Shown here: in pieces, positions 1 to 64,000 of the stretch | Layout of the letters: the number at the start of each line of letters is the position of its first letter | Numbering within the stretch: the first letter of the stretch is position 1 | DNA from: Tubulanus polymorphus | Taxonomy: Eukaryota; Animalia; Nemertea | Direction of reading: 5' to 3' | NCBI RefSeq assembly: GCF_964204645.1 | Contig: NC_134029.1 | Coordinates: 14,936,950 to 15,000,949 of the forward strand | Length of the DNA: 64,000 nucleotides | Notes under the pieces: model-generated | The model's input: only the letters and a program-made list of their open reading frames with translations | What the model was told of the DNA's origin: nothing | Database searches by the model: none | Translations under genes and position numbers: made by a program

Positions 1-199
1 AACACTGGACCTGCGGATACCTATTTGCAGGGTGGTTAGGTACCCTACAGCGCCAACGTGTGTCGATTACCGGGGCAGAGGAGGATTGATGCTGAGCCTC
101 CAATTTTTCGAGTCTCCCAGAAATGTTCTGGACCATAGACATAAGTTTGTCCATCTGGCTGGGTTGAGCTAACGCATTTACGCTGACCTCTGAAACTCT

Positions 200-778
200 C
201 TTTTTCTCGTGACGACGCTCCGTGAGTTTTCGTGTGGTGTCCAGCGATCGCGCTTGACTGACAGCGTCGGCCAGAGTCTTAGGTCGGTGCACGAACAGTT
301 GCTCTCGACCGCCCACGCTTAGTGATACCGCATTCATATAACGTTCTCGACTGTATGAAACGATCAGTCAGTCTCTCGCAAAACTTGCTGTATGTCAACG
401 ACTCAGATAATTGCAGGTTGGAGACAGCCTGATAGGCTTCATGGTCGAGACGAGACCGCAGATTTTTCTTTCTTGAGGCACCATTGTTCTTAAGTCGACT
501 GTGCCACACCTCATCCGCATAATCGTTAAACCGCTCCAACCAAATTCGAAAGTTATGGCCGATAGTATAGGGTTTGGGTGGGGGAAAGTCGGTCTGGACC
601 TCAAGGACGATGCCAATAAAACACTCTTAAACATCTCCGCCAGCTGTTGTATACTATTGGCCTCCTGGTCATTGTCTAATGGCTCATGAACAGAAGTGTC
701 AACTGACTGTTGTTCATCATTTTGTCTCAGGTCGGACGTGTCAACATCATCAATACTCATGGCCATTTTTTTTAACAA
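200..778 (-). pseudogene. Degenerate gag-like region of a Gypsy-type LTR retrotransposon
   Basis: Frameshifted ORF fragments (395-778, 279-539, continuing as TLADAVSQARSLD) directly downstream of an LTR and PBS on the minus strand. Confidence 0.5.
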
Positions 779-1134
779 GAGAAATAACAGGTTAAATATA
801 CCGACACAGGCAAATTAACGGACTCTTTAAAATGTAATAAAACCAGAAAAGTCAATTCACAACGGTGTGTCAGATACCAACACACAATAAATATTCGATA
901 ATTATAATAATAGGCCTACTAAGGGTAAATCGCAAATAAGTTCACTTCAATTTCACGTATTTGTTTTTGTATAATTAGTGCCTTACCGATCCTTACTACT
1001 TCAAGTGGAATACAGTATGGACATGTACAAAATACTCGAAAAATGTGAAAAACTGAGCGTACGGTGCACAGACTAAGTTACACAAAACGTGGGTTCACCT
1101 CAACTCAGTCTAACGCAATCAAAATCGCTAAAAA

Positions 1135-1380
1135 TCCCAGTACCCTGCCACCAATGTAATGATTTGGGATATCCTCAGTTTGGTAGGACAAAAGAGGGCC
1201 CGAAGATTCCTGTGAACCCACAAAATAACTACACAAAAGATCTGAGTTACTAGACAATACCTCTTTATTCCACGGCGGACGCAACAAGAAAGAAGAACAA
1301 TAGAACAAAAGATCCAAGGCGGTGCACCCACACGGTGCCCCTACAATAATAACAATAGGACGGCTCCGGCCGTCACAACA
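1135..1380 (-). mobile_element. 5' LTR (1155-1380) and primer-binding site of a Gypsy-like element, in the last intron of the DMXL gene
   Basis: Minus strand reads TGTTGTG...AATAAA...CATTACA, then T-TGGTGGCAG (typical LTR end plus PBS), followed by gag-like sequence. Confidence 0.6.
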
Positions 1381-2046
1381 TTCTGACTGCTGCTGCAGCT
1401 GGTAACTGAACGGTATCATAGAACAATGTCAAATAAAATTGCGTGCTAATAGTGGGTTTCGAAGCTAACTGAGTGCATAGATTGGTCTGGTGCCTTGTCC
1501 CACACCGGGTATCCCCGCAGGAAAACCCGGTTACTATTTACGGTGAAAGTGAAGAATGATTCCATCCTTCCGCGATATGACAACACCGTTGATTACCTCT
1601 AGGGAGAGGCCCTATTGATTTTGGGCTCCAAAGGTCAAGGTCAGGAGAGGTAATTGCGTGTAAATGCGATTCAAGAAAAACCATTGATAGCAGGACATTG
1701 TTATTTCATAGTATACCCAGGTGAGGATGTGGCATACTGATTTTGGAGTTCTAGGGCAAAGATCATTTGAAAAATTTTAATCACTAATGATTTTTGAATA
1801 GCAAAGATCAGGGTCTTCAGGGGTCACGGAGGACGTAGATAAATAGTATCAAATTGCCTTGACATTCGGGAGTGACACAGGCGGCTTGGCGATTTGATGA
1901 GAAACAAGGTATCAACTTTGAAGGGCCTTATCTTGTACATCTTAAAAAATATGGTATGAGGGGTTATTGCAAGTAAGTTATTGCAACAACAGTGATTTAC
2001 TAATTGCCTGTGAATAAACCACCACATATATATATTTTACTTTCAG

Positions 2047-2247
2047 ATTTGGGGCTTAACAGTTCACAATGTTATGGCGGCCTTTCTGAATGAACATTCA
2101 AAAGCCACAATATTTCGAAATATTGGATCTGGTGTTATGGAGCTTCAACTCGTTCCTCCCCATCATTTGTACTCATGTGGGGCAGATGGATCCCTGAAGG
2201 TTCGAAAACTGACTAATTCAGACAATATTGTTAGTTCCATCTACTGA
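2047..2247 (+). CDS. DMXL: Terminal coding exon of DmX-like protein / Rabconnectin-3 alpha (C-terminal WD40 repeat)
   Basis: Acceptor tttcag at 2041-2046; translates IWGLTVHNVMAAFLNEHSKATIFRNIGSGVMELQLVPPHHLYSCGADGSLKVRKL...SIY*, matching the DMXL1/2 C-terminus pattern EH.K..IFRNIG.GVM...L(F/Y)SCGADG.LK. Not in the supplied ORF track. Confidence 0.85.
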   Translation: MWGLTVHNVMAAFLNEHSKATIFRNIGSGVMELQLVPPHHLYSCGADGSLKVRKLTNSDNIVSSIY

Positions 2248-3677
2248 TGTAAAGATACTAACAGAAAGGTTGAATATGAAATGATAACCTCTTTGATAAG
2301 TATCAACACCCCAAAATTATGAGATGTACATGTGAAAGTGTTGATAGAAATATTGTTTACAAAATCCTATGAATGTTATAGTTAATCGACATGTATGCCA
2401 CCTAAAATTTTGATTGGCAAAGCTTCTACTTTGTGAACATTTTTCAGCCTGCAAGTATTGGTTAATTAAAAGTGCATGTAATCTAGTCACTGTAAAATAA
2501 TTAGTCAAGTCATGAGAGTCAACCATAATGACATATGATAAGATATGCTTGATTTACGCAGTTTTGTTCGCTCAGGCATATTGTCAAGCATTTTCAGTAG
2601 CTCAACTGTTGTATTTACAGCGTATATTTTTCATACCTAGTTATCATTATAATTTATTACCTCATGATGATATTCTCGTGTTCTAGCGTATGCACACAAT
2701 GAAAAGTCTATCCCAGTGGCTATGATCTTGGCATTTCACTCTCAAGGGGCCAGTATCAACAACAATTTGATAGATGCTGACAGCTGAAAGTGGTCAAACT
2801 CAGATTGAGCGCCGTTGGCTCGCTGTCTCCAACCACTTGTTACTAAGTTACAGGCAAGAGTGAGAAAAGGCAAAACTTTTCCAAACCTATCATGAGAAAA
2901 TGAAGAAATAAGCAATGAAATCAGTTTTAAAGTCCTGTTGCATTGAAGAGTTATTATTTTACAGGGTAATTAGGTCATTTTTAACGAAATGTCTGAACTA
3001 ATTTCCAAGTTGAAACATTGTATTTAGTCGGTGTTTCCAAGCAAAATAACAGTAACTCCAGACAATAAATTAATTCACTATTTACATTTGTAAAGATATT
3101 TCCACAGAGATAGTTATACGCAGATTGAATCCATATATAACATGGCATAATTATTCTAAAAATAAAAATGAAAATTCAAAAATTGCTTTTTAATAAAAAA
3201 GATAATATTGGTCTTTTACATCCTTTTAGGAATGACCAATTGATGGGATATTATTAGCTCTTGATTGCAGTTGTTGTTTGACCTCAGTTACTCATAAGGT
3301 TTAGTGGTAAAAACGGGGACCCAGATGTGTAATAATAACAACTCATTGATGCACCGTTATAACCACTGAGATAGACTATAGCACTCGTAGCGTCTTCTAA
3401 TAGAGCTTTAAAATTAATAAATGAAATAGTTGATTGGTACAGAAAATGGTGTCTTGCAAAATGGAATAAAACAAATTTTAGAAAAAGACTCACACATACA
3501 TTTTAGAAAGTCATGCAAACAATGCACTAATTGTCATATGACAATATTACCAAACTGAAGTCTATTGGCTCTCGAAAAGCTATTATCAAAGTGTGCTTTG
3601 TATATTATTTTTACCGTGAACCAAAGGACTCCAATTTGGAGTTATCCCGAATGGAGGGCTCCAATGAATAAGTATAA

Positions 3678-4475
3678 AGGCTGGCTTATGTCAACAAGCA
3701 AAGCAACGCCTACCGACGCAACTAGGTTTATCGCCAATTAGCGGCAACAAGCCGCCTACGAGAGGCCGCCAGTTGCTGCTCTATCGGTTCAACGTAAGCC
3801 GGCTTGCGACGGCAACCCGACGCCTACCGACTCGTCGCAAGCCGTATCCAGCTAGTTGCCAATGTTCTACTCCGGCCTACGGTATGCGGACAGTTGCTTT
3901 CGATCGCAACCGACATAAGCTCATCTGCGACGCGACGGAACTGAGCGCAAGGGTTCTAGCCAATAAGAGACCGCATATACACAGTACAAATTATGACCGC
4001 TAGTTAGCGTCATTCGTAGTTAATCATAAACTTTCAAATTCAAGTATTTCGAAACGTAAACCAAACCTTCAGCCCGGCAGATGACTGGACGGAAGATCTA
4101 GGAGCGAAATTGGTAGAATTATGGTGTGAGCGGCCATCTTTATATGATGTCGCTAGCACATTGTATTCAAAACAGAATCAGAAAGATAAAGATCTTAAAG
4201 AAATAACTTTTCTAAAAGAAATATATTCCCCAATAATTCAAAATAAATCAAATTTATTCTCAAAATGCTTATCACGTGACTATCTGAGCCGTTGCAGTTG
4301 CCAGTAATCGTAACTGACATAAGCAGGGAAGCAACTGGGAGGATCTCGTATAGTTGGCCTCAGTTGCTGCGAATCGGAGCGCAGCCAACATAAGTTGGGC
4401 TGCGATCGCGGTTGCTCTCAGTTGCGTCGGCAGGAGTCGGTCGGCGTCGAGTTGGTTGTCGACATATGCCAGCCT
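3678..4475. mobile_element. Non-autonomous PIF/Harbinger-type DNA transposon with a MADF/Myb-like remnant
   Basis: TIR AGGCTGGC(T/A)TATGTC(A/G)ACAA at both ends, TAA TSD (3675-3677 and 4476-4478); internal fragment LVELWCERPSLYDVASTLYSKQNQKDK resembles a MADF domain. Confidence 0.75.
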
Positions 4476-6936
4476 TAAATAACCTCCACCAAATAATTCT
4501 CGTGACTCTGTTTGTGGTCAGTTATGTAGTGAACGACTACTTTGTTATCCTGTTCGTAATGAAGTCATGTTGTCTCCTAGGTCAGTCGACTTCGTACCGT
4601 TCCGTTTTCTCCGTAACAACACAATGTATACACGATTGAATGTTAGATCAAGTTTATTGCGCTGTCCAATATTTCCATCATTTGATGTAAAAGATGGACA
4701 GAATTCCTTGACAAATTATGGCTAGACTATGGCACACATTGACGGCGAGGCACTGCTATGTCGAGGGTGCTGACGTGATTATGGAAAACCCACGCTCTGA
4801 TTGGTTGTTTTGGGAATGCCAGCACTTTTGACGTAATTATGGGAAACCACGCTATAATTGGTTGTTACTAGTCAAAGTGCTGAAGTGATCAGTTCGACAA
4901 ATTTAGTCGCTTATATACGGTAATCGCTCTCTAGAAGGCAGTTTTTTGGCTATTTCAACGGTCTTGCCAATCAATAATCATTCGTATTCTTAATACACTA
5001 AAAATACATAGCTATTTTTAGCAAACTCAAACGCAATTTCAGTACCCTGTAATTTCACTACTATTGGGCGAATTAAACGGATTAAATATATTTCGTAATT
5101 GGTTTTTCTTTATGGTGCGCAAAGTTGAAAGCCGTGGGTTTTATATTTTTTGAGAAATTTACCAAAAAGTTTCAAAAATTCGATTTATTTGAGCCACGTT
5201 TTCTTATGTAGCATCTTTACCTTTCCAAAATAACACATGTGAAAATTCAATGCTATTTGCGTCGGTAGAACTTTATATCGCCAAGATCCGACGCTTGGTT
5301 CGGCAGTTATGGGCTTTCAAAGACGAAACCCCTCAAAATCTTGGCTCTATAAAATTTGTTGACCCAGTTTTGACTTCCATCATGACGTCATAACATTGAA
5401 CGAGGTGGATCAGCTGGTGCGCATTATTTCACAAACAAAATGGCAGCACAATTGAATAGGTTGATATTCATCATTTCTAGCGCGAATAGTGATATTCAAG
5501 GCGTATGATGTAACGATTTATTGTGTTCGATGTGTTCAATGATTGATCTAGTTTTGATATCGCGTGCATAAGGTTACGTTGCATCAAGATTTCTGACGAA
5601 AATGCGGTTTCAAAATGCGGAAATTTACTTCCGTGTTCGCCACACGGCTGATTCACTGATAGCATCGAATTTTTAGAGATGAGTCTGATATTTACACGAC
5701 TGGAATACGTGTTTTATCATCATTAATTGAAATCATTTTATTAGCGATCCATTTTGGAGCCTGATTATTTGTATTAGTTTGTTAACTGGGGTACAGTGGA
5801 GCGTTCGCGTTGAAAAAAGTTGTATACAGTCGCGTAGGCAATATAGCCTAATCATTCTCGTGTTCACTGCGTGTATGTATCAGTTATAGAGTACGCGCAC
5901 CACGGTGTAGGTCGCGCGTAACAACGTTTTTTTCTGAGTGAAGATGTAAGCTACTTAAAGCAATCCTATCGTGAAATTATTAAAAATCATGTCAGTCAAT
6001 ACACTTTATTTCGTCAGTAACCGGCACTGACTGGCCTCAAATTTGAAGAACTTGGGAGCTTCTGCCCTGATTGGTCCGTATGATAAAAATGAAAAACCTC
6101 CGATGAAACAAAGGTTCTCACCAAGTTTGTACCGTATCTTATCGGGTCACTCATAGTTGTTTTACATCATTCAAGGGATGTATTACAATTATGAACGTTT
6201 GTTCAAACAAAATAAGACCCATAATCAATTTTTCGAAGATTTCATTCTCGTTAAAGGTCGGTTATCATTAAAAGTTCACACTGATCAAAATTGAGTCCTT
6301 TTTTATATATTTTTTTCTCGTTTAATTTTCAATGAAATAATTTTTTGCATTCCGGTAGCCTACGTGACAGATTTTTACTTCACACCAGTTTGATTATTGG
6401 TCCTTTATTTATCCAGACATGGATTTCATTAAACTTTGCCAAATAGTTTGTCTGATGTGTAAGAGGCTAACAACACGCGCGCCGCCAATGTATGACTATG
6501 AGAGTGCTGTTCAATCATCACTGAATGCTGGCTGCTGCGTGCATAAGAACGTGCTATACAATGTATTATCTTGACGCTGTGAGTTGATGAAATAAACAAA
6601 ATAATGCAAGAATAACATGGGGAAGTGATTTTGATTTTTAGGCCAGCCGTACATTGGTACACTGAGCCTGTTACACAAATGGAGCGAATTTAATTGACCA
6701 GATGGTTTCCAGATGAAAGGCTATTTCACTGTGCTACCTGGGCATATATTCATGATACATGAAATCGGAAATTCAAGCGTGCGTGCCGAATTTTGAGAAA
6801 GGGCCTCAGGTGTTCACGTGATTCCGCGGTATCGACATTTTATTTGCGGGTTAAATTTTAAGATTCAAAATTGTACTTCAAGATCGATTCCTGTGTCGAT
6901 ACACAATTAGTCAATTTGGTTTTTGAAAGGAAGTTT

Positions 6937-9624
6937 AATTGAAAGGCTGAATCCAAGAACATGTCTTTTGAGCCCAAACGTCTACTTTTACTTAGTAGCC
7001 ACTTGAGAACAATAAGCAGTTAACGATATCGGCTACTTTTCCAGTAGTATACATTTCAAAACAGTCACTCTGGAATAGTATTCCTTTCAATTCGGTTGGT
7101 TTTCTATAGTGGCTGTTTCGAAGAGTCTACTATTGAAAAGTGACCATTTTGAAACATCTGGTTTCGATAGTGCACACTAGCAGTAGAAGTGACTGTAAAA
7201 CCACCCGCCTGTTAACAGTGACTTTGTGATAGTAACTACTACCATAGCAGCTACTCTCAAAACACATCGTTTCTAAAAGTCAACTATTGAAAAGTGACCA
7301 TTTTGAGATCGCTTGCCAGATTCCCTGTTATAAATACACTGTAGCAACATATGCTTCAGATTTGCAGTGATACGTGACAATATAAACATACTGAGAAACT
7401 CTACTCACGCTATAGTTTGGGGTATAGTTCTATTTAGAATGACTCAGTTGAGATCTGAAGATATTGTAGATAATCTTTGAGGATGTGAAATGTAATGAGC
7501 GATTCCCAACTCTAACCAATAAAAGTCGAGATTGGAGTTAAATTTGTTTACAAATTGTCAACAGTTATGTAGTTTTAAGATAAATCAAAATTTCCTTCTT
7601 TTCATGGCGATATAATTGAATAAAGAATTCAATTTGAACAAATGCAGCTATTTTCAAGCATAGGTCTGCATTTATTTTTGATTTAAATTCTTAGATTAAA
7701 AGCGCAATCATGAATTCAGGCTGACGTCTCATTATTGAAATGGTGGTTTATTTTCAACGGGGGCCTGGATGTCTTTGCATCTTAAATTAAGATGTGCATA
7801 TCGGAGTGTTCGAATTTCCCTGAATTCTAATTTCGCGAAATCATTGATTTTTTTCAAACAAAATATGCTATATCCATGTGGATTTTTAACATTCCGTTTA
7901 GATCGAAAATTATCTACTAATCGGCAAAGAAGGGATATACAACCGTGTTGGTCGCTATGAGAGGGATTCCCTGTATATCTGCACCTTAAACTGGTACCTT
8001 TGTTGGTTCTAGCCCGCATTCACTTCCAAATTCAAGTATTGGTAACGTTGGTTTACGATAATTTGAGAAAAAGAGTTAAGTTGGAGAAAACTGATAATTC
8101 AGTTAATGAGTTAACTGATAATCTTATAATTCAGCGATTCATTGGTTTATCGATTCAGCGAAGTTCAAACACCGTACATTTTGGCATGTTATTATATTGG
8201 CACCTTGAAATAAAGTTTCATAGAGATATTGCGGTGCTAAGTTTATCAATGTTAAGAGGTAATTAGTTTTGGTTTGTGGTCTTTTGGTGGCCAAAGCAGC
8301 TAGTTCATTCGTTCATCAATCACTGTCTAGTTAGCCAGTGTAATTGACCTGCTGACCGATAGCTGCTGCTGGGATTTTGATAACCTATAAACAATTTACT
8401 CAACAAAGTAGGAAAGTATGTGAAACTAGAATTACAGCCTATTGCATTTCTTTCACATCTTAAGCCAAAAGAAGTTTTCTCTATCAAATGAAATTGCTGA
8501 CTTCAAAATTACGTGAACATCTCAACACTGCACTTTTATACGCTAATCGTTTGATCTTTTATAATAAGTTGGTAATTTCATTTCAACCAAACTGTATAAC
8601 TACGAAATAAGATTTTGATTATGGTATCATTTCTAGCAAGCGATAAAATGATTCAATATTCATTAACGAACAAGCAGAGAACAGCGTGACAAAGTGAACA
8701 TCACATGGATTACTTAAAAATCGTTTGTATCGAAATAAACAATTCAAGGTTAATTTTAAGTATTTTAGATACATATTTTTCGTAATTCATTTTTTGAACA
8801 TATGATTTCATTTGTATATTCCTCTCTCATATACCCTTAAAAACAAATTAAGCCTATAAGACAAATTTATTTTTTTGTCTTGTCTTTCTTTTCTACTAAA
8901 ATCAAAGATTTATGAACGCACCAGAATGTTTTATAATCGCAAATGTAAAACAAAAATCTTAAAATTCTAAGAATTCTAGGACTGGCTCTATACTTTAGTA
9001 TTAATGGATTTCATCCATGATGATGTTATATGAATGAATAGTTTTCCATTTTGTTGAGCGTAATATAATGTAGGGGATTCTTAGCATCTCAAAAACTTTG
9101 ATTTTCTATTCACAGAACTGTATTCAAAGCATACAGAGTTCTGTATACAAAGCATATAGGGTTTAACAGTACCTTTGAACCTGTCACGTATCACTGCAAA
9201 TCTTTAACAGATGCTGCTATTTTGAACAGGAAATAACCATGCCATCTCAAAATAGTCACTTTTCAATAGTTGACTTTTAGAAACGATGTGTTTTGAGAGT
9301 AGCTGCTATGGTAGGAGTTACTATCACTAAGTCACTGTTAACAGGCGGGTGGTTTTACAGTCACCTCTACTGCTAGTGTGCACTATCGAAACCAGATGTT
9401 TCAAAATGGTCACTTTTCAATAGTAGACTCTTCGAAACAGCCACTATAGAAAACCAACGGAATTGAAAGGAATACTATTCCAGAGTGACTGTTTTGAAAT
9501 GTATACTACTGGAAAAGTAGCCGATATGGTTAATTGCTTATTGTTCTCAAGTGGCTACTAAGTAAAAGTAGACGTTTGGGCTCAAAAGTGTGATAGACAT
9601 GTTCTTGGATTCAGCCTTTCAATT
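6937..9624. repeat. ~440-bp inverted repeat pair (6937-7379 / 9182-9624) enclosing ~1.8 kb; foldback-like non-autonomous element
   Basis: The two arms are near-identical reverse complements (e.g. gaaaggctgaatccaagaacatgtc / gacatgttcttggattcagcctttc); no internal ORF; no clear TSD. Confidence 0.8.
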
Positions 9625-10010
9625 TGCACTTCTGAATCCTTGACAATTGTTCGGGAAAATAGCTTTTCTCAAACCGGATAGGTGACCTTGATATGCAAAT
9701 TAGCCATGTGCACGAATTGCAAATTCAATAAAATTTCATTCCAAAAAAAAGTCAAATCCATGTCAATTTGACTTTATTGAGCAAAAAATTCAAATTCATC
9801 GAATTCCATTTTCTTTCATTCCACATTCAAATGTACTCACTAGACGATCGGTAAAGATTTATCTGAGGTATTCGTTCGTGCCAGCCGCAGTGTCTCTGTC
9901 AGTACTGTTACTTGAAAAACACAGCCAGTCTAAACAAACACACTGTTATTCAAACCCTACTGGAGTAGAAGAACCGACCACATGTTTGAAGTCTTCTAGT
10001 TTCTAGCTTT

Positions 10011-10165
10011 TTATCCCCCAATGATCCAGTGATGAGAATTCCCCGTGGTTTCCCGCGGATTTTGGTATTGAAAATTATCCAAGTAGTCCAAAAATGATGT
10101 AAACGTATAGGGGAGGGTGATGAGCTCACTCAATTGGTCCGACGCGATCGGGGTAATCGGGTGAA
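10011..10165 (-). CDS. Probable terminal exon of an unidentified host gene
   Basis: Acceptor cttttacag; phase-1 junction keeps frame with the upstream exon: (V)HPITPIASDQLSELITLPYTFTSFLDYLDNFQYQNPRETTGNSHHWIIGG*. Confidence 0.5.
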
Positions 10166-10491
10166 CTGTAAAAGCGTTCAGTGCCTGTTTTACTAATGTC
10201 GTCGCATATTGCATTTCAATGCATATTCATTGCAACACTGATTTCGTATCTACTACTACGATGTGTATGTATTTTATTGATCGGTTGCAGACAGACACGT
10301 GCGCGGCAACAGTAGTAATGCATATAGGCCTACTTACTGTTGCCGAGCGAACAGATATTATACACTGTGATGATTTTTCACAGAGCATTCATCGGCGCAT
10401 TTTAACTGCAATAATTCAGGGCTCGACCCGTAATGCGTGAGGTGCTGAATGTCATGGAATGAGGATGTGCTACATTGGAAATAGTGATTAC

Positions 10492-10725
10492 CTTCCAAAA
10501 TATAATAGTCGTTCATGGGTTCAAAATCGAAGTGCTCGGTAAACGAGCCCAAACCCCGCATAATGGCTTTGCGCCTTCGGCGCTCGTGAGTGCTGGCAGC
10601 TACGCCATCAGCTGGTTCGTGTGTGTAACTAAAGAAAAAACCACGGATTTTATAGGTCGGTGTTCTCATCTCTGGATACCACGCAGGAGGGGGCTTAAGT
10701 TTACTGTAAGTCCATTCCAGCATTT
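10492..10725 (-). CDS. Probable internal exon of the same unidentified gene
   Basis: Pyrimidine tract plus AG acceptor, G|GTAATC donor, 234 nt, phase 1 to phase 1, open frame MLEWTYSKLKPPPAWYPEMR...NDYYILE. Confidence 0.45.
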
Positions 10726-10971
10726 CTTGGCAAAGGGAAAAAGGTTGAACTAGCAGATGAAATCTTTTGTAAATGTATGACTTGCTTTAGAAATATATGT
10801 AGGACAGAACACATTTCAAGATGACCGATGCTGGCTGAACCAGCGGATAAGTAGATACAATCTTTTGAAGATTTCATGACGTATTGTCAAGTCGTGTTGT
10901 TGAAAAACATATTCATTTTGGAGGTTCCACCTTTCATGGTAGCTGACTGGTGGCTGTTTTTGTTTCTTTAA

Positions 10972-12150
10972 AGGGGTCATGAAGTATTTTTTATCATCAA
11001 TCATAACTTATTTATTGATTTAGTGGTCAAGAAATTAATTTTTAATTCTTCAATTAGTGTTAAAACGAGACTTATGATCGGCCGCGCTGATTCTTTCCCA
11101 ACCCGGAAGTGTGACGTCATTCTGAGAACCCAAACCAAAACAACATGGTGTAGTGTATAGAAACAAACAGCGATTAAAGTGCAAAATAGTGACTCAAATG
11201 CATCAGATTTTAATCAAACGTCTGATGTTTAGGAAGCCAACAGTTGTTATTAATAGACAGTCGATATCATTCTATTTAATTTGGACCTGATGCCTCAGAA
11301 CAAAGCAATTTGTGACTATAGTAAAGCATATTTCTACGTCGTGGAGCAGCGAGCATTCATCATCATTTAAGTCATTCCCTCTTTGTAAAAACCACATGGA
11401 GGGGATGACTGATATAGACCTCGCACATATTTCTGTGGGTAGAGATATTTTTATCCAGTACTGAAACCGTAAACTTGTTCGTGAATCCCAGCACAGCCTG
11501 TGCATTCCGGTCGTGTAATAGTAATGTGTGCTGCATACATACAGCCAGTATGTTGTACCTTGGAGTAATCAGACTGATTACTCCAAGGTTGTACATACTA
11601 CAGCAATGTGGGTCACTGGGAAAGCCAGTATAATATGCAGTGGAAAGCGCGTATCTCTTTAGTCTTGCTAGGTATTGAATTCGCAGAAATTGCGTCACTT
11701 GGCAGAATAAAAGGCTCTCAGATAATAAAAACATAAGTTTTGTGTATCCAAGTTTATGTGTGCCGTAATATTTGCGAGAATCCATCTCTAAAGTGTGAAG
11801 CTAGTTTACACATAGGCCGGGTGTTTTCGCTCTTACGGTCCATCATCTTAGGGCCAAATCTTGGGTTTTGGCCACTAAAATTTGTCGCTGCCTTTGTGGG
11901 AACAGTTCATAGCTTATATTATAACGCTTCTGAGTGTGCTGCAGGCGATGTGTTCTCAGAATGACGTCATCAACATCACCGCGCAAACACGAGCGTCCTG
12001 TTGCTAGGGCCGTTGCTACGGGCTTTTCTCGAGTTTGGATAAAGATATTAAAATTTTTTTCACGAGACTACTATCGATGCATACGGTGCATGTTTTATAC
12101 CAAAAAAAAAAAAGATTTAAAAATTTGTTCAAAACCTCTGCATGACCCCT
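10972..12150. mobile_element. Non-autonomous TTAA-target DNA transposon (Kolobok-like)
   Basis: TTAA|AGGGGTCATG ... CATGACCCCT|TTAA; purine-initiated TIR with TTAA TSD. Confidence 0.6.
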
Positions 12151-14227
12151 TTAAGATAGCTATTTAGGGGAAGACTTGTGTACAAGATAAAGCTCCAACC
12201 ATTAAATGGAAACTTTTTGAATTTAGGGACATGTTACTGGATATTAAGAGAAATGCCTATTGCTTTTTGGAGGTTAAACTTTCAAGATTGCGGTGGCCAT
12301 CTTTGTTCTTTAAAATAGTGAATTTTTTGCAGAAGAATCCATTTGTACAAGATACAGCTAAATTGTTTTTAAATTTGATTACATTTTTCGGATCATGTAG
12401 GAAAGAACCCAATACAAGCCATTAGATTGAAACGTTTGAACTTTTTACACAAGTCTCATGTAGAGAAAACCTCTATCGAGTTTGGGCATTCCATCTTTCG
12501 AGATACCTGACTGGTGGCCATCTTCATCCCTTAAAGTTGCTGTTGATGCAAAATCCTAGTTTTCCGGATACATGCTACACCTGCTGATAGGATTTGATGA
12601 GATGCTGGCGGATCATGTAGGAATGAACCCTACTAATTTTGGCAGATCCACCCTCCAAGATTGGCGTTGTTACATTAAATTCCCAGAGTTGAACCAAAAC
12701 ATTTCTGCCTTTTGTGCGTGTGTCTGTCTTTCCATATTGACAGAATCCAAATGAGAATCCAAATGTTTTGGAGATTGCAGAAGAACCTTCACTGGATTGT
12801 CTCGATACTTGGTTACTCCAATAATTATTGTCTCAGGTGGCGTTGGAAGTGCAGCAGTAATAATTTACTGAATGACATGTTTGCACTTCGAATACATGTA
12901 CCATGTTTTTGACACAATTGAAGTAACATCGCCGCTGCAACATATAAGAACCTGTCAAAAAGCAATCAAATTTGTTTCCAACGTGCCTGCTTATTGAAGA
13001 TCTTGATTTTTCAAATATATCTACAGTACATCTATCAATATAAAGATTACACGAAAATTGATACTACTGATATTTCCAGAACAGTAATACATTTGAAATA
13101 GTGTATTTTTTTCAAATTAAACAACCATGAGTGGTCCATTATGTCGAACAAAAATCTAACTCGGGACATGCTAACTTTTTAGCTCTGCTGTGACCAAAGA
13201 TCAGCGGAGCTGATGGGTTAGGGGAATTATCTGTCGTTGTCTGTCCATTCCACTGCTTGAATTTGTTACCAGCGCTACAGTTCTTTTCTGATAAAAAAAA
13301 CTTAAAACTAAAATTACCCTTTCATTACTTAGTCCCGTTGCTCTATTATCGTTCTCTTGCAGCACAAACGTGTGGTTCCCTTTAAACATTGATTTAGACC
13401 GGTATTTAGGGTTTAGGGTCAGTCATCATAGAAACTTTTTGCTCGTTTTGTGACATGAAAGTGGTTGGAAGTGAATTCCACTTTGTCATTTTGCCACTTT
13501 GTCACTCATGCCACTTTGTCATGAGAACCATGAAAAGAATACAACTACAATTATTTGTGTACATACATTGGACAGCACAAGTCACTATACACACAAAGAG
13601 AAATTTAGTAGGCATGTACATATATACACAGTATATATGTACATTATGATACACAGTACATAAATTTTCAAATTTTTAAATGATTATAATAATTAGATTA
13701 ATTGTACAGATTTATTTTATATAGAGTTTTCATGAATTTAAATTTTAAGTTTGGTGTATTTCTTCCGATATGGATGATTATTGGAGAATGAATAAGTTTC
13801 GGGAATCAGGACAGTTGGGAATAGTCAGGGAATTTAACACTAGGTAGTTATCACACACATATAAATCAATAATCCCTGTATCATGTTTACTATAGTTGGT
13901 CCATTGCTTAAAACAAATAAGAAAACATACTCCCGCCTCATATTTTCTATGTTTTAAATTACAGGACGACGGTACGTAGTACATGTCGTCCTATTGTTAT
14001 CGCAAAATTTGTCACGTCAAACAATTATGTCCATTTAATGCCACGTATGCGTCCGAAACTTTCACAGTCGCTTAAATATGAAACACAGAAGGTTGAGTTC
14101 GTATATGGTGAATTTTTGTTACTTGGTTGATTAAATATTGCCGCAATGAAAAAATTTTACTCGCACAACTCACCAGGACAATGGGTTCTTTTTAAGAGAG
14201 CGATAGATACGCCACCTATCGTTAACA

Positions 14228-14304
14228 TTTATTATTACAAATACAAATACACTATATTACAATATAATAACGTCGGGAGTCACACCGTTACACCACTCCT
14301 TCCT
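14228..14304 (-). mobile_element. Polypurine tract and start of the 3' LTR of the Gypsy-like element interrupted by the Polinton
   Basis: Minus strand AGGAAGGAGTGG immediately followed by TGTAAC (14292) and a downstream AATAAA; same orientation as the Gypsy fragments at 31225-32652. Confidence 0.5.
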
Positions 14305-14649
14305 AAAAATGTGTACTGAAACACGGTTTAGTACCAAAAATAACTTACGCAATATTATACGTCCAATACAATAACATTAAGTCCAACGCGCAGGGATCCA
14401 TCGCAAAACATAGTTCACAAGATATAGTTTACACATCTGTGAAATCCATTTTTGAAGCACAAGGTAGAGCATCTGGTGTTGGCCCTGCCATCCATATACC
14501 TACTCACATGTCGGGACTTGCGGTCTATATACAAATGATGGTCTATATACAAGTGGTAGCTGATGTTGTATGATGATTCCAGTAGCACTGAAAAAGTAAA
14601 AATAAAAGGCCGGCAGAAAAAGTTCAGAACCAGGACTGAGGCAGGGATG

Positions 14650-14770
14650 AGTAATTAGAAGATGGCGTTTTCATACCAGAGGACGAGAGGACGAGACACC
14701 ACTCATCACCACAAGTAATTTTTTTCCTAACACTCATCACCACAAGTAATTTTTTTTCCTAATAAATGGG
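14650..14770 (+). repeat. Left terminal inverted repeat
   Basis: Exact reverse complement of 31098-31218; contains GAGGACGA x2 and CACTCATCACCACAAGTAAT(n)CCTAA x2, and ends in TAAATGGG. Confidence 0.97.
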
Positions 14771-15836
14771 GGAGAATGAACACCAACTAGAAAACAATAA
14801 TATCAATAAAAATCAATATTATTGTCAATATTGTAAAAAATACATCGATACATCTAATAAAACACGACATGAAAAAACTGCAAATCATATAAAAAATGTA
14901 ATAGATTTTGAAACTCCAGAAAATTCCAATGAAAGAAAAGAACGATTAGAAAATATGAATGTGAATGAAATAAAATGTGAAGTTTGTGATGAATTTATAA
15001 CAAAAAGGAATTATAATAGACATCTCGAAACAGAAAAACACCATCAAAATTTGAGAAATAATGTTTTAGGAATAGATTATTTTGATGATAAACCTCAACA
15101 AGTAAAAGAATCAACTTCAAAAACTAAATCCATTTCAAATAAACCTTACATGGAAAATGTTAGAAATTATATTGATTCACTAGAAATAAAAGATACAATT
15201 GAAATCTTAGAAACATTACATAGTAAAATTGGTCCTGCAGCTATTATATTTAGATTTTTTAAAGGTACAACAATAGAAGATTATAGTAAATTTAATGAAA
15301 TAATAGAAAAAATACTAGATTTGATAACAGATGTTGAATATCCAAAAATTAGTATCTCTGGGAAAGTAAGTTTTATAAAGTCAGAAGAAAAATGGATTAT
15401 AATATTCAAACACACTCTGAAGAAATAATTTCAAAAACACAAATAAAAGAGAAGTTAGAAAAAATATTAAATGAATTTAAACGTCATATTGAAGAAAGAT
15501 ATTTTGAGGGTTCTGGCTTAACATTGAATGAAATTATATATTTAGATTTAAATGTTTATAATACAAAAAGGAATAAAACATCAAAAAGTAATAAAATGTT
15601 TAAAAATGATTCAAACTTTACAACAGAAAAAGGATATGAAAGCATCAAGTTATATCAAATTACCGTTTACAACAAAAGCAGTAATAAATATTCAAAATGA
15701 AGATAATAAATGTTTTCTATGGTCAATTATTAGTTGTTTACACCAAACAGAAGATATGACGCATAGTTTTACAATAACAAATTACCGGAAATATGAAACA
15801 TTATATAAAATTGATCAATATCCAGTAACTATATAA
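14766..15836 (+). pseudogene. N-terminal part of pPolB (two C2H2/U1-type zinc fingers, terminal-protein region, start of vOTU-like domain), broken by two frameshifts and a stop
   Basis: Fragments 14766-15428, 15392-15700 and 15552-15836 join into the usual Polinton PolB N-terminus (GSGLTLNEIIYLDLNVY...SSYIKLP...KAVINIQNEDNKCFLWS); indels lie in A-runs at ~15390 and ~15630; TAA at 15834 is in frame with 15837. Confidence 0.8.
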
Positions 15837-18800
15837 ATGATTCCTAAAATAGAAAAAATTAATAATTTAAAAATAAATGTATTCGAATTAATGCAATTAC
15901 CAAAGACAAAAGGTGAAAATATTAAAGATTATACATTGGAAGCTTTATATTTAACAGAATATTATGATGATGAAAATGCTATAGATTTGTTATATTACAA
16001 AAAAGATGAAAATGAACATTATATGTGGTTAAAACAAATTGATTTATTCTTTAGAACAGAAAGTGATTTTAACAGCCATAAAATTTATCTATGTAGAAAA
16101 TGTTTATCTAAATTTAGAACTGAGAATACATTATTAAAACATAAAGAATTATGTGATAATAAAGATTTTTGTAAATTAATAATGCCAACAGAAAAAGATT
16201 ATAAATTGAAATTTACTAATCATAAATTTAAGAATATTGTTCCATTTGTAATTTATGGGGATTTTGAATCGTTGAATAAAGAATTAACCGATCAAGATAG
16301 AAAAGAAATATATAACAAAAAGCAATTATTAAAATCAATGGATAAAGGAAATGAATTAAATGAAGATATAATTCAAGATCCACCAATTATAAATACAATT
16401 AAAAAAGTTCATCAAAGAGCTGCTGCTTATGGAATTTACATCAAATCAAATTATCCCGAATTATATGAAAGTCAATATATTTCTTTTAGAGGTGAAAATG
16501 TAGTTAATGATTTTTGTGATAAAATGATTGAATTAGAAAGTGATTTTACAAAATTATTAAACAAAAATAAAAGAATAGTTATGACAAAAGAAGATGAAAT
16601 TGATTTTAATTATGCAACTCATTGTTGTTATTGTGAAAAACGTTTTTATTCATTTGATAAAAAAGTTAGAGATCATGATCATTTAAATTCAAAATATCGT
16701 GGAGCTGCTCATGAAGATTGCAATTTACAAGCTAAAAAAGTAAATTTCGTACCAATATTATTTCATAATTTATCAGGATATGATACCCATCTATTTATAA
16801 AACAATTATCAGGAAAATTGGGCGCAATTAATCAAGAAATAGAAGAATATAATGCTATGAATGAAGCAAATGTAAGAAAATATGATTTTAAACTATTAGC
16901 TAAAACATCTGAAAATTATATTTCATTTCAATTTGGTTGCATTAGATTTTTTTCAGATTCTTATAGATTTCTAGCAAGTTCATTAGATAATTTATCAAAA
17001 AGTTTAGTTGATAATGATTTTGTTATAACTCGATATTATTATCCAAATGAACAAGATTTTAAATTATTGAGATATAAAGGCGCAATTCCTTATTCATTTT
17101 ATAAAACACATAATGATTTTAATGTAACAGAATTATTAAAAGATCAATTTTATGATCAATTAAAAGAGGAGTATGTGAAAGACGAAGTGTTTAATAGAAC
17201 ATTAAATATTTGGAACCATTTTAAGATGAAAAATCATGGCGAATTAGTTGATTTATATTTAAAATCAGATGTTATGATATTGGCTGACATATTTGAAAAA
17301 TTTAGAGAAGTTAATTTGAATCATTTTAATGTTGATCCTTGTTATTGTTATTCAAGTCCTGGTTTAACCTGGCAATGTGGTTTAAAATATACAAATGTAG
17401 AATTAGATTTATTAAAAGAACCAGATATGGTTTTATTATTTGAAAAATCAATTAGAGGTGGAATAAGTGGTGTTATGGGAGATAGGTATTTTAAAGCAAA
17501 TGATGAATATAAATTATTATATATTGACGCCAATAATTTATATGGTTGGGCAATGATGCAACCTCAACCATATAAAAATTTTATATTAACAGAAGTTGAA
17601 AATGGTGATAAAACTGATTGGGAAAGCGCAATTATTAGTTTAAAAGATGAAGCACCAATTGGTTATTTCTTTGTAGTTGATTTAGAATATCCTGAAAATA
17701 TAAAGTTTAAAACAAGAAACTTACCTTATTGCCCAGAACATTTAACTGTAGATGATAGTTATTTAAGTGAATACCAGAAGAAAATAAAACCGAAAGATCA
17801 TGTTTTTACAGAAAAATTAATACTTACTCAAAATAATAAATACAATTATATTGTTCATTATAGAATGTTAAAATTTTATCTAAAACAAGGAATGAAATTA
17901 AAGAAAGTACATAGATATATTGAATTTAATCAATCGAAGTGGTTAGAAAAATATATAGATTTCAATACTCAACAGAGAACCATATCAAAAACAGATTTTG
18001 AAAAAGATTTCTTTAAATTAATGAATAATAGTTTTTATGGTAAAACATGTGAAAATATTAGAAATAGAAATGATATTGAATTAGTGAATAATTCTGAAAG
18101 ATTAAGACATTTACAATCAAGTCCTAGACATTTAGGAAATAAAAGATTTGAAGATTATTTAACAGCAGTAAAATTAAAAAGAACGTCCATGAAATTTAAT
18201 AAACCAATATTTATAGGTTCAACCGTTTTAGAAATTTCAAAGCTATTGATGTATAATTTTTATTACAATGTTTTACAACCATTGTTTGGGGAAAAACATA
18301 TAGAAATTCTGTACTTCGATTCTGTAACGGCCGACACCCCAATATTATTAAAATGTAATAATAAAATATTGGTAAGAAGAATTTCAGAAATAATTCCAAA
18401 ACAAAATGAATGTTATATTTCATATGGTGAAAAAGAACTAATACAAATAAATGGATTAATGGATGTTTGGACAAGAAATGGATGGAAAAAATTAAAGAAT
18501 ATTATTAGGCATAAAACAAATAAGAAAATCTATAGAGTTAGAACTAAATTAGGATTCGTAGATGTTACTGAAGACCATAGTTTAATTAAACGAAATGGTG
18601 ATGAAATAAAACCAACTGATATAAAAATTGGAGATGAATTATTACATAAAAGATTTTTCCAAAGAATGAATCATATGTCATTTGATGAAATAATTGATAA
18701 TATTTATAATATAGAACCCGAAACATTAGAAGAAAAAGAATATTTTATCAAAGGATTTTTCATGGGTGATGGTTCAGCAGGTGTGTATAAATATGTTTGG

Positions 18801-19841
18801 GGTAATAAATATTGTTGGTATTTATGCAATCAAGACTTGAAATTATTAGAAAGAATTAAGAAATTCTGTGAAGAAGTTTATTCACATAAAACATTTAGAA
18901 TCATGGATGTTATGAAATCATCAGCAGTTTATAGAATACTTGTAAATAATCCTAAAGATTTTGCTATAGAATATAATGATGAATTCTATATTCATGCAAT
19001 AGTGAAAAGTAATACTTCAACTAAAGAAAAAATAGTACCAGATTATATATTAAATTCAGAATATAATCTTAGAAAATGGTTCTTCATTGGGTTCTACGCA
19101 GCCGATGGTACTAAAAAATTTATAAAGGATAAAACGATAACCTTTGCACAGAAAGGAAAATGTGCAATAAGTGGGTTAAATGTGTTATGCAGTTCATTAG
19201 GATTTAATATGAATATAGAATTAATTAAATCTAAACCAAATTGTTTTAATTTAAGGCATGTAGAAAAAGAATTAACAGAAGAAGTTAAAGATTTATTTGA
19301 AATATATAACCCAACTGACTATGTTTATGATTTATCAACAGATGATGGAAAATTCAATTCTGGGTTCCCATTAATCAAAAAAAATACGGATGCGTACATA
19401 CTAAAAATCAAGACAAATGACATAACAAAAGACTTAAAAACATTAAAACATCATTTTGATTTTAGCAATTATCCTAAAGATCATGAATTATTTAGCAATG
19501 ATAATAAAAAGATTCCTGGTAAATTTAAAGATGAATTAGGAGGTGATGAAATGATTGAATTTGTTGGGATAAGAAGTAAAATGTATAGTTACAGAACAAA
19601 AGATCATGAAGCTAAAAAGTTAAAAGGAATAACAAAACATGTGGTTGATAAACATATAGAATTTCAAGATTATATAAAGTGTTTATATAAATCAATTGTA
19701 ATGAAACACAAGATGAATTGTTTAAGATCAGAAGATCATGAGATGTATATTAATGAAGTTGAAAAAACTAGTTTAAATCCATTTGATGATAAAAGGCATA
19801 TTTCAGATGATGGTATAAAAACGTTACCTTATGGTTATTAA
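15837..19841 (+). CDS. polB: Protein-primed family B DNA polymerase (pPolB) with an EndoVII/HNH-like insert and an intein
   Basis: ExoI YGDFES, ExoII FHNLSGYD, ExoIII YLKSDV; CxxC...VRDHDH...YRGAAH..CN; motif A YIDANNLYGWAM, motif B KLMNNSFYGK, motif C YFD|TDA split by the intein, KMYSY, KLKGI. Confidence 0.96.
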   Translation: MIPKIEKINNLKINVFELMQLPKTKGENIKDYTLEALYLTEYYDDENAIDLLYYKKDENEHYMWLKQIDLFFRTESDFNSHKIYLCRKCLSKFRTENTLLKHKELCDNKDFCKLIMPTEKDYKLKFTNHKFKNIVPFVIYGDFESLNKELTDQDRKEIYNKKQLLKSMDKGNELNEDIIQDPPIINTIKKVHQRAAAYGIYIKSNYPELYESQYISFRGENVVNDFCDKMIELESDFTKLLNKNKRIVMTKEDEIDFNYATHCCYCEKRFYSFDKKVRDHDHLNSKYRGAAHEDCNLQAKKVNFVPILFHNLSGYDTHLFIKQLSGKLGAINQEIEEYNAMNEANVRKYDFKLLAKTSENYISFQFGCIRFFSDSYRFLASSLDNLSKSLVDNDFVITRYYYPNEQDFKLLRYKGAIPYSFYKTHNDFNVTELLKDQFYDQLKEEYVKDEVFNRTLNIWNHFKMKNHGELVDLYLKSDVMILADIFEKFREVNLNHFNVDPCYCYSSPGLTWQCGLKYTNVELDLLKEPDMVLLFEKSIRGGISGVMGDRYFKANDEYKLLYIDANNLYGWAMMQPQPYKNFILTEVENGDKTDWESAIISLKDEAPIGYFFVVDLEYPENIKFKTRNLPYCPEHLTVDDSYLSEYQKKIKPKDHVFTEKLILTQNNKYNYIVHYRMLKFYLKQGMKLKKVHRYIEFNQSKWLEKYIDFNTQQRTISKTDFEKDFFKLMNNSFYGKTCENIRNRNDIELVNNSERLRHLQSSPRHLGNKRFEDYLTAVKLKRTSMKFNKPIFIGSTVLEISKLLMYNFYYNVLQPLFGEKHIEILYFDSVTADTPILLKCNNKILVRRISEIIPKQNECYISYGEKELIQINGLMDVWTRNGWKKLKNIIRHKTNKKIYRVRTKLGFVDVTEDHSLIKRNGDEIKPTDIKIGDELLHKRFFQRMNHMSFDEIIDNIYNIEPETLEEKEYFIKGFFMGDGSAGVYKYVWGNKYCWYLCNQDLKLLERIKKFCEEVYSHKTFRIMDVMKSSAVYRILVNNPKDFAIEYNDEFYIHAIVKSNTSTKEKIVPDYILNSEYNLRKWFFIGFYAADGTKKFIKDKTITFAQKGKCAISGLNVLCSSLGFNMNIELIKSKPNCFNLRHVEKELTEEVKDLFEIYNPTDYVYDLSTDDGKFNSGFPLIKKNTDAYILKIKTNDITKDLKTLKHHFDFSNYPKDHELFSNDNKKIPGKFKDELGGDEMIEFVGIRSKMYSYRTKDHEAKKLKGITKHVVDKHIEFQDYIKCLYKSIVMKHKMNCLRSEDHEMYINEVEKTSLNPFDDKRHISDDGIKTLPYGY
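18321..19385 (+). mobile_element. Intein (355 aa) with LAGLIDADG homing endonuclease, inserted in PolB motif C
   Basis: Block A SVTADTPILL, block B VDVTEDHSL, dodecapeptides YFIKGFFMGDGS and WFFIGFYAADGT, block F YVYDLST, C-terminal KKN followed by +1 Thr; removal restores YFDTD. Confidence 0.93.
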
Positions 19842-20608
19842 AATGGATCTATATCATCAAACTCGAAATCACTATTGGCTTCTTCATTTTCATTTAATTG
19901 TTCAGGTTCTTCTTCCATTCCATTTTTCTCATTTAAATAAAGTTCTATCTTGTTCCACATTTCATCTCGCTCTCTTTGTTTCTTTTTGTTTGTTAATTCA
20001 TCAAATGGAATTATAATATCTAGGTTTAAATAATTTACAATCTTATTTAAAAAGAATTCATAATTTATTGAATCTGTTATTCTATTTTCCAAATGATACA
20101 TTAATATTTGTTTAAATATTTTTTTTATATTTTCCATATCTTCTTCTGTTAATTTAGGTTTTTCATAATAATCGTTAAATAATAAATATAAATACATTTT
20201 CTTTTGTTTTGTGTTAAATGTTGGTGGAATAATTGTTTTTATAATATCTTTTTTAGTTATTTCACCATTTTTATTTTCTATTATTTTCATTTTTTCAAGC
20301 CATTGCATATATTCTGGTGTATGATCTTCCATGGAAAATATTTTAAAAATTTCATCAAGATAATTTAATTTTGGTTCTATGAGAAAATTTCTAGTTTTTT
20401 CTTCACCCCATAAATTCTTTTGCCATCCACATTCAACACAAAATAACACAGTACCTTCTTGCCTTAAGGTCGCATAACTACATTGTGGGCATTTTTGTTT
20501 ATAATTTCTTGGTAATAGATCTTCATTAAGCTCTTGGTATTTTCTTACGTTTTCTTTATGTTTTATTGTTCTATTATGTAGATTTGAATTACTTGTTGTA
20601 ATAATCAA
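19838..20608 (-). CDS. Poxvirus late transcription factor VLTF-3 (A2)-like protein
   Basis: N-terminal Zn ribbon CPQC-x13-CVEC, then RNFLIEPKLNYLDEIF and KLTEEDMENIKKIFKQIL...SINYEFFLNKI...QRERDEMWNKI, collinear with remembered VLTF-3 motifs (INYSFFLDKI; C-terminal W); ORF starts at TTG. Confidence 0.75.
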   Translation of the reverse strand: MIITTSNSNLHNRTIKHKENVRKYQELNEDLLPRNYKQKCPQCSYATLRQEGTVLFCVECGWQKNLWGEEKTRNFLIEPKLNYLDEIFKIFSMEDHTPEYMQWLEKMKIIENKNGEITKKDIIKTIIPPTFNTKQKKMYLYLLFNDYYEKPKLTEEDMENIKKIFKQILMYHLENRITDSINYEFFLNKIVNYLNLDIIIPFDELTNKKKQRERDEMWNKIELYLNEKNGMEEEPEQLNENEEANSDFEFDDIDPF

Positions 20609-20623
20609 TTTACAATATTTATA

Positions 20624-21136
20624 TTAATATGTTTTTCTTGTTAATTCATTATATTGTTTTTCTAACTTTTCAACTGTTTCTTTATTATCTGGTAACGTTT
20701 TCTCATATTTTATTTTTTCTAATAAATTATTTTTTCTTTCATTGAATTCAGTTTCAAATTTATTAGAAATTTTATCTATATGTGCTTTACGAAATTGATG
20801 ATTCTCCCAATCTTCTATATTTTCAGGGCTATATTTTACTTGACAAGGCTCACAGAAATGATCTTTTATATTATCCTTATCATAGAATAAGAAAGGTCTT
20901 TTCCAAATAACTTCAGGTTCAACTTCAGCAGAATTACTATCAACATTAGCCGTTGCGCTATTAATTCTACACTTCTCTGAATGTTTTTTAACATAATTTC
21001 TTGAGAATAATTTATTACAATTTGGACAGTTTATTTTAGGGGGTTTATAATTTTCATCATGTTTTTTCATATGTCGAGCCATATTACTTTTTCTTAGAAG
21101 TTCACCACAAATTTCGCATGCTATCTTCTCATCCAT
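20624..21136 (-). CDS. Zinc-finger protein (three C2H2/C2HC-type fingers)
   Basis: CEIC-x12-HMKKH, CPNC-x12-HSEKC, CEPC...HQFRKAH; TAAATG start. Confidence 0.8.
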   Translation of the reverse strand: MDEKIACEICGELLRKSNMARHMKKHDENYKPPKINCPNCNKLFSRNYVKKHSEKCRINSATANVDSNSAEVEPEVIWKRPFLFYDKDNIKDHFCEPCQVKYSPENIEDWENHQFRKAHIDKISNKFETEFNERKNNLLEKIKYEKTLPDNKETVEKLEKQYNELTRKTY

Positions 21137-21204
21137 TTATTAAGGAAAAATTTTATTAAAATTAATTTTTAGTGATGAGCGGTAATTTTTTTATGTTATA
21201 AATA

Positions 21205-21963
21205 ATGGTAGAATTAAAAGAATACAGAATATTTATTGATTCTAGAAAACTTACAAATTATAAATCTCATAATTTACTAGTACAATTAGATAGAGAATTC
21301 AAGAATTGTGTAGATTTAAAATTAGTTAATATAAGTTTATGTAATTCTTTTTATAATATATCGGATAAAAGTCTAGAACATTTAATTTTTTCAATCTTTT
21401 ACAAAAAAAGGAATAAATGGTTTTTTATATATTTAAAACCAGGATTATATAATTTAGATACATTAACACAAGAAATTAATAGAAAAGCTCGAGCTAAATT
21501 AGGAAGTGATTCCGGATTTAGTATTAGAATTTTAAAAAGTGCTAGTTCTAATAAAATAAAGATTAGGTTAGCTAATGACGAACAATTTAAATTTACAGTA
21601 AGAAAACCTTTAGCTAAACTGTTAGGAATTGTACCAGATACCGTTACAGCATACGCAGAAGGTAAATCAAACTTAATACCTTTTACACATTTTTATATTT
21701 ATTGCAATTTAATTGACCCAACAAAAACATTTGAAGCAACTAAAGATACAATTTGTAATTCTGGTTTATTAAATATTTTACCATTAAAAAATGTTAAAGA
21801 ATTTGGAACGCAAATAAATTATAATTTAACTGAATGTGATTTCAAACCTTGTATTCCACATTTCAATAATTTTAAATTAGAAATAAGAAATCATAATGGT
21901 TATTTAATTGATTTGAATAACTTTCCTGTGATATATGAATTAGTTATAAGATGTAAAGAGTAA
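21205..21963 (+). CDS. Minor capsid (penton, single jelly-roll) protein
   Basis: Polinton penton pattern: IFIDS...V.LDRE...NSFYNI...PGLYN...YIYCNLID...LEIRNHNGYLIDLNNFPVIYEL. Confidence 0.75.
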   Translation: MVELKEYRIFIDSRKLTNYKSHNLLVQLDREFKNCVDLKLVNISLCNSFYNISDKSLEHLIFSIFYKKRNKWFFIYLKPGLYNLDTLTQEINRKARAKLGSDSGFSIRILKSASSNKIKIRLANDEQFKFTVRKPLAKLLGIVPDTVTAYAEGKSNLIPFTHFYIYCNLIDPTKTFEATKDTICNSGLLNILPLKNVKEFGTQINYNLTECDFKPCIPHFNNFKLEIRNHNGYLIDLNNFPVIYELVIRCKE

Positions 21964-21979
21964 TTTTTCACCTTTATAA

Positions 21980-22336
21980 ATGAATATAACTGTCGGACCG
22001 AGTATATGTTTTGGATTTGATTTTAAACGTGAGAAAGAAATGAAATTTAATATGAATGATGTAATAACACATATCAAAAATATTGCATTTTCTAATGAAA
22101 CAACATTTGAGTATGAAACAACAATTGATAAAGAAACTTTAAATGTAGAAAAGATTACTAATTTAATTAGAGAATCTTTAAGATTTTATGAATTAGATGA
22201 AGATTTTATCATCGATGATATTAAAAACATATTATCCAAAATATATGATAATCATAAAACTAGTAATAAAATAAATGTTGAAATAATCATAAATAAGTTA
22301 ACTAAATATTTTGATGATAGTAATTTTTTTGATTAA
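21980..22336 (+). CDS. Hypothetical Polinton protein (118 aa)
   Basis: Intact ORF with T-tract/TAAATG start in a tightly packed gene run. Confidence 0.65.
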   Translation: MNITVGPSICFGFDFKREKEMKFNMNDVITHIKNIAFSNETTFEYETTIDKETLNVEKITNLIRESLRFYELDEDFIIDDIKNILSKIYDNHKTSNKINVEIIINKLTKYFDDSNFFD

Positions 22337-22339
22337 TAA

Positions 22340-22561
22340 ATGAGTGATAATAAATGGATAATAACTGGATTATATAATGGCGCATTACTATCAGTTGGAA
22401 CGGTTGGTTATTCAATGGTATTAGAAAAAGTATTCAAAATGGGAAGTGTTAATGTTGATAGATTTGATATCAATGATATTTTGAAATTAACGTTAGCAGT
22501 TACTTTATCTAATTTAACTATTGATTATTTGGAAAAACAAAAATATATTCCTCCCATATAA
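22340..22561 (+). CDS. Small hydrophobic/membrane protein (73 aa)
   Basis: Two hydrophobic segments; TAAATG start. Confidence 0.7.
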   Translation: MSDNKWIITGLYNGALLSVGTVGYSMVLEKVFKMGSVNVDRFDINDILKLTLAVTLSNLTIDYLEKQKYIPPI

Positions 22562-22585
22562 ATGCATAATTTTTTTGTTAAATAA

Positions 22586-23008
22586 ATGGCTTCTGCAATT
22601 ATAACTATTATAGGATCGGCAATTGTTAACGCTTTAGCATTTACAGGTGGCGGTTATTTATTTAAACATATTGATAAAAATAGTTCATTAGGAGAACAAA
22701 GAAGACATAACTTAGCGTTAGAGAAATATAATAAAGCTGCAGAAGAATATAGAGAAAAACGACAAAACTATATGGATTATATTAACAAAGAATTATATAA
22801 TCAGAAGATTTCACATAGAGATTTTCAATCAGTTGATGATGCAATGAGTTTATATAACGCGGTAACCAATAAAGAAAAATTACATCTATACAAACCTAAA
22901 TTATCAGATTATTATACCCCAAGTAAAGAACAACAGAAATATGAAATAATTTGGATTTTAGGTGGATCAGTTATTGTTATATTTGTTGCTTATAAATTTA
23001 CTAATTAG
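22586..23008 (+). CDS. Membrane protein with N- and C-terminal hydrophobic segments and a central coiled coil (140 aa)
   Basis: MASAIITIIGSAIVNALAFTGGGYLF ... IIWILGGSVIVIFVAY; TAAATG start. Confidence 0.75.
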   Translation: MASAIITIIGSAIVNALAFTGGGYLFKHIDKNSSLGEQRRHNLALEKYNKAAEEYREKRQNYMDYINKELYNQKISHRDFQSVDDAMSLYNAVTNKEKLHLYKPKLSDYYTPSKEQQKYEIIWILGGSVIVIFVAYKFTN

Positions 23009-23027
23009 TAATTTTTATTCTAAATAA

Positions 23028-23462
23028 ATGGAAGATAAAGTTGATAGTATTGATATTATTCCTCATGATATAAATAAAACTAAATTAAAAACATATTTAG
23101 AAAAACAAATATTAGAATTTGAAAGTGACTTAAAGATAAAAAAGAAAAAATATTTAAAAAGTAAAATTATATATTATTTGATTATAAGTGGTTCGGTTAC
23201 AATTAGTTCTGTAATAACATTTCTAGCAATATTCAGTCCATTAACACCTTTAGCTATATCAATTGGTGTATTAGGATTAAGTTCAAGTGTTTTAACTGGT
23301 ATAAGTTCAAAATTAAATATAAAAAGTAATAAAGAAAAAATTAAAACTAATATAAAAGAAATTAATAAATTAAAGAATACACTAGATTATATAATAAGTT
23401 TAAATGGTCATATAACAGTTGAAGAACAAGATAAATTATTAAAAGAATTAATAAATTATTAA
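23028..23462 (+). CDS. Two-TM membrane protein (144 aa)
   Basis: Hydrophobic hairpin IIYYLIISGSVTISSVITFLAIF / LAISIGVLGLSSSVLTGI flanked by Lys-rich helices. Confidence 0.7.
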   Translation: MEDKVDSIDIIPHDINKTKLKTYLEKQILEFESDLKIKKKKYLKSKIIYYLIISGSVTISSVITFLAIFSPLTPLAISIGVLGLSSSVLTGISSKLNIKSNKEKIKTNIKEINKLKNTLDYIISLNGHITVEEQDKLLKELINY

Positions 23463-23479
23463 TTTTTTTAATTATATAA

Positions 23480-24868
23480 ATGGTAGATAGTTTTCCAAAA
23501 GCTTTCCAATATAATAAATCAATTAAATATAATATTCCAACAATAGATTTTAATAAAGATATTACATATAGAAATGAAGTTTTAGATTCATTAACTAATT
23601 TAGAAATTCATGTTACTGAAACTAATAATTTTAATGCAAAGATGGAAAATATATTTCATGTATATTTGATTAATTTTAAAAAATTGAAAGATGAAAAACA
23701 ATGGTTATTAAAATCTAATATGAAGTATTGGCAGAATCAATTAAATTTTGCTGTTTATTGTGCAACAACAGGTTGTGGAATTAGTTGGAATGATCATTAG
23801 AATAATTCTAAATATAAATTAATTCAAAGTTTATTTAGATTTCATACATACTTTCAAATCAGAATAATATTAAATGAATTAGAGTGCGCTTTACCAGGAT
23901 CTAGGTATTTCAAAGAATTGGATAATAATATTAATTTATCAAAGTTTTATAAAATTTGTAATGAATTTAATATAGATATAAAAAGTTCTGATTTTAGAAC
24001 AAAAATTGGAACAATAAGATCACTTCCTTGCCCTAGAAAGATTGCAGAATATTGTGCACTTCCCATACCATCTAATAGTTTTTATAATATCTATAATAAT
24101 AAATTAGGTTATGGTAAAATAGAAACAAAAGATTTAGAAACATTAAATTTCAATAAATTACCAAAATTTTATGATCATTTAAAACAAGAAAACAATAATG
24201 GTTGGGTATATTTTATTTTAGAGAATAGTGAAGGTTTTACTAAATCAGGTATAGAAAGAATAAATCAATCTATTAGAACTTATTTAATTTGTATTCTAGG
24301 ATCACAAGTTGAAACAAGATCACCGATAATTGGAAATTTGAATACATCATTTGATACACAAAAACAATTTAAAGTTTTATTTGAAGATTCAATTCATAAT
24401 GATAAAAATAGATCGATTCCAGAAAACATTATAAGATATCAAAATTATTTAGATAAATCTCATGTAAGACTTAATTATTGTATAGGCCCTAATCTATTAA
24501 TTATTTCTAATGATTTAGTATTAAAGATGGGAAATATAATTGGTTATAATAATCTAATTAAAACTGCAACAATAAATAATTCATTTGGATTAAATGATAT
24601 AAATAAAAAGATTATTACTGCTCCAAAATTAATGGAAGGTGAAAAAAATAAAAAACATATTCAATCAACTGAAACTAAAACTAAGAATATTAAATTAAAT
24701 AATGATTCTAAAATAAAAGATTACAATACATCAGAAGATATAAAAACTGATAAAATTCAACATGATATAATTAAACTAAATGATGATAATAAATCCCATG
24801 AAAATACTAAATTAGCTATAACTTGTATAGGAATTGTAATCGGAGGAATATTATATTTTAAATTCTAA
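23480..24868 (+). pseudogene. Single ~462-codon gene with a C-terminal TM anchor, interrupted by one in-frame TAG (23798-23800)
   Basis: ORFs 23480-23800 and 23918-24868 share a frame and the sequence between them is open (NNSKYKLIQSLFRFHTYFQIRIILNELECALPG); only 23480 has a TAAATG start. Confidence 0.75.
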
Positions 24869-24885
24869 TTTTTTTTATTATGTAA

Positions 24886-26325
24886 ATGGATGTAGAAGGT
24901 GGAGAAGATTATGAAATGGAAGGCATGGGAAATAATAATGAAGGATATATTGATGATGAACCACAACCCGATTTTAATGAAACTAATATTGATAATGATG
25001 ATGAATCAGCATATAATTCTAATTTAACTACACCTCAATATATTGATAAAACACGTTCAAAGATAAGTATTGAAAATGAAGTACCAGAAATAACAGAAAA
25101 AGAATACAATTATAATGAAATTATTCATGAATTTAAACCAATATTAAAAAGATCTGGTTTCAATATAACAAATAAAGGTATGAATTATTTAGTAAAAGAT
25201 TTAAAATATTTAAATGGTGATTATAATTGGAAATTGAAAGGCGACTATTATTTTAAGATTTCAAATCTTAAAAGTAACGATAAAATAATAACACAATCAA
25301 CTTTTAATTTATTTAAACCAGATAGAATTAAGAAAATCATTGATGATGTTATAACTGATGTTACACAAGAAGAAAGAGATTATAATATAAAAGAATTTAA
25401 ACAAAGAAATGCTAAATTTTTTGAGATAATTAATGAAAATTTAAGACAAAAAAAAATTCCTAAAGAAGTTATTAATTCCAAAACTAGTAAACCTAATTCA
25501 AGCGAAGTTCAAACTGAAAAACTTTTACCAAATGGATTACTTGATGCAACAGATCAACAATTAGAAGATTTAAATATATTTTCTGATGAAGCAATTAGAG
25601 AAATTATTAGTATAAGAAATGAAGCTGATAAAATTGTACATAATAAAAGTATAAGAGATCAAAAAATTAGAACTTTAGAAAAAGAATTAACTGATAAATA
25701 TAAAGAAATAGAACAATTAAAGTCTGATTTAGATCATCAAGCAATTGATGAAATAGAATATAGGCAAAAAGAATTACGTTTAGAAAAAGAAAAAGATTAT
25801 TTAGAATATAACATAGAATTACAAAAAGAAGAAATTAAATCATTATTAAAATCATATGAATATAATATTGATAGATTAAAAGTTATTTTTAAAGATTTGT
25901 TGATTAAACCAAATTCTGAAATATCATTAAAAGACAGAATAAAGTTATTATTTAAATTAGAAGGAATAACAATTCTTTCAATTCTAACAGCTGTAACTAT
26001 GTTATTTACAACAATTGGTTTAGCAATATCAAATGCTTTGAAATCTACTCCTACTCCAAATAAACCAGATAAACCTCCAGGCAATAATTCTATACAAGAT
26101 AAAGTTAAAGATGGTTTAAAAAAATTAGCAAAATATTTATGGGAACTATCAAAGAAATCTGCTGCAGCATTGCCAGGAGTTATTGCTTCAATTGTTGGTT
26201 TTATATTGAAATCTGCTGGGAATATTCTTAACTTTGCTGCTGAACATATTATTTTATTTTTAATTACAGTTGTAAGTGCTATTATTTTTGGGTTAGTGAA
26301 TATGATATCAAAAAATATCAAGTAA
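24886..26325 (+). CDS. Coiled-coil protein with acidic N-terminus and C-terminal multi-pass hydrophobic region (479 aa)
   Basis: Long heptad-like region, then ITILSILTAVTMLFTTIGLAI, Pro-rich linker, ALPGVIASIVGFIL and IILFLITVVSAIIFGLV. Confidence 0.8.
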   Translation: MDVEGGEDYEMEGMGNNNEGYIDDEPQPDFNETNIDNDDESAYNSNLTTPQYIDKTRSKISIENEVPEITEKEYNYNEIIHEFKPILKRSGFNITNKGMNYLVKDLKYLNGDYNWKLKGDYYFKISNLKSNDKIITQSTFNLFKPDRIKKIIDDVITDVTQEERDYNIKEFKQRNAKFFEIINENLRQKKIPKEVINSKTSKPNSSEVQTEKLLPNGLLDATDQQLEDLNIFSDEAIREIISIRNEADKIVHNKSIRDQKIRTLEKELTDKYKEIEQLKSDLDHQAIDEIEYRQKELRLEKEKDYLEYNIELQKEEIKSLLKSYEYNIDRLKVIFKDLLIKPNSEISLKDRIKLLFKLEGITILSILTAVTMLFTTIGLAISNALKSTPTPNKPDKPPGNNSIQDKVKDGLKKLAKYLWELSKKSAAALPGVIASIVGFILKSAGNILNFAAEHIILFLITVVSAIIFGLVNMISKNIK

Positions 26326-26376
26326 ACCATGATATCAAAAAATATCAAGTAAACCATGATATCAAAAAATAAATAA
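26302..26376 (+). repeat. 27-bp tandem duplication (~2.6 copies) across a stop codon
   Basis: ATGATATCAAAAAATATCAAGTAAACC repeated. Confidence 0.9.
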
Positions 26377-26396
26377 TTAATTTTTTTGTTAAATAA

Positions 26397-27644
26397 ATGA
26401 GTGGGAGTTATATAAGTCCTTCGAAGAATCATAGAATATCTAATGCTATTAAAGCAGAAAGATCACATCATATAATTACTCATAACCCTTCAAATATTAA
26501 TCCCGATGAAACTTTATACGTTAGAATCCCTCGATTAACACAAAATACTTTTTATGTTCCAAATAGTATTTATTTATCAGCCGATATAAAAGTAACTGGC
26601 CATGATAACAATTATGTTGTTGATAATGTTGGAAGATATTTGATTAAAAAATTAACTATAAAGATTGGTCCGGAAACAGTTTTCTCATTAGATGATTATA
26701 ATTTATTTATGCATTATAAAGATTTATGGTTAACTAAAGAAAATAGAAATAATATGATATTTCAAGGCATCCAATCGGAAAACCATAATAAATTAAGATC
26801 TGAAGCCAATAATGCAGTAGTAACTCGTGCCACAGATAATTTGATTAAAAAGATTTATGGAAGCAAATATAAAATTCCATTAGACTTTGAATTGATAAAT
26901 AATAATGCACCTTTATATAAATACGCAATTCAAGAAGATATTATATTTGAGATAACATTTGCTCCTGTAAATGAAATTGTATTATCTAGCGTTGTTAAAG
27001 ATATGGGTTATAAATTATCGAATATATGTTTAGAATATAACACAGTAACTAATGAAAATATTGCTAGCACAATTCAAACTCAATACAATCAAGGATTTTC
27101 ATTATTATATGATTATATTGATAAATTTAAAACTGTAACTATTAATGCAAATGATGAAATAATTAATGAGAATATTAACTTTCCTAGAAGATCTATTAAA
27201 GGTATATTAATATTTTTTACTATTGCAACATACTCTAATGGTGCAATAAATGTTGATAATTATTATAATCCTGAAATAACAAAAGTAGAAATAACTATCG
27301 AAGGAATAGCGAATAAAATATTTTGTCAAGGAATGAGAATGATTGATCAATGGCCAGAAATTAGAAAACATTTTATGAATGAAAAAGTAAAATCATCTGA
27401 AAATTGTAATATTAATCAAATTGATTATTATACCGGTAATAAATATGCATTATGGTTAGATTTTAGAACAACAGAGGATAATTTATTACATGGTTCTGGA
27501 AAAAAACTACAGAACACTAAAGATGGAATACAATTATTCATGAAAAAGAATAAAGGAATCAAAAATTTTAAAATGCACATTTATATTATATCTGACGCAC
27601 AATTAAATATTGTAAATTCACAATTAGATAGTATTCAATATTAG
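26397..27644 (+). CDS. Major capsid protein (double jelly-roll), 415 aa
   Basis: Size, beta-rich pattern, position next to integrase, motifs ITHNPS.I.P...LYVRIP.L and YALWLDFRTTEDNLLHGSG typical of invertebrate Polinton MCPs. Confidence 0.75.
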   Translation: MSGSYISPSKNHRISNAIKAERSHHIITHNPSNINPDETLYVRIPRLTQNTFYVPNSIYLSADIKVTGHDNNYVVDNVGRYLIKKLTIKIGPETVFSLDDYNLFMHYKDLWLTKENRNNMIFQGIQSENHNKLRSEANNAVVTRATDNLIKKIYGSKYKIPLDFELINNNAPLYKYAIQEDIIFEITFAPVNEIVLSSVVKDMGYKLSNICLEYNTVTNENIASTIQTQYNQGFSLLYDYIDKFKTVTINANDEIINENINFPRRSIKGILIFFTIATYSNGAINVDNYYNPEITKVEITIEGIANKIFCQGMRMIDQWPEIRKHFMNEKVKSSENCNINQIDYYTGNKYALWLDFRTTEDNLLHGSGKKLQNTKDGIQLFMKKNKGIKNFKMHIYIISDAQLNIVNSQLDSIQY

Positions 27645-27674
27645 AAATATAAAGTTAAAATTAAGGATATATAA

Positions 27675-28802
27675 ATGAGTGGTAAAAAAACTCCTAATAC
27701 TAAAGAACAATATTTAAGAAATTTATATTACAACCCTGAGAGTTCGGTTGCTTATTCTTCTACTAAAAATATATGGCGTAAAGTAAAACAAGATAAATTA
27801 GATAAGATAATCCCACAAAATTTAGTTAAATATAAAGATATAAATGAATTTATGTTAGAACAACCAACATATACAACACATAAAAAAATTGTTAGAAAAT
27901 ATAAAACTCGTAAAACTATGGTAAGTTATGTAGATCAACAGTGGCAAGGAGATTTAATTGATATGAAAAATGTTAAGAAAGATAATGATGATTATTGGTG
28001 GTTATTGAATATAATTGATATTTTTAGTCGTTATGTATGGAGCTTCCCACTTTATAGAAAAGATGCTGCACAAACATCACATGTTTTAAGAAAATTTCTT
28101 TCAGGTGGTAAACTAAAACCAGAAAAAATTCAATTTGATGATGGAAAAGAATTTGATAATTCATTAGTTCATGGACTTTTAGATTTTCATAATATTAAAT
28201 ATTTTTCGACAAAATCGGATAAAAAAGCAGCAGTTGTTGAACGATTTAATAGAACATTGAGAACAAGAATGTCAAAATATTTCACAGCAAATAATACTTA
28301 TAAATGGATTGATGTTTTACCAAAATTGATAGAAGGATATAATAATTCTTATCATTCTTCTATTGGAATGAAACCTATTGATGCTAGAAAACCTGAAAAT
28401 GCTGAAATTGTTTGGAATAATTTATATGGAGCATTTCTTGTTGATGATTTTGGTGAACCTAAATTTAAAGTTGGTCAAAATGTTAGAATTTCTAAGTATA
28501 AAAAGATATTTGACAAAGGATACGATCGAAATTTTACTAGAGAAATATACAAAATAAAAAAGGTAATAACAACAAAACCATATGTCTATAAATTAGAAGA
28601 TTTAGATGGTGAAGAAGTTGATGGCTACTTTTACGAAGAAGAATTAAGTTTAACTACTGAAAATCTAGAACAAGAATATAAAATTGAAAAAGTACTAAAA
28701 ACAAAAACTGTTAAAAGAAAAAAATATTCTTTAGTAAAATGGGTTGGATGGCCAGATAAATTCAATGAATGGATATTATCAAGTAAAATTAAAAATATAT
28801 AA
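27675..28802 (+). CDS. int: Retroviral-like (rve) DDE integrase with C-terminal chromodomain
   Basis: WQGDLIDM, IDIFSRY, QFDDGKEF, VVERFNRTLR; C-terminal YKIEKVL...LVKWVGWPDKFNEWI. Confidence 0.95.
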   Translation: MSGKKTPNTKEQYLRNLYYNPESSVAYSSTKNIWRKVKQDKLDKIIPQNLVKYKDINEFMLEQPTYTTHKKIVRKYKTRKTMVSYVDQQWQGDLIDMKNVKKDNDDYWWLLNIIDIFSRYVWSFPLYRKDAAQTSHVLRKFLSGGKLKPEKIQFDDGKEFDNSLVHGLLDFHNIKYFSTKSDKKAAVVERFNRTLRTRMSKYFTANNTYKWIDVLPKLIEGYNNSYHSSIGMKPIDARKPENAEIVWNNLYGAFLVDDFGEPKFKVGQNVRISKYKKIFDKGYDRNFTREIYKIKKVITTKPYVYKLEDLDGEEVDGYFYEEELSLTTENLEQEYKIEKVLKTKTVKRKKYSLVKWVGWPDKFNEWILSSKIKNI

Positions 28803-29411
28803 ATGAATAAGGAATTATTTATATTTGAGCCCCATAATATGTTAATTTCTGGTGTAACAAATTGTGGAAAAACTTATTTTATATTAAATTTATTAGAAAC
28901 TGTTTATGAAAACTATTTTGATAATATAGTATTATTTTGTCCAACATATGAATTTAATCAAACTTATGATAGAAATATTACTAGAAATAATAAATTTATT
29001 ATATTAGATCCTAAAACAGTAAAAGAAAATTTAGATAATTGTATAAAAATAGCAATTGATATTTATAAAGGATCTAATACATTATTTATTATTGATGATT
29101 GCGCAAATTTACATGATTCTAAAATTAGAGAAAGTGAGTTATGCTATTTAGCTTTCTCTGGGAGACATTTTGGGATAACAACTTGGGTTTTAAATCAAAA
29201 ATATAATTCAATTGTTAAAGACTTTAGAGAAAACATTAGATTTCTAGTTTTATTCTACAATAAAGATAGAAAATCGATGAAAAATGCACTTGAGGAAAAT
29301 GATATTATTCCACATGATTTACATAATGAATATATGGATAAGTTGAAAAATATTAAAAGATCAAAATTACTATTTAGATTACAACACCCATTTAAATATG
29401 AATTTATTTAA
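28803..29411 (+). CDS. A32/FtsK-like DNA packaging ATPase
   Basis: Walker A GVTNCGKT, Walker B LFIIDD, GRH...LNQ motif. Confidence 0.92.
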   Translation: MNKELFIFEPHNMLISGVTNCGKTYFILNLLETVYENYFDNIVLFCPTYEFNQTYDRNITRNNKFIILDPKTVKENLDNCIKIAIDIYKGSNTLFIIDDCANLHDSKIRESELCYLAFSGRHFGITTWVLNQKYNSIVKDFRENIRFLVLFYNKDRKSMKNALEENDIIPHDLHNEYMDKLKNIKRSKLLFRLQHPFKYEFI

Positions 29412-29690
29412 ATTCAACTAGCTTGTTAATCTAATTGAATTCTAGTTGAATTCTAGTTATTGGTAGTTGTAACAAAAATCAACTAGATTTAACAATATTT
29501 TAACTAGCTTGTCAATCTAGTCTAATTCTAGTTACATTCTAATTGAATTCTAGTTGTTAGTAGTTGAAACAAAAATCAACTAGATTTAACAAGAAATAAA
29601 CAAAAAACAACAATATTTCAACTAGCTTGTTAATCAATTTGAATTCTAGTTACATTCTAGTTACATTCTAGTTAAATTCTAGTTGCAACA
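29412..29690. repeat. Intergenic array of short direct and inverted CTAG-core repeats (AACTAG / TTCTAGTT)
   Basis: More than a dozen CTAG cores as caactag and ttctagtt in ~280 bp. Confidence 0.8.
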
Positions 29691-29718
29691 TCACACAATT
29701 AATTTTTTTGTTATATAA

Positions 29719-30324
29719 ATGGGAGGTGAAAAGAAAATAAAATCTAAAAATGGTGATGTTCCAATTGAAAAAACTTTAGATGATTTAGGAATAACAGAAA
29801 CAAAATTAACTCCAGATGATGGTGCTTTAAATATTGTTACAACAAATAATAATTATGAATATTATCTTTATTGTAAACATCAATTAGAAATATTAATAGC
29901 ATCTGGAAAATGTAAAAATTTTGTCGGTAAAAATTTAACTTATAATGAATTAGATACAATGAAATCAGTTGAAATTATTAGATTATTTAAGATTTATGAA
30001 GCCGCGAGAACAGCTAAAATCAATGACGCGATATCAGAAAATGTAGTAAAAGGTTATAGTAAATTATGTAATTATATACTACCAATTGAAGATGAAAATA
30101 GATTATATTCCGATTTAAAAAATGATTATTTAGTTATGACTGAATTAAATAAGTGGATTGGATATTTATCATTTCAATTAGGTGGATTTATGACATTATT
30201 ATCAACCGGGGTTATAACATTTTCAAATATTGAAAGTAAAAATATTTCTATAATAAATGAGCGAAGTGAAAGAAGTGAAGGAATTAACTGTGAAGAAAAA
30301 ACCGAGAACTCAGAAACAAATTAA
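29719..30324 (+). CDS. Conserved hypothetical Polinton protein (201 aa)
   Basis: TAAATG start; decayed homolog at 33406-33940; hydrophobic C-terminal segment. Confidence 0.8.
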   Translation: MGGEKKIKSKNGDVPIEKTLDDLGITETKLTPDDGALNIVTTNNNYEYYLYCKHQLEILIASGKCKNFVGKNLTYNELDTMKSVEIIRLFKIYEAARTAKINDAISENVVKGYSKLCNYILPIEDENRLYSDLKNDYLVMTELNKWIGYLSFQLGGFMTLLSTGVITFSNIESKNISIINERSERSEGINCEEKTENSETN

Positions 30325-30625
30325 ATGGTCTCGACAATTAGGAATTAAATCACAAGAATATAAAAAAGCTGTAAAAGAAAAAATAAGTAATAAAAATGTT
30401 AATAAAAATGGTGAAAATATTGTTATTTCTACTCCTTCTGATAGTAGAATATTTGATAAATATCTATATTTTACAGTTGGATTTGTAATTGTATTCATTT
30501 TGGTTGGGTGTAATTGGTATAAGAAATCAAATAAAATTCATGATAGTAATAATTCTGAAACAACTGCTATCAAAAATGAAAATACTTCTGAAATTCCAAA
30601 ATTGATAATAAAAAAAATGGATTAA
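30257..30625 (+). CDS. Basic single-TM protein (122 aa)
   Basis: KKPRTQKQIKWSRQLG, TM YLYFTVGFVIVFILVGC; decayed homolog near 33925-34260. Confidence 0.75.
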   Translation: MSEVKEVKELTVKKKPRTQKQIKWSRQLGIKSQEYKKAVKEKISNKNVNKNGENIVISTPSDSRIFDKYLYFTVGFVIVFILVGCNWYKKSNKIHDSNNSETTAIKNENTSEIPKLIIKKMD

Positions 30626-30669
30626 TATTTTAGAAAAAAGCAAAAAAATAATTTTTTTTAATTAATTGA

Positions 30670-30742
30670 ATATCTCACTACTTTTGTCTATCTATGTGGA
30701 GCAATTAAATTGTCCAGATAAGTCATTTCGGATTCTAGATAT
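30670..30742 (+). other. Conserved, putatively structured non-coding element of the Polinton
   Basis: Reverse-complement homolog at 33080-33154 in the second Polinton; nested stems retained. Confidence 0.65.
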
Positions 30743-30775
30743 TCATTATTTCTATTAATTTATTTTTTTAAAAAT

Positions 30776-31102
30776 TTAATTAACAATTTCTAAATCATGA
30801 TGACCGTCTTCATTTTTCCCATGATATATTATTTTAAATCCTACTAAATCTTTCAATTCCTCCGTACTCAATGAAACCCATTTATCGGGTAAAAACACTT
30901 TAAATTCTCGCGATGTACTAACATTACAGTAGCTTAAATTAGCTGATACTTTCTCTCCATATTTAGTTTTTATCTTTTCTAATTTCAATATTTTATGTTC
31001 AATTTCTTTTGTAACATCAACTAACTTTTTTATTTCAAATTGTTTTTTTGCTGGTTTTATTCTGTTATTTATTGTTGCTAAGAATGCTTTTCTATCTCCC
31101 AT
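30776..31102 (-). CDS. Small basic beta-rich protein (108 aa; TKYG...VFLP), possibly nucleic-acid binding
   Basis: ATG lies inside the right TIR behind the TAAATG motif; function is a guess. Confidence 0.65.
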   Translation of the reverse strand: MGDRKAFLATINNRIKPAKKQFEIKKLVDVTKEIEHKILKLEKIKTKYGEKVSANLSYCNVSTSREFKVFLPDKWVSLSTEELKDLVGFKIIYHGKNEDGHHDLEIVN

Positions 31103-31218
31103 TTATTAGGAAAAAAAATTACTTGTGGTGATGAGTGTTAGGAAAAAAATTACTTGTGGTGATGAGTGGTGTCTCGTCCTCTCGTCCTCTGGTATGAAAA
31201 CGCCATCTTCTAATTACT
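31098..31218 (-). repeat. Right terminal inverted repeat
   Basis: Exact reverse complement of 14650-14770, followed by TSD GGGATG. Confidence 0.97.
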
Positions 31219-31224
31219 GGGATG

Positions 31225-32652
31225 CACAAGTCAAAAGGCCAGGTTTTGTAGAGTAGGTATTGACCGTAGTTGAACCAGCTACAAATTTAGGACTAGATGA
31301 CTTTTGATGCAGGCAATAACATGATGAACTACTTCGTTGACTGCCTTCGGTCGGTAATGGATCCCTCTGTAGTCATGGTCTGGAAGATCTGGATGTTCAT
31401 GGTGCTGAACCCAGCTTTCTCGAAGTGAAGATTGATATGATCAATCGGGATGACCATCTCACACTTGCCTCATACACGAGGCCTTTGGAACGCGAAGGTG
31501 GAAAATCGGGACAAGGGGATACTTCTGCCGTATCGTGTTTGCCAAGGAATATAGCTCCTTGACAGTGTAACCGAATTCACGCACGTTATTAACCCCGTGG
31601 TTAATTACGACAGCTGAGCAACTGACGCTCATCAGTCATATCGTCCGACTAACGTCTTCAACCCATTCTCCTGAGTGAGCGATTACATACAAGTCATCGC
31701 TGCACTTGACTCTTTTGAACATGGAGTCGCTCAACAGGAGAATTGGACGACGCAGACCTCCAACTTGAAGCTGCCGTTTATGCTTCTCCAGCTTGTCTTC
31801 GAGGCGTAAACTCGTACACCCATGCTGTGATAGCAAACAGCTGAGTTCTGTCCGCAGCCGATTAAACCATCCCAACGACATTGATGGCCGTGAACGCTTG
31901 GCTGATGTCAGGAAAGCCTTACACCAGCGACTATTGAACCCGCAACCATGTCCCCTGGCTGGTACAAGCGGCGCTCACAAGCACTTACCGGAGCGCCAGA
32001 GTCCATGCAGGCTCAGTCCTCTTTGTGTAGCTTTGTATGTATCTCCGCACATCATGCACAGCAGCTTTCTTCAGATCTCGGGTTTCCTCGTATCCAACTG
32101 GAGCACATCAGAAATTTGGTAGGCAAAAACAGAAGAAAAGAGAGAAAAACGTTAAGTTGGCTGGAGGGCAGAGAGTTTAACGGGTGAGGTGTTCTCTATC
32201 TCGCAGCAATTTTCAAGCTTTCTTCATCCACAGGTCTTTCTTCTCCTGGATCCTGGACCATCGCTGACTGCAGGTGGTAAAGTCACCATAAACAGCTGTA
32301 CTCTTTACCGGTATTCTCCACAGGCTGATCTGCTGGGGGATCGACTTTTGCCTCTGCTTCGTTTGGTGCAGCGCCATCTGTTGGTACTGCCACAATGCGG
32401 TCGTTTGGGCGCCTCCAGACAATCTCCTCATCATCACTCCCTAAAGTGCTCGAACTTTCACTCCCAGGGGCTAGTTGGGGCTATACTGTCCTCTTTCTGG
32501 TTCTGGCAGGGATCCAGTCTGACCCGATGCGTCACCTCAGACAGCTTCTCGATAACAATGAAGGGGCCCTGCAACTTCTTATGAAATTTTGCAGCCTCCC
32601 CTGGCTTAATGGCCACTCTGTGGCTAGTTTGTGAGGTAAATGTAAGTACCAT
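31225..32652 (-). mobile_element. Decayed Gypsy-like internal region: integrase C-terminal GPF motif and a downstream SGNH/GDSL-like domain
   Basis: KKLQGPFIVIEKLSEVTHRV (32458-32652); LLLSDSMFK...HSG...*...VVINHGVNN (~31580-31750); higher GC than the Polinton. Confidence 0.6.
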
Positions 32653-32658
32653 TTTTGT

Positions 32659-35412
32659 AGTTATTAAGAAATCGGGAAATGGGTAACTTAATAGAAACCC
32701 CTTAAATAATTTATATTTGTCAACTACAACTTCTGTTTAACGTTAGATACATTTCTCTTTTAGGTAACAAGAAAGTGAAGTGGGATCAGAGAATATGGGT
32801 GTTTTACATCTAAATATTAGGCTGTAGTTGTTTTATTATACTGTATAGACTTTCAATGTACTATATTTGCCCGAATTGCAGTTTCTATTACTTCCGATGT
32901 TCGGTCGTTGTTAATGGTAACAGCAACAGCTGTTCTGTATTAATTTCAACATTCCACGCATATCTTAACGGGCTTCGGAAGTCCGGTGAGGACTGTTTGA
33001 TCGATACAGGTTGCAGAATAAATACATGTGTTTATCAACTGGTGTTTTTTGTTATATCAATTTTCAAGTTGAGGATTTTATATCAAGGTTCCGAAATGAA
33101 TTATCCGGACAATTATACATTGCTCCGCGTAGATAAACAAAAGTACTGAGATATCAAATCCTAATCAAAGTATTTAAAATCACATACTTTCAACTAGCTA
33201 TTATTTTTTAATACATTTTTATTCGAATCTAATATTTTCTTTTGTTACGTAGAATACTTTAAATCTCAAATAGATTCGAACAAAAAATAATAACGTCGAA
33301 TAGATATTAAAATCTAATATAAATTACTTTATACTAGAATACTTTAACTTAACTAACTAGTATTAAAATATTATAATATTTATTTTCTCTTTTTTCTTAT
33401 AATAAATGTCTAAAAAATCAAAGGATAATGTTGCAATATAAAAAACATTAGATGAACTAGGCATAATTGATAACAAAGATACAGTAACTAGTTGTGTTCA
33501 GTTAATAATAATATTGACATTGAATACTACTTATATTGCAAGCATCAACTTATGAGTTATTAATCGCGAGTGGTAAGTGTAAAGAATTCTTAAATAAAAT
33601 AATATATTTTCAAGAAACCAGATAAATTAATCAAACATTCTAAAATATATGAAGAAGCTAGATTAGCGAGAATAAATCATTCTATTAGCGATGGAATATT
33701 AAAATGTTACTCTAAAATATGTAATCGGGTAATACCAGTTAATGATGAAAATAAATTATATAGTGATTTAAAAAATGATTACCTAGTTATGACAGAATTA
33801 CAGAAATGGGTTGGGTATGCATCATTCCAATTAGTGGAATAATGAAATTAATGTCTAATTGAGTTATAACATTTTCTAATATTAGACCTATAGAATATAA
33901 AGATAATAATAAATCAGATAATAATGAAACCGAACGAGAATAGCCTAGATCTGAGAAACAAATTGCGTGGGCAAAAGAATTAGGTAAAAGATCTGCAGGA
34001 TAAAAAAAGCTAAAAAAAAAGAAATTAACTGATATAAATGAATCACAGAAATTATCTGATGTTAATTCAAATAATAATTTATCTTCTAATACTGGAAGTG
34101 ATAATTACTTATATATTACAATCGGATTAATGGCAGTTATTATATTCTCCGGTGTAATATATAAATATATTCAAATTTAATAATTGTGATGAACCTATTA
34201 TACCAGAAAATTAATCAAATGATAGAATTATTGAAAATAATCTAAATTATTATTAATGGATTAAAATATGATGAAAAAAGCATAATTTTCAAGAGATTTT
34301 ATATTATAATCCTGAATGTGAAGTATCATATTCTAGTATGAAAGAATTATGGGATAAAATCAAATCTGATAAAGAAAAAACAAATATAGTGAATTAAAAT
34401 CATGGTTACAAGAACAGCCCACTTGTCAAATAGATAGAAAAATGGATAAAAACTTTTTAACAGGAAAAGTAATGGTATCTTATATCGACCAACAGTGGCA
34501 AGCTGATTTAATAGATATGAAGAACTTAGAATAATATAACAAAGGATGGATATTTCTGGATATTAAATGTTATAGATATAATTAGTAGATACGCATGGAG
34601 TATACCAATCAAAAATAAAACTGGTATAGACGTTACTAATGCGTTCGAATTAATATTTAAAGAAGCTATCCCAGATAAGATACAATTTGATGAAGGTAAA
34701 GAATTTTATAATAATTATTTAAAAAAATAACGATGTAGAGTATTTTTCAACACACTCGGATAAAAAATCATCTATTAATAGAAAGATTTAATAAAACATT
34801 GAAAACTAGAATGTGGAAATATTTTACTGCTAATGAAACATATAAATATATCGATGTGTTAGATGATTTAGTGAAAGGTTATAAAAATTCTAAACATTCA
34901 AGTATTGAGAAGATAATTCGGAAATAGTATGGAATAATTTATATAGTGCATTGCACATGATTTCGGAGAACCTAAGTTTAAAATTGGTCAACATGTTAGA
35001 ATATCTAAATATCGAAAAACATTTTATAAAGGTTATACTCCTAATTTTACTGAAGAAATATTTAAGATTAAAAAGATAATACTAACTAAACCATTTGTAT
35101 ATGAATTAGTAAATCTTAAAGATGAAGAAATATTAGGTTATTTTTATGAACAAGAATTATCACTTGTACCAAATCCAGATGATATAGAATACAAAATTGA
35201 AAAGGTATTGAAAACGTGGTAAGAAATATTTTTGGTGAAATATAAAGGGTATGATATCAAATAGAATTTAAAGAATAAATGAATAATAAAGATTTATTTA
35301 TTTTGAACCACATAATATGTTAGTAAATGGAGTTACCAACTGTGGTAAGACACATTTCATATTAGATTTATTAGAAACTGTTTATAAGAATCATTTTGAT
35401 TATATATTATTA
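32659..35412 (+). mobile_element. Second, decayed and truncated Polinton of a related family
   Basis: Possible terminus AGTTATTAAGAAA at 32659; pseudogenes of ORF201 (TAAATG, ATG 33406), ORF122, integrase (VSYIDQQWQADLIDM, QFDEGKEF) and ATPase (TAAATG, ATG 35279; GVTNCGKT). Confidence 0.85.
34268..35262 (+). pseudogene. Polinton integrase pseudogene
   Basis: Collinear with 27675-28802, with several frameshifts and stops. Confidence 0.85.
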
Positions 35413-35414
35413 TT

Positions 35415-35640
35415 CCGCACTTAAGACTTCAGCAATTGGCCAACATCTGTCAAATTGCCGTGACTGTCAGGTCTCGTTTAGCGAAAAGAATTTCAAAATT
35501 TTAGATAAAGGTTCCTCTGATTTAGATTGCAAAATAGGAGAAGCACTTTTTATCAAAACTCAACAGCCCTCCCTAAATCAACAACTATTGGAACACCGGT
35601 CAGGATTTATTCTCAATGTTTTTAGATAATTAACTACTAG
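35415..35640 (+). mobile_element. 3' fragment of a Penelope-like element (GIY-YIG C-terminus) truncating the second Polinton
   Basis: KTSAIGQHL..C..C...FKILDKGSSDLDCKI.EALFIK.Q.PSLNQQL, nearly the same as the end of ORF 56468-56959. Confidence 0.85.
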
Positions 35641-38253
35641 TCAAATATCTTCACTCAGTAATTTAGATTGTTTGTAATTAATTAGGGTTTTCTGTTACAT
35701 CACAGAAAACCCTATTGAGATTCGCGTGTTTCTTATTATTATTATTATTATTATTATTAGGGTTTTCTGTTACATCACAGAAAACCCTATTGAGATTCGC
35801 GTGTTTCTTATTATTATTATTTTATGTCACACTATTTTCACTAAAATAACTAAGGCTTTGTTACCTTGCCGCTGTTGTCGATACAATCCGTATGATATCG
35901 TTCAGCTCACTGAGATCTACAAATACTCCGCGTGTTTTTTCACGAATCATCGTTACAAAAGCACTGTCGGGCCGTAAACATCGAAAATTTAGCCCCATTC
36001 AATGGGGCGACATGTTTTTCGAGTCGTCATCCCAAAATCAACCCGCAGAATTGTTTTCATTCAAACATTTGTTCCAAAAAAGTTGTTTTCACTCAACCAA
36101 ATTTCTTTGCCGGGACAAAAAGTTCTTCATTTCAACAATAACATAGCTTTTTATTCGAACACATTTGTCAGAATAAAGAAAAGTTTTGGTTCAAACAAAA
36201 AGCGTATTGTTCGATCAAACAGAATTGTTTTCATTCGAACAAGATTTTCTTGTCGGAAGTTTTTTGATCGAACGGCGTGTTAAGGTCGTTTTGGAAATTT
36301 ACTCGGTCTGGTATATTTTGGATTACTGTGTATGTCATTTGTCAGGACATTAAACAGAAGACGACTTAGGATACTACTTTGCGTGACTCCACTAGTTAAA
36401 CCGACTTATTCCAAGATTCCGTTGATTTCGGCTACAAGTTTTCGTTCAGAGATAACTGCTGAGCCATTTGAGCGACCTATCATTGATGCCATTTTCTAAT
36501 AGCCTGTTTAGTAATGGCTGATGTTGAACCTTATCAAATGCTTTGTCGAAATCCACCGTTGAACAGGATTCAAGGCTGTGCAGAAAACCCGTTATCGCTG
36601 CTATTCAGCTATATTTATTAGGGTTTTCTGTTACATCACAGAAAACCCTATTGAGATTCGCGTGTTTCTTATTATTGTCGTAGCTCGGTCCCGATTGACC
36701 GAGATTGGCCTTTGATCAACCTTAGGGCGGGTGAACTATAAATTATGTTATGTTAAACCGCATTGGTGTGACTTGACACGTCAAATGCGTATCCCGTATT
36801 GATATATTTCTATTATCCACTTTTCAAACTATGAATAGCACGCCTGCTCAGAAAACCCGTTATCGCTGCTTTGCAGCTATATTTAGGGTTTTCTGTTATT
36901 TCACAGAAAACCCTATTGATATCCGCGTGATTATTATTATTATTATTTTCTTCCACACTATTTTTACCAAAAGAACATAGGCTTTGTTACCTTACCACTG
37001 TTTCATATACAATCCATATAATATCGTTCAGCTCACTGAGATCTACAAATAGCCCGCGTGTTTTTTCACGAATCATCGTTACAAAAGGGCTGTCGGACCG
37101 TAAACATCGAAAATTTAGCCCCATTCAATGGGGCGACATGTTTTTCGAGTCGTCATCCCGAAATCAACCCGCAGGCCGACTGTCACTTCGATTATCAATT
37201 CAAGTATAAATGAACTAATTTATTGCCGCAGACTTCACATTCAGTCGCGGTCTTCAAACAGTGATTTTAACAATAGCCCATTTTCCTCATCAAATCATAT
37301 TACCGATACACTGGAAATTTACTACTTTAGATTTTAAAAGCACTGTCGAGCCGTAAACATCGACGAATCGACGTGTGTTACTACATCGTCGTTCCGGGGA
37401 TCAGCTGCGAGTTTCTCCTCATCATGAGAATCAAATCGAGTACAAATTAATTTATTACTACCAGTGATTTGGCTGCGGGTTTCAAGGAGTTAGTATAACA
37501 ATACCTATTTTTCTTTACCGAATTAACCGTGTATTTACTAAGATAAATCTTTAGTGTACCGGGGATCGTAGGCCTAAACTAAACACGCCGAAGAGATTTA
37601 GCGGAGAAAAGCTGTTATGTCGACGAGGTATCAAAATAAAAGAATATATTACTTTATTCGGCCGCGGGCTTCAACCTCTATATCAATACCATCAATACTC
37701 TATATTTCCTACAGTACATACCGATCATTGTCAAATGCACAAGGTATTTACTAAATACAAGTATATAACACACTCCTATCCGTATGCTGGACTCACTTGA
37801 CATTCGGAGTAAGCGTTCGCTGTGGGGGAAAGGGATCGTTCGCTGTGTCGCTTGAAGTGTTTATCGAGTTTGACGCGGCTTTAGGCCTACCGGTACTGAG
37901 CTTTACTGTATCAAACAAACACAGTACAATTGTTGCGTTTATTAACGGACTCATTGGATTGAACTTCAAAACAAAATTTACGATATTTAGGTGGGTTGTT
38001 AAATTCAATAGGCCTACGACCAATCTGTCCGGATGTTAGGCCTACGCATATACAAAGGCCTACATAGGCTAGTAGCCTCTACTAAGTTAAGCGTTCGCTG
38101 TAGGGGAAAGGAGATCGTTCGCTGTGTCGCTTGAAGTGTTTATCGAGTTTTAAGCGACCTTAAGGCATTAGTATGGTGGCTGATAAGGGCCATGCGTAAA
38201 AAAAACACGTATATGCAAATGAGGGCGACATTATGACAAAACAACAAAACTAA

Positions 38254-40997
38254 TGTGGCGAAAATTGTCAATATCTGGGGTGGGTTTGACCACAAAATGT
38301 CGGTCTTTGGTGAAATTATATTATGTATTTCGGAATGGCCTTAAGCCGTTCTTTTCTCATTGTTTCTTTTTAGATGTACGTATTCCGGGACGGGGCTGGG
38401 TGTTCTGCGGCGATGTTTCGGGATCTTTTCGGCTCAATTTCAATCTGACAGATTTTTGGCAGTCCTGTCAGATTCCAATTTCACGACCTGGGCAGGCCCC
38501 CGCGGTGTTGGCCACGCCACATCGCGGTGACATTAGCGATTTTTCGGCGCCTGTCCAGGCCATTCTTTTATCCTCCACCTACCTATTAGTGTGTGTTCTC
38601 CTTTTTATATTCGAGACCCAACTTCTTTGATTTTGGGCCGTTTTGGTTCCGTCTTGTCGCCGGAGAATTCTCCAGCCCTGCTCGTGTTTACGCTCGTTTT
38701 TACGACGCCGTTCGCTGGCGCCGCCTCACTTCCGTGTGAGCGTTTTCGCGGTGGTGCGGTTAACTCCGGTTTATTTTTAGTAAATATCTCCGTATCGGTC
38801 TTATAGTCGTCATTTTTCGCGTTAATCTTAAAATATTATAGAACTTAATTCTATTTCTCGCGTATGAAGTCTTTATTTAGGGTTTTATCATTCGTCACGG
38901 TCGAATGATTTCGCGTGCTCTACTTTGTCCGCGGATCGTATCACTGCTCGTCACGCTTGACCAATCACCGCGTGCGTTGACCGCATGAAAACTATAAATT
39001 TGGCGCAATCGCGCTCATTGGCAACTTGGCTCTGGCAGAGCCACATTAGAAACTCTTCTTGCTGCCTCTTCACCGTATTACGAATCGGACGCTGTAAATC
39101 GTACAGATCATGTAAGAAGACAATTTTACTCTCTAATTAAGACACGGGCCTCCGGGTCGTCTGACCCCGGGATCGCTGCAGTGGTTTTTGACATCCCGCC
39201 CTCAGTGAGTCCCGAGTGCCGACGCACCCGGGGGTCGTGTTGTCGTCGGCCATGGGCTGCCGATAAACTCGTCACTTACAATCCTGTAAATATTGTAAAT
39301 TCTCCGTCAGTTCATCGTCTGTTTAAATTCAATCCTCTGACGATGCCAACTTAACGCTCTCGTCGCTGTAATTAGTAATAGTAATAGTAATAATAATAGT
39401 ATGGTAGGCCTATATCTTCTGTGCTATTTCCGTAATTTTACTCCGAGATGTCGTTTCTGCTGACCATGAAAATCACCTGTATTCAGTAACTCCTTTTTCG
39501 AACGAACACGCGGTCGTTTCATCTTCTTGACGTCGCCTCTGAATTTCGACTCTTTGAGTTCGCGTCACCGACATTTTGAATTTGGCGCGCAGTCGTTGAT
39601 TAACGACAACGCTCGTCGTTAACTATTTGACGCTCCGTCGTATAATTCTTATCGTTGATTGAAGACAACGCTCGTCGTTAACTATTTGACGCTCCGTCGT
39701 ATAATTCTTATCGTTGATTAACGACAACGCTCGTCGTTAACTATTTGACGCTCCGTCGTATAATTCATATCGTTGATTAACGACAACGCTCGTCGTTAAC
39801 TATTTGACGCTCCGTCGTATAATTCATATCGTTGATTAACGACCACGCTCGTCGTTAACTATTTGACGCTCCGTCGTATAATTCATATCGTTGATTAACG
39901 ACCACGCTCGTCGTTAACTATTTGACGCTCCGTCGTATAATTCTTATCGTTGATTGAAGACAACGCTCGTCGTTAACTATTTGACGCTCCGTCGTATAAT
40001 TCTTATCGTTGATTAACGACAACGCTCGTCGTTAACTACTTGACGCTCCGTCGTTAACATCTTAATCGTTGATTAGCTTCGACGCTCGTTTACTGAGACC
40101 TAAGTTATTTTAGATACACACCGGAGTCCGCCGCGCCACCGCTTCTATTTGACGTTCGGTCGTCTCCTTTGTATGCTACCGTACATTGACTGTACCAAGG
40201 CTTTGCAAGCCATGAAGGGCACATTCTTTTTATATATCGAAATGTAAATAATCAAGGTGTTTTGCGTGTGGACATGATGTCCCCTTGGCATCAAGAACGA
40301 TGAACTTTGTATTATAAGAAAATATATATATTTAATAATTCGTACTACATTCCAATCAAACTTCGAATCTTGCGTTTATTTGATTCGCCGGCACTGGAAG
40401 GAAGGACGAGGATTTCTGTTTGTTTTCCTGCTGCATCGAACCCATTTAGTTCTACGTGAGGATCGTTCCCCTATTGACCGTCGCTACGGACAACACTTAT
40501 GCATACGACTAGTTTGACAGATCTGGCATGAGTCGCAATTAGCTCCTGAGATGACGGGGGACAGCTATGTGCGAGAGGGCACTTGGAATGGGGGTAGCCA
40601 TATCCGCCGAGTAATCAACACTGCGAGTTTCGTCCGAGGAAAGCCCCTAAAGCGGATTACTCTGAGGAGAGCGGGTTGGGGGGTCTGTATTGGCCACACA
40701 GATTAAGGCTACGTGGAGTAGGGAGGCGACTGTTTGGAGGAGAGCGTACTGCTTAAGCGCCCTTTTTAGCGACATTTTTTAATAGAGGAACCGATTCTAC
40801 AAATTTGTATCATTTACTTTCCTGGGGAAGACAAGAGTCTCCTTGCCGTATTCACTACCCGAGTGCGGTCGACCCAGGCGGACCCGTGTAGCGAGCGCCC
40901 CGGCACAGCAGAGTGACTACGACTACGCTACCTATGGACAACAGCAGTCACTACCTGAATTACTATTTTTTTTTATGTTTACACTACAACCGCTACA
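38254..40997 (+). mobile_element. 2,744-bp solo-LTR-like insertion
   Basis: TGTGGCG...CGCTACA termini, 4-bp TSD CTAA; the empty site (caaaactaaaataac) is visible in sister copies at ~45620 and ~60785; TATA-like CTATAAAT at ~38992; no coding capacity. Confidence 0.75.
39594..40075. repeat. 59-bp minisatellite, ~8 copies, each with two hairpins
   Basis: Unit CGTTGATTAACGACAACGCTCGTCGTTAACTATTTGACGCTCCGTCGTATAATTC(A/T)TAT at 59-bp spacing. Confidence 0.92.
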
Positions 40998-41019
40998 CTA
41001 AAATAACGCGACAAAACAA

Positions 41020-43930
41020 TAATTTTGGTTTTGTCGCCCGCGACAATTCATTATTTCGGTTTTATCGCCCGCGACAACTCATTATTTTGATTTTATCGCC
41101 CGCGACAATTCATTAATTTGGTTTTGTCACCCGCGACAAATCAATATTTTGGTTTTGTCGCCCACGAAAATTCAATATTTTGGGTTTATCGCCCGCGACA
41201 ATTCATTATTTTGGTTTTATCGCCTGCAACAATTCATTGTTTTGGTTTTGTCGCACGCAACAATTAATAATTTTGGTTTTATCGCCCGCGACAATTTTTT
41301 TTGGTACCGGTTTTATCGCCTGCGACACTTCAATATTTTGGTTTTATCACCTGCGACAATTCAATATTTTGGTTTTATCGCCAGCGACATTTCATTATTT
41401 TGGTTTTATCACCTGCGACAATTCAATATTTTGGTTTTATCAACCGGAACAATTGATTATTTTGGTTTTATCGCCCGCAACAATTCAATAATTTTGTTTT
41501 GTCACCCGCGACAAATCAATATTTTGGTTTTGTCGCCCACGAAAATTCAATATTTTGGGTTTATCGCCCGCGACAATTCATTATTTTGGTTTTATCGCCT
41601 GCAACAATTCATTGTTTTGGTTTTGTTGCACGCAACAATTCATAATTTTGGTTTTATCGCCCGCGACAATTTTTTTTTGTACCGGTTTTATCGCCTGCGA
41701 CACATCAATATTTTGGTTTTATCGCCCGCAACAATTCATTAGTTTGGTTTTGTCGCCCGCGACAATTCAATATTTTGGTTTTGTCGCCCGCGACAATTCA
41801 AGATTTTGGTTTTATCGCCCGCGACAATTAAATATTTTGGTTTTATCGCTCGCGACAATTCATTAATTTGGTTTTGTCACCCGTGACAAATCAGTATTTT
41901 GGTTTTGTCGCCCACGACAATTCAATTTTTTGGTTTTATCGCCCGCGACAATCCATTAATTTGGTTTTGTCACCCGCGACAAATCAATATTTTGGTTTTG
42001 TCGCCTGCGACAATTCAATATTTTGGTTTTATCGCCAGCGACAATTGATTATTTTGGTTTTATCAACCGGAACAATTGATTATTTTGGTTTTATCGCCCG
42101 CGACAATTCAATAATTTTGTTTTGTCACCCGCGACAAATCAATATTTTGGTTTTGTCGCCCACGAAAATTCAATATTTTGGGTTTATCGCCCGCGACAAT
42201 TCATTATTTTGGTTTTATCGCCTGCAACAATTCATTGTTTTGGTTTTGTCGCACGCAACAATTCATAATTTTGGTTTTATCGCCCGCGACAATTTTTTTT
42301 GGTACCAGTTTTATCGCCTGCGACACTTCAATATTTTGGTTTTATCACCTGCGACAATTCAATATTTTGGTTTTATCGCCAGCGACATTTCATTATTTTG
42401 GTTTTATCACCTGCGACAATTCAATATTTTGGTTTTATCAACGGGAACAATTGATTATTTTGGTTTTATCGCCCGCGACAATTCAATAATTTTGTTTTGT
42501 CACCCGCGACAAATCAATATTTTGGTTTTGTCGCCCACGAAAATTCAATATTTTGGGTTTATCGCCCGCGACAATTCATTATTTTGGTTTTATCGCCTGC
42601 AACAATTCATTGTTTTGGTTTTGTCGCACGCAACAATTCATAATTTTGGTTTTATCGGCGGCGACAATTTTTTTTGTACCGGTTTTATCGCCTGCGACAC
42701 ATCAATATTTTGGTTTTATCACCTGCGACAATTCAATATTTTGGTTTTATCGCCAGCGACATTTCATTATTTTGGTTTTATCGCCCGCGACAATTCATTA
42801 GTTTGGTTTTGTCGCCCGCGACAATTCAATATTTTGGTTTTGTCCCACGCGACAATTCAATGTTTTTGGTTTTATCGCCTGCGACAATTCAATATTTTGG
42901 TTTTATCGCCAGCGACAATTCATTATTTTGGTTTTATCGCCAGCGACAATTCTTTATTTTGTTTTTGGCGCCCGCGACAATTTTTTTTTGGTTTTGTCGC
43001 CCGCGACAATTCAATATTTTGGTTTTATCGCCCGCGATAATTCATTATTTTGGTTTTGTCGCCCGCGATAATTCATTATTACGGTTTTATCGCCCGCGAC
43101 AATTCATTATTTTGGTTTTATATTTTGTTTTTGTCGCCCCTGACAATTCATTATTTTGGTTTTATCGCCCGCGACAATTCATTATTTTGGTATTGTCGCC
43201 CCGACAATTCTTTTTTTGGTTTTGTCGCCCGCGACAATTCATTAGTTTGGTTTTTGTCGACAATTCATTATTTTGGTGTTGTCGCTCGCGACAATTCACC
43301 ATTTTGGTTTTGTCCCCCGCGACAATTCATTATTTTGGTTTTATCGCCCGCGACAATTTATTATTTTGGTTTTGTCGCCCGCGACAATTTTTCTTTTTGG
43401 TTTTGTCGCCCGAGACAATTCATTATTTTTTTTTAATATTTTGTTTTTGTCGTCCGCGACAATTTTTTTTTGGTTTTGTTGCCCGCGACAATTCACCATT
43501 TTGGTTTTGTCGCCCGCGACAATTCTTTTTTTGGTTTTGTCGCCCGCGACAATTCATTAGTTTGGTTTTGTCGCCCGCGACAATTCAATATTTTGTTTTT
43601 GTCGCCCGCGACAATTCAATATATTGGTTTTATCGCCCACGACAATTCATTACTTTGGTTTTACCTCCAGCGAAAATTCATTATTTTGGTTTTGTTGCCC
43701 GCGACAATTCATTATTTTGGTTTAATCGCCCGGGACGATTCAATAATTTGGTTTTAACGCCCGCGACGATTCATTATTGTGGTTTTATCGCCCGCGACAA
43801 TTCATTATTTTGGTTTTATCGCCCGCGACAATTCATTATTTTTGTTTTGTCAGCCGTTACAATTCATTATTTTGGTTTTGTCACCCGCGACAATTCATAA
43901 TTTTGGTTTTGTCGCCCGTGGTTTTGTCGT
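41020..43930. repeat. 31-bp satellite array with 375-bp higher-order repeats
   Basis: Unit TTTTGGTTTT(A/G)TCGCCCGCGACAATTCA(T/A)TA; same variants recur at 41180/41555 and 42178/42553. Confidence 0.95.
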
Positions 43931-45644
43931 AACATTAAGTTTTTTGATCGAACAGTGTGTTAAGGTAGTTTTGGAAATTTACTCGGTCTGGTATATTTTG
44001 GATTACTGTGTATGTCATTTGTCAGGAGATTAAACAGAAGACTACTTAGGATACTACCTTGCGTGACTCCACTAGTTAGACCGTCTCATTCCAAGATGAG
44101 GCGTTCCGTTGATTTCGGTTACAAGTTTCCGTTCAGAGATAACTGCTGAGCCATTTGGGCGACCTATCATTGATACTGTTTCCTAATAGCCTGTTTAGTA
44201 ATGGCTGATGTTGAGCCTTATCAAATGCTCCGTTGAAATCCACAGTTGAACAGGATTCTAAGACTGTGCAGAAAACCCGTTATCGCTGCTTTGCAGCTAT
44301 ATTTATTATTATTTTCTTCCACACTATTTTTACCAAAAGAACATAGGCTTTGTTACCTTACCGCTGTTTAATATACAATCCATATAATATCGTTCAGCTC
44401 ACTGAGATCTACAAATAGCCCGCGTGTTTTTTCACGAATCATCGTTACAAAAGCGCTGTCGGGCCGTAAACATCGAAAATTTAGCCCCATTCAATGGGGC
44501 GACATGTTTTTCGAGTCGTCATCCCGAAATCAACCCGCAGGCCGACTGTCACTTCGATTATCAATTCAAGTATAAATGAACTAATTTATTGCCGCAGACT
44601 TCAAATTCAGTCGCGGTCTTCAAACAGTGATTTTAACAATAGCCCATTTTCCTCATCAAATCATATTACCGATACACTGGAAATTTACTACTTTAGATTT
44701 TAAAAGCACTGTCGAGCCGTAAACATCGACGAATCGACGTGTGTTACTACATCGTCGTTCCGGGGATCAACTGCGAGTTTCTCCTCATCATGAGAATCAA
44801 ATCGAGTACAAATTAATTTATTACTACCATTGATTTGGCTGCGGGTTTCAAGGAGTTAGTATAACAATACCTATTTTTCTTTACCGAATTAACCGTGTAT
44901 TTACTAAGATAAATCTTTAGTGTACCGGGGAATCGTAGGCCTAAACTAAACACGCCGAAGAGATATAGCGGAGAAAAGCTGTTATGTCGACGAGGTATCA
45001 AAATAAAAGAATATATTACTTTATTCGGCCGCGGGCTTCAACCTCTATATCAATACCATCAATACTCTATATTTCCTACAGTACATACCGATCATTGTCA
45101 AATGCACAAGGTATTTACTAAATACAAGTATATAACACATAATCCTTTCCGTATGCTGGACTCACACTTGACATTCGGAGTAAGCGTTTGCTGTGGGGGA
45201 AAGGAGATCGTTCGCTGTGTCGCTTGAAGTGTTTATCGAGTTTGACGCGGCTTTAGGCCTACCGGTACTGAGCTTTACTGACTCAAACAAACACAGTACA
45301 ATTGTTGCGTTTATTAACGGACTCATTGGATTGAACTTCAAAACAAAATTTACCATATTTAGGTGGGTTGTTAAATTCAATAGGCCTACGACCAATCTGT
45401 CCGGATGTTAGGCCTACGCATATACAAAGGCCTACATAGGCTAGTAGCCTCTACTAGGTTAAGCGTTCGCTGTGGGGGAAAGGAGATCGTTCGCTGTGTC
45501 GCTTGAAGTGTTTATCGAGATTTACGCGACCTTAAGGCTTTAGTGTGGTGGCTGATAAGGGCCATGCGTAAGAAAATGACGTATATGCAAATGAGGGCGA
45601 CATTATGGCAAAACGACAAAACTAAAATAACACGACAAAACAAT

Positions 45645-47250
45645 AATTTTGGTTTTGTCGCCGGCGACAATTCCTTATTTTGGTTTTATCGCCCGCGACA
45701 ATTCATTATTTTGGTTTTATCGCCCGCAACAATTTTTTTTTGTCGCGGTTTTATCGCCCGCGACAATTCATTATTTTGGTTTTATCGCCCGCAACAATTC
45801 ATTAGTTTGGTTTTGTCGCCCGCGACAATTCAAGATTTTGGTTTTTCTGCCGCGACAATTCATTTTTTGGATTTGTCGCCCGCGACAATTCATAATTTTG
45901 GTTTTGTCGCCCGCGCCAATTCATTATTTTGGTTTTATCGCCCGCGACAATTCATTAATTTGGTTTTATCGCCCGCGACAATTCATTAATTTGGTTTTGT
46001 CACCCGCGACATTGGCGACAATTCAAGATTTTGGTTTTATCGCCCGCGACAATTCATTTTTTGGATTTGTCGCCCACGACAATTCAATATTTTGGTTTTA
46101 TCGCCCGCGACAATTCATTATTTTGGTTTTATCGCCCGCGACAATTCATTAATTTGGTTTTATCGCCCGCGACAATTCATTAATTTGGTTTTGTCACCCG
46201 CGACAAAACAATATTTTGATTTTGTCGCCCACGACAATTCAATAATTTGGTTTTATCGCCCGCGACAATTCATTATTTTGGTTTTATCGCCCGCGACAAT
46301 TCATTATTTTGGTTTTGTCGCACGCGACAATGGGGACAATTCAAGATTTTGGTTTTATCGCCCGCGACAATTCATTTTTTGGATTTGTCGCCCACGACAA
46401 TTCAATATTTTTGTTTTATCGCCCGCGACAATTCATTATTTTGGTTTTATCGCCCGCAACAATTTATTATTTTGGTTTCATCGCCCGCGACAATTCATTT
46501 TTTGGTTATGTCGCCCACGACAATTCAATATTTTGGTTTTATCGCCCGCGACAATTCATTATTTTGGTTTCATCGCCCGCGACAATTTTTTTTTCTTTTT
46601 GTCGCGGTTTTATCGCCTGCGACAATTCATTATTTGGTTTTATCGCCCGCGACAATTGAATATTTTGGTTTTGTCGCCCGCGACAATTCATGATTTTGGT
46701 TTTATCGCCCGCGACAATTCATTTTTTTGGTTTTATCGCCCGCGACAATTCATTTTTTTGGTTTTATCGCCCGCGACAATTTATTATTTTGGTTTTATCG
46801 CCCGCGACAATTCATTAGTTTGGTTTTGTCGCCAGCGACAATTGAATATTTTGGTTTTGTCGCCCGCGACAATTCATTATTTTGGTTTTATCGCCCGCGA
46901 CAATTCATTCTTTTGGTTTTGTCGCCCGCGAAAATTCAATATTTTGGTTTTATCGCCCGCGACAATTCATTATTTTGGTTTTGTCGCCCGCGACAATTCA
47001 TTATTTTGGTTTTATATTTTGTTTTTGTCGCCCGCGACAATTCAATATTTTGGTTTTATCGCCCGCGATAATTCATTACTTTGGTTTTGTCGCCCGAGAC
47101 AATTCATTATTTTGGTTTTATCGCCCGCGACAATTCATTTTTTTGGTTTTGTCGCCCGCGACAATTCAATATTTTGGTTTTATCGCCAGCGACAATTGAG
47201 TATTTTGGTTTTATCGCCCGCGACAATTAATTTTTTTGGTTTTGTCGCCC
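45645..47250. repeat. 31-bp satellite array
   Basis: Same unit, same position within the HINE body. Confidence 0.95.
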
Positions 47251-47340
47251 ACATTATTAGCTTTTAAATAATTAGGCCAATTAATAATGTTATAAAGACT
47301 TATGCTTTCGCCTATTTTGAAGTCGATTAATCTGATATAG

Positions 47341-47719
47341 TATGGAAGCGATAAAGGGCCTCGAGTTGTCGCGTTCAAACTCGACAAGTCGCCATATTTA
47401 TGTCGATATATCGCGATATATCGTGTCAAGTCCACATGAATATGTCTACATATCGTGACGTTTTCACGACAAATTTCGCTTATTTGCTCATTTTCCACGG
47501 ACAAGCCGTCATTTGAAGACATGTCTAAATTTAAGATGAGGACGCCAGTAATATGACGACTGAGTTTCAAGTCGTCATGAATATGTCGACTTGTCGCGAG
47601 GAAAGTGGTCGTGAAAACGAAATATGTCGTCAAAACGTCACGATATATCGACATATTCAATAATATGGCGACTTGTCGAGTTGGAACGCGTCATCTCGAG
47701 GCCCCATATCGCTTCCGTA
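47341..47719. mobile_element. Palindromic MITE
   Basis: TIR TA(C/T)GGAAGCGATA...GGCCTCGAG...CTCGACAAGTCGCCATATT; flanking direct repeat GATATAG; truncated second copy from 47816. Confidence 0.7.
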
Positions 47720-50411
47720 GATATAGTGTCGAATATTAAGGTCATTTTGGCAGATTCTTCTTTTTAAAAGTGATATTAAAGCAATCATTCAAGTGATCCT
47801 ACTTAATGAAAGATCTACGGAAGCGATAAAGGGCCTCGAGTTGTTGCGTTCCAACTCGACAAGTCGCCATATTTATGTCGATATATCGCATCAATTCGAC
47901 ATGAATATGTCGACATATCGTGACGTTTTGACGACTTGAAACTCAGTCGTCATATCACTGGCGTCCTCATCTTTCAGCAACGCCAGTCACATGGAGTCGT
48001 ACGTGTTCTACTTTCTGCGACGCGACACGATTGTCACAACCAACCGACGCGCTCTTGCGACTGGCAGAAACTAGTCGCACACAATCGTATTGCAAGCGAC
48101 TTGCATCGAAACTTGCGATGCAACGCGAGGATTGCATCGTGTCACAAGACCAACCTACGTCTGGCTTTAAGTTACTGCGGAGCACCAGAAATATCTTTTT
48201 TCTTCGTTCAAAAGACCTTTCGCTTGAAAATTCTTTCGTCGGAACAAACTTCATTTCGTTCGAACCAATAATATTCTATACAATTGAACCAATTTGAAAA
48301 AATCGTTAGAACAAAGTTGAACAAACTTTTTTTTGTCCAAACGAAAGGTTTTTCGTTCGAACAATCATTCAATTGAACAGAATCGTTTTAATTTGAACAG
48401 AATTTTCTTGTCAGAACATTAAGTTTTTCGTTCTAACAAGTATATTGAAAAAAGTTTTTTCTCCGAACCGAAAGTATTAAGTATTTCGTTCAATCGAACA
48501 GAATTGTTTTCATTCAAACATTCGTTCGAAAAAATTGTTTTCGCTCAACCAATTTTTTTTTCATTATTTCAACAATAACATAGCTTTTTATTCGAACACA
48601 TTTTTGTCAGAATGAAGAAAAATTTTGGTTCAAGCAAAAAGCGTATTGTTCGATCAAACAGAATTATTTTCATTCGAACAAGATTTTCTTGTTGGAACAT
48701 TAAGTTTTTTGGTCGAACAGCGTGTAAAAGTCGATTTGGAAATTTGCTCGGTCTGGTATATTTTGGATTACTGTGTATGCCATTTGTCAGGACATTAGAC
48801 AGAAGACGACTTAGGATACTACCTTGCGTGACTCCACTAGTTTGACCGACTTATTCCAAGATGAGGCGTTCCGTTGATTTCAGCTACAAGTTTTCGTTCA
48901 GAGATAACTGCTGAGCCATTTAGGCGACCTATCATTGATACTGTTTCCTAATAGCCTGTTTAGTAATGGCTGATTTTGTGCCTTATCAAATGGTTCGTCA
49001 AAATCCACCGTTGAACAGGATTCTAAGACTGTGCAGAAAACCCGTTATCGCTTCTTTGCAGCTATATTTATTATTATTATTTTTTTCCACACTTTTTTTG
49101 TCAAAAGTACATAGGCTTTTTTACATTACCGCTGTTGCCGATACAATCTGTCTGATATCATTCAGCTAACTTCGATCTACAAATACTCCGTGCGAATTTT
49201 GAAGAATCAACGTTACAAAAGCACTGTCGGGCCGTAAACATCGAAAATTGAGCCCCCATTCAAAGAGCCGACATGTTTTTCTAAGTCGTCTTTACGAAAT
49301 ATACCGCACGTTTCTTGTCACATCGATTATCAATTCAAGCATAAATTAACAAATTTATTACCCAGAGATTTGCACAGTCTGTCGCGGTTTTTAAAAACTA
49401 ATTTTAACAATAGCCCATTTTCCTCATCAAATCATATTACCGATATACAGGAAATTTACTACTTTAGATTTTAAAAGCACTGTCGAGCCGTTAACATCGA
49501 CGAATCGACGTGTGTCACTACATCGTCGTTCCGGGGATCAGCTGCGAGTTTCTCCTCATCATGAGAATCGAATCGAGTACAAATTAATTTATTACTACCA
49601 GTGAATTGGTTGCGGGCTTCAAGCATTTAGTTTAACAATACCTATTTTTCTTTACCAAATTAACCGTGTATTTACTAAGATAATCATAAGTATACCGGGG
49701 AGTCGTAGGCCTAGACGAAACACGCCGGAGAGATATAGCGGAGAAAAGCTGTTATGTCGACGAGGTATCAAAATAAAAGAATGTATTACTTTATTCGGCC
49801 GCGGGCTTCAACCTCTATATCAATACCATCAATACTCGATATTTCCTACAGTACATACCGATCATTGTCAAATGCACAAGGTATTTACTAAATACAAGTA
49901 TATAACACACTCCTTTCCGTATACTGGACTCGTCACATTCGAGTAAGCGTTCGCTGTGGGGGAAAGGAGATCGTTCGCTGTGTCGCTTGAAGTGTTTATC
50001 GAGTTTTACGTGGCTTTAGGCCTACCGGTACTGAGCTTTACTGTCTCAAACAAACACAGTATAATTGTTGCGTTTATTAACGGACTCATTGGATCGAACT
50101 TCAAAACAAAATTTACGATATTTAGGTGGGTTGTTATTCAATAGGCCTACGACCAATCTGTCCGGATGTTAGGCCTACACATATACATAGGCCTACATAG
50201 GCTAGTAGCCTCTACTAGGTTAAAGCTACCTTAAGTGCACTGTAAAGGAGGAATCAGATTTATTAAAATGCACGTTAATTAGTGATTAACTGGTTGTGAT
50301 TTGCAACTATCAATCACAATTATCAATTTTATTGCCAAAAATGAAGATTTTTTGAAATTGAGTTTTTTCATCATAAATGAAACTGGTATTTCATTGATTC
50401 CTAATGACTTA

Positions 50412-51005
50412 AGCAGGACGTAGTTCGACCTTGCGACGGCTTGTGACTCACTGCAACGCCAATCACAGCGACCGCCAGTGACGATTGTGTCGCAACGACT
50501 CATCGACCTACGCTCCCTTGCGAGGGGTTGCGACTTTCAGCAACGCCAGTCACAAGAGTTGCATGTGTTCTACTTTCCGCGACACGACTGACACTACCAA
50601 CCGATGCGCTCTTGCGACTGGCAGAAACTAGTCGCACACAATCGTATCACAACCGACTTGAACCGAAACTTGCGATGCGACCCGATAAGCAGGGCGTAGG
50701 TCGGCCTTGCGACGACTTGTGACTCACTGCAACGCCAATCACTGCGACCGCCAGCGACGATTGTGTCGCCACGACTCATCGACCTACGCTCCCTTGCGAC
50801 TGGTTGCGACTTTCGGCAGCGCCAGTCACAAGAAGTCGCACGTGTTCTACTTTCTGTGACGCGACACGACTGTCACAACCAGCCGACGCGCTCTTGCGAC
50901 TGGCAGAAACTAGTCGCGCACAATCGTATCGCAACCGACTTGCACCGAAACTTGTGATGCAACGCGAGGATCGCATCGTGTCACAAGACCAACCTACGTC
51001 CGGCT
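50412..51005. mobile_element. Harbinger/Tourist-like MITE with internal GCGAC/GTCGC repeats
   Basis: TTA|AGCAGGACGTAG...CTACGTCCGGCT|TTA; partial copy at ~47972-48166. Confidence 0.6.
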
Positions 51006-52245
51006 TTAAGTTACTGCGGAGCACCAGAAATATCTTTTTTTTCGTTCAAAAGACCTTTCGCTTGAAAATTCTTTCGTCTGAACAAAATTTATTTCGTTCG
51101 AACCAATAATATTCTATTCGATTGAACCAATTTGAAAAAATCGTTAGAACCAAGTTGAACAAACTTTTTTTTGTCCAAACGAAAGGTTTTTCGTTCAAAC
51201 AATCGTTCAATCGAACAGAATCGTTTTAATTTGAACAGAATTTTCTTGTCAGAACATTAAGTTTTTCGTTCGAACAAGTATATTGAAAAAAGTTTTTTCT
51301 CCGAACCGAAAGTATTAAGTATTTCGTTCAATCGAACAGAATTGTTTTCATTCAAACATTCGTTCGAAAAAATTGTTTTCACTCAATTTTTCATTTCAAC
51401 AATAGAATAGCTTTTTATTCGAACACATTTTTTGTCAGAATGAAGAAAATTTTTGATTCAAGCAAAAAGCGTATTGTTCGATCTAACAGAATTATTTTCA
51501 TTCGAACAAGATTTTCTGGTTGGAACATTAAGTTTTTTGGTCGATTTGGAAATTTACTCGGTCTGGTATATGTTGGATTACTGTGTATGTCATTTGTCAG
51601 GACATTAAACAGAAGACAACTTAGGATACTACCTTGCGTGACTCCACTAGTTTGACCGACTTATTCCAAGATGAGGCGTTCCGTTGATTTCGGCTACAAG
51701 TTTTCATTCAGAGATAACTGCTGAGCCATTTGGGCGACCTATCATTGATACTGTTTCCTAATAGCCTGTTTAGTAATGGCTGATGTTGTGCCTTATCAAA
51801 TGCTTTGTCGAAATCCACCGTTGAACAGGATTCTCAGACTGTGCAGAAAACCCGTTATCGCTGCTTTGCAGCTATATTTAGGGTTTTCTGTTACATCACA
51901 GAAAACCCTATTGAGATTCACGTGTTTCTAATTATTAGGGTTTTCTGACTTTCGTCGAAAACCCTTTTATAATTCTGTTGATTGTTATTATTATTATTTA
52001 CATATTTTCCACTTTTTTTCGCACATAAAATTCATCTCCTATCAGATTCGACAACTAACTGCTTCTAATTGAAATGTAGAATTCTGATAGTAATATAACA
52101 CGCATTCGCTCCGCGTAGATTATACCTATGCACTCTCCGTCCTATTTTAAACTTAAAATTACTTACTGAAAGATAACACCGGATGATAGTAGCAATCGCG
52201 ACTAGCCCTGTCGGGTACTCCCACTAACGATAAAAACAGCGTCCT

Positions 52246-52317
52246 GTCCTGTGGCATGGTGGATAAGGTGTTTGACTCCCAACTGAGAGGTCGAGGGTTC
52301 GAATCCTAGTGAAACCA
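52246..52317 (+). other. tRNA-derived SINE head or tRNA pseudogene
   Basis: A-box TGGCATGGTGG and B-box GGTTCGAATCC at tRNA spacing; acceptor stem does not pair. Confidence 0.55.
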
Positions 52318-55300
52318 TGCGTTATCACAGTACAGCGCCGGCGCGCAACAATTGTTTTATTAATGAAACAACATGGTGGTTGGTTGAAATCATTTTCGGC
52401 TTAAATTTATCGCGAGTTTTAGGACTTTAATGAATTTCACGAAACCATGATATCTAAAATGAGTCAATTGATTAATTCTATTCGTAAATCAATTTACGTT
52501 GGCTACATTTCCTGAAGATTTCGGGGTCAAATCAATGTGATATGGACAGAAATTGTAGGAATTTCCACACGGAATTTTACTTCCGCGTTCAGTTGACGAC
52601 TCGTATCGATGACAACGACAGCAGAGTTTATGTATTCATAGAACTATAACGGATATTCCGTTATAGTTCTATGATGTATTTTAAGGTGAGAATCCGTTAA
52701 CCAGGGAATGTATTAAATGATTTCTTTAATAATATGAGTATGGTAGCAAATGAGTAGGCCTACTCGGTGAAGCAATGATCATTGTTGGCTACTTACTTAA
52801 TGCCTAGCTTTTTTGGGGGATGCGCCTAGAATAGATTTAGGCCCTAAATATAATGGGTAGAGCCAGTCAGTGGAATGCCTTAATAGCAGCTAGTTATGGC
52901 CTGGTTTACACTGAATGTGCATGACAATTTATTTTGATTACTTTCTTTCCAGCTATTATTCGTGGAATGAACTGGGCACTACGGTCTTCAATTCCTTTGC
53001 GGATTCTTGCAGGAATATTAAACCACAGTGCGCAAATGTATGTTTAAAATTAGGCTTTTTCGACATTGACAGCCAAAGACGTAACTTAACACGCTAACTT
53101 AGGCGCAACTGTCTCAGATGCTGTAAGTACTTGACGCTTTGCGTAATTTTTTTTTGGAATGCAATATTTGGATAAGTAATCAGTCGTGCTAACGTACATG
53201 CAGAATTGGATTCATTGTAATTATGGGATGATAATTCATGGGCGTCACGAGTCCTGCGACATACCCTTGATATGAAGCTTTTTTAATGTTAATCATTGAC
53301 TTGTTTTGGAGTAAACTGAATAGCCCTAAAAATACCAATGCCACGTGGCTTGGTGTCTATGCTCTACGAGACTGTAGCAATAGATTTTCACAACAAACTC
53401 ATGATTTCAAATAGTCTCCTAAGATATCTATATATTATTTCGCTCCTTACCTAAGTAATTCTTACATTTGATTGCTTAATTACAGATGGAAAGAGGTCAG
53501 ATGGCATGAAAATCGACTGTGGCTAATTGGCGCGAGTAACCAAAATGCTTCAATCATCAGGGGTACAGAAAGTAGCCGAAGATGAATGAAAACTTCACCT
53601 TGATGATCATCAGTTGATTTTGCTATAATTATTTGCCTGGATATATCCTTCATTTCAAAATCTGATTTCAGTAGAAATTCTTTCAATAAAATATTTTGAA
53701 GATTGAATTTGAATTGATCTTAAAACCAGAGAAAGCATTCAGAAATTTAGAAAATCCTTGACTCATAATCAAATTCTGTGAAGTCAGTTAAGGTCTTTTT
53801 GGTCGAATCAAGCCGAGGGCTCAGGTGACTAAAACTCAATTCCTCACTGTCTTATAATGCCGTTTACACACTGAAACACTTTGGGCTGTGTAAGTGTTAT
53901 TTGGATAAGTCCACAATATAAAAACCGCCCTGCCCCGCTGCATCTGAGACGTCAACAAGTTAGACTGTATTGCTTCGATGACAAACTGACTCCTACGCAA
54001 GATGACCATCCAATTCAAATGTAAATTAAGAAAGAAAACAACAAAACTAGTTGCGTTGATCAACAAAAATAAATCAATAGTTTATTACAATACTTCAATT
54101 TCAAAATGAGGATAGGAAAAAGTGAACAATAAGTGTGCTTGCCATGCGTCTTTAAATATTTCCCAAGTATATGTCTTTGTCTGGCCACCACCTGCCTCGA
54201 CGTCAGACTTTTTCGAGATTTTCGCTAAAAATACGAAACAAGACAAAATTGATGGATGGGAATCATACATGCTACATTCACTTTTACTGCGAACATTGGA
54301 ATGAGCTAAAGCAATTTTCTAGGAGGAAAAATTGAGTCAAATGATGTTTCAAAATCTGGACGGGAAAAGTTTTACTGAATTGTATGGCTAATGGCAAATA
54401 CATGTTTATATTGATAAGGTAAATATCTGTATAAAAGGTTGTATAGCAACTTGAATTTAAGGATTAATGCAATAGGTCTCTTATTCTAAAAGACGAGTGA
54501 GCCATACTTACTAGATTGGTCATGTGAATCAACATCAAATTTAGAACTATCATCCAGTTTTAGTTTTCAATCAAAGACTAACATGAAATAAAGTACATAT
54601 TTTTCTGATAACAACCTGGAATGAATTAAAATAAATCTGAGGAATTCACCAAATTTCTGTATCGAACCCCTAATAGGGCCTATATAACCTATAGATTGAT
54701 ACTTACATACGACAAATTGACGAAGACACTTCATTTGACAGTATACAAACTCGCGGACAAACTCCCAAAATGAATCATGTCCTATTCACCTAGAATCAAA
54801 CAAAATACAACTAAAAAATTCACAATACAGATTTCGGTTTCGAATCCTTCAAATAGCTGTTTACTTACATGAAACGAATTATCAAACTACTTCTGCCGAC
54901 AGCATACCAACTCGCTGACAAACCCCCGAAATGAAACATGTCATGATAAACATCTTGAATTAAACGTAATAAAGCTACAAAATTTACAAAATGTCGGTTT
55001 CAAATCCCTCAAATAGCCTTACACTTACAAATAATGGATTATCAAACAACCATGAACTCCCACAACGCCACATGTCTTTGATAATCTACAGTGAAAACCT
55101 GGAATTAAATGAAATAAATCTTAAAATTCCGATTTGAACCCAACGTAGGCCCTCTCTCTACTTGTAGGCCTAAGATCTTGAAATAGGATAAATAATGTTA
55201 TGATGAAAGAGGCATAATGGTTCGGAAAAAATTGAATTCAATATGGCTCTTGGCCCGGCAAAGTTTGCTTTTGAAATATCCTTTTGATTAGGCCTAGTTA

Positions 55301-56317
55301 CACATTTTAAAAGCAAATTTCATTTTGCATCAAACTAAAAGCGGCTTTGTTGAGGAAAAGATTCGTTTGAGTCGTAAAATTTATAGCCTAGAACCAATTT
55401 CTTGGTCAAAGCGTGATGCGCAATTTTGACTGGGTCTTATTATTTCCACGTGGTAGTGGACAGAAAATTTGAATAGGCCTAAATAATAGAATAATCTTTC
55501 TTAGGTTTCATGATAAAGATGCAGCATTAACATAGATTAATGCTTATCTTTTACAATTAGGCTTATGTTTCAAAGGAAAACGCCCACAGTTGGTCGAACA
55601 GGGGTTAGGCATTGATGGTAGAGGGGCTGTGTGTGTGCTGAAACAGAGATAAAAATGCACGGGAACGAGTTTGTCGAGTGGAGCTTATTATTCCATCAGG
55701 GATAGTGTACTATAGTAATGACTAATGTTATTGTTATATATCAAAATATTCCTTATTAGTTCCGCTGCATCGCTAAAAACAAATTGAGATAGGTTTCCCT
55801 GCATTTTTTTACATATTACATCACTTACAACGATAAACGTCCGTCGCCGACTGAAAAATTCACAAAAACTTCCGCATTGAGAGCGCCACCGCACCAATTC
55901 AAATTGGATCGGAAACCCTCCAGCGATGCGCTCTATGATCTTTAGAACCTGTCTTTGCTGACTGGGAATAAGATATTTCTCAGCGCGAAGGGGGCGGGGC
56001 GCAGCGTCACCAGGTCCCGCTCCGCGAGGAAGCTAGATTTTCAAAGAAATGAGTGCACGCGACGGCCGTGACCACTTGTTAGTGACGTCATCAAGAATGA
56101 TGGCTCCGAGGATCGCCACATCACAGGTTACTGTGAATAAATGGGATTCGACCATTCAAAAGTTCAAAATGTACTTTCTTGTTTTGTAAAGCAAGTTTAT
56201 TCATGTCGTTATATAAAGCATTTTGTTTGAAACATTCTTTAATAATGTTTGTTGAATAACCATAGAAGCGATAACATTAAAAACCTCATTTTCTAATGAG
56301 TAAATACAGTTTATTAA

Positions 56318-56354
56318 CACGAACGTTTTCGGGATCATATCCCCTCATCAGGTG
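56318..56354 (-). ncRNA. Minimal type I hammerhead ribozyme in the Penelope 3' region
   Basis: Minus strand CAC-CUGAUGA-G-GGGAU-AUG-AUCCC-GAAA-ACGU-UC-GUG: core boxes, stem II, palindromic mini stem III, short stem I; followed by AATAAA. Confidence 0.7.
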
Positions 56355-56467
56355 AAATACAAGTGAATCAAATGATTAAACTACAGGTTTATATACAACA
56401 TAAGTTACAAAATTACAAGTGCTAAATTCTAAGCAAATTACAAACCAAGTATTTAATTACAAACTAA

Positions 56468-58893
56468 TTATTTGAATACATTTAGGATAAAGGATGAGCC
56501 GTTTTGAAATAATTGTTGATTTAAAGAGGGTCGTTGCGCTTTAATAAACAGGGCCTCCCTAATTTTACAGTCGAGATCAGATGAACCTTTGTCTAGAATT
56601 TTGAATTTGTTGTTACTGAATTCCTGATCACAAGTGTGACAAATTGCGAGATGTTGTCCAATCGCAGAAGTCTTTGATCTGTGTTCCTTAATCCTGATGG
56701 CCAAATGTCGTTTAGTTTTCCCAATATAGGAAGTGTTTATATCACATAAACAATTAAATTTATATATGACTTTAGCCTTCAGCGATTTAGGGGTAGCACA
56801 TTTCAAAGAGAAAAAATTCTTAATTTTGGTCGTAGTGAATGCACATTTCAAGTTGATTTCAAAATTCCTTTTAAATAGATATTTTAAATTTTCGGGCAAA
56901 TAGGATTGACGGGTTACCAATATACGGTAATGAAATGAATAGATCAATTCCATCTTCAACAGGTTTCGGTTGAGGTTCTGAGTTCTGTTTTGATTTCAAA
57001 AATCTATTAATACATTGATCGATGACATGAATAGGAAACGCATTAGATTTAAACAGATTTTTCAAGAAATTGATTTCTTCTGAAAAGATGGTCCAATCAC
57101 TGCAAATATTGTAGGCACGAAAAAGCATGGTATTGATGAGTCCTATTTTCCATTTATACGGACACATGGCGTTGAAGTTCAAAAGTAGGCCTGTGTTGGA
57201 AGCTTTCCTGTACACTCGAGATATAAAGTCACTACCGGTTTCTAACGGAGTTTGTATTTCGGTATCGAGAAAAGGTAATAGATTAGGACCTAGTTCAAAA
57301 GTGAATTTAAGGTTAGAATGGAGGCGATTCAATTCTTCAAAAAATAGTCTATAACTGGATACATTTCGAAATATGCCGAAAATATCGTCCACGTATCTCA
57401 GGTATAATGTCGGTTTGTAATTAGTTTTGGAGAGGAGCAAGTTTTCAAAATGGGCAAGACAAAAGTTCGCTAAGGTTGGGCCTAAGGGGCTGCCCATGGT
57501 GACCCCATCAACTTGCTTGAAAATACGATCATTGTACATAAACAAACCCGAAGTTGCGATTTTAAGTAATTCTTTGAATGTAGCCTGATCATATGTAGGT
57601 TTAGAGTCGGAAGCATATATATAATCGGAAACTATATCAATGGTTTCTTTCAATGGAACATTAGTGAAAAGTGACTCTACATCAAAACTTATTAGAATAT
57701 CAGAAGGTTTAAAAACGAATTGTTTCAGTTTTTTAAGGAACTCCCAAGTGCTATTTAACATGAATTTAGACGGTATATGTGGTTTAATGATTTTATCGAG
57801 ATATTTGGGCAGGTTATATTCAGCAGTGTCGATCATTGATACAACGGGTCGAAATGGAAAGTTATCTTTATGCACTTTGCACAAACCATATAATTTACCA
57901 GGTTGGCTACCGCTTGGGTAGATAGAATCAAATATTTCTGAACTTACATACTGTTTCACATGTTTTCTCAGAAATCCGCAGATTTTGGTTTCATTAGATA
58001 TGACAGGGTGATTCTTTCTCACATTTTTGATTTCAGTAAATTTACTTTTATCAAATACAATTTTATCTAATTTATCGAAATATTCGTTAGAGTCCAAAAT
58101 AACAATGCCGTTGCCTTTGTCAAATGAGCAGATCTTAATGTCCTTGTTTTTTCGAAGTTTTTCAATCGTACGGTAGAAACGTCGGTTCCAGGTCGAGCCA
58201 CATACTGATTTAGCGCTGTTGATAAATGAGATGGTCGCATGTCTAATACTTTCAAGGAAAGAGTTATTCACATTCGGTTCGCCGCCAGATATAGTCCTAT
58301 TTTTGTGGTAAACAGTTTTTTCAATACGTGATTTAAGGTCGATTTCGTTGATATTTTTCGGAAGAATGTGATGCTTTAAGCCGTAACGTAGTATCTCAGT
58401 TTCTTCTAGGGATAGTTGATAATTTGATCTATTGATTAAGCAATCCGGTGCTGGGTGCTGGCGCTGATCTTTCCACAAGTTTAAAAGCTTGCGTTCATGA
58501 CGTTGCTGTGTTTCCGAAGTTAGTTTCCTGCCTTTCTGGTTAAGTCTAGTGAGCCAAATGATTGTTTGAATCCAGGTCAATTTCTCGCATAAATCGGATT
58601 TGATTTTCTTCAATTTACTGTTGGTTTTAGATAATTCGGTTTTAACATTTTCGATTTGATTCTTCAAGATTTCGAGTTTGAGATTATCATTACTTGCATA
58701 CGCTCTCAGTTTCGGAGGTTTGAATAATAAAAACTTTGGGCAGATTCGTAATTCCATGCATCTTTGAAAGTAAGATAAATCCAAGCGTAGTTTAGTCCAT
58801 TTGAGATACAGTTTTTCACATTTGCGGAAGTCTTTGACGTACACATCTCTCTGTTTGATGAGTTTAAAGCCAATTGTCGTTGTGTAATTCCAT
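56468..58893 (-). mobile_element. Penelope-like retroelement: reverse transcriptase plus GIY-YIG endonuclease, frameshifted near 56890 and near the 5' end
   Basis: DKGNGIVILD, LYGLCKVHK, SFDVESLFTNVP, GVTMGSPLGP, YLRYVDD; VIYKFNC.C...YIGKTKR.L..RIKEH. Confidence 0.93.
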
Positions 58894-59499
58894 ACTACTG
58901 GTCACTGACATCAAAGTTTTAGTTTCTGTTCACATGTTTCCGCTTATAAATATCCAATTTGTATGTTCTATCTTTTAATACAGGCCATGTGATTAATTGC
59001 GTATCGCTCCATAAGTTTAAAAAGAGAGCACATATTTCGATATTGTTAAATGATTAACTACATTTTTTTCTGTCACACGTTGATTTTTACCCATCACTTA
59101 TAAAATTCAAATGTACGTGATGTATTCTGTAAGCTATGTAAGCTTGTTCTTAAAAATACACTATGAATTTTCAATTTGTACTGAACATAATAGTTTATTT
59201 TTCGTAAATAAAATTTATATTTTAATTAAATAATTTCAAAATCTTTTCTATGCCCTCTGCAACAGAAACTTACTAAGGACTATTACATATTCAGATGTAC
59301 GTTGATAATTGATTTCAATCGTCCCTTCAAATAATTATATGAACATTATTTCGGAAAATGCAGGTGGCGCACAATCATAATACATACAACTCATCAAGCT
59401 GACGAGTCGTTTCCGTAACCAATATTACAGACGGGTAACCATTCTACTCGACTCCACAGACAACTAAACGACCCGAGTAACCCCCAATTTGACTATAAC

Positions 59500-62400
59500 T
59501 ATAAATTATGTTATGTTAAACCGCATTGGTGTGACTTGACACATCAAATTCGTGTCCCGTATTGATATATTTCTTTTATCCACTTTTCAAATTATGAATA
59601 GCACGCCTGCTCAGAAAACCCGTTATCGCTGCTTTGCTGCTATATTTAGGGTTTTCTGTTACATCACAGAAAACCCTATTGAGATTCGCGTGTTTCTTGT
59701 TATTATTATTAGGGTTTTCTGTTATTTCACAGAAAACCCTATTGATATCCGCGTGATTATTATTATTATTATTTTCTTCCACACTATTTTTACCAAAAGA
59801 ACATAGGCTTTGTTACCTTACCGCTGTTTCATATACAATCCATATAATATTGTTCAGCTCACTGTGATCTACAAATAGCCCGCGTGTTTTTTCACGAATC
59901 GTCGTTACAAAAGCGCTGTCGGGCTGTAAACATCGAAAATTTAGCCACATTCAATGGGGCGACATGTTTTTCGAGTCGTCATCCCGAAATCAACCCGCAG
60001 ACCGACTGTCACTTCGATTATCAATTCAAGTATAAATGAACTAATTTATTGCCGCAGACTTCACATTCAGTCGCGGTCTTCAAACAGTGATTTTAACAAT
60101 AGCCCATTTTCCTCATCAAATCATATTACCGATACACTGGAAATTTACTACTTTAGATTTTAAAAGCACTGTCGAGCCGTAAACATCGACGAATCGACGT
60201 GTGTTACTACATCGTCGTTCCGGGGATCAGCTGCGAGTTTCTCCTCATCATGAGAATTAAATCGAGTACAAATTAATTTATAACTACCAGTGATTTGGCT
60301 GCGGGCGTCAAGCAGTTAGTTTAGCAATACCTATTTTTCTTTACCAAATTAACCGTGTATTTACTTAGATAAATCATAAGTGTACCGGGGAGTCGTAGGC
60401 CTAAACTAAACAAGAGATATAACGGAGAAAAGCTGTTACGTCGACGAGGTATCAAAATTAAGAAATATATTACTTTATTCGGCCGCGGGCTTCAACCTCT
60501 TTATCAATACCATCAATACTCTATATTTCCTACAGGACATACCGATCATTGTCAAATCCACAAGGTATTTACTAAATACAAGTATACAACACACTCCTAT
60601 CCGTAGGCTGGACTCACACTTGACATTCGGAGTAAGCGTTCGCTGTGGAGGAAAGGAGATCGTTCGCTGTGTCGCTTGAAGTGTTTATCGAGTTTTACGC
60701 GACCTTAAGGCTTAAGTATGGTGGCTGATACGATAAAAAAACACGAATATGCAAATGAGGGCGACATTACGACAAAACGACAAAACTAAAATAACGCGAG
60801 AAAACAATGATTTTGATTTTGTCGCCCGCGACAATTCAATATTTTGGTTTTGTCGCCCGCGAAAAATTCAATATTTTGGTTTTATCGCCCACGACAATTC
60901 ATAACTTTGGTTTTATCGCCAGCGACAATTCATTATTTTGGTTTGTCGCCCGCGACAATCCTTCTTTTTAGTTTTGTCGCCCGCGACAATTCATTATTTT
61001 GGTTTTATATTTTGTTTTTGTCGCCTGCGACAATTTTTTTTTTGGTTTTGTCGCCCGCGACAATTCAATATTTTGGTTTTATCGCCTGCAACAATTCAAT
61101 ATTTTGGTTTTAACGCCCGCGATAATTCATTATTTTGGTTTTGTCGCCCGAGACAATTCATTATTTTGGTTTTATCGCCCGCGACAATTCATTATTACGT
61201 TTTTATCGCCCGCGACAATTCATTATTTTGGTTTTGTCGCCCGCAACAATTCACCATTTTGGTTTTGTCGCCCGCAACAATTCATTTTTTTGGTTTTGTC
61301 ACCCGACAATTCTTTTTTTGGTTTTTTCGCCCGCGACAATTCATTAGTTTGGTTTTGTCGCCCACGGAAATTCACCATTTTGGTTTTGTCCCCTGGACAA
61401 TTCACCATTTTGGTTTTTGTCACCCGCGACAATTCATTATTTTGGTTTTGTCACCCCGACAATTCTTTTTTTGGTTTTGTCGCCCGCGACAATTCATTAG
61501 TTTGGTTTTGTCTCCCGCGACAATTCAATATTTTGGTTTTATCGCCCGCGACAATTCATTACTTTGCTTTTATCTCCAGCGACAATTCATTATTTTGGTT
61601 TTGTCGCCCGCGACAATTCTTCTTTTGGTTTTGTCGCCCGCAACAATTCATTATTTTGGTTTTATATTTTGTTTTTATCGCCCGCGACAATTCATTATTT
61701 TGGTTTTATATTTTTTTTTTGTCACCCACGACAATTTTTTTTTTGGTTTTGTCGCCCACGACAATTCAATATTTTGGTTTTGTCGCCCGCGACAAATCAT
61801 TATTTTGGTTTTATTGCCCGCGACAATTCAATATTTTGGTTTTATCGCCCGCGATAATTTTGTCCCACGAGACATTTCAATATTTTGGTTTTATCGCCTG
61901 CAACAATTCAATATTTTGGTTTTATCGCCCGCGATAATTCATTATTTTGGTTTTGTCGCCCGAGACAATTCATTATTTTGGTTTTATCGCCCGCGACAAT
62001 TCATTATTACGGTTTTATCGCCCGCGACAATTCATTATTTTGGTTTTGTCGCCCGCAACAATTCACCATTTTGGTTTTGTCGCCCGCAACAATTCATTTT
62101 TTTGGTTTTGTCACCCGACAATTCTTTTTTTGGTTTTTTCGCCCGCGACAATTCATTAGTTTGGTTTTGTCGCCCGCGACAATTCTTTTTCAGTCCACTT
62201 GGGACTTTAGTCCCAGCGGGCTATTGCGTTCACTTTTCGTCCGTCCGTCCGTCCGTCCATAGACGGAATCCAGTTATTTCTGGAAGTTTTGAAGACGCTT
62301 CAAGGTAATGTCTTGATATTTGGTTTATACATGTATCTACCCTAGACACATCGTCAGCCCAAAAACTGGCCCTGTCAGATTCAAGATGGTCGACTGGCAG

Positions 62401-64000
62401 CCATTGTTGTTTGCCATAATCAGCACTTCTTAAACATTTTCGAAGTTTTCGTGGGAAATTTTGAAGACGCTTTGATTAATTACCTTGATCTTTCGTTTAT
62501 ATTTGAATCTACCAAAGGCCCATCAGCATAAGAAAATTGGGTCGATCTGACTCAAGATGGCCGTCCTATGACCTTTTTAGTGCCCAAAAATGTCAATTTT
62601 GGCCAGAATTCTAGGTCCTGTAGCTTCCTACTGGTTTGCCATTTCTCATTGCAATTGCTGATGGGTATTCTTTAGAGAGGGATGTTTTATACCTGGCTTA
62701 GGTATTTTGATCAGCCAATTATGACGCAATTGGCGGCCATCTTGTGTCATCAGTACTCATTCGTAGGTGGGAAAAAGTTTTTCCACATTAGATTGATACC
62801 TAAGCATATTGTGTTACTATATTCAATTGGAAAGTTGTAGCCCATAAAGTGTTCTATGATTTTGGTGAGTTTCAAGGTCATTGGTTTTTGTATGTGGCCA
62901 TCAGGGGGCGTTGAATAATACAATAACTTAGTATCGCTATATTATATTTGTACCAAGGCATATTTTGTTACCATGATCAATTGCAAAGTTGTAGTTCATG
63001 ACATCGTCTATGATTGTGGTGAGTTTTTAAGGACATTAGTTATTCCATATAGTCACCAGGGGTCGTTGAATAGTAGAAAAGCTTAGTTTTTCCTTATTAG
63101 ATTGGTACCTAGGCATAGTTTGTAACCATGATCCATTGCAAAGTTGTAGTTCATGACATCGTCTATGATTGTGGTGAGTTTTTAAGGACATTAGTTATTC
63201 CATATAGTCACCAGGGGGCGCTGAATAGTAGAATGGCTAAGTATTTCCTTATTAGATTGGTACCTAGGCATATTTGTTACTATGATCAATTGCAAAGTTG
63301 TATTTCATGACATGTACTACAATTGTGGTGAGTTTTAAGGTCATTGGGTTTTGCATATGGTCACCAGGGGCGTTGAATAGTAGAATAACTTAGTATTTCC
63401 ATATTAAATTGGTAACGAGGCATATTTCACAATCAATTACAAAATCATAGCTGCTCACATGTTCTATGATTGTGGTGGTTTTCAAGGTCATTGGTTTTTG
63501 TATATGGTCACTAGAGGGCGTTGTGTATTGAAATTGTTAGATTGTTGAGCATTTGAAACCACTTCCCAAGTGAGCATGGTGTCCCTGCACCCCTAGTTTG
63601 GTTTTGTCGCCCACGACAATTCATTATTCTGGTTTTGTCGCACGCAACAATTCAATATTTTGTTTTTGTCGTCCGCGACAATTCATTATTTTGGTTTTAT
63701 CGCCGCGGCAATTCAATATTTTGGTTTTAACGCCCGCGACAATTCATTATTGTGGTTTTATCGCCCGCGACAATTCATTATTTTGGTTTTATCGCCCTCG
63801 ACAATTCATTATTTTTGTTTTGTCGCCCGAGACAATTCATTATTTTGGTTTTATCGCCCGCGACAATTCATTATTTTGGTTTTGTCGCCCGCGACAATTC
63901 ATTATTTTGGTTTTATCGCCCGAGACAATTCATTATTCTGGTTTTATCGCCCGCGACAATTCAATATTTTTGTTTTATTGCCCGCGACAATTCATTAGTT
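59500..64000 (+). mobile_element. Further HINE copies running into the 31-bp satellite (60805-62190 and 63597-64000)
   Basis: Same termini and body as 36735-38250; satellite has an ~812-bp internal duplication (61135/61947). Confidence 0.8.
62191..63596 (+). mobile_element. Different DINE-1/HINE-like element inserted in the satellite
   Basis: Subterminal IRs CACTTGGGA / TCCCAAGTG, 5' hairpin, (CGTC)n microsatellite, internal ~125-bp tandem repeats (62800-63530), 3' hairpin GGTG..CACC, T-rich insertion site. Confidence 0.7.

Follow-up and report, generated by a model that had tools for sequence, protein, structure and literature searches.

To our knowledge, very few animal Polintons have a known helper or known free particles, and it is a long-standing question how these elements are expressed and whether any of them need a helper virus. 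Polintons/Mavericks (Polintoviricetes), such as the adintoviruses (PMC8502044) and the coral polintoviruses (PMC11131425), have TIRs, a TSD, a protein-primed PolB (pPolB), an integrase, an A32-like ATPase and probable capsid genes in common with the element described here. Membrane-active accessory genes have been described in adintoviruses (PMC8502044), and an Ulp1/adenain-type cysteine protease is counted among the Polinton genes (PMC11161782). VLTF3 was reported earlier in some coral polintoviruses (PMC11131425), and its presence in Polintons is also credited, by citation, to Krupovic and Koonin (2016). The present element differs from Polintons in having no detected Ulp1/adenain-type protease, and in its pox-late-type promoter, zinc-finger/VLTF-3 fusion and pPolB intein; promoters go unmentioned in the adintovirus (PMC8502044) and coral polintovirus (PMC11131425) papers.

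The entomopoxvirus-associated PLVs are small Polinton-like genomes that were proposed to be poxvirus parasites in invertebrates (Barth et al. 2024, PMC11296320). These PLVs are physically present in occlusion bodies and one of their relatives is integrated in a host genome; the present element is compared with them by description. All of them encode a cysteine protease, an integrase was not detected in those of the pPolB type, and promoters, VLTF and inteins are not analysed in the paper (PMC11296320). In mavirus (10.1101/068312), Sputnik/Guarani (PMC6510173) and the pacmanvirus transpoviron (PMC11788076), integrated or satellite elements carry genes under the late promoter of the helper; mavirus, which has a pPolB, an integrase, TIRs and TSDs, is silent until the helper arrives (10.1101/068312). 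These relationships were experimentally shown in protist hosts with mimivirus- or asfarvirus-type helpers, whereas the present element has a probable animal host, a pox-type motif, no virophage capsid family match and a putative helper. Mriyaviruses (PMC11253617), likewise small DNA viruses, also carry VLTF3 and lack an RNA polymerase, but they have no PolB, encode VLTF2 together with a HUH endonuclease and are inferred to be nuclear; that paper says nothing about their promoters. PLVs as poxvirus parasites (in moths) and VLTF3 in Polintons are already published, and we found no promoter evidence in print.

The 16,569-bp Polinton-type element spans positions 14650..31218 of the window, which is the whole 64,000-nt stretch of DNA that was analysed. 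The TIRs (14650..14773, plus strand; 31095..31218, minus strand) were identical over 121 nt, or over 124 nt with one mismatch, and GGGATG flanked both ends as a TSD (14644..14649 and 31219..31224), so that the perfect TIRs and TSD of the earlier note were confirmed. A TSD length of 6 bp is a Polinton/Maverick trait. The left TIR contains two tandem units of 31 nt, and pPolB has its T-tract/TAAATG start there. The element was AT-rich, as had been claimed, with a GC content of 23.6% in comparison with ~31-47% in 1-kb bins of the host flanks, and had a coding share of 94%. Having TIRs with a 6-bp TSD, a pPolB, a retroviral-type integrase and an A32-like ATPase, it is an integrated Polinton-type virus, a Polinton/Maverick in the broad sense. 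The element family is multi-copy, with many chromosomal insertion sites in a genome that probably belongs to an invertebrate. An Rfam scan of the window gave zero matches. Marine run X5 (0.06 share) was considered as a habitat indicator and dropped, since it was matched by short scattered pieces only.

The pPolB (14766..19841, plus strand; Pfam DNA_pol_B_2, E 3e-18) has N-terminal zinc fingers and an endonuclease-VII-like insert. A C2H2 zinc-finger/zinc-ribbon/VLTF-3 fusion gene lies on the minus strand (19838..21136), with its TAAATG start at 21136, next to a divergent promoter region (21137..21204) in which each strand has a T-tract/TAAAT and which includes a CTCATCA heptamer. This heptamer marks three genes, pPolB, the fusion and a 108-aa ORF (30776..31102, minus strand; 74% identical homologue in L001) starting at the right TIR promoter, and these may be a first expression wave. 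The plus strand then carries a candidate minor capsid protein of 252 aa (21205..21963; weak DUF5901 match, E 0.0014; homologues in L001 and L018), an unassigned 118-aa ORF (21980..22336) and a 73-aa conserved ORF (22340..22561; homologues in L001, L006, L007 and L018). A conserved 140-aa protein for which two TM helices are predicted (22586..23008) and a 144-aa two-TM protein (23028..23462; NCBIfam SLATT_4, E 5e-5, weak and below the cut-off) follow, with a conserved core gene bearing a C-terminal TM anchor (23480..24868) and a 479-aa coiled-coil protein whose C-terminal part has three predicted TM helices (24886..26325). Also on the plus strand, a 122-aa single-TM protein (30257..30625) overlaps an unassigned, conserved 201-aa ORF (29719..30324), and the five genes with predicted transmembrane helices bear out the several membrane proteins noticed earlier. 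Between the core gene region and these ORFs are the probable major capsid protein (MCP; 415 aa, 26397..27644, 765 homologues), the retroviral-type integrase with a C-terminal chromodomain (27675..28802; rve, E 5e-9, over the cut-off; Chromo, E 2e-4), the A32-like packaging ATPase (28803..29411; Pox_A32, E 3e-13), all on the plus strand, and a non-coding spacer (29412..29718) that consists of direct and palindromic repeats (TTCTAGTT units).

Among 49 aligned MCP members, Capsid_N matches below the cut-off were found in 19 (best E 6e-4), and the virophage capsid family was absent among their Pfam matches. As judged from these matches, which did not include a virophage-type MCP, the element is not filed among virophages (Lavidaviridae/Virophaviricetes). 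The MCP, the 442-aa core protein and VLTF-3 showed no significant match in the PDB, and searches of IMG/VR and of GTDB genomes were negative for relatives of the MCP, of the VLTF-3 fusion and of the core membrane protein. Pfam gave no protease family match, of the Ulp1/adenain type or other, in the 20 ORF pieces, several soluble ORFs being without assignment. The lack of RNA polymerase and capping enzyme stated in the earlier note agreed with our Pfam and NCBIfam scans of the window ORFs, which gave zero matches to these families. A poxvirus RNA polymerase subunit was likewise not found in those accessory ORFs of relatives that were scanned.

The description of the Polinton as complete holds for both ends and fails for the coding content, in which we found five breaks, three in pPolB and one each in the VLTF-3 fusion and the core gene. 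The pPolB is in four pieces (14766-15428, 15392-15700, 15552-15836 and 15837-19841), separated by frame changes near 15392-15428 and 15552-15700 and by an in-frame stop at 15834-15836, and all four are colinear with a single intact relative, P0131. The core gene is cut by an in-frame stop at 23798-23800, its counterpart in L001 being one 442-aa ORF, and the VLTF-3 fusion is cut by an in-frame stop at 20624-20626, both parts being carried in one protein in the relatives P0272 and P0273. Because of these five breaks the present copy is not functional alone; it is pseudogenized and would move only with help in trans.

We found TAAATG at 14 of the 15 gene starts, as compared with 37 of the element's 632 remaining ATGs (Fisher p 8e-16). 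When an upstream T-tract was included, the counts were 14/15 and 9/632, respectively, which upholds the earlier claim that nearly all genes begin at a T-tract/spacer/TAAATG motif. The sole start without TAAATG, that of the minor-capsid candidate, has TAAATAATG. Neither a baculovirus-type TAAG within 45 nt (2/15 starts only) nor an upstream TATA box at Pol II distance (3/15 only) was supported. T occupied the position 10 nt upstream of TAAAT in 93% of the 14 window starts and in 77% of 65 homology-anchored starts, accounting for 71-85% at 9-11 nt upstream in the latter. T was also found at -3 in 91% of starts, which is opposite to the usual animal Kozak context, a purine at -3. Poxvirus late initiation lies within TAAAT, yields a 5' poly(A) head and needs the viral RNA polymerase; a T at -3 would be harmless under such a head. 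The vaccinia late promoter consists of TAAATG with a conserved T 10 nt upstream among other T's (PMC11980589), and, at the level of sequence, the position of the T-peak and the motif itself agree with it.

The motif is shared by relatives. In the same capsid clade (SH-aLRT 98), TAAATG was found at 42 of 48 starts in 15 metagenomic loci (38/43 after removal of near-duplicates), as compared with 0 of 31 starts in 14 other loci; most other relatives are thus without it. It is very improbable, in our judgement, that TAAATG is a by-product of AT-rich, tightly packed genes, arising from stop-start overlap or translation-start context, and not a promoter. The element is indeed 76% AT, the ATPase start adjoins the integrase stop, and several T-tracts come right after an upstream stop. 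However, the upstream gene's stop supplies the TAA in only 1 of the 14 TAAATG starts, and the motif also heads terminal and divergent genes that have no upstream gene. Within the clade it was kept at 36-44% GC (7/8 starts), whereas relatives of 29-31% GC are without it, and starts without TAAATG retain TAAAT a few bases upstream, so that 46 of the 48 clade starts hold it within 12 nt. The motif is lineage-wide and unlinked to GC content, and stop-start overlap does not explain it. In other relatives, TATA was found near the ATG at 12 of 15 starts (five non-redundant loci); as a diagnostic marker on its own this was rejected, TATA being also present within 30 of the 65 TAAAT-group starts.

The VLTF-3-like gene of the earlier note was verified by sequence and structure, while the ORF to which it had been assigned (19838-20608) proved to be only the C-terminal part of the fusion starting at 21136. 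The earlier note would have been contradicted by the lack of a VLTF-3 match; a match is present, by sequence and by Foldseek. A search of 1.84 billion proteins with the VLTF-3 part gave 4 matches, of which P0275 was the sole Pfam-recognised VLTF3 (Pox_VLTF3, E 1e-24, with A2L_zn_ribbon); it shares 63% identity with the VLTF-3 from a genome of entomopoxvirus type, and the window protein aligned to it with 27% identity over 199 aa (E 9e-12). Scanned directly against Pfam, the window protein did not match VLTF3, and a word-index homologue search with the VLTF-3 frame gave 0 of 284 candidates. An N-terminal four-cysteine zinc ribbon precedes the VLTF3 domain, as in the poxvirus A2 family (PF04947). 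In Foldseek, cowpox VLTF-3 ranked first (E 5e-7) and entomopox proteins third and seventh, interleaved with non-pox VLTF3s, for a model whose alignment included two entomopox sequences; a single-sequence fold (pLDDT 40) was set aside. With a Polinton-only profile, three entomopox proteins scored 22-48 bits, as compared with -5.5 or less for eight giant-virus proteins and 5.9 or less for decoys. Four of the five Polinton-side rows had a ribbon-to-motif spacing of 120-126 aa; it was 119-121 aa in two entomopox proteins and 133 aa in eight giant-virus proteins. The Polinton, pox and giant-virus groups were not separated in the VLTF3 tree, which has long branches. These data suggest that the VLTF-3 resembles poxvirus A2 more than mimivirus-type homologues, within a limited panel that was without asfarvirus, egovirus, iridovirus, medusavirus, mriyavirus and PLV sequences.

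In comparison with vaccinia late transcription (A2/VLTF-3, PMC11980589), the element is alike in the TAAATG over the start codon, the T-peak ~10 nt upstream and a zinc ribbon and VLTF3 of the same span. It differs in that several C2H2 fingers stand in front of the factor in one fused protein and that no polymerase or other late factor was detected; the motif also heads the replication genes, whereas replication genes are early in poxviruses. The Polinton and entomopox VLTF-3 proteins both come from very AT-rich genomes, which weighs against the pox likeness. In L018 we found a weak VLTF3-like gene and no TAAATG starts; as a counterpart of the window VLTF-3 this ORF was rejected, the alignment being unconvincing (hhalign probability 2.4; 5.1 bits). 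The occurrence of VLTF3 in mriyaviruses (presumably nuclear, without RNA polymerase) and in L018, with another start motif, weighs against a pox helper.

The pPolB carries a 355-aa intein with a LAGLIDADG endonuclease domain (18321..19385, plus strand) in the polymerase YxD|TD motif, the same insertion site as in viral PolB inteins. Its junctions (YFD|SVT...KKN|TDA) have Ser at the start and Asn at the end, followed by Thr. The NCLDV-style intein previously noticed does belong to a giant-virus family, and its nearest non-Polinton carriers are not pox-like, being Pol-delta-like or phage-like polymerases; in giant-virus loci related to these carriers, TAAATG was found at only 4 of 90 starts. As evidence of a pox helper the intein was therefore rejected; it points to non-pox giant viruses. 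The inteins of Polintons fall into a single clade (SH-aLRT 99), and the intein may therefore be an old acquisition.

Sense AATAAA occurred 70 times, as compared with 67.3 expected, in 14.5 kb of coding DNA, every one of 19 ORF pieces holding one or more and the main pPolB frame 13. This lack of depletion argues against nuclear Pol II expression, in a test that had no well-powered nuclear control. A depletion of TTTTTNT in coding strands (11 vs 19.4) was rejected as a poxvirus terminator signal, since A-runs were depleted too (75 vs 105.9).

One possible explanation for these data, which we consider unlikely, is an autonomous nuclear virus in which host Pol II, guided by the element's own zinc-finger/VLTF-3 as a factor like TFIIB, starts at TAAAT, the promoter and the factor having been taken from a pox-like virus and no helper being needed today. 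Mriyaviruses, which are inferred to be nuclear, as a rule carry VLTF3 but no RNA polymerase (PMC11253617), and the many chromosomal sites, the chromodomain integrase and the heptamer on three genes, if it marks a first wave, are in line with this explanation. So are the cyclin/TFIIB-fold matches of the VLTF-3 model, which were weak: human TFIIB (Z 6.3, rmsd 4.3, 94 aligned) lay within the range of common helical folds, and the cyclin/TFIIB/Rb matches from VIA-align were no more than middling (Z up to 6.4). However, besides the undepleted AATAAA in every gene, a start inside TAAAT produces an mRNA that lacks a 5' leader, except with a polymerase that stutters like that of poxviruses. The VLTF-3 gene itself begins at TAAATG and hence must first be read by something else. 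Vaccinia late transcription depends on additional late factors, which were not detected in the element; A1 and A2 are named among the references of PMC11980589.

Helper dependence on a non-pox nucleocytovirus with a TAAAT late promoter, egovirus-like or of an undescribed lineage, is in our view rather improbable. The intein also occurs in giant-virus polymerases, late promoters are known for few nucleocytovirus lineages, and the egovirus preprint never mentions 'promoter'. The TATA near the ATG in other relatives resembles the TATATA late motif of ASFV/pacmanvirus (PMC11788076), and by this analogy helpers may have changed over time. The two-part motif, however, agrees with vaccinia in sequence and spacing, the VLTF-3 is pox-like by score and by ribbon-to-motif spacing, and the intein, of a single Polinton clade, may be old.

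We lean towards the hypothesis that the element is a provirophage-like satellite, its genes probably being read by the RNA polymerase of a putative co-infecting poxvirus or close relative, although the helper itself was not found. The lineage-wide promoter and the pox-like VLTF-3 favour this part of the earlier note, whereas the pseudogenized present copy and the intein, which lends no support to pox, do not. Upon infection by the helper, an intact copy would come out of the chromosome, either itself or as a duplicate, and reach the cytoplasmic factory, where the late machinery of the helper would read its genes, initiation inside TAAAT producing poly(A)-headed mRNA. The element's own zinc-finger/VLTF-3 protein would steer this machinery to the element promoters or compete with the helper's factor. 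Copying of the linear genome would fall to the pPolB and its packaging to the ATPase and the capsid proteins; a membrane would be supplied or borrowed by the membrane proteins, and new copies would be put back into the host genome by the integrase. A cytoplasmic polymerase would have to wake a nuclear copy in such a satellite, which we counted against it.

More tentatively, and with some doubt, we propose that a widespread animal Polinton lineage may consist of germline-integrated virophages of pox-like viruses, wired to late promoters, with a captured VLTF-3 hijacking the polymerase and a TAAAT/TATA switch following pox-like or asfar-like helpers, and inherited as antiviral parasites. The lineage-wide match to a well-studied promoter makes helper dependence testable. 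If true, the mavirus-type provirophage strategy would extend from protists to animal germlines, the type of helper would be readable from the start motif of an element, and pox-like viruses would be predicted in hosts that have none on record.

The element at 14650-31218 is a real feature of 16,569 bp, with 23.6% GC and 94% coding sequence, whose ends carry inverted repeats with 121 nt identical and adjoin GGGATG on each side; target-site duplications of Polintons are 6 bp long. Pfam assigned a protein-primed PolB (pPolB), an rve integrase with a chromodomain, an A32-like ATPase, and an intein with a LAGLIDADG domain. A 415-aa ORF probably encodes the major capsid protein, as 19 of its 49 aligned homologues match Capsid_N below the cut-off; a distant capsid homologue (P0097, 38%) comes from a clam. 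A 252-aa ORF is a candidate minor capsid protein. In the 20 ORF pieces searched with Pfam, 16 of them also with NCBIfam, no match was found to RNA polymerase, capping enzyme, or cysteine protease families, in agreement with the earlier note, which had reported neither RNA polymerase nor capping enzyme; the several membrane proteins that it described correspond to five genes with predicted transmembrane helices. The element is of the Polinton type in the broad sense, with no protease detected, and is not filed as a virophage. Near the end of the terminal inverted repeat (TIR), AAGATGGCG at 14658-14667 resembles a YY1 site. The spacer between the ATPase and 201-aa genes (29412-29718), with repeats and palindromes, is a candidate origin or packaging signal; L001, a related locus, has a different repeat array there.

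The element had been described as a complete, apparently recent Polinton. The perfect inverted ends and the GGGATG duplication stand, but the genes are not intact. The pPolB gene lies in four pieces, each matching the intact relative P0131 in the same order, and one stop splits the gene at 23480-24868 (+), which is a single 442-aa ORF in L001. The VLTF-3 ORF first recognized (19838-20608) is the second half of a C2H2 zinc-finger/zinc-ribbon/VLTF-3 gene at 19838-21136 (-), which starts at TAAATG at 21136 and has a stop at 20624-20626 between the halves; the homologous proteins P0272 and P0273 hold both halves in one chain. The element therefore comprises 15 genes, three of which are interrupted by five breaks in all. 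Raw genomic reads from this organism (about 12% of run X6) were mapped to 13500-30700 only. Depth was about 80-960-fold over the element and 40-90-fold over the left flank, which is itself repetitive, so that depth gives no copy number; 567 reads continued beyond the left end into dissimilar sequence (agreement 0.38), and only 2,791 of 60,083 reads were at least 99% alike. Together, these data show a diverse multi-copy family at many sites. Copies also vary at two tandem duplications: one 31-nt TIR unit at 14700-14762 is missing from 155 reads, and about 57 nt of the 27-nt array at 26302-26371 from 154 reads.

The flanks fit a repeat-rich animal genome, with decayed LTR-retrotransposon integrase remains to the right of the element (31600-32750), a Penelope-like element with reverse transcriptase and GIY-YIG (56468-58901), and long T-rich repeat arrays (41000-47300 and 60900-62300). 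A second, decayed relative (33390-35420, about 68% nucleotide identity) has homologues of the integrase and ATPase genes and of those for the 201-aa and 122-aa proteins, arranged in another order; a T-tract/TAAATG is still present at 33403, and the ATPase start at 35276 retains TAAATG.

The claim that almost all genes begin at a T-tract/spacer/TAAATG motif held. With split genes merged, TAAATG was found at 14 of 15 gene starts as compared with 37 of the 632 ATGs elsewhere in the element (p 8e-16), and together with a T-rich stretch at -11 to -9 at 14/15 and 9/632, respectively; the upstream stop doubles as the TAA of the motif at the ATPase only. A metagenome scan with a capsid profile reduced 237 pattern matches to 46 loci, in which a start was counted on condition that the match to a window protein lay close to the N-terminus (15 loci yielded none). 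In a quick tree, built independently of the starts although clade labels were assigned after these were known, 15 loci grouped with the window capsid (SH-aLRT 98). TAAATG occurred at 42/48 starts in these loci (38/43 without near-duplicates), including 7/8 in those of 36-44% GC, as compared with 0/31 in 14 other loci. Two loci outside the main clade, L024 and L025, with distant capsids (33-34% identity), showed it at 3/3 anchored starts, so that it either goes back to a common ancestor or evolved on two occasions. In the TAAAT group (65 starts), T reached 71, 77, and 85% at 11, 10, and 9 nt upstream of TAAAT. Poxvirus late mRNAs bear 5' poly(A) heads, and the Kozak context has a purine at -3. 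The vaccinia late promoter has TAAAT plus G across the start codon and a conserved T at the tenth upstream base amid other T's, whereas intermediate promoters lack this conserved T (PMC11980589). As controls, two entomopoxvirus-type loci gave 12/31 ORFs (mixed class), and six giant-virus loci gave 4/90.

Other relatives (L015, L016, L018-L020, and L027) instead carry TATA no more than 12 nt from the ATG (at 12/15 starts across five non-redundant loci), a pattern similar to the late motif of ASFV/pacmanvirus; L018 also encodes Bcl-2 (E 2e-18) and a protein weakly resembling VLTF3. Two relatives have an accessory deoxynucleoside kinase gene, and a third carries a weak HNH nuclease (L001:10340-10981, L007:2895-3377, L002:5568-6083). 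Within the element, the heptamer CTCATCA (14702, 14733, 21173, 31129, and 31160) lies upstream of the pPolB, 108-aa, and VLTF-3 fusion genes only, which also share TTTTCCT(T)AATAAATG; in L001, C-rich tracts precede two of these genes. They may form a second promoter class.

The homology of the window gene to VLTF-3 is established. A phmmer search of 1.84 billion proteins with the VLTF-3 part gave four matches: two similar zinc-finger fusions, one unassigned protein, and P0275, a Pfam VLTF3 with an A2L zinc ribbon, to which the window protein aligned with 27% identity over 199 aa. P0275 shares 63% identity with the VLTF-3 encoded by L047, a 232,392-bp genome of 17.7% GC with entomopoxvirus-type genes, presumably Amsacta moorei virus. 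In ESM Atlas, Pox_VLTF3 clusters made up 29 of 30 matches at 0.90, with the recognition value below the reliable range. A fold from a nine-sequence alignment including two entomopoxvirus rows (pLDDT 72) ranked cowpox VLTF-3 first in BFVD, with entomopoxviruses third and seventh, Pandoravirus and mimivirus types fifth, sixth, and eighth, and ASFV B385R eighteenth. A profile of four Polinton-side sequences only scored entomopoxvirus VLTF-3s at 47.9, 37.7, and 22.5 bits, eight giant-virus-bin VLTF3s at -5.5 or below, and 270 scored decoys at 5.9 at most. Single BLAST scores overlap somewhat (locus L135, 32 bits; L049, 31.6), and a 17-row tree left the groups unresolved. From these comparisons, a pox affinity is likely.

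The intein, at YFD|SVT...KKN|TDA, had been called NCLDV-style. From 120 listed matches 119 inteins were excised, and 106 of 300-430 aa entered a quick tree with that of the window. Seven pPolB inteins, spanning the Polinton-type polymerases P0131-P0134, P0139, and P0140, formed one clade (99) beside RNA-primed polymerase inteins (93). Of 15 sister rows, the three examined were two Pol-delta-like and one phage-like; relatives of the former two included many giant-virus bins, and no poxvirus polymerase among the best 60 rows. The giant-virus connection stands and a pox link does not; the intein is a mark of ancient contact with large DNA viruses rather than with a poxvirus. One pPolB intein cluster numbers 136 members, of which those listed lie on contigs as long as 1 Mb; among the papers listed, our literature search found none on inteins in Polinton pPolB.

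We consider it somewhat probable, and the likeliest reading, that a poxvirus or a virus closely related to one supplies the late machinery that reads the lineage in the cytoplasm; all steps beyond sequence anatomy are inferred. The integrated element would stay silent until helper infection, as mavirus does until CroV activates it (10.1101/068312), and the fusion protein may draw helper late machinery to the promoters or compete with the helper factor. Activation of the nuclear copy is the weak point; the mavirus paper (10.1101/068312) offers entry of a viral late factor into the nucleus as a hypothesis only. Reading by host Pol II, guided by the element's own TFIIB-like factor, is unlikely in our estimation, with mriyaviruses, which carry VLTF3 without a polymerase (PMC11253617), in its favor.

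Animal nuclear Pol II transcripts are expected to suffer early cleavage at AATAAA sites. In the coding strands, AATAAA occurs 70 times (67.3 expected after synonymous shuffling), 13 times in the main pPolB frame and once or more in every one of 19 ORF pieces; L001 (60 vs 59.1), L002+L005 (62 vs 61.4), and entomopoxvirus loci (180 vs 191) were alike, and the only nuclear control (0 vs 1.4) was too short. T-run depletion was dropped as a poxvirus-type signal, being not specific. A helper outside the poxviruses that uses this motif is slightly less probable than host Pol II, and a composition artefact is very improbable.

We prefer the poxvirus-type helper, with which the element would work like a provirophage. 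An antiviral role is possible, judging from a weakly SLATT-like two-helix protein. PLVs have been described as poxvirus hyperparasites in moths, in a paper that has no promoter, VLTF, or intein analyses (PMC11296320), and VLTF3 has been reported in polintoviruses (PMC11131425; Krupovic and Koonin 2016, via PMC11131425). No paper listed in full-text searches, which covered main texts and few subscription papers, reported poxvirus-type late promoters in animal Polintons. New are the lineage-wide, GC-independent start motif with correct spacing, the division into TAAAT and TATA lineages, the AATAAA result, and the fusion of zinc fingers to a pox-like VLTF-3. The broken copy and the close precedents temper its interest; the element nevertheless offers a sharp and inexpensive way to learn whether pox-like viruses can have animal Polintons as satellites.

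Follow-up and report, generated by a model that had tools for sequence, protein, structure and literature searches.

A LAGLIDADG intein in catalytic motif C of a multicopy Polinton DNA polymerase, with predicted splicing and homing

What is an insert doing in the middle of the catalytic motif of a DNA polymerase, and where did it come from? These questions are raised by a locus in the window, by which we mean the whole stretch of DNA analysed, 64,000 nucleotides long. The insert consists of 355 stop-free codons in frame within a polymerase ORF (Table 1) and, as read from the sequence, separates Tyr-Phe-Asp from Thr-Asp in motif C. Precisely this insert is missing from the related polymerases P0122-P0125, whose N-exteins are 71-83% identical to that of the window copy. 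It is the motif-C LAGLIDADG intein of a multicopy Polinton and is predicted to splice itself out; we consider it likely that it homes into empty sister copies and stems from one old capture of giant-virus type.

Table 1. Features of the intein, its polymerase gene and the surrounding element (window positions).
Feature	Position	Strand	Remarks
Intein, class 1 type	18321..19385	+	355 aa; Hint domain with inserted two-motif LAGLIDADG endonuclease
N-terminal Hint region	18321..18650	+	TIGR01445 residues 2-88; all-beta in model; 3' limit approximate
LAGLIDADG endonuclease domain	18726..19259	+	PF14528; model helices; I-DmoI and PI-type structure matches
C-terminal Hint region	19281..19385	+	Block F Asp337 (19329); Lys354-Asn355 end
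+1 Thr, C-extein	19386..19388	+	Thr of polymerase motif C; predicted extein-ligation nucleophile
Polymerase ORF, 1334 aa	15837..19841	+	DNA_pol_B_2 (PF03175) E 3e-18; PF02945 in relatives
5' portion, same polymerase gene	14766..15836	+	Broken near 15,390 and 15,635 into three frames; start zinc-finger-like
Whole Polinton/Maverick element	14650..31218		16,569 bp; terminal repeats and 6-bp duplication
Left terminal inverted repeat	14650..14773		124 nt; starts AG; contains two 31-nt repeats
Right terminal inverted repeat	31095..31218		124 nt; ends CT
Target-site duplication, left copy, 6 bp	14644..14649		Exact
Target-site duplication, right copy, 6 bp	31219..31224		Exact
VLTF3-like gene	19838..20332	-	PF04947 E 5e-6
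Candidate minor capsid (penton) gene	21205..21963	+	DUF5901 E 0.0014, below cut-off
Candidate major capsid gene, 415 aa	26397..27644	+	Capsid_N E 0.02 only; size, position
Retroviral-type integrase with chromodomain	27675..28802	+	rve E 5e-9; Chromo E 2e-4
A32-like packaging ATPase	28803..29411	+	Pox_A32 E 3e-13

The class 1 residue set is present: Ser1 (18321), Thr83 (18567) and His86 (18576) of block B, Asp337, Asn355 and the +1 Thr, the last of which is also found in intein-free relatives. In alignment A1, Ser1 is conserved in 63 of 66 rows, and the Thr and His of block B in 65 of 66 each. The sole class 1 splicing residue missing is the penultimate His, which is usual in class 1 inteins, not universal; its place is taken by Lys354. 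Among the 40 rows reaching that column, 25 have Lys, 13 His and 2 Ser. In most relatives block G is longer by one residue; the short form seen here is common to the other Polinton inteins and one giant-virus-type group. The +3 residue is Ala, where most relatives have Ser. Both LAGLIDADG helices (residues 136-150 and 248-262 in the model) end in an acidic residue, Asp150 (18768; conserved in 55/66 rows) and Asp262 (19104; 58/66), and the conserved basic residue of block D is Lys237 (19029; 64/66).

Family models agree with this reading. The model of the intein N-terminal region, TIGR01445, scored 31.1 bits against a cut-off of 24.5, and among Pfam families LAGLIDADG_3 (PF14528) was over its cut-off (E 7e-7) and Intein_splicing under its curated one (E 3e-7). 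An alignment-based structural model reached a pLDDT of 93.4 and a pTM of 0.92, whereas folding of the single sequence gave a pLDDT of only 34. The top matches of the model among solved structures were inteins (TliVMA 7qsu/7qss, PhoVMA 7qst, PI-PkoII 2cw7, PI-PfuI 1dq3 and PI-SceI 1vde; E 8e-18 to 4e-11), PI-PkoII being matched by sequence as well (E 1e-5), and the nuclease part has an I-DmoI-like fold. Together with TIGR01445, these structure matches identify the Hint fold. The predicted fold is shared with these class 1 endonuclease inteins at a TM-score of at most 0.64 over the query; in contrast to them, the window intein is shorter, has Lys before its final Asn and sits in a different host protein, and it is 12-18% identical to them in sequence. 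A Hint domain of the Hedgehog or bacterial intein-like type was considered and ruled out, as exteins flank the insert on both sides and it contains a nuclease. The initial annotation had described a full-length LAGLIDADG intein in motif C of a Polinton PolB, with Ser1, a TxxH block, LAGLIDADG acids, a Lys-Asn end and a +1 Thr; the open frame, the Pfam and TIGR01445 matches and the Polinton marks given below confirm this, with every residue where it had been placed, and the Hint-domain match that it had proposed to look for was found.

With these residues, the intein is predicted to excise itself by the class 1 route. An ester of Ser1 would form at the N-terminal junction and be attacked by the +1 Thr, after which cyclisation of Asn355 would free the intein. 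The ligated exteins would then restore the Asp-Thr-Asp motif in the polymerase.

The element around the polymerase has AG...CT terminal inverted repeats, a 6-bp duplication, a protein-primed PolB, an rve integrase and an A32 ATPase, by which it is a Polinton/Maverick. The 124-nt inverted arms are 99% complementary, and the G+C content is about 23% in the element compared to about 37% in the flanks. The gene with the DUF5901 match may be that of the penton, and another gene of the same element has an in-frame stop at 23798-23800. When the intact relative P0271 was compared with the window polymerase by tblastn, the matches were spread over three frames, so that the polymerase of the window copy is frameshifted upstream and may fail to give a full-length product. 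The terminal repeats, 6-bp duplication, pPolB, rve integrase, A32 ATPase and VLTF3-like gene are shared with the Polintons, Mavericks and adintoviruses of Starrett et al. 2021 (PMC8502044), in whose main text, as available, the word intein occurs 0 times; a further difference is that no cysteine protease was recognised in the window copy, the adenovirus-type protease that is usual in Polintons having no Pfam match in the 20 frames of the element scanned, which cover short or broken frames only partly. In the reads, the depth of the element is about 20x that of the flanks, and 579 loose read ends were found at the left terminus with an agreement of only 0.38, which fits many insertion sites. 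From the target-site duplication and the varied flanks in the reads, the insert resides in a chromosomally integrated Polinton.

Intein-bearing and exactly intein-free copies coexist in one species. In the raw reads of run X6, from the species carrying this Polinton family, 80 of 3043 reads join both exteins across the intein site; six intein-free joints are listed, with offsets that are due to differences near the site. The depth is about 230 into the intein versus about 400 just upstream, and intein-bearing copies make up roughly 60% of the total. The search for intein-free alleles suggested in the initial annotation was thus answered within the same species. As a separate observation, 49 short contigs of the marine metagenome run X5 (share 0.06) were matched, 95% of them running on into unlike sequence; run X8 yielded no match.

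The reads also bear on whether the insert is intact and real. Considering the 40 best-supported of 542 read differences, 14 of the 28 listed within the intein are silent against 21% expected (p 0.0008), with 0 stops, and the listed frame-breaking indels are mostly present in 2-4% of reads. A degenerate intein devoid of function, or the chimeric joining of a giant-virus contig during assembly, would go with the upstream breaks in the polymerase gene and the stop in another gene of the element, and is nevertheless barely credible: the frame is open with all key residues kept, the target-site duplication is exact, and independent Polinton-type polymerases have the same intein at the same site. 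Reads and contigs of runs X1, X2, X3 and X6 span the intein and its junctions, by which this explanation is largely refuted.

Regarding the origin, the nearest relatives among the matches listed are inteins of other Polinton-type polymerases, with identities of 63%, 49%, 47% and 46%, and related inteins occupy the same motif-C site there. Polinton-polymerase carriers are scarce, 4 of the 120 relatives among the matches listed, in keeping with the rarity in Mavericks stated by the initial annotation. RNA-primed giant-virus-type PolBs account for 108 of 120 listed matches in one search and 136 of 150 in another; homology to this family extends over the whole length, at the same insertion site. 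Among viral matches, the PolB inteins of phycodnaviruses and pandoraviruses rank first. A resemblance to the PolB inteins of giant viruses such as mimivirus had been pointed out earlier, and it stands for the site, the Ser start and the Asn end; mimivirus relatives are, on the other hand, not the closest ones, Megavirus PolB being 27% identical.

In the intein trees, which are unrooted, eight Polinton-type inteins form one clade (100/100). Its sister group consists of 12 RNA-primed PolB inteins (87/84), two of them on giant-virus MAG contigs, and block G is one residue shorter in both groups; the sister link is moderate, and a FastTree run gave a different placement. The deep intein branches mostly parallel the polymerase tree in the main polymerase group, where intein and polymerase identities are similar (63/58, 49/46 and 42/42%), a pattern that long vertical descent with repeated loss could equally yield. 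Because the nearest relatives are of Polinton type, form one clade and have deep branches tracking the polymerase tree, the giant-virus link is likely old and concerns the whole Polinton clade, rather than being a fresh capture by the window copy. The initial annotation had instead proposed acquisition from a large DNA virus during co-infection. Such a direct capture by this element or a recent ancestor could draw on the motif-C site and end residues shared with giant-virus PolB inteins (PMC549080, in the text available) and on a family residing mostly in giant-virus-type PolBs among the matches listed. We regard it as very improbable given the monophyly of the Polinton inteins, the best giant-virus-type matches at 40-44%, below five Polinton-type inteins at 46-63%, and an intein G+C of 25.5%, like the 23.2 and 25.4% of the exteins. 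One old capture from an RNA-primed giant-virus-type PolB with an intein at the homologous site appears the likely source of all Polinton inteins, the direction of transfer being read from where the diversity lies rather than from a rooted tree.

The comparison of intein and extein trees, also suggested earlier, gave a divided result: the deep branches are mostly congruent, and two findings depart from this. The P0006 intein is 47% identical to the window intein (E 2e-97), and its exteins have no BLASTP match to the window exteins (best E 2.4 and 0.16). Furthermore, intein state is patchy: to explain it on the 43-row polymerase tree takes 10 changes, the same as with shuffled labels. It is likely that after their capture the inteins have been transferred within families of Polintons, and on at least one occasion between distant polymerase lineages. 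A placement of P0006 outside the other seven Polinton inteins was not rejected by the AU test (p 0.14). Two scans, covering viral and metagenome contigs, found 37 and 80 loci, none classed as a Polinton-type polymerase. Overall, the earlier interpretation is partly supported.

How would the intein persist? We think it likely that it spreads by cutting intein-free sister copies, cleavage being predicted: the nuclease would cut the empty motif-C site, and repair of the cut copy from an intein-bearing one would convert it to the intein-bearing state. In the P0003 cluster, the divergence between filled and empty proteins is about 1% over the N-extein, while 4 of 10 residues differ on each side of the site in three of five comparisons; this tract could reflect co-conversion, or alternatively nuclease-resistant target sites. 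P0257 and P0260 have identical flanks, one with the intein and one without. No co-conversion-like tract was seen between the window copy and its nearest intein-free relative, and in the intein-free X6 reads several bases adjoining the site are not those of the window copy. The latter would also be expected if the intein still splices and has lost homing in this species, being a passive rider in one transposing Polinton subfamily, with the empty copies forming another subfamily, perhaps with a resistant site. The largely parallel trees in the main group and the persistence of both alleles, neither sweeping, are in line with such a loss. We hold it to be unlikely, since the intein retains the catalytic Asp150, Asp262 and Lys237, more changes are silent than expected, near-identical polymerase sister pairs in two other families differ in intein state, and this state is scattered across the polymerase tree.

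An intein that homes among Polintons has several points of comparison. Like the motif-C PolB inteins of Nucleocytoviricota, among them the mimivirus one with 351 aa (Ogata et al. 2005, PMC549080) and the 67 inteins of viral DNA polymerases listed in a table of Green et al. 2018 (PMC5784728), the window intein has about 350 aa, a first Ser, a last Asn, a +1 Thr, a TxxH block and a LAGLIDADG domain at the homologous site, and it belongs to the same sequence family (30-44% identity). It differs from them in its host protein, which is the protein-primed PolB (PF03175) encoded by an integrating element of 16.6 kb, where theirs is the RNA-primed PolB (PF00136) of a giant virus; it is also chromosomal, multicopy and polymorphic in one species, the Polinton members forming a clade of their own. 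Some Polinton pPolBs have been described to contain HNH and VSR nuclease domains (Jeong et al. 2023, PMC10748475; Krupovic et al. 2024, PMC11071308), which likewise are nucleases placed inside Polinton polymerases. In the text available, these are bare nucleases inserted elsewhere in the protein, no accompanying Hint domain is reported, and the words intein and LAGLIDADG are absent from that of Jeong et al.; here, in contrast, a complete Hint and LAGLIDADG intein interrupts the catalytic motif, so that splicing would be needed. Krupovic et al. suggest that the nuclease insertions derive from intein invasions, an idea to which the present intein lends direct support. No report of an intein in a protein-primed polymerase was found in the literature searched. 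The shared mobile element ties Polintons to giant viruses, which must have met in one cell. With filled and empty alleles in one multicopy family, homing, co-conversion and target escape are readable from the long reads of one genome, which makes the system tractable.

The host is probably an animal, judged by the mobile-element neighbours, chiefly a Penelope-like element near animal clusters. Its reverse transcriptase groups with clusters bearing an 'animal HTH' domain that occur most often in Arthropoda, Rotifera and Chordata (top three matches, score 0.97; one lower match is fungal). Positions 4020-4304 contain what is left of a MADF domain, weakly matched (E 0.011), and the exon at 2047-2247 may resemble the final portion of DmX-like proteins of animals. 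Pfam recognised no host gene in the 91 of 118 flank frames of at least 75 aa that were scanned, and a WD40-like flank exon gave no match in PDB, Pfam (E 0.14) or exact look-up. This lack of an identified host gene by the three routes would suit some other repeat-rich eukaryote, making this a further virus-borne intein on a nuclear scaffold of a protist or alga. Precedents described by Gallot-Lavallee et al. 2023 (PMC10710043) are the inteins of virus-like DNA polymerases in Klebsormidium, Tetrabaena and Hondaea, located on nuclear scaffolds, and the intein in Pol delta of Chloropicon primus; in the available text these are tied to endogenous giant-virus genes, with no mention of Polintons. The first three resemble the present case as virus-related PolB inteins inside a eukaryotic nuclear genome, and the Chloropicon intein is a member of the same intein family (P0119, 32%); the difference is that those hosts are algae and protists, as opposed to a high-copy integrating element in a probable animal. 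Considering the Penelope-like placement, the MADF remnant and the DmX-like exon, we rate a non-animal host as distinctly unlikely. Metazoan genomes have been described as without inteins (Green et al. 2018, PMC5784728, in the text available). If the host is an animal, this would be an intact and apparently maintained intein in animal chromosomal DNA, though carried by a virus-like element rather than a host gene. A broader proposal, which we put forward tentatively and would not yet bet on, is that animals harbour a living intein lineage homing among germ-line chromosomal Polinton copies, one level above the transposon, which would cut empty copies at many loci, drive escape of the active-site motif and have jumped between unalignable polymerase lineages. 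Finally, Med25 matches from Pfam in the flanks were rejected as an artefact of a 31-bp satellite.

By its sequence, the insert in the polymerase gene is a real and intact intein, and both its family and its insertion site are known ones. In its host protein, a family B polymerase of the protein-primed type (PF03175, E 3e-18), it separates Tyr-Phe-Asp from Thr-Asp within motif C. It matched TIGR01445 above cut-off, LAGLIDADG_3 above the curated cut-off (E 7e-7) and Intein_splicing below the curated cut-off (E 3e-7). In an alignment of 66 intein rows, the key residues were kept as follows: Ser1 in 63 rows, Thr83 in 65, His86 in 65, Asp150 in 55, Lys237 in 64, Asp262 in 58, Asp337 in 65 and Asn355 in 40, with 26 rows ending short of this last column. 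The penultimate residue is lysine, as in 25 of the 40 rows reaching that column. The open frame and these residues bear out the initial annotation, which had described a 355-residue in-frame intein with Ser1, block B, acidic LAGLIDADG residues and a Lys-Asn end; the profile matches run counter to its refuting case, the lack of a Hint-domain match. A model folded from the same alignment (pLDDT 93.4, pTM 0.92) found its best solved structures among the endonuclease-bearing inteins TliVMA, PhoVMA, PI-PkoII, PI-PfuI and PI-SceI, and its best viral matches among phycodnavirus and pandoravirus PolB inteins (25-31% identity).

Features of the intein, its carrier and the flanks (window coordinates)
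Feature	Position	Strand	Description
Intein	18321-19385	+	355 residues, open frame, in 1334-aa ORF 15837-19841
Carrier element	14650-31218		16,569 bp; 124-nt terminal inverted repeats (99%); perfect 6-bp target-site duplication
Second Polinton, decayed fragment	33400-35420		~68% DNA identity to the main element's integrase and 29.7-30.4 kb genes
Penelope-like retroelement	56468-58901	-	Reverse transcriptase and GIY-YIG in two frames; closest Atlas clusters animal
31-bp satellite	41007-43918, 45646-47250, 60810-62185, 63597-63997		93-bp higher-order period, CG-rich

The carrier is a Polinton/Maverick, with an rve integrase bearing a chromodomain, an A32 ATPase and a VLTF3-like protein. Profile matches give weak support for capsid genes, and Pfam recognised no protease in the element frames scanned. 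In the window copy the polymerase gene is broken up over three frames in its 5' part, and a 460-codon gene that belongs to no known family (23480-24868, forward strand) has a single in-frame stop at 23798-23800; both are either genuine lesions or assembly errors. Short direct repeats occur within the element at 29413-29673 and 26302-26371.

Between 48 and 60% of the gene's sampled words were present in four sequencing runs labelled as one organism (one study, two samples), which may include the source of the window. A further run with the same organism label, X6, was used as raw reads, of which ~12% were read. Its depth was ~340-475 over the polymerase vs ~19 in the single flank bin, and at the element's left terminus 579 reads have loose ends, with an agreement of 0.38. 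The element thus belongs to a multicopy family at many sites; taking the flank as single-copy, this family numbers roughly 20 copies per flank equivalent. Intein-free alleles, which the initial annotation proposed to look for, were found together with filled ones in this one species: 80 of the 3043 X6 reads aligned in the intein region join the exteins through an uninterrupted motif C, as does one contig of another run, X3. Depth was ~230 inside the intein vs ~400 just upstream, so roughly 60% of aligning copies carry it.

Among the 40 best-supported of 542 differences, 28 lie in the intein, 14 silent and 14 replacing with no stops, a silent share above the 21% expected (p 0.0008); in the exteins 10 of 12 were silent. 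The frame-breaking indels listed are mostly found in 2-4% of reads, and near 18,925 a loss paired with a gain, present in ~15%, leaves the frame unchanged. Depth falls to ~90-100 at 19100-19191, in and past the second LAGLIDADG motif. Other copies diverge most from the window copy here, and this stretch may mark subfamilies differing in nuclease specificity.

By established class 1 intein chemistry, Ser1, aided by the block B His, would form an ester, the +1 Thr would attack it, and cyclisation of Asn355 would leave the Asp-Thr-Asp motif restored in the spliced polymerase. The insertion site being catalytic, the element's polymerase would not survive an imprecise loss of the intein. Once freed, the intein would cut empty motif C DNA, and repair off a filled copy would convert the cut copy to a filled one, among chromosomal copies or free replicating forms.

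Signs of such homing come from homologous proteins and clusters (P numbers) obtained in protein searches. Filled and empty versions occur together within each of two clusters, P0003 (136 members, with contigs of up to 1 Mb) and P0005 (121 members). Over 1041 N-extein residues, filled P0003 shows 10 to 18 differences from P0249, P0250 and P0252, but among the 10 residues flanking the site on either side 4 differ, and surplus differences reach ~80 residues into the C-extein. The same local peak is seen with two empties that are more distant; the pattern fits either co-conversion or resistant targets. No such peak was found for the window copy against its nearest empty relatives, and P0257 and P0260 have identical flanks, one with and one without intein. 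Asp-Cys-Asp replaces Asp-Thr-Asp in 35 of the 102 empty sites among the listed polymerase relatives (P0122-P0239), where site-adjacent residues vary among near-identical polymerases; both could be escape from the nuclease.

The closest intein matches among longer proteins were other PF03175-type polymerases, namely P0002 (63% identity), P0003 (49%), P0004 (47%), P0005 (46%), P0006 (47%), and P0010 and P0011 (both 42%); the fragment P0402 matched at 74%. All have the same insertion site. The rarity claimed for Polinton polymerases holds, as 4 of the 120 relatives listed were filled and 102 clearly empty, the other 14 being incomplete or unmatched by the site pattern. The remaining family is mostly found in RNA-primed PolBs (108/120 and 136/150 among the matches listed), as is every classifiable one of 117 intein loci on viral and metagenome contigs. 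Many of these loci are on giant-virus MAGs, and the neighbours of one, L009, agree with that label. Members also occur in type II topoisomerases, a DHFR-thymidylate synthase and Chloropicon Pol delta (P0007, P0099, P0116, P0025, P0119), mostly between Asp and Thr-Asp, which suggests non-allelic jumps to look-alike sites.

An IQ-TREE phylogeny of 51 inteins, hand-picked from 199 non-redundant ones and including all 8 complete Polinton-type inteins, placed the latter in one clade (100/100). Their sister is a group of 12 RNA-primed PolB inteins (87/84), and in both groups block G is shorter by one residue. FastTree on all 199 rows again gave the clade (100), with a different sister. We infer a transfer from giant viruses to Polintons because diversity is much greater on the giant-virus side of these unrooted trees. 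In the main polymerase group, three deep intein branches equal three polymerase branches with alike intein/extein identities (63/58, 49/46 and 42/42%), which points to the intein as an old resident. Congruence ends with P0006, whose intein aligns with the window's (E 2e-97) and whose exteins gave no BLASTP alignment; whatever its exact place (AU test, p 0.14), this calls for a transfer between distant polymerase lineages. The capture from a large DNA virus inferred initially is favoured by a family mostly seated in RNA-primed, giant-virus-type PolBs; as a direct capture by this element it has against it the single Polinton clade and the apparent long residence. On an N-extein tree of 43 chosen rows (11 filled, 32 empty; two rows without site match dropped), intein state required 10 changes, no fewer than with shuffled labels; since the rows were chosen, this shows patchy presence and not a rate.

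Green et al. 2018 (PMC5784728) described metazoan genomes as lacking inteins. Gallot-Lavallee et al. 2023 (PMC10710043) describe inteins of virus-like polymerases located on scaffolds of algae and protists, and one in the Pol delta of Chloropicon. Krupovic et al. 2024 (PMC11071308) suggest intein invasions as the source of Polinton polymerase nuclease domains; the work cited there (PMC10748475) concerns HNH and VSR domains. The main text of Starrett et al. 2021 (PMC8502044) does not mention inteins, and PMC12220804 and PMC5718144 mention them in general terms only. Searches of the open-access literature turned up no Hint-bearing intein described in a Polinton or in any protein-primed PolB. New is the kind of carrier, integrated Polintons of at least several lineages, with an intein polymorphic within species.

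The flanks contain the Penelope-like element, the satellites and the decayed Polinton. The Penelope reverse transcriptase groups with Atlas clusters most frequent in arthropods, rotifers and chordates, which makes an animal host likely. The 31-bp satellite produces long open frames, and Med25 matches in it were rejected as false. Of 118 flank frames, 91 were compared with Pfam, which recognised no host gene in them. A last-exon-like stretch at 2047-2247 (forward strand; AG acceptor 2045-2046, stop 2245-2247) encodes a WD40-like peptide (Pfam E 0.14; no match in a PDB search), which we take to resemble the C-terminus of DmX-like/Rabconnectin-3 alpha proteins. A weak MADF-domain remnant (E 0.011) lies at 4020-4304 on the forward strand.

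Follow-up and report, generated by a model that had tools for sequence, protein, structure and literature searches.

The poxvirus late transcription factor VLTF-3 (A2 in vaccinia virus; PF04947 and PF08792) carries a C4 zinc ribbon directly before a helical core and, according to a reference cited in PMC11980589, is needed for transcription from late promoters. VLTF3 homologues are also on record in elements of the Polinton type: in polintoviruses of stony corals (PMC11131425), in the legend for a MELD virus (PMC8502044) and in about 30% of clusters VC123/VC126 (10.64898/2026.06.19.733378). The main text of PMC5499653 does not mention VLTF. Compared by description, these published polintoviruses and PLVs hold the gene as an accessory, and the portions of the reports that deal with it give no donor lineage, zinc-finger fusion or promoter analysis. 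Two further systems link related elements to large viruses. The mavirus provirophage of Cafeteria is an integrating element with pPolB and rve, whose helper dependence has been shown; its promoters agree with the helper's late motif (10.1101/068312), and in the model for mavirus the late factor used is that of the helper. Maverick-related elements also occur in entomopoxvirus occlusion bodies; these poxvirus-tied PLVs have a cysteine protease gene, those of the PolB type have no integrase, and one of the PLVs is found as an insertion in the genome of a beetle (PMC11296320). VLTF, transcription and promoters are unmentioned in the main text of that report.

Here we describe a Polinton from a 64,000-nucleotide window of the Tubulanus polymorphus genome, the window being the whole stretch of DNA analysed. 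It shares with the published VLTF3 carriers a VLTF3 homologue as an accessory gene, and a sequence-only reading of this DNA, which had set VLTF-3 outside the usual Polinton repertoire, therefore overstated the novelty of the find. The new part of this study is the promoter analysis, namely the motif and its conservation in relatives. Like mavirus, the element combines pPolB and rve with promoters matching a large-virus late motif, but the motif and the likely helper differ, the late factor is carried by the element itself, and helper dependence is something that we infer. Unlike the PolB-type entomopoxvirus-associated PLVs, it has an integrase.

The element and its gene content

The element is a Polinton of 16,569 bp (about 16.6 kb) with terminal inverted repeats and a 6-bp target duplication. 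Its main features, apart from the VLTF-3-like gene, are:

14650..14773, plus strand: left terminal inverted repeat, with the target duplication GGGATG at 14644-14649
14766..19841, plus strand: protein-primed DNA polymerase B with N-terminal U1-type fingers (Pfam DNA_pol_B_2, E=2.9e-18)
18321..19385, plus strand: 355-aa intein with a LAGLIDADG-like domain, within the polymerase, missing from the related locus L001
21205..21963, plus strand: 252-aa gene, putative minor capsid from its size and position
26397..27644, plus strand: putative double jelly-roll major capsid protein (Pfam Capsid_N, E=0.02)
27675..28802, plus strand: retroviral-type integrase with chromodomain (Pfam rve, E=5e-9; Chromo, E=2e-4)
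28803..29411, plus strand: A32-like packaging ATPase (Pfam Pox_A32, E=3e-13)
31095..31218, minus strand: right terminal inverted repeat (124 nt, 99%), with the target duplication GGGATG at 31219-31224

The repeats, target duplication, size, protein-primed PolB, rve and ATPase all fit a Polinton/Maverick, and the capsid fits weakly, so the location of the VLTF-3-like gene within a Polinton, already proposed from the letters, is confirmed. The atlas neighbours of the major capsid candidate include capsid clusters, at low recognition value, and the 252-aa gene has no clear family match. An adenain-type protease is usual but not universal in Polintons/Mavericks; Pfam found none among 19 element ORFs, several of which have no assigned family, and no TBP homologue was seen by Pfam among the ORFs of the element. 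The polymerase lies in several pieces in this copy and is uninterrupted in L001, and further genes of this copy are broken besides VLTF-3. The element has a GC content of about 23%, compared with 35-45% in its flanks, where the domains found among 59 ORFs are those of retroelements alone. Searches for tRNA and Rfam families gave 0 matches.

A VLTF-3-like gene fused to zinc fingers and broken in this copy

The VLTF-3-like gene and its parts are as follows:

19838..21136, minus strand: whole gene, 432 codons and a stop, with zinc fingers, zinc ribbon, cyclin-like domain and acidic tail
20627..21136, minus strand: N-terminal part, three C2H2/C2HC/U1-type zinc fingers and a helical linker
20624..20626, minus strand: in-frame stop (TAA) at the beginning of a fourth (U1-type) finger
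20429..20491, minus strand: C4 zinc ribbon, C-x2-C-x13-C-x2-C
19925..20380, minus strand: helical VLTF-3 core, predicted cyclin-box-like fold
19841..19918, minus strand: acidic C-terminal tail, variable across the family

The gene had previously been placed at 19838..20608. Its identity stands, and the ribbon, the segments quoted, the late Trp and the acidic tail are all present in the minus-strand frame ending at 19838; its extent does not, as only the 3' 60% of the gene was covered, and both the N-terminal zinc fingers and the break were missed. In the stop-to-stop frame 19838-20623 the first ATG is at 20332, hence none lies ahead of the ribbon, while the frame upstream of the TAA is a 170-codon zinc-finger ORF starting at 21136. 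Uninterrupted relatives span both parts (P0002, P0006 and P0007 with 46% identity each, P0003 with 32%), which demonstrates that the two parts form one gene of 432 codons, interrupted in the present copy. A separate gene beginning after the stop was ruled out by this continuity and by the missing ATG. The copy in the window cannot yield a full-length protein without read-through, and its in-frame stop is not among the read differences listed (40 of 1161).

The N-terminal part matches Pfam zf-C2H2 (E=1.5e-4, under the curated cut-off), the residues directly after the stop match zf-U1 (E=0.0018), and the alignment shows that the zinc-finger Cys and His of the N-terminal part are kept in relatives. 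The four ribbon cysteines are invariant in 13 of 13 alignment rows, entomopoxvirus VLTF-3 among them, and the ribbon region is predicted to form strands in the structure model. The acidic tail noted earlier is present in the window protein and is not a family-wide trait: P0003 lacks it, and in P0002 and P0007 its length is far greater.

Homology to VLTF-3

Sequence and profile searches establish that the gene is a VLTF-3 homologue. Against 1.84 billion representatives, phmmer returned four matches: the full-length family members P0002 and P0003, the unplaced protein P0004, and P0005 (E=5e-5), which carries Pox_VLTF3 (1e-24) and the A2L ribbon and is 60-63% identical to named entomopoxvirus VLTF-3. 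An HMM built from nine proteins, all poxvirus-type VLTF-3, gave the window core 32.2 bits, compared with 3.7 for the best of 300 shuffles (298 reported), and hhalign gave a probability of 95.9. Pox_VLTF3 clusters made up 27 of the 30 matches in the language-model atlas search; among named sequences, entomopoxvirus VLTF-3 came nearest. The profile match anticipated by the sequence-only reading was thus obtained, although not by the scan it had proposed: Pfam gave no Pox_VLTF3 or A2L ribbon match to the window protein at E<=0.1, and a direct scan for Pox_VLTF3 likewise missed P0002-P0004. There was also no match in the word-index homologue search (0/284 candidates), when the window piece and an entomopoxvirus VLTF-3 were run against PDB sequences, in the phage collection, or in viral-contig scans (0 loci), for which the queries were the core, the capsid, the ATPase and alignments of the family and of the capsid. 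The Polinton proteins fall outside the pox rows on long branches in a tree that has no non-pox outgroup and so points to no donor, the nine VLTF3 proteins available for it being all pox-type.

The structure model agrees with these searches. Foldseek ranked cowpox VLTF-3 first (E=1.6e-6, TM 0.64) and entomopoxvirus VLTF-3 third and fifth, with a model whose alignment included entomopoxvirus rows; a single-sequence fold was unusable (pLDDT 40). Non-pox VLTF3 proteins came close behind (E=5e-5 at rank 6). TMt values were 0.51-0.58 against the pox proteins of 213-224 aa and about 0.2-0.35 against longer giant-virus proteins, which are matched partially. The best Foldseek hit in the PDB had E=0.23. 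With VIA-align, cyclins, TFIIB and Rb accounted for the majority of the 30 best rows, with a highest Z of 7.1; one cyclin-like domain was matched, at Z 6-7 where the caution line of the tool is 8, with an rmsd of about 3.8 over 90-100 residues. TFIIB itself has two cyclin-box repeats. These comparisons lend moderate support to a TFIIB/cyclin-like fold of the core, in line with the TFIIB relationship suggested beforehand.

Poxvirus VLTF-3 and the window protein have the ribbon-core order and the invariant Cys, Tyr and Trp in common; their cores are 21-24% identical in the multiple alignment, and the pairwise comparison with P0005 gives 27%. With four added zinc fingers at the N-terminus and an added acidic tail, the window protein is longer than poxvirus VLTF-3 (432 versus about 225 aa). 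Its gene is fast-evolving and carries a break in this copy, and in the element that hosts it no RNA polymerase, VLTF-1 or VLTF-2 was detected.

A vaccinia-late-type motif at gene starts

TAAATG was found at 14 of the 15 gene starts of the element, compared with 35 of 418 short-ORF starts taken as the null (p=1e-13). Since two of the 15 share one repeat sequence, the independent count is 13/14. The sole start without it, that of the 252-aa gene at 21205..21963, reads TAAATAATG. A T lies 10 nt upstream at 14/15 starts, and TAAATG together with TTT at -14..-12 (a T-run centred 10 nt upstream) at 11/15, versus 3/418 short-ORF starts. The sites are:

14747..14768, plus strand: T-run and TAAATG in the left terminal repeat, before the polymerase gene
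31100-31121, minus strand: mirror of the left-repeat site
21134..21155, minus strand: promoter-like site of the VLTF-3 gene, with A-richer core, T-run and TAAATG; similar in L001 and L003
26378..26399, plus strand: T-run and TAAATG before the major capsid gene
21183, 21961, 22321, 22567, 23009, 23460, 24866 and 29700: further T-run and TAAATG sites
27656, 28784 and before 30257: A-richer forms of the site

The late consensus of vaccinia virus consists of TAAAT(G) over the start codon and a conserved T 10 nt upstream (PMC11980589; PMC5294985), and the spacing of the element motif is the same. Both parts are conserved. The relatives L001-L003 have TAAATG at 15/15 starts and the upstream T at 14/15, and in 11 orthologous pairs identity is 10-11/11 at -4..-1 and -14..-12, compared with 2-7/11 at -40..-25. 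Coupling of stop and start codons as the origin of TAAATG was ruled out, because the site coincides with the stop codon of the upstream gene in just 1/14 cases.

In viral loci chosen for holding the motif (n=68), TAAATG occurred at 68 of 663 ORF starts and both parts at 18 of 663. Two entomopoxvirus loci had TAAATG at 12/32 starts, with the upstream T-run in 1 of those 12; the two-part match is therefore to the published vaccinia consensus and not to the sampled entomopoxviruses. The sole pPolB/rve control found, L006 (34% GC), had TAAATG at 2/8 starts and no VLTF3 within the 13.6 kb examined of its 19.6 kb; a single element is too small a control.

A possible poxvirus-type helper

A poxvirus-late-type promoter at nearly all genes, together with a VLTF-3 relative, makes it likely that a co-infecting poxvirus-like virus provides the RNA polymerase for transcription, and the helper's polymerase would be used because the element has none of its own. 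The helper-polymerase idea of the sequence-only reading thus gains support from a motif, not cited there, that is present at nearly every gene start and conserved in relatives. We assign a probability of roughly 0.5 to a virophage-like Polinton whose genes are read by a poxvirus-type helper polymerase, its own zinc-finger-fused VLTF-3 steering that polymerase to its promoters. As at the late genes of vaccinia virus, TAAAT would serve as transcription initiator and overlap the start codon, and owing to this overlap transcripts would have no templated 5' leader. The co-infecting virus would supply the polymerase, the ribbon and cyclin-like core would stand in for VLTF-3 of the helper within the late initiation complex, and the added zinc fingers may tether the factor to element DNA, perhaps at the TAA-T-run box common to the promoters. 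More tentatively, and with some doubt, we extend this to a multi-copy Polinton family in an animal genome that is a poxvirus virophage, with all genes on pox late promoters and a captured poxvirus VLTF-3 as a zinc-finger-guided specificity factor that draws the polymerase of the helper to the DNA of the element. If true, the family would be an inherited poxvirus parasite triggered by infection, and a poxvirus lineage yet to be described would be expected in the host group.

Animal Polintons may be autonomous viruses of the nucleus or may parasitize larger viruses; here both the promoter grammar and the captured late factor speak for a helper of the poxvirus type, and reporter assays and 5'-end mapping make the question testable. 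Scanning Polinton gene starts for helper-type late motifs would be a cheap screen for predicting helpers. The PDB search found no solved structure of VLTF-3, and a natural, diverged fusion could help to define the role of this hallmark factor.

The factor appears to evolve fast relative to the other genes of the element. In one pair of elements, by a simple counting method on AT-biased sequences, its core has 50% identity and a rough dN/dS of 0.81, versus 76-83% and 0.15-0.21 for capsid, ATPase and polymerase. Such rapid change would fit an arms race or a lost activating role, and thus a helper-dependent element whose promoters are read by the helper's own factors, while the fused VLTF-3 binds helper polymerase or late factors and dampens helper late genes. 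The variable acidic tails could then mimic DNA, and promoters that already fit the late consensus do not strictly need an activator of their own. We consider this decoy unlikely: family and pox proteins alike retain the four ribbon Cys and residues of the helical core, conservation of the zinc fingers is suggestive of nucleic-acid targeting, and a general inhibitor would hurt an element whose every gene needs late transcription.

TAAATG starts are not confined to poxviruses. Giant-virus MAG contigs have them (6/10 in L068, 7/19 in L058 and 3/8 in L056), some with the T-run, as would be expected if the helper were a large DNA virus other than a poxvirus (of Megaviricetes, asfa-like or ego-like) whose late initiator is similar, the pox likeness reflecting database sampling and shared AT bias. 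Inteins are known from giant-virus polymerases, and the polymerase intein of the element may be akin to these; the atlas neighbours are mostly Nucleocytoviricota or Preplasmiviricota clusters without pox labels; and the VLTF3 of Exaiptasia has been grouped with Asfarviridae (PMC5294986). Such a helper nevertheless seems rather improbable to us, because the sole non-family VLTF-3 that the search of 1.84 billion representatives found is entomopoxvirus-type and the compact ribbon-to-core spacing fits the 213-224 aa pox proteins over their length.

An autonomous nuclear element, with VLTF-3 as a TFIIB-like, zinc-finger-targeted recruiter of host Pol II or Pol III and TAAATG as mere start-codon context, would account for the TFIIB and Brf-like chains among the fold matches, and the chromodomain integrase implies a visit to the nucleus. 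The motif is, however, fixed against the ATG with no space for a 5' leader, whereas the core promoter for Pol II is normally found some 25-30 nt ahead of the start site (PMC5294985); the spacing of the motif is identical to the vaccinia late consensus, and the ORFs showed no TBP homologue in Pfam, which leaves this reading very improbable. That the gene is a decaying passenger without present role and the motif an inherited relic is hardly credible: the break and the high rough dN/dS would fit, but relatives at 46% and 32% identity are open over their full length with cysteines and promoter kept, and the other broken genes point to decay of the copy rather than of the gene.

A minor observation concerns the poxvirus early terminator T5NT, which is slightly depleted in the coding strands of the element (11 observed versus 17.7 expected).

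The VLTF-3 gene and its host element

The main features are:

14650-31218: Polinton element, 16,569 bp
19838-21136, minus strand: VLTF-3 gene, interrupted by a stop at 20624-20626
14766-21136: tail-to-tail polymerase/VLTF-3 pair

The element has a GC content of ~23%, against 35-45% in the surrounding repeat-rich DNA. It is bounded by terminal inverted repeats of 124 nt (99% alike) and flanked by a perfect 6-bp target duplication. Its genes include a protein-primed polymerase B, an rve-type integrase that carries a chromodomain, an A32 ATPase and a putative capsid protein of jelly-roll type. On these sequence features it is assigned to the Polintons, in agreement with the location that the sequence-only reading had given for the VLTF-3 gene. 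Same-species reads covered 30/30 element bins, mostly at 90-99% identity, and loose read ends at the left border were mixed, indicating that the element family is multi-copy and inserted at many places.

In the frame 19838-20623 no ATG precedes the ribbon, and the frame runs on past a single in-frame stop into a zinc-finger ORF beginning at 21136. Four uninterrupted family proteins (P0002, P0006, P0007 and P0003) have no stop at this site, and their alignment starts with the first finger and extends through the whole core. The continuous frame and the open relatives together identify the predicted product as a protein with four zinc fingers followed by a C4 ribbon, a helical core and a tail that varies within the family. 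The ribbon and other motifs claimed earlier were indeed found in the minus-strand frame; the claimed extent (19838..20608) covered a real VLTF-3-like region but took in only the 3' 60% of the gene, which continues past the stop to 21136. Further breaks affect the polymerase and the gene at 23480-24868. Most reads disagree with the window at one of these other breaks, which suggests decay of the window's copy; the VLTF-3 stop is not among the 40 of 1161 read differences listed.

Evidence for VLTF-3 homology

A Pfam scan of the window protein, the check proposed in the sequence-only reading, detected no VLTF-3 domain (Pox_VLTF3). When 1.84 billion representatives were searched with phmmer, four matches were obtained: two family members, an unplaced 281-aa protein and P0005. 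The latter carries clear Pox_VLTF3 and A2L ribbon domains, has 60-63% identity with named VLTF-3 proteins of entomopoxviruses and shares 27% pairwise identity with the window protein over 199 columns. An HMM built from nine pox-type proteins alone scored the window protein at 32.2 bits (shuffles ≤3.7; reversed sequence -9.6), and 27/30 atlas matches were Pox_VLTF3 clusters. A structure model (13-row alignment, pLDDT 82) retrieved cowpox VLTF-3 as its top match, followed closely by VLTF3 of entomopoxviruses and giant viruses, a ranking that is not independent since pox rows were in the model's alignment. Together, the phmmer, pox-only HMM, atlas and structure matches identify the gene as a real VLTF-3 homologue, as had been proposed. 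A comparison with solved chains shows the core to be similar to a single cyclin box (cyclin F at Z 7.1, yeast TFIIB at Z 7.0), which lends moderate support to the proposed TFIIB-related fold. As the VLTF-3 tree held no non-pox outgroups, it names no donor. The unplaced 281-aa protein (P0004/P0008) is VLTF3-like and has neither the zinc-finger fusion nor a Pfam match.

Late-type promoters across the element

Fifteen gene starts were picked from the ORF list before upstream DNA was inspected, leaving out fragments at breaks and one antisense shadow ORF. TAAATG was found at 14 of them, the remaining start reading TAAATAATG, and at 35/418 short-ORF starts used as null. The start-site consensus (~22 nt in total) consists of TAA, a T-run, a variable spacer and TAAATG. 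TAAATG with TTT at -14..-12 occurred at 11/15 genes versus 3/418 short-ORF starts, and a pattern search of the 64 kb window returned 10 sites, every one at an element gene start (0.3 expected). An automated ORF caller, with no hand selection, gave TAAATG at 14/18 element starts (one being the start at a polymerase break) and at 11/12 on L002, a contig of a related element. The promoter core is richer in A at the integrase, ATPase and 30257 genes, a feature described for intermediate promoters, which gives a hint of intermediate-type promoters. The vaccinia late promoter has TAAAT(G) across the start codon and a conserved T ten bases upstream amid other Ts (PMC11980589 and PMC5294985). T occupies that position in 14/15 element starts. 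In the terminal repeats (14699-14773, 31095-31170), a 31-nt tandem duplication doubles the T-run promoter core; one unit is absent in many reads.

TAAATG stands at 15/15 starts in the related element (L001 and L002, whose proteins are mostly 50-89% identical to those of the window's element) and in L003, which holds a more distant VLTF-3 gene. Conservation upstream of orthologues is highest on the motif. A decayed sister fragment (~33180-35420) keeps TAAATG at 2/3 recognisable starts. In a comparison set that held no animal Polinton without VLTF3, TAAATG was found at 12/32 starts of two entomopoxvirus loci (L004 and L005), where a T-run at the element's spacing is rare, and at 68/663 starts overall in 68 viral loci picked for holding the motif; in a few contigs from giant-virus MAGs the rate is 37-60%. 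Given this T-run rarity and these contigs, the motif points to a large-DNA-virus late programme, one that poxviruses fit best but not exclusively. Some lineages other than poxviruses may use a pox-like late initiator: in the giant-virus MAG contigs L068, L058, L056 and L048, genes often start at TAAATG, in some cases with a T-run upstream.

Proposed role of the fused factor

The element lacks an RNA polymerase gene, and with promoters placed directly at the start codon there is no room for a 5' leader. Such an arrangement would be more in keeping with initiation of the poxvirus type than with host Pol II. Both features suggest that a co-infecting pox-like virus is the transcriber, which would express all element genes late in infection, much as mavirus genes are transcribed by its helper CroV (10.1101/068312). 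The fused VLTF-3 would bias the helper polymerase toward the element. VLTF-3 could also act as a decoy, in view of its fast change: in one pair of elements its identity is 50% and its rough dN/dS 0.81, the other genes giving 0.15-0.31 in 5/6 and 0.69 in the 479-aa gene.

VLTF-3 had been placed outside the usual Polinton set; its accessory presence is real but is an already published kind of finding. Stony-coral polintoviruses with VLTF3 appear, with earlier work cited, in PMC11131425, VLTF3 being unmentioned in one supplement. VLTF3 is also named in a figure legend of PMC8502044 and reported in ~30% of two PLV clusters (10.64898/2026.06.19.733378), whereas PMC11253617 gives VLTF3 homologues as unknown outside Nucleocytoviricota. 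Exaiptasia VLTF3 was placed near Asfarviridae (PMC5294986), transfer of KilA from egoviruses to Polintons is reported (10.1101/2024.03.23.586382) and PLVs tied to entomopoxviruses are known, the main text containing no promoter analysis (PMC11296320). Among the full-text matches listed, whose coverage excludes most subscription journals and bioRxiv supplements, none described a Polinton with promoters of the poxvirus late type. What appears new is the zinc-finger fusion, pox-type affinity and element-wide late-type promoters together, which jointly give a testable prediction of helper dependence.

Other features of the element and window

In L001/L002 the polymerase/VLTF-3 pair flanks the structural gene block on its other side, as if it had moved as one module. 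In L002, VLTF-3 adjoins a deoxynucleoside kinase gene (9260-9901; Pfam dNK, E=2e-31), which also has the promoter motif; the window's element has no such gene. Within the polymerase catalytic YFD-TD motif lies an intein of 355 aa (18321-19385) that includes a LAGLIDADG-like domain; it is absent from L001. Giant-virus polymerases carry inteins at a like site; to our knowledge, inteins are rare in animal genomes. A two-helix membrane protein (23028-23462) weakly matches the SLATT domain (E=0.004), which has been described from other polinton-like viruses. In the intergenic region upstream of the 201-aa gene (29412-29718), a short (A/T)TTCTAGTT unit is repeated many times.

Outside the element, the sister-Polinton fragment (33180-35420) retains homologues of the 201-aa gene, integrase and ATPase in a different order. 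At 56468-58901 a reverse transcriptase ORF adjoins a GIY-YIG ORF, an architecture that we take to be a Penelope-like retroelement. Together with the many repeats around the element, this pair hints at an animal host. Two regions, 39534-40113 and from ~40900 on, hold tandem arrays with unit lengths of 59 nt and 31 nt. A dispersed repeat family recurs at ~35700, 36900, 44300, 49000 and 59700, while two inverted copies of a 351-nt repeat lie at 6965-9588.
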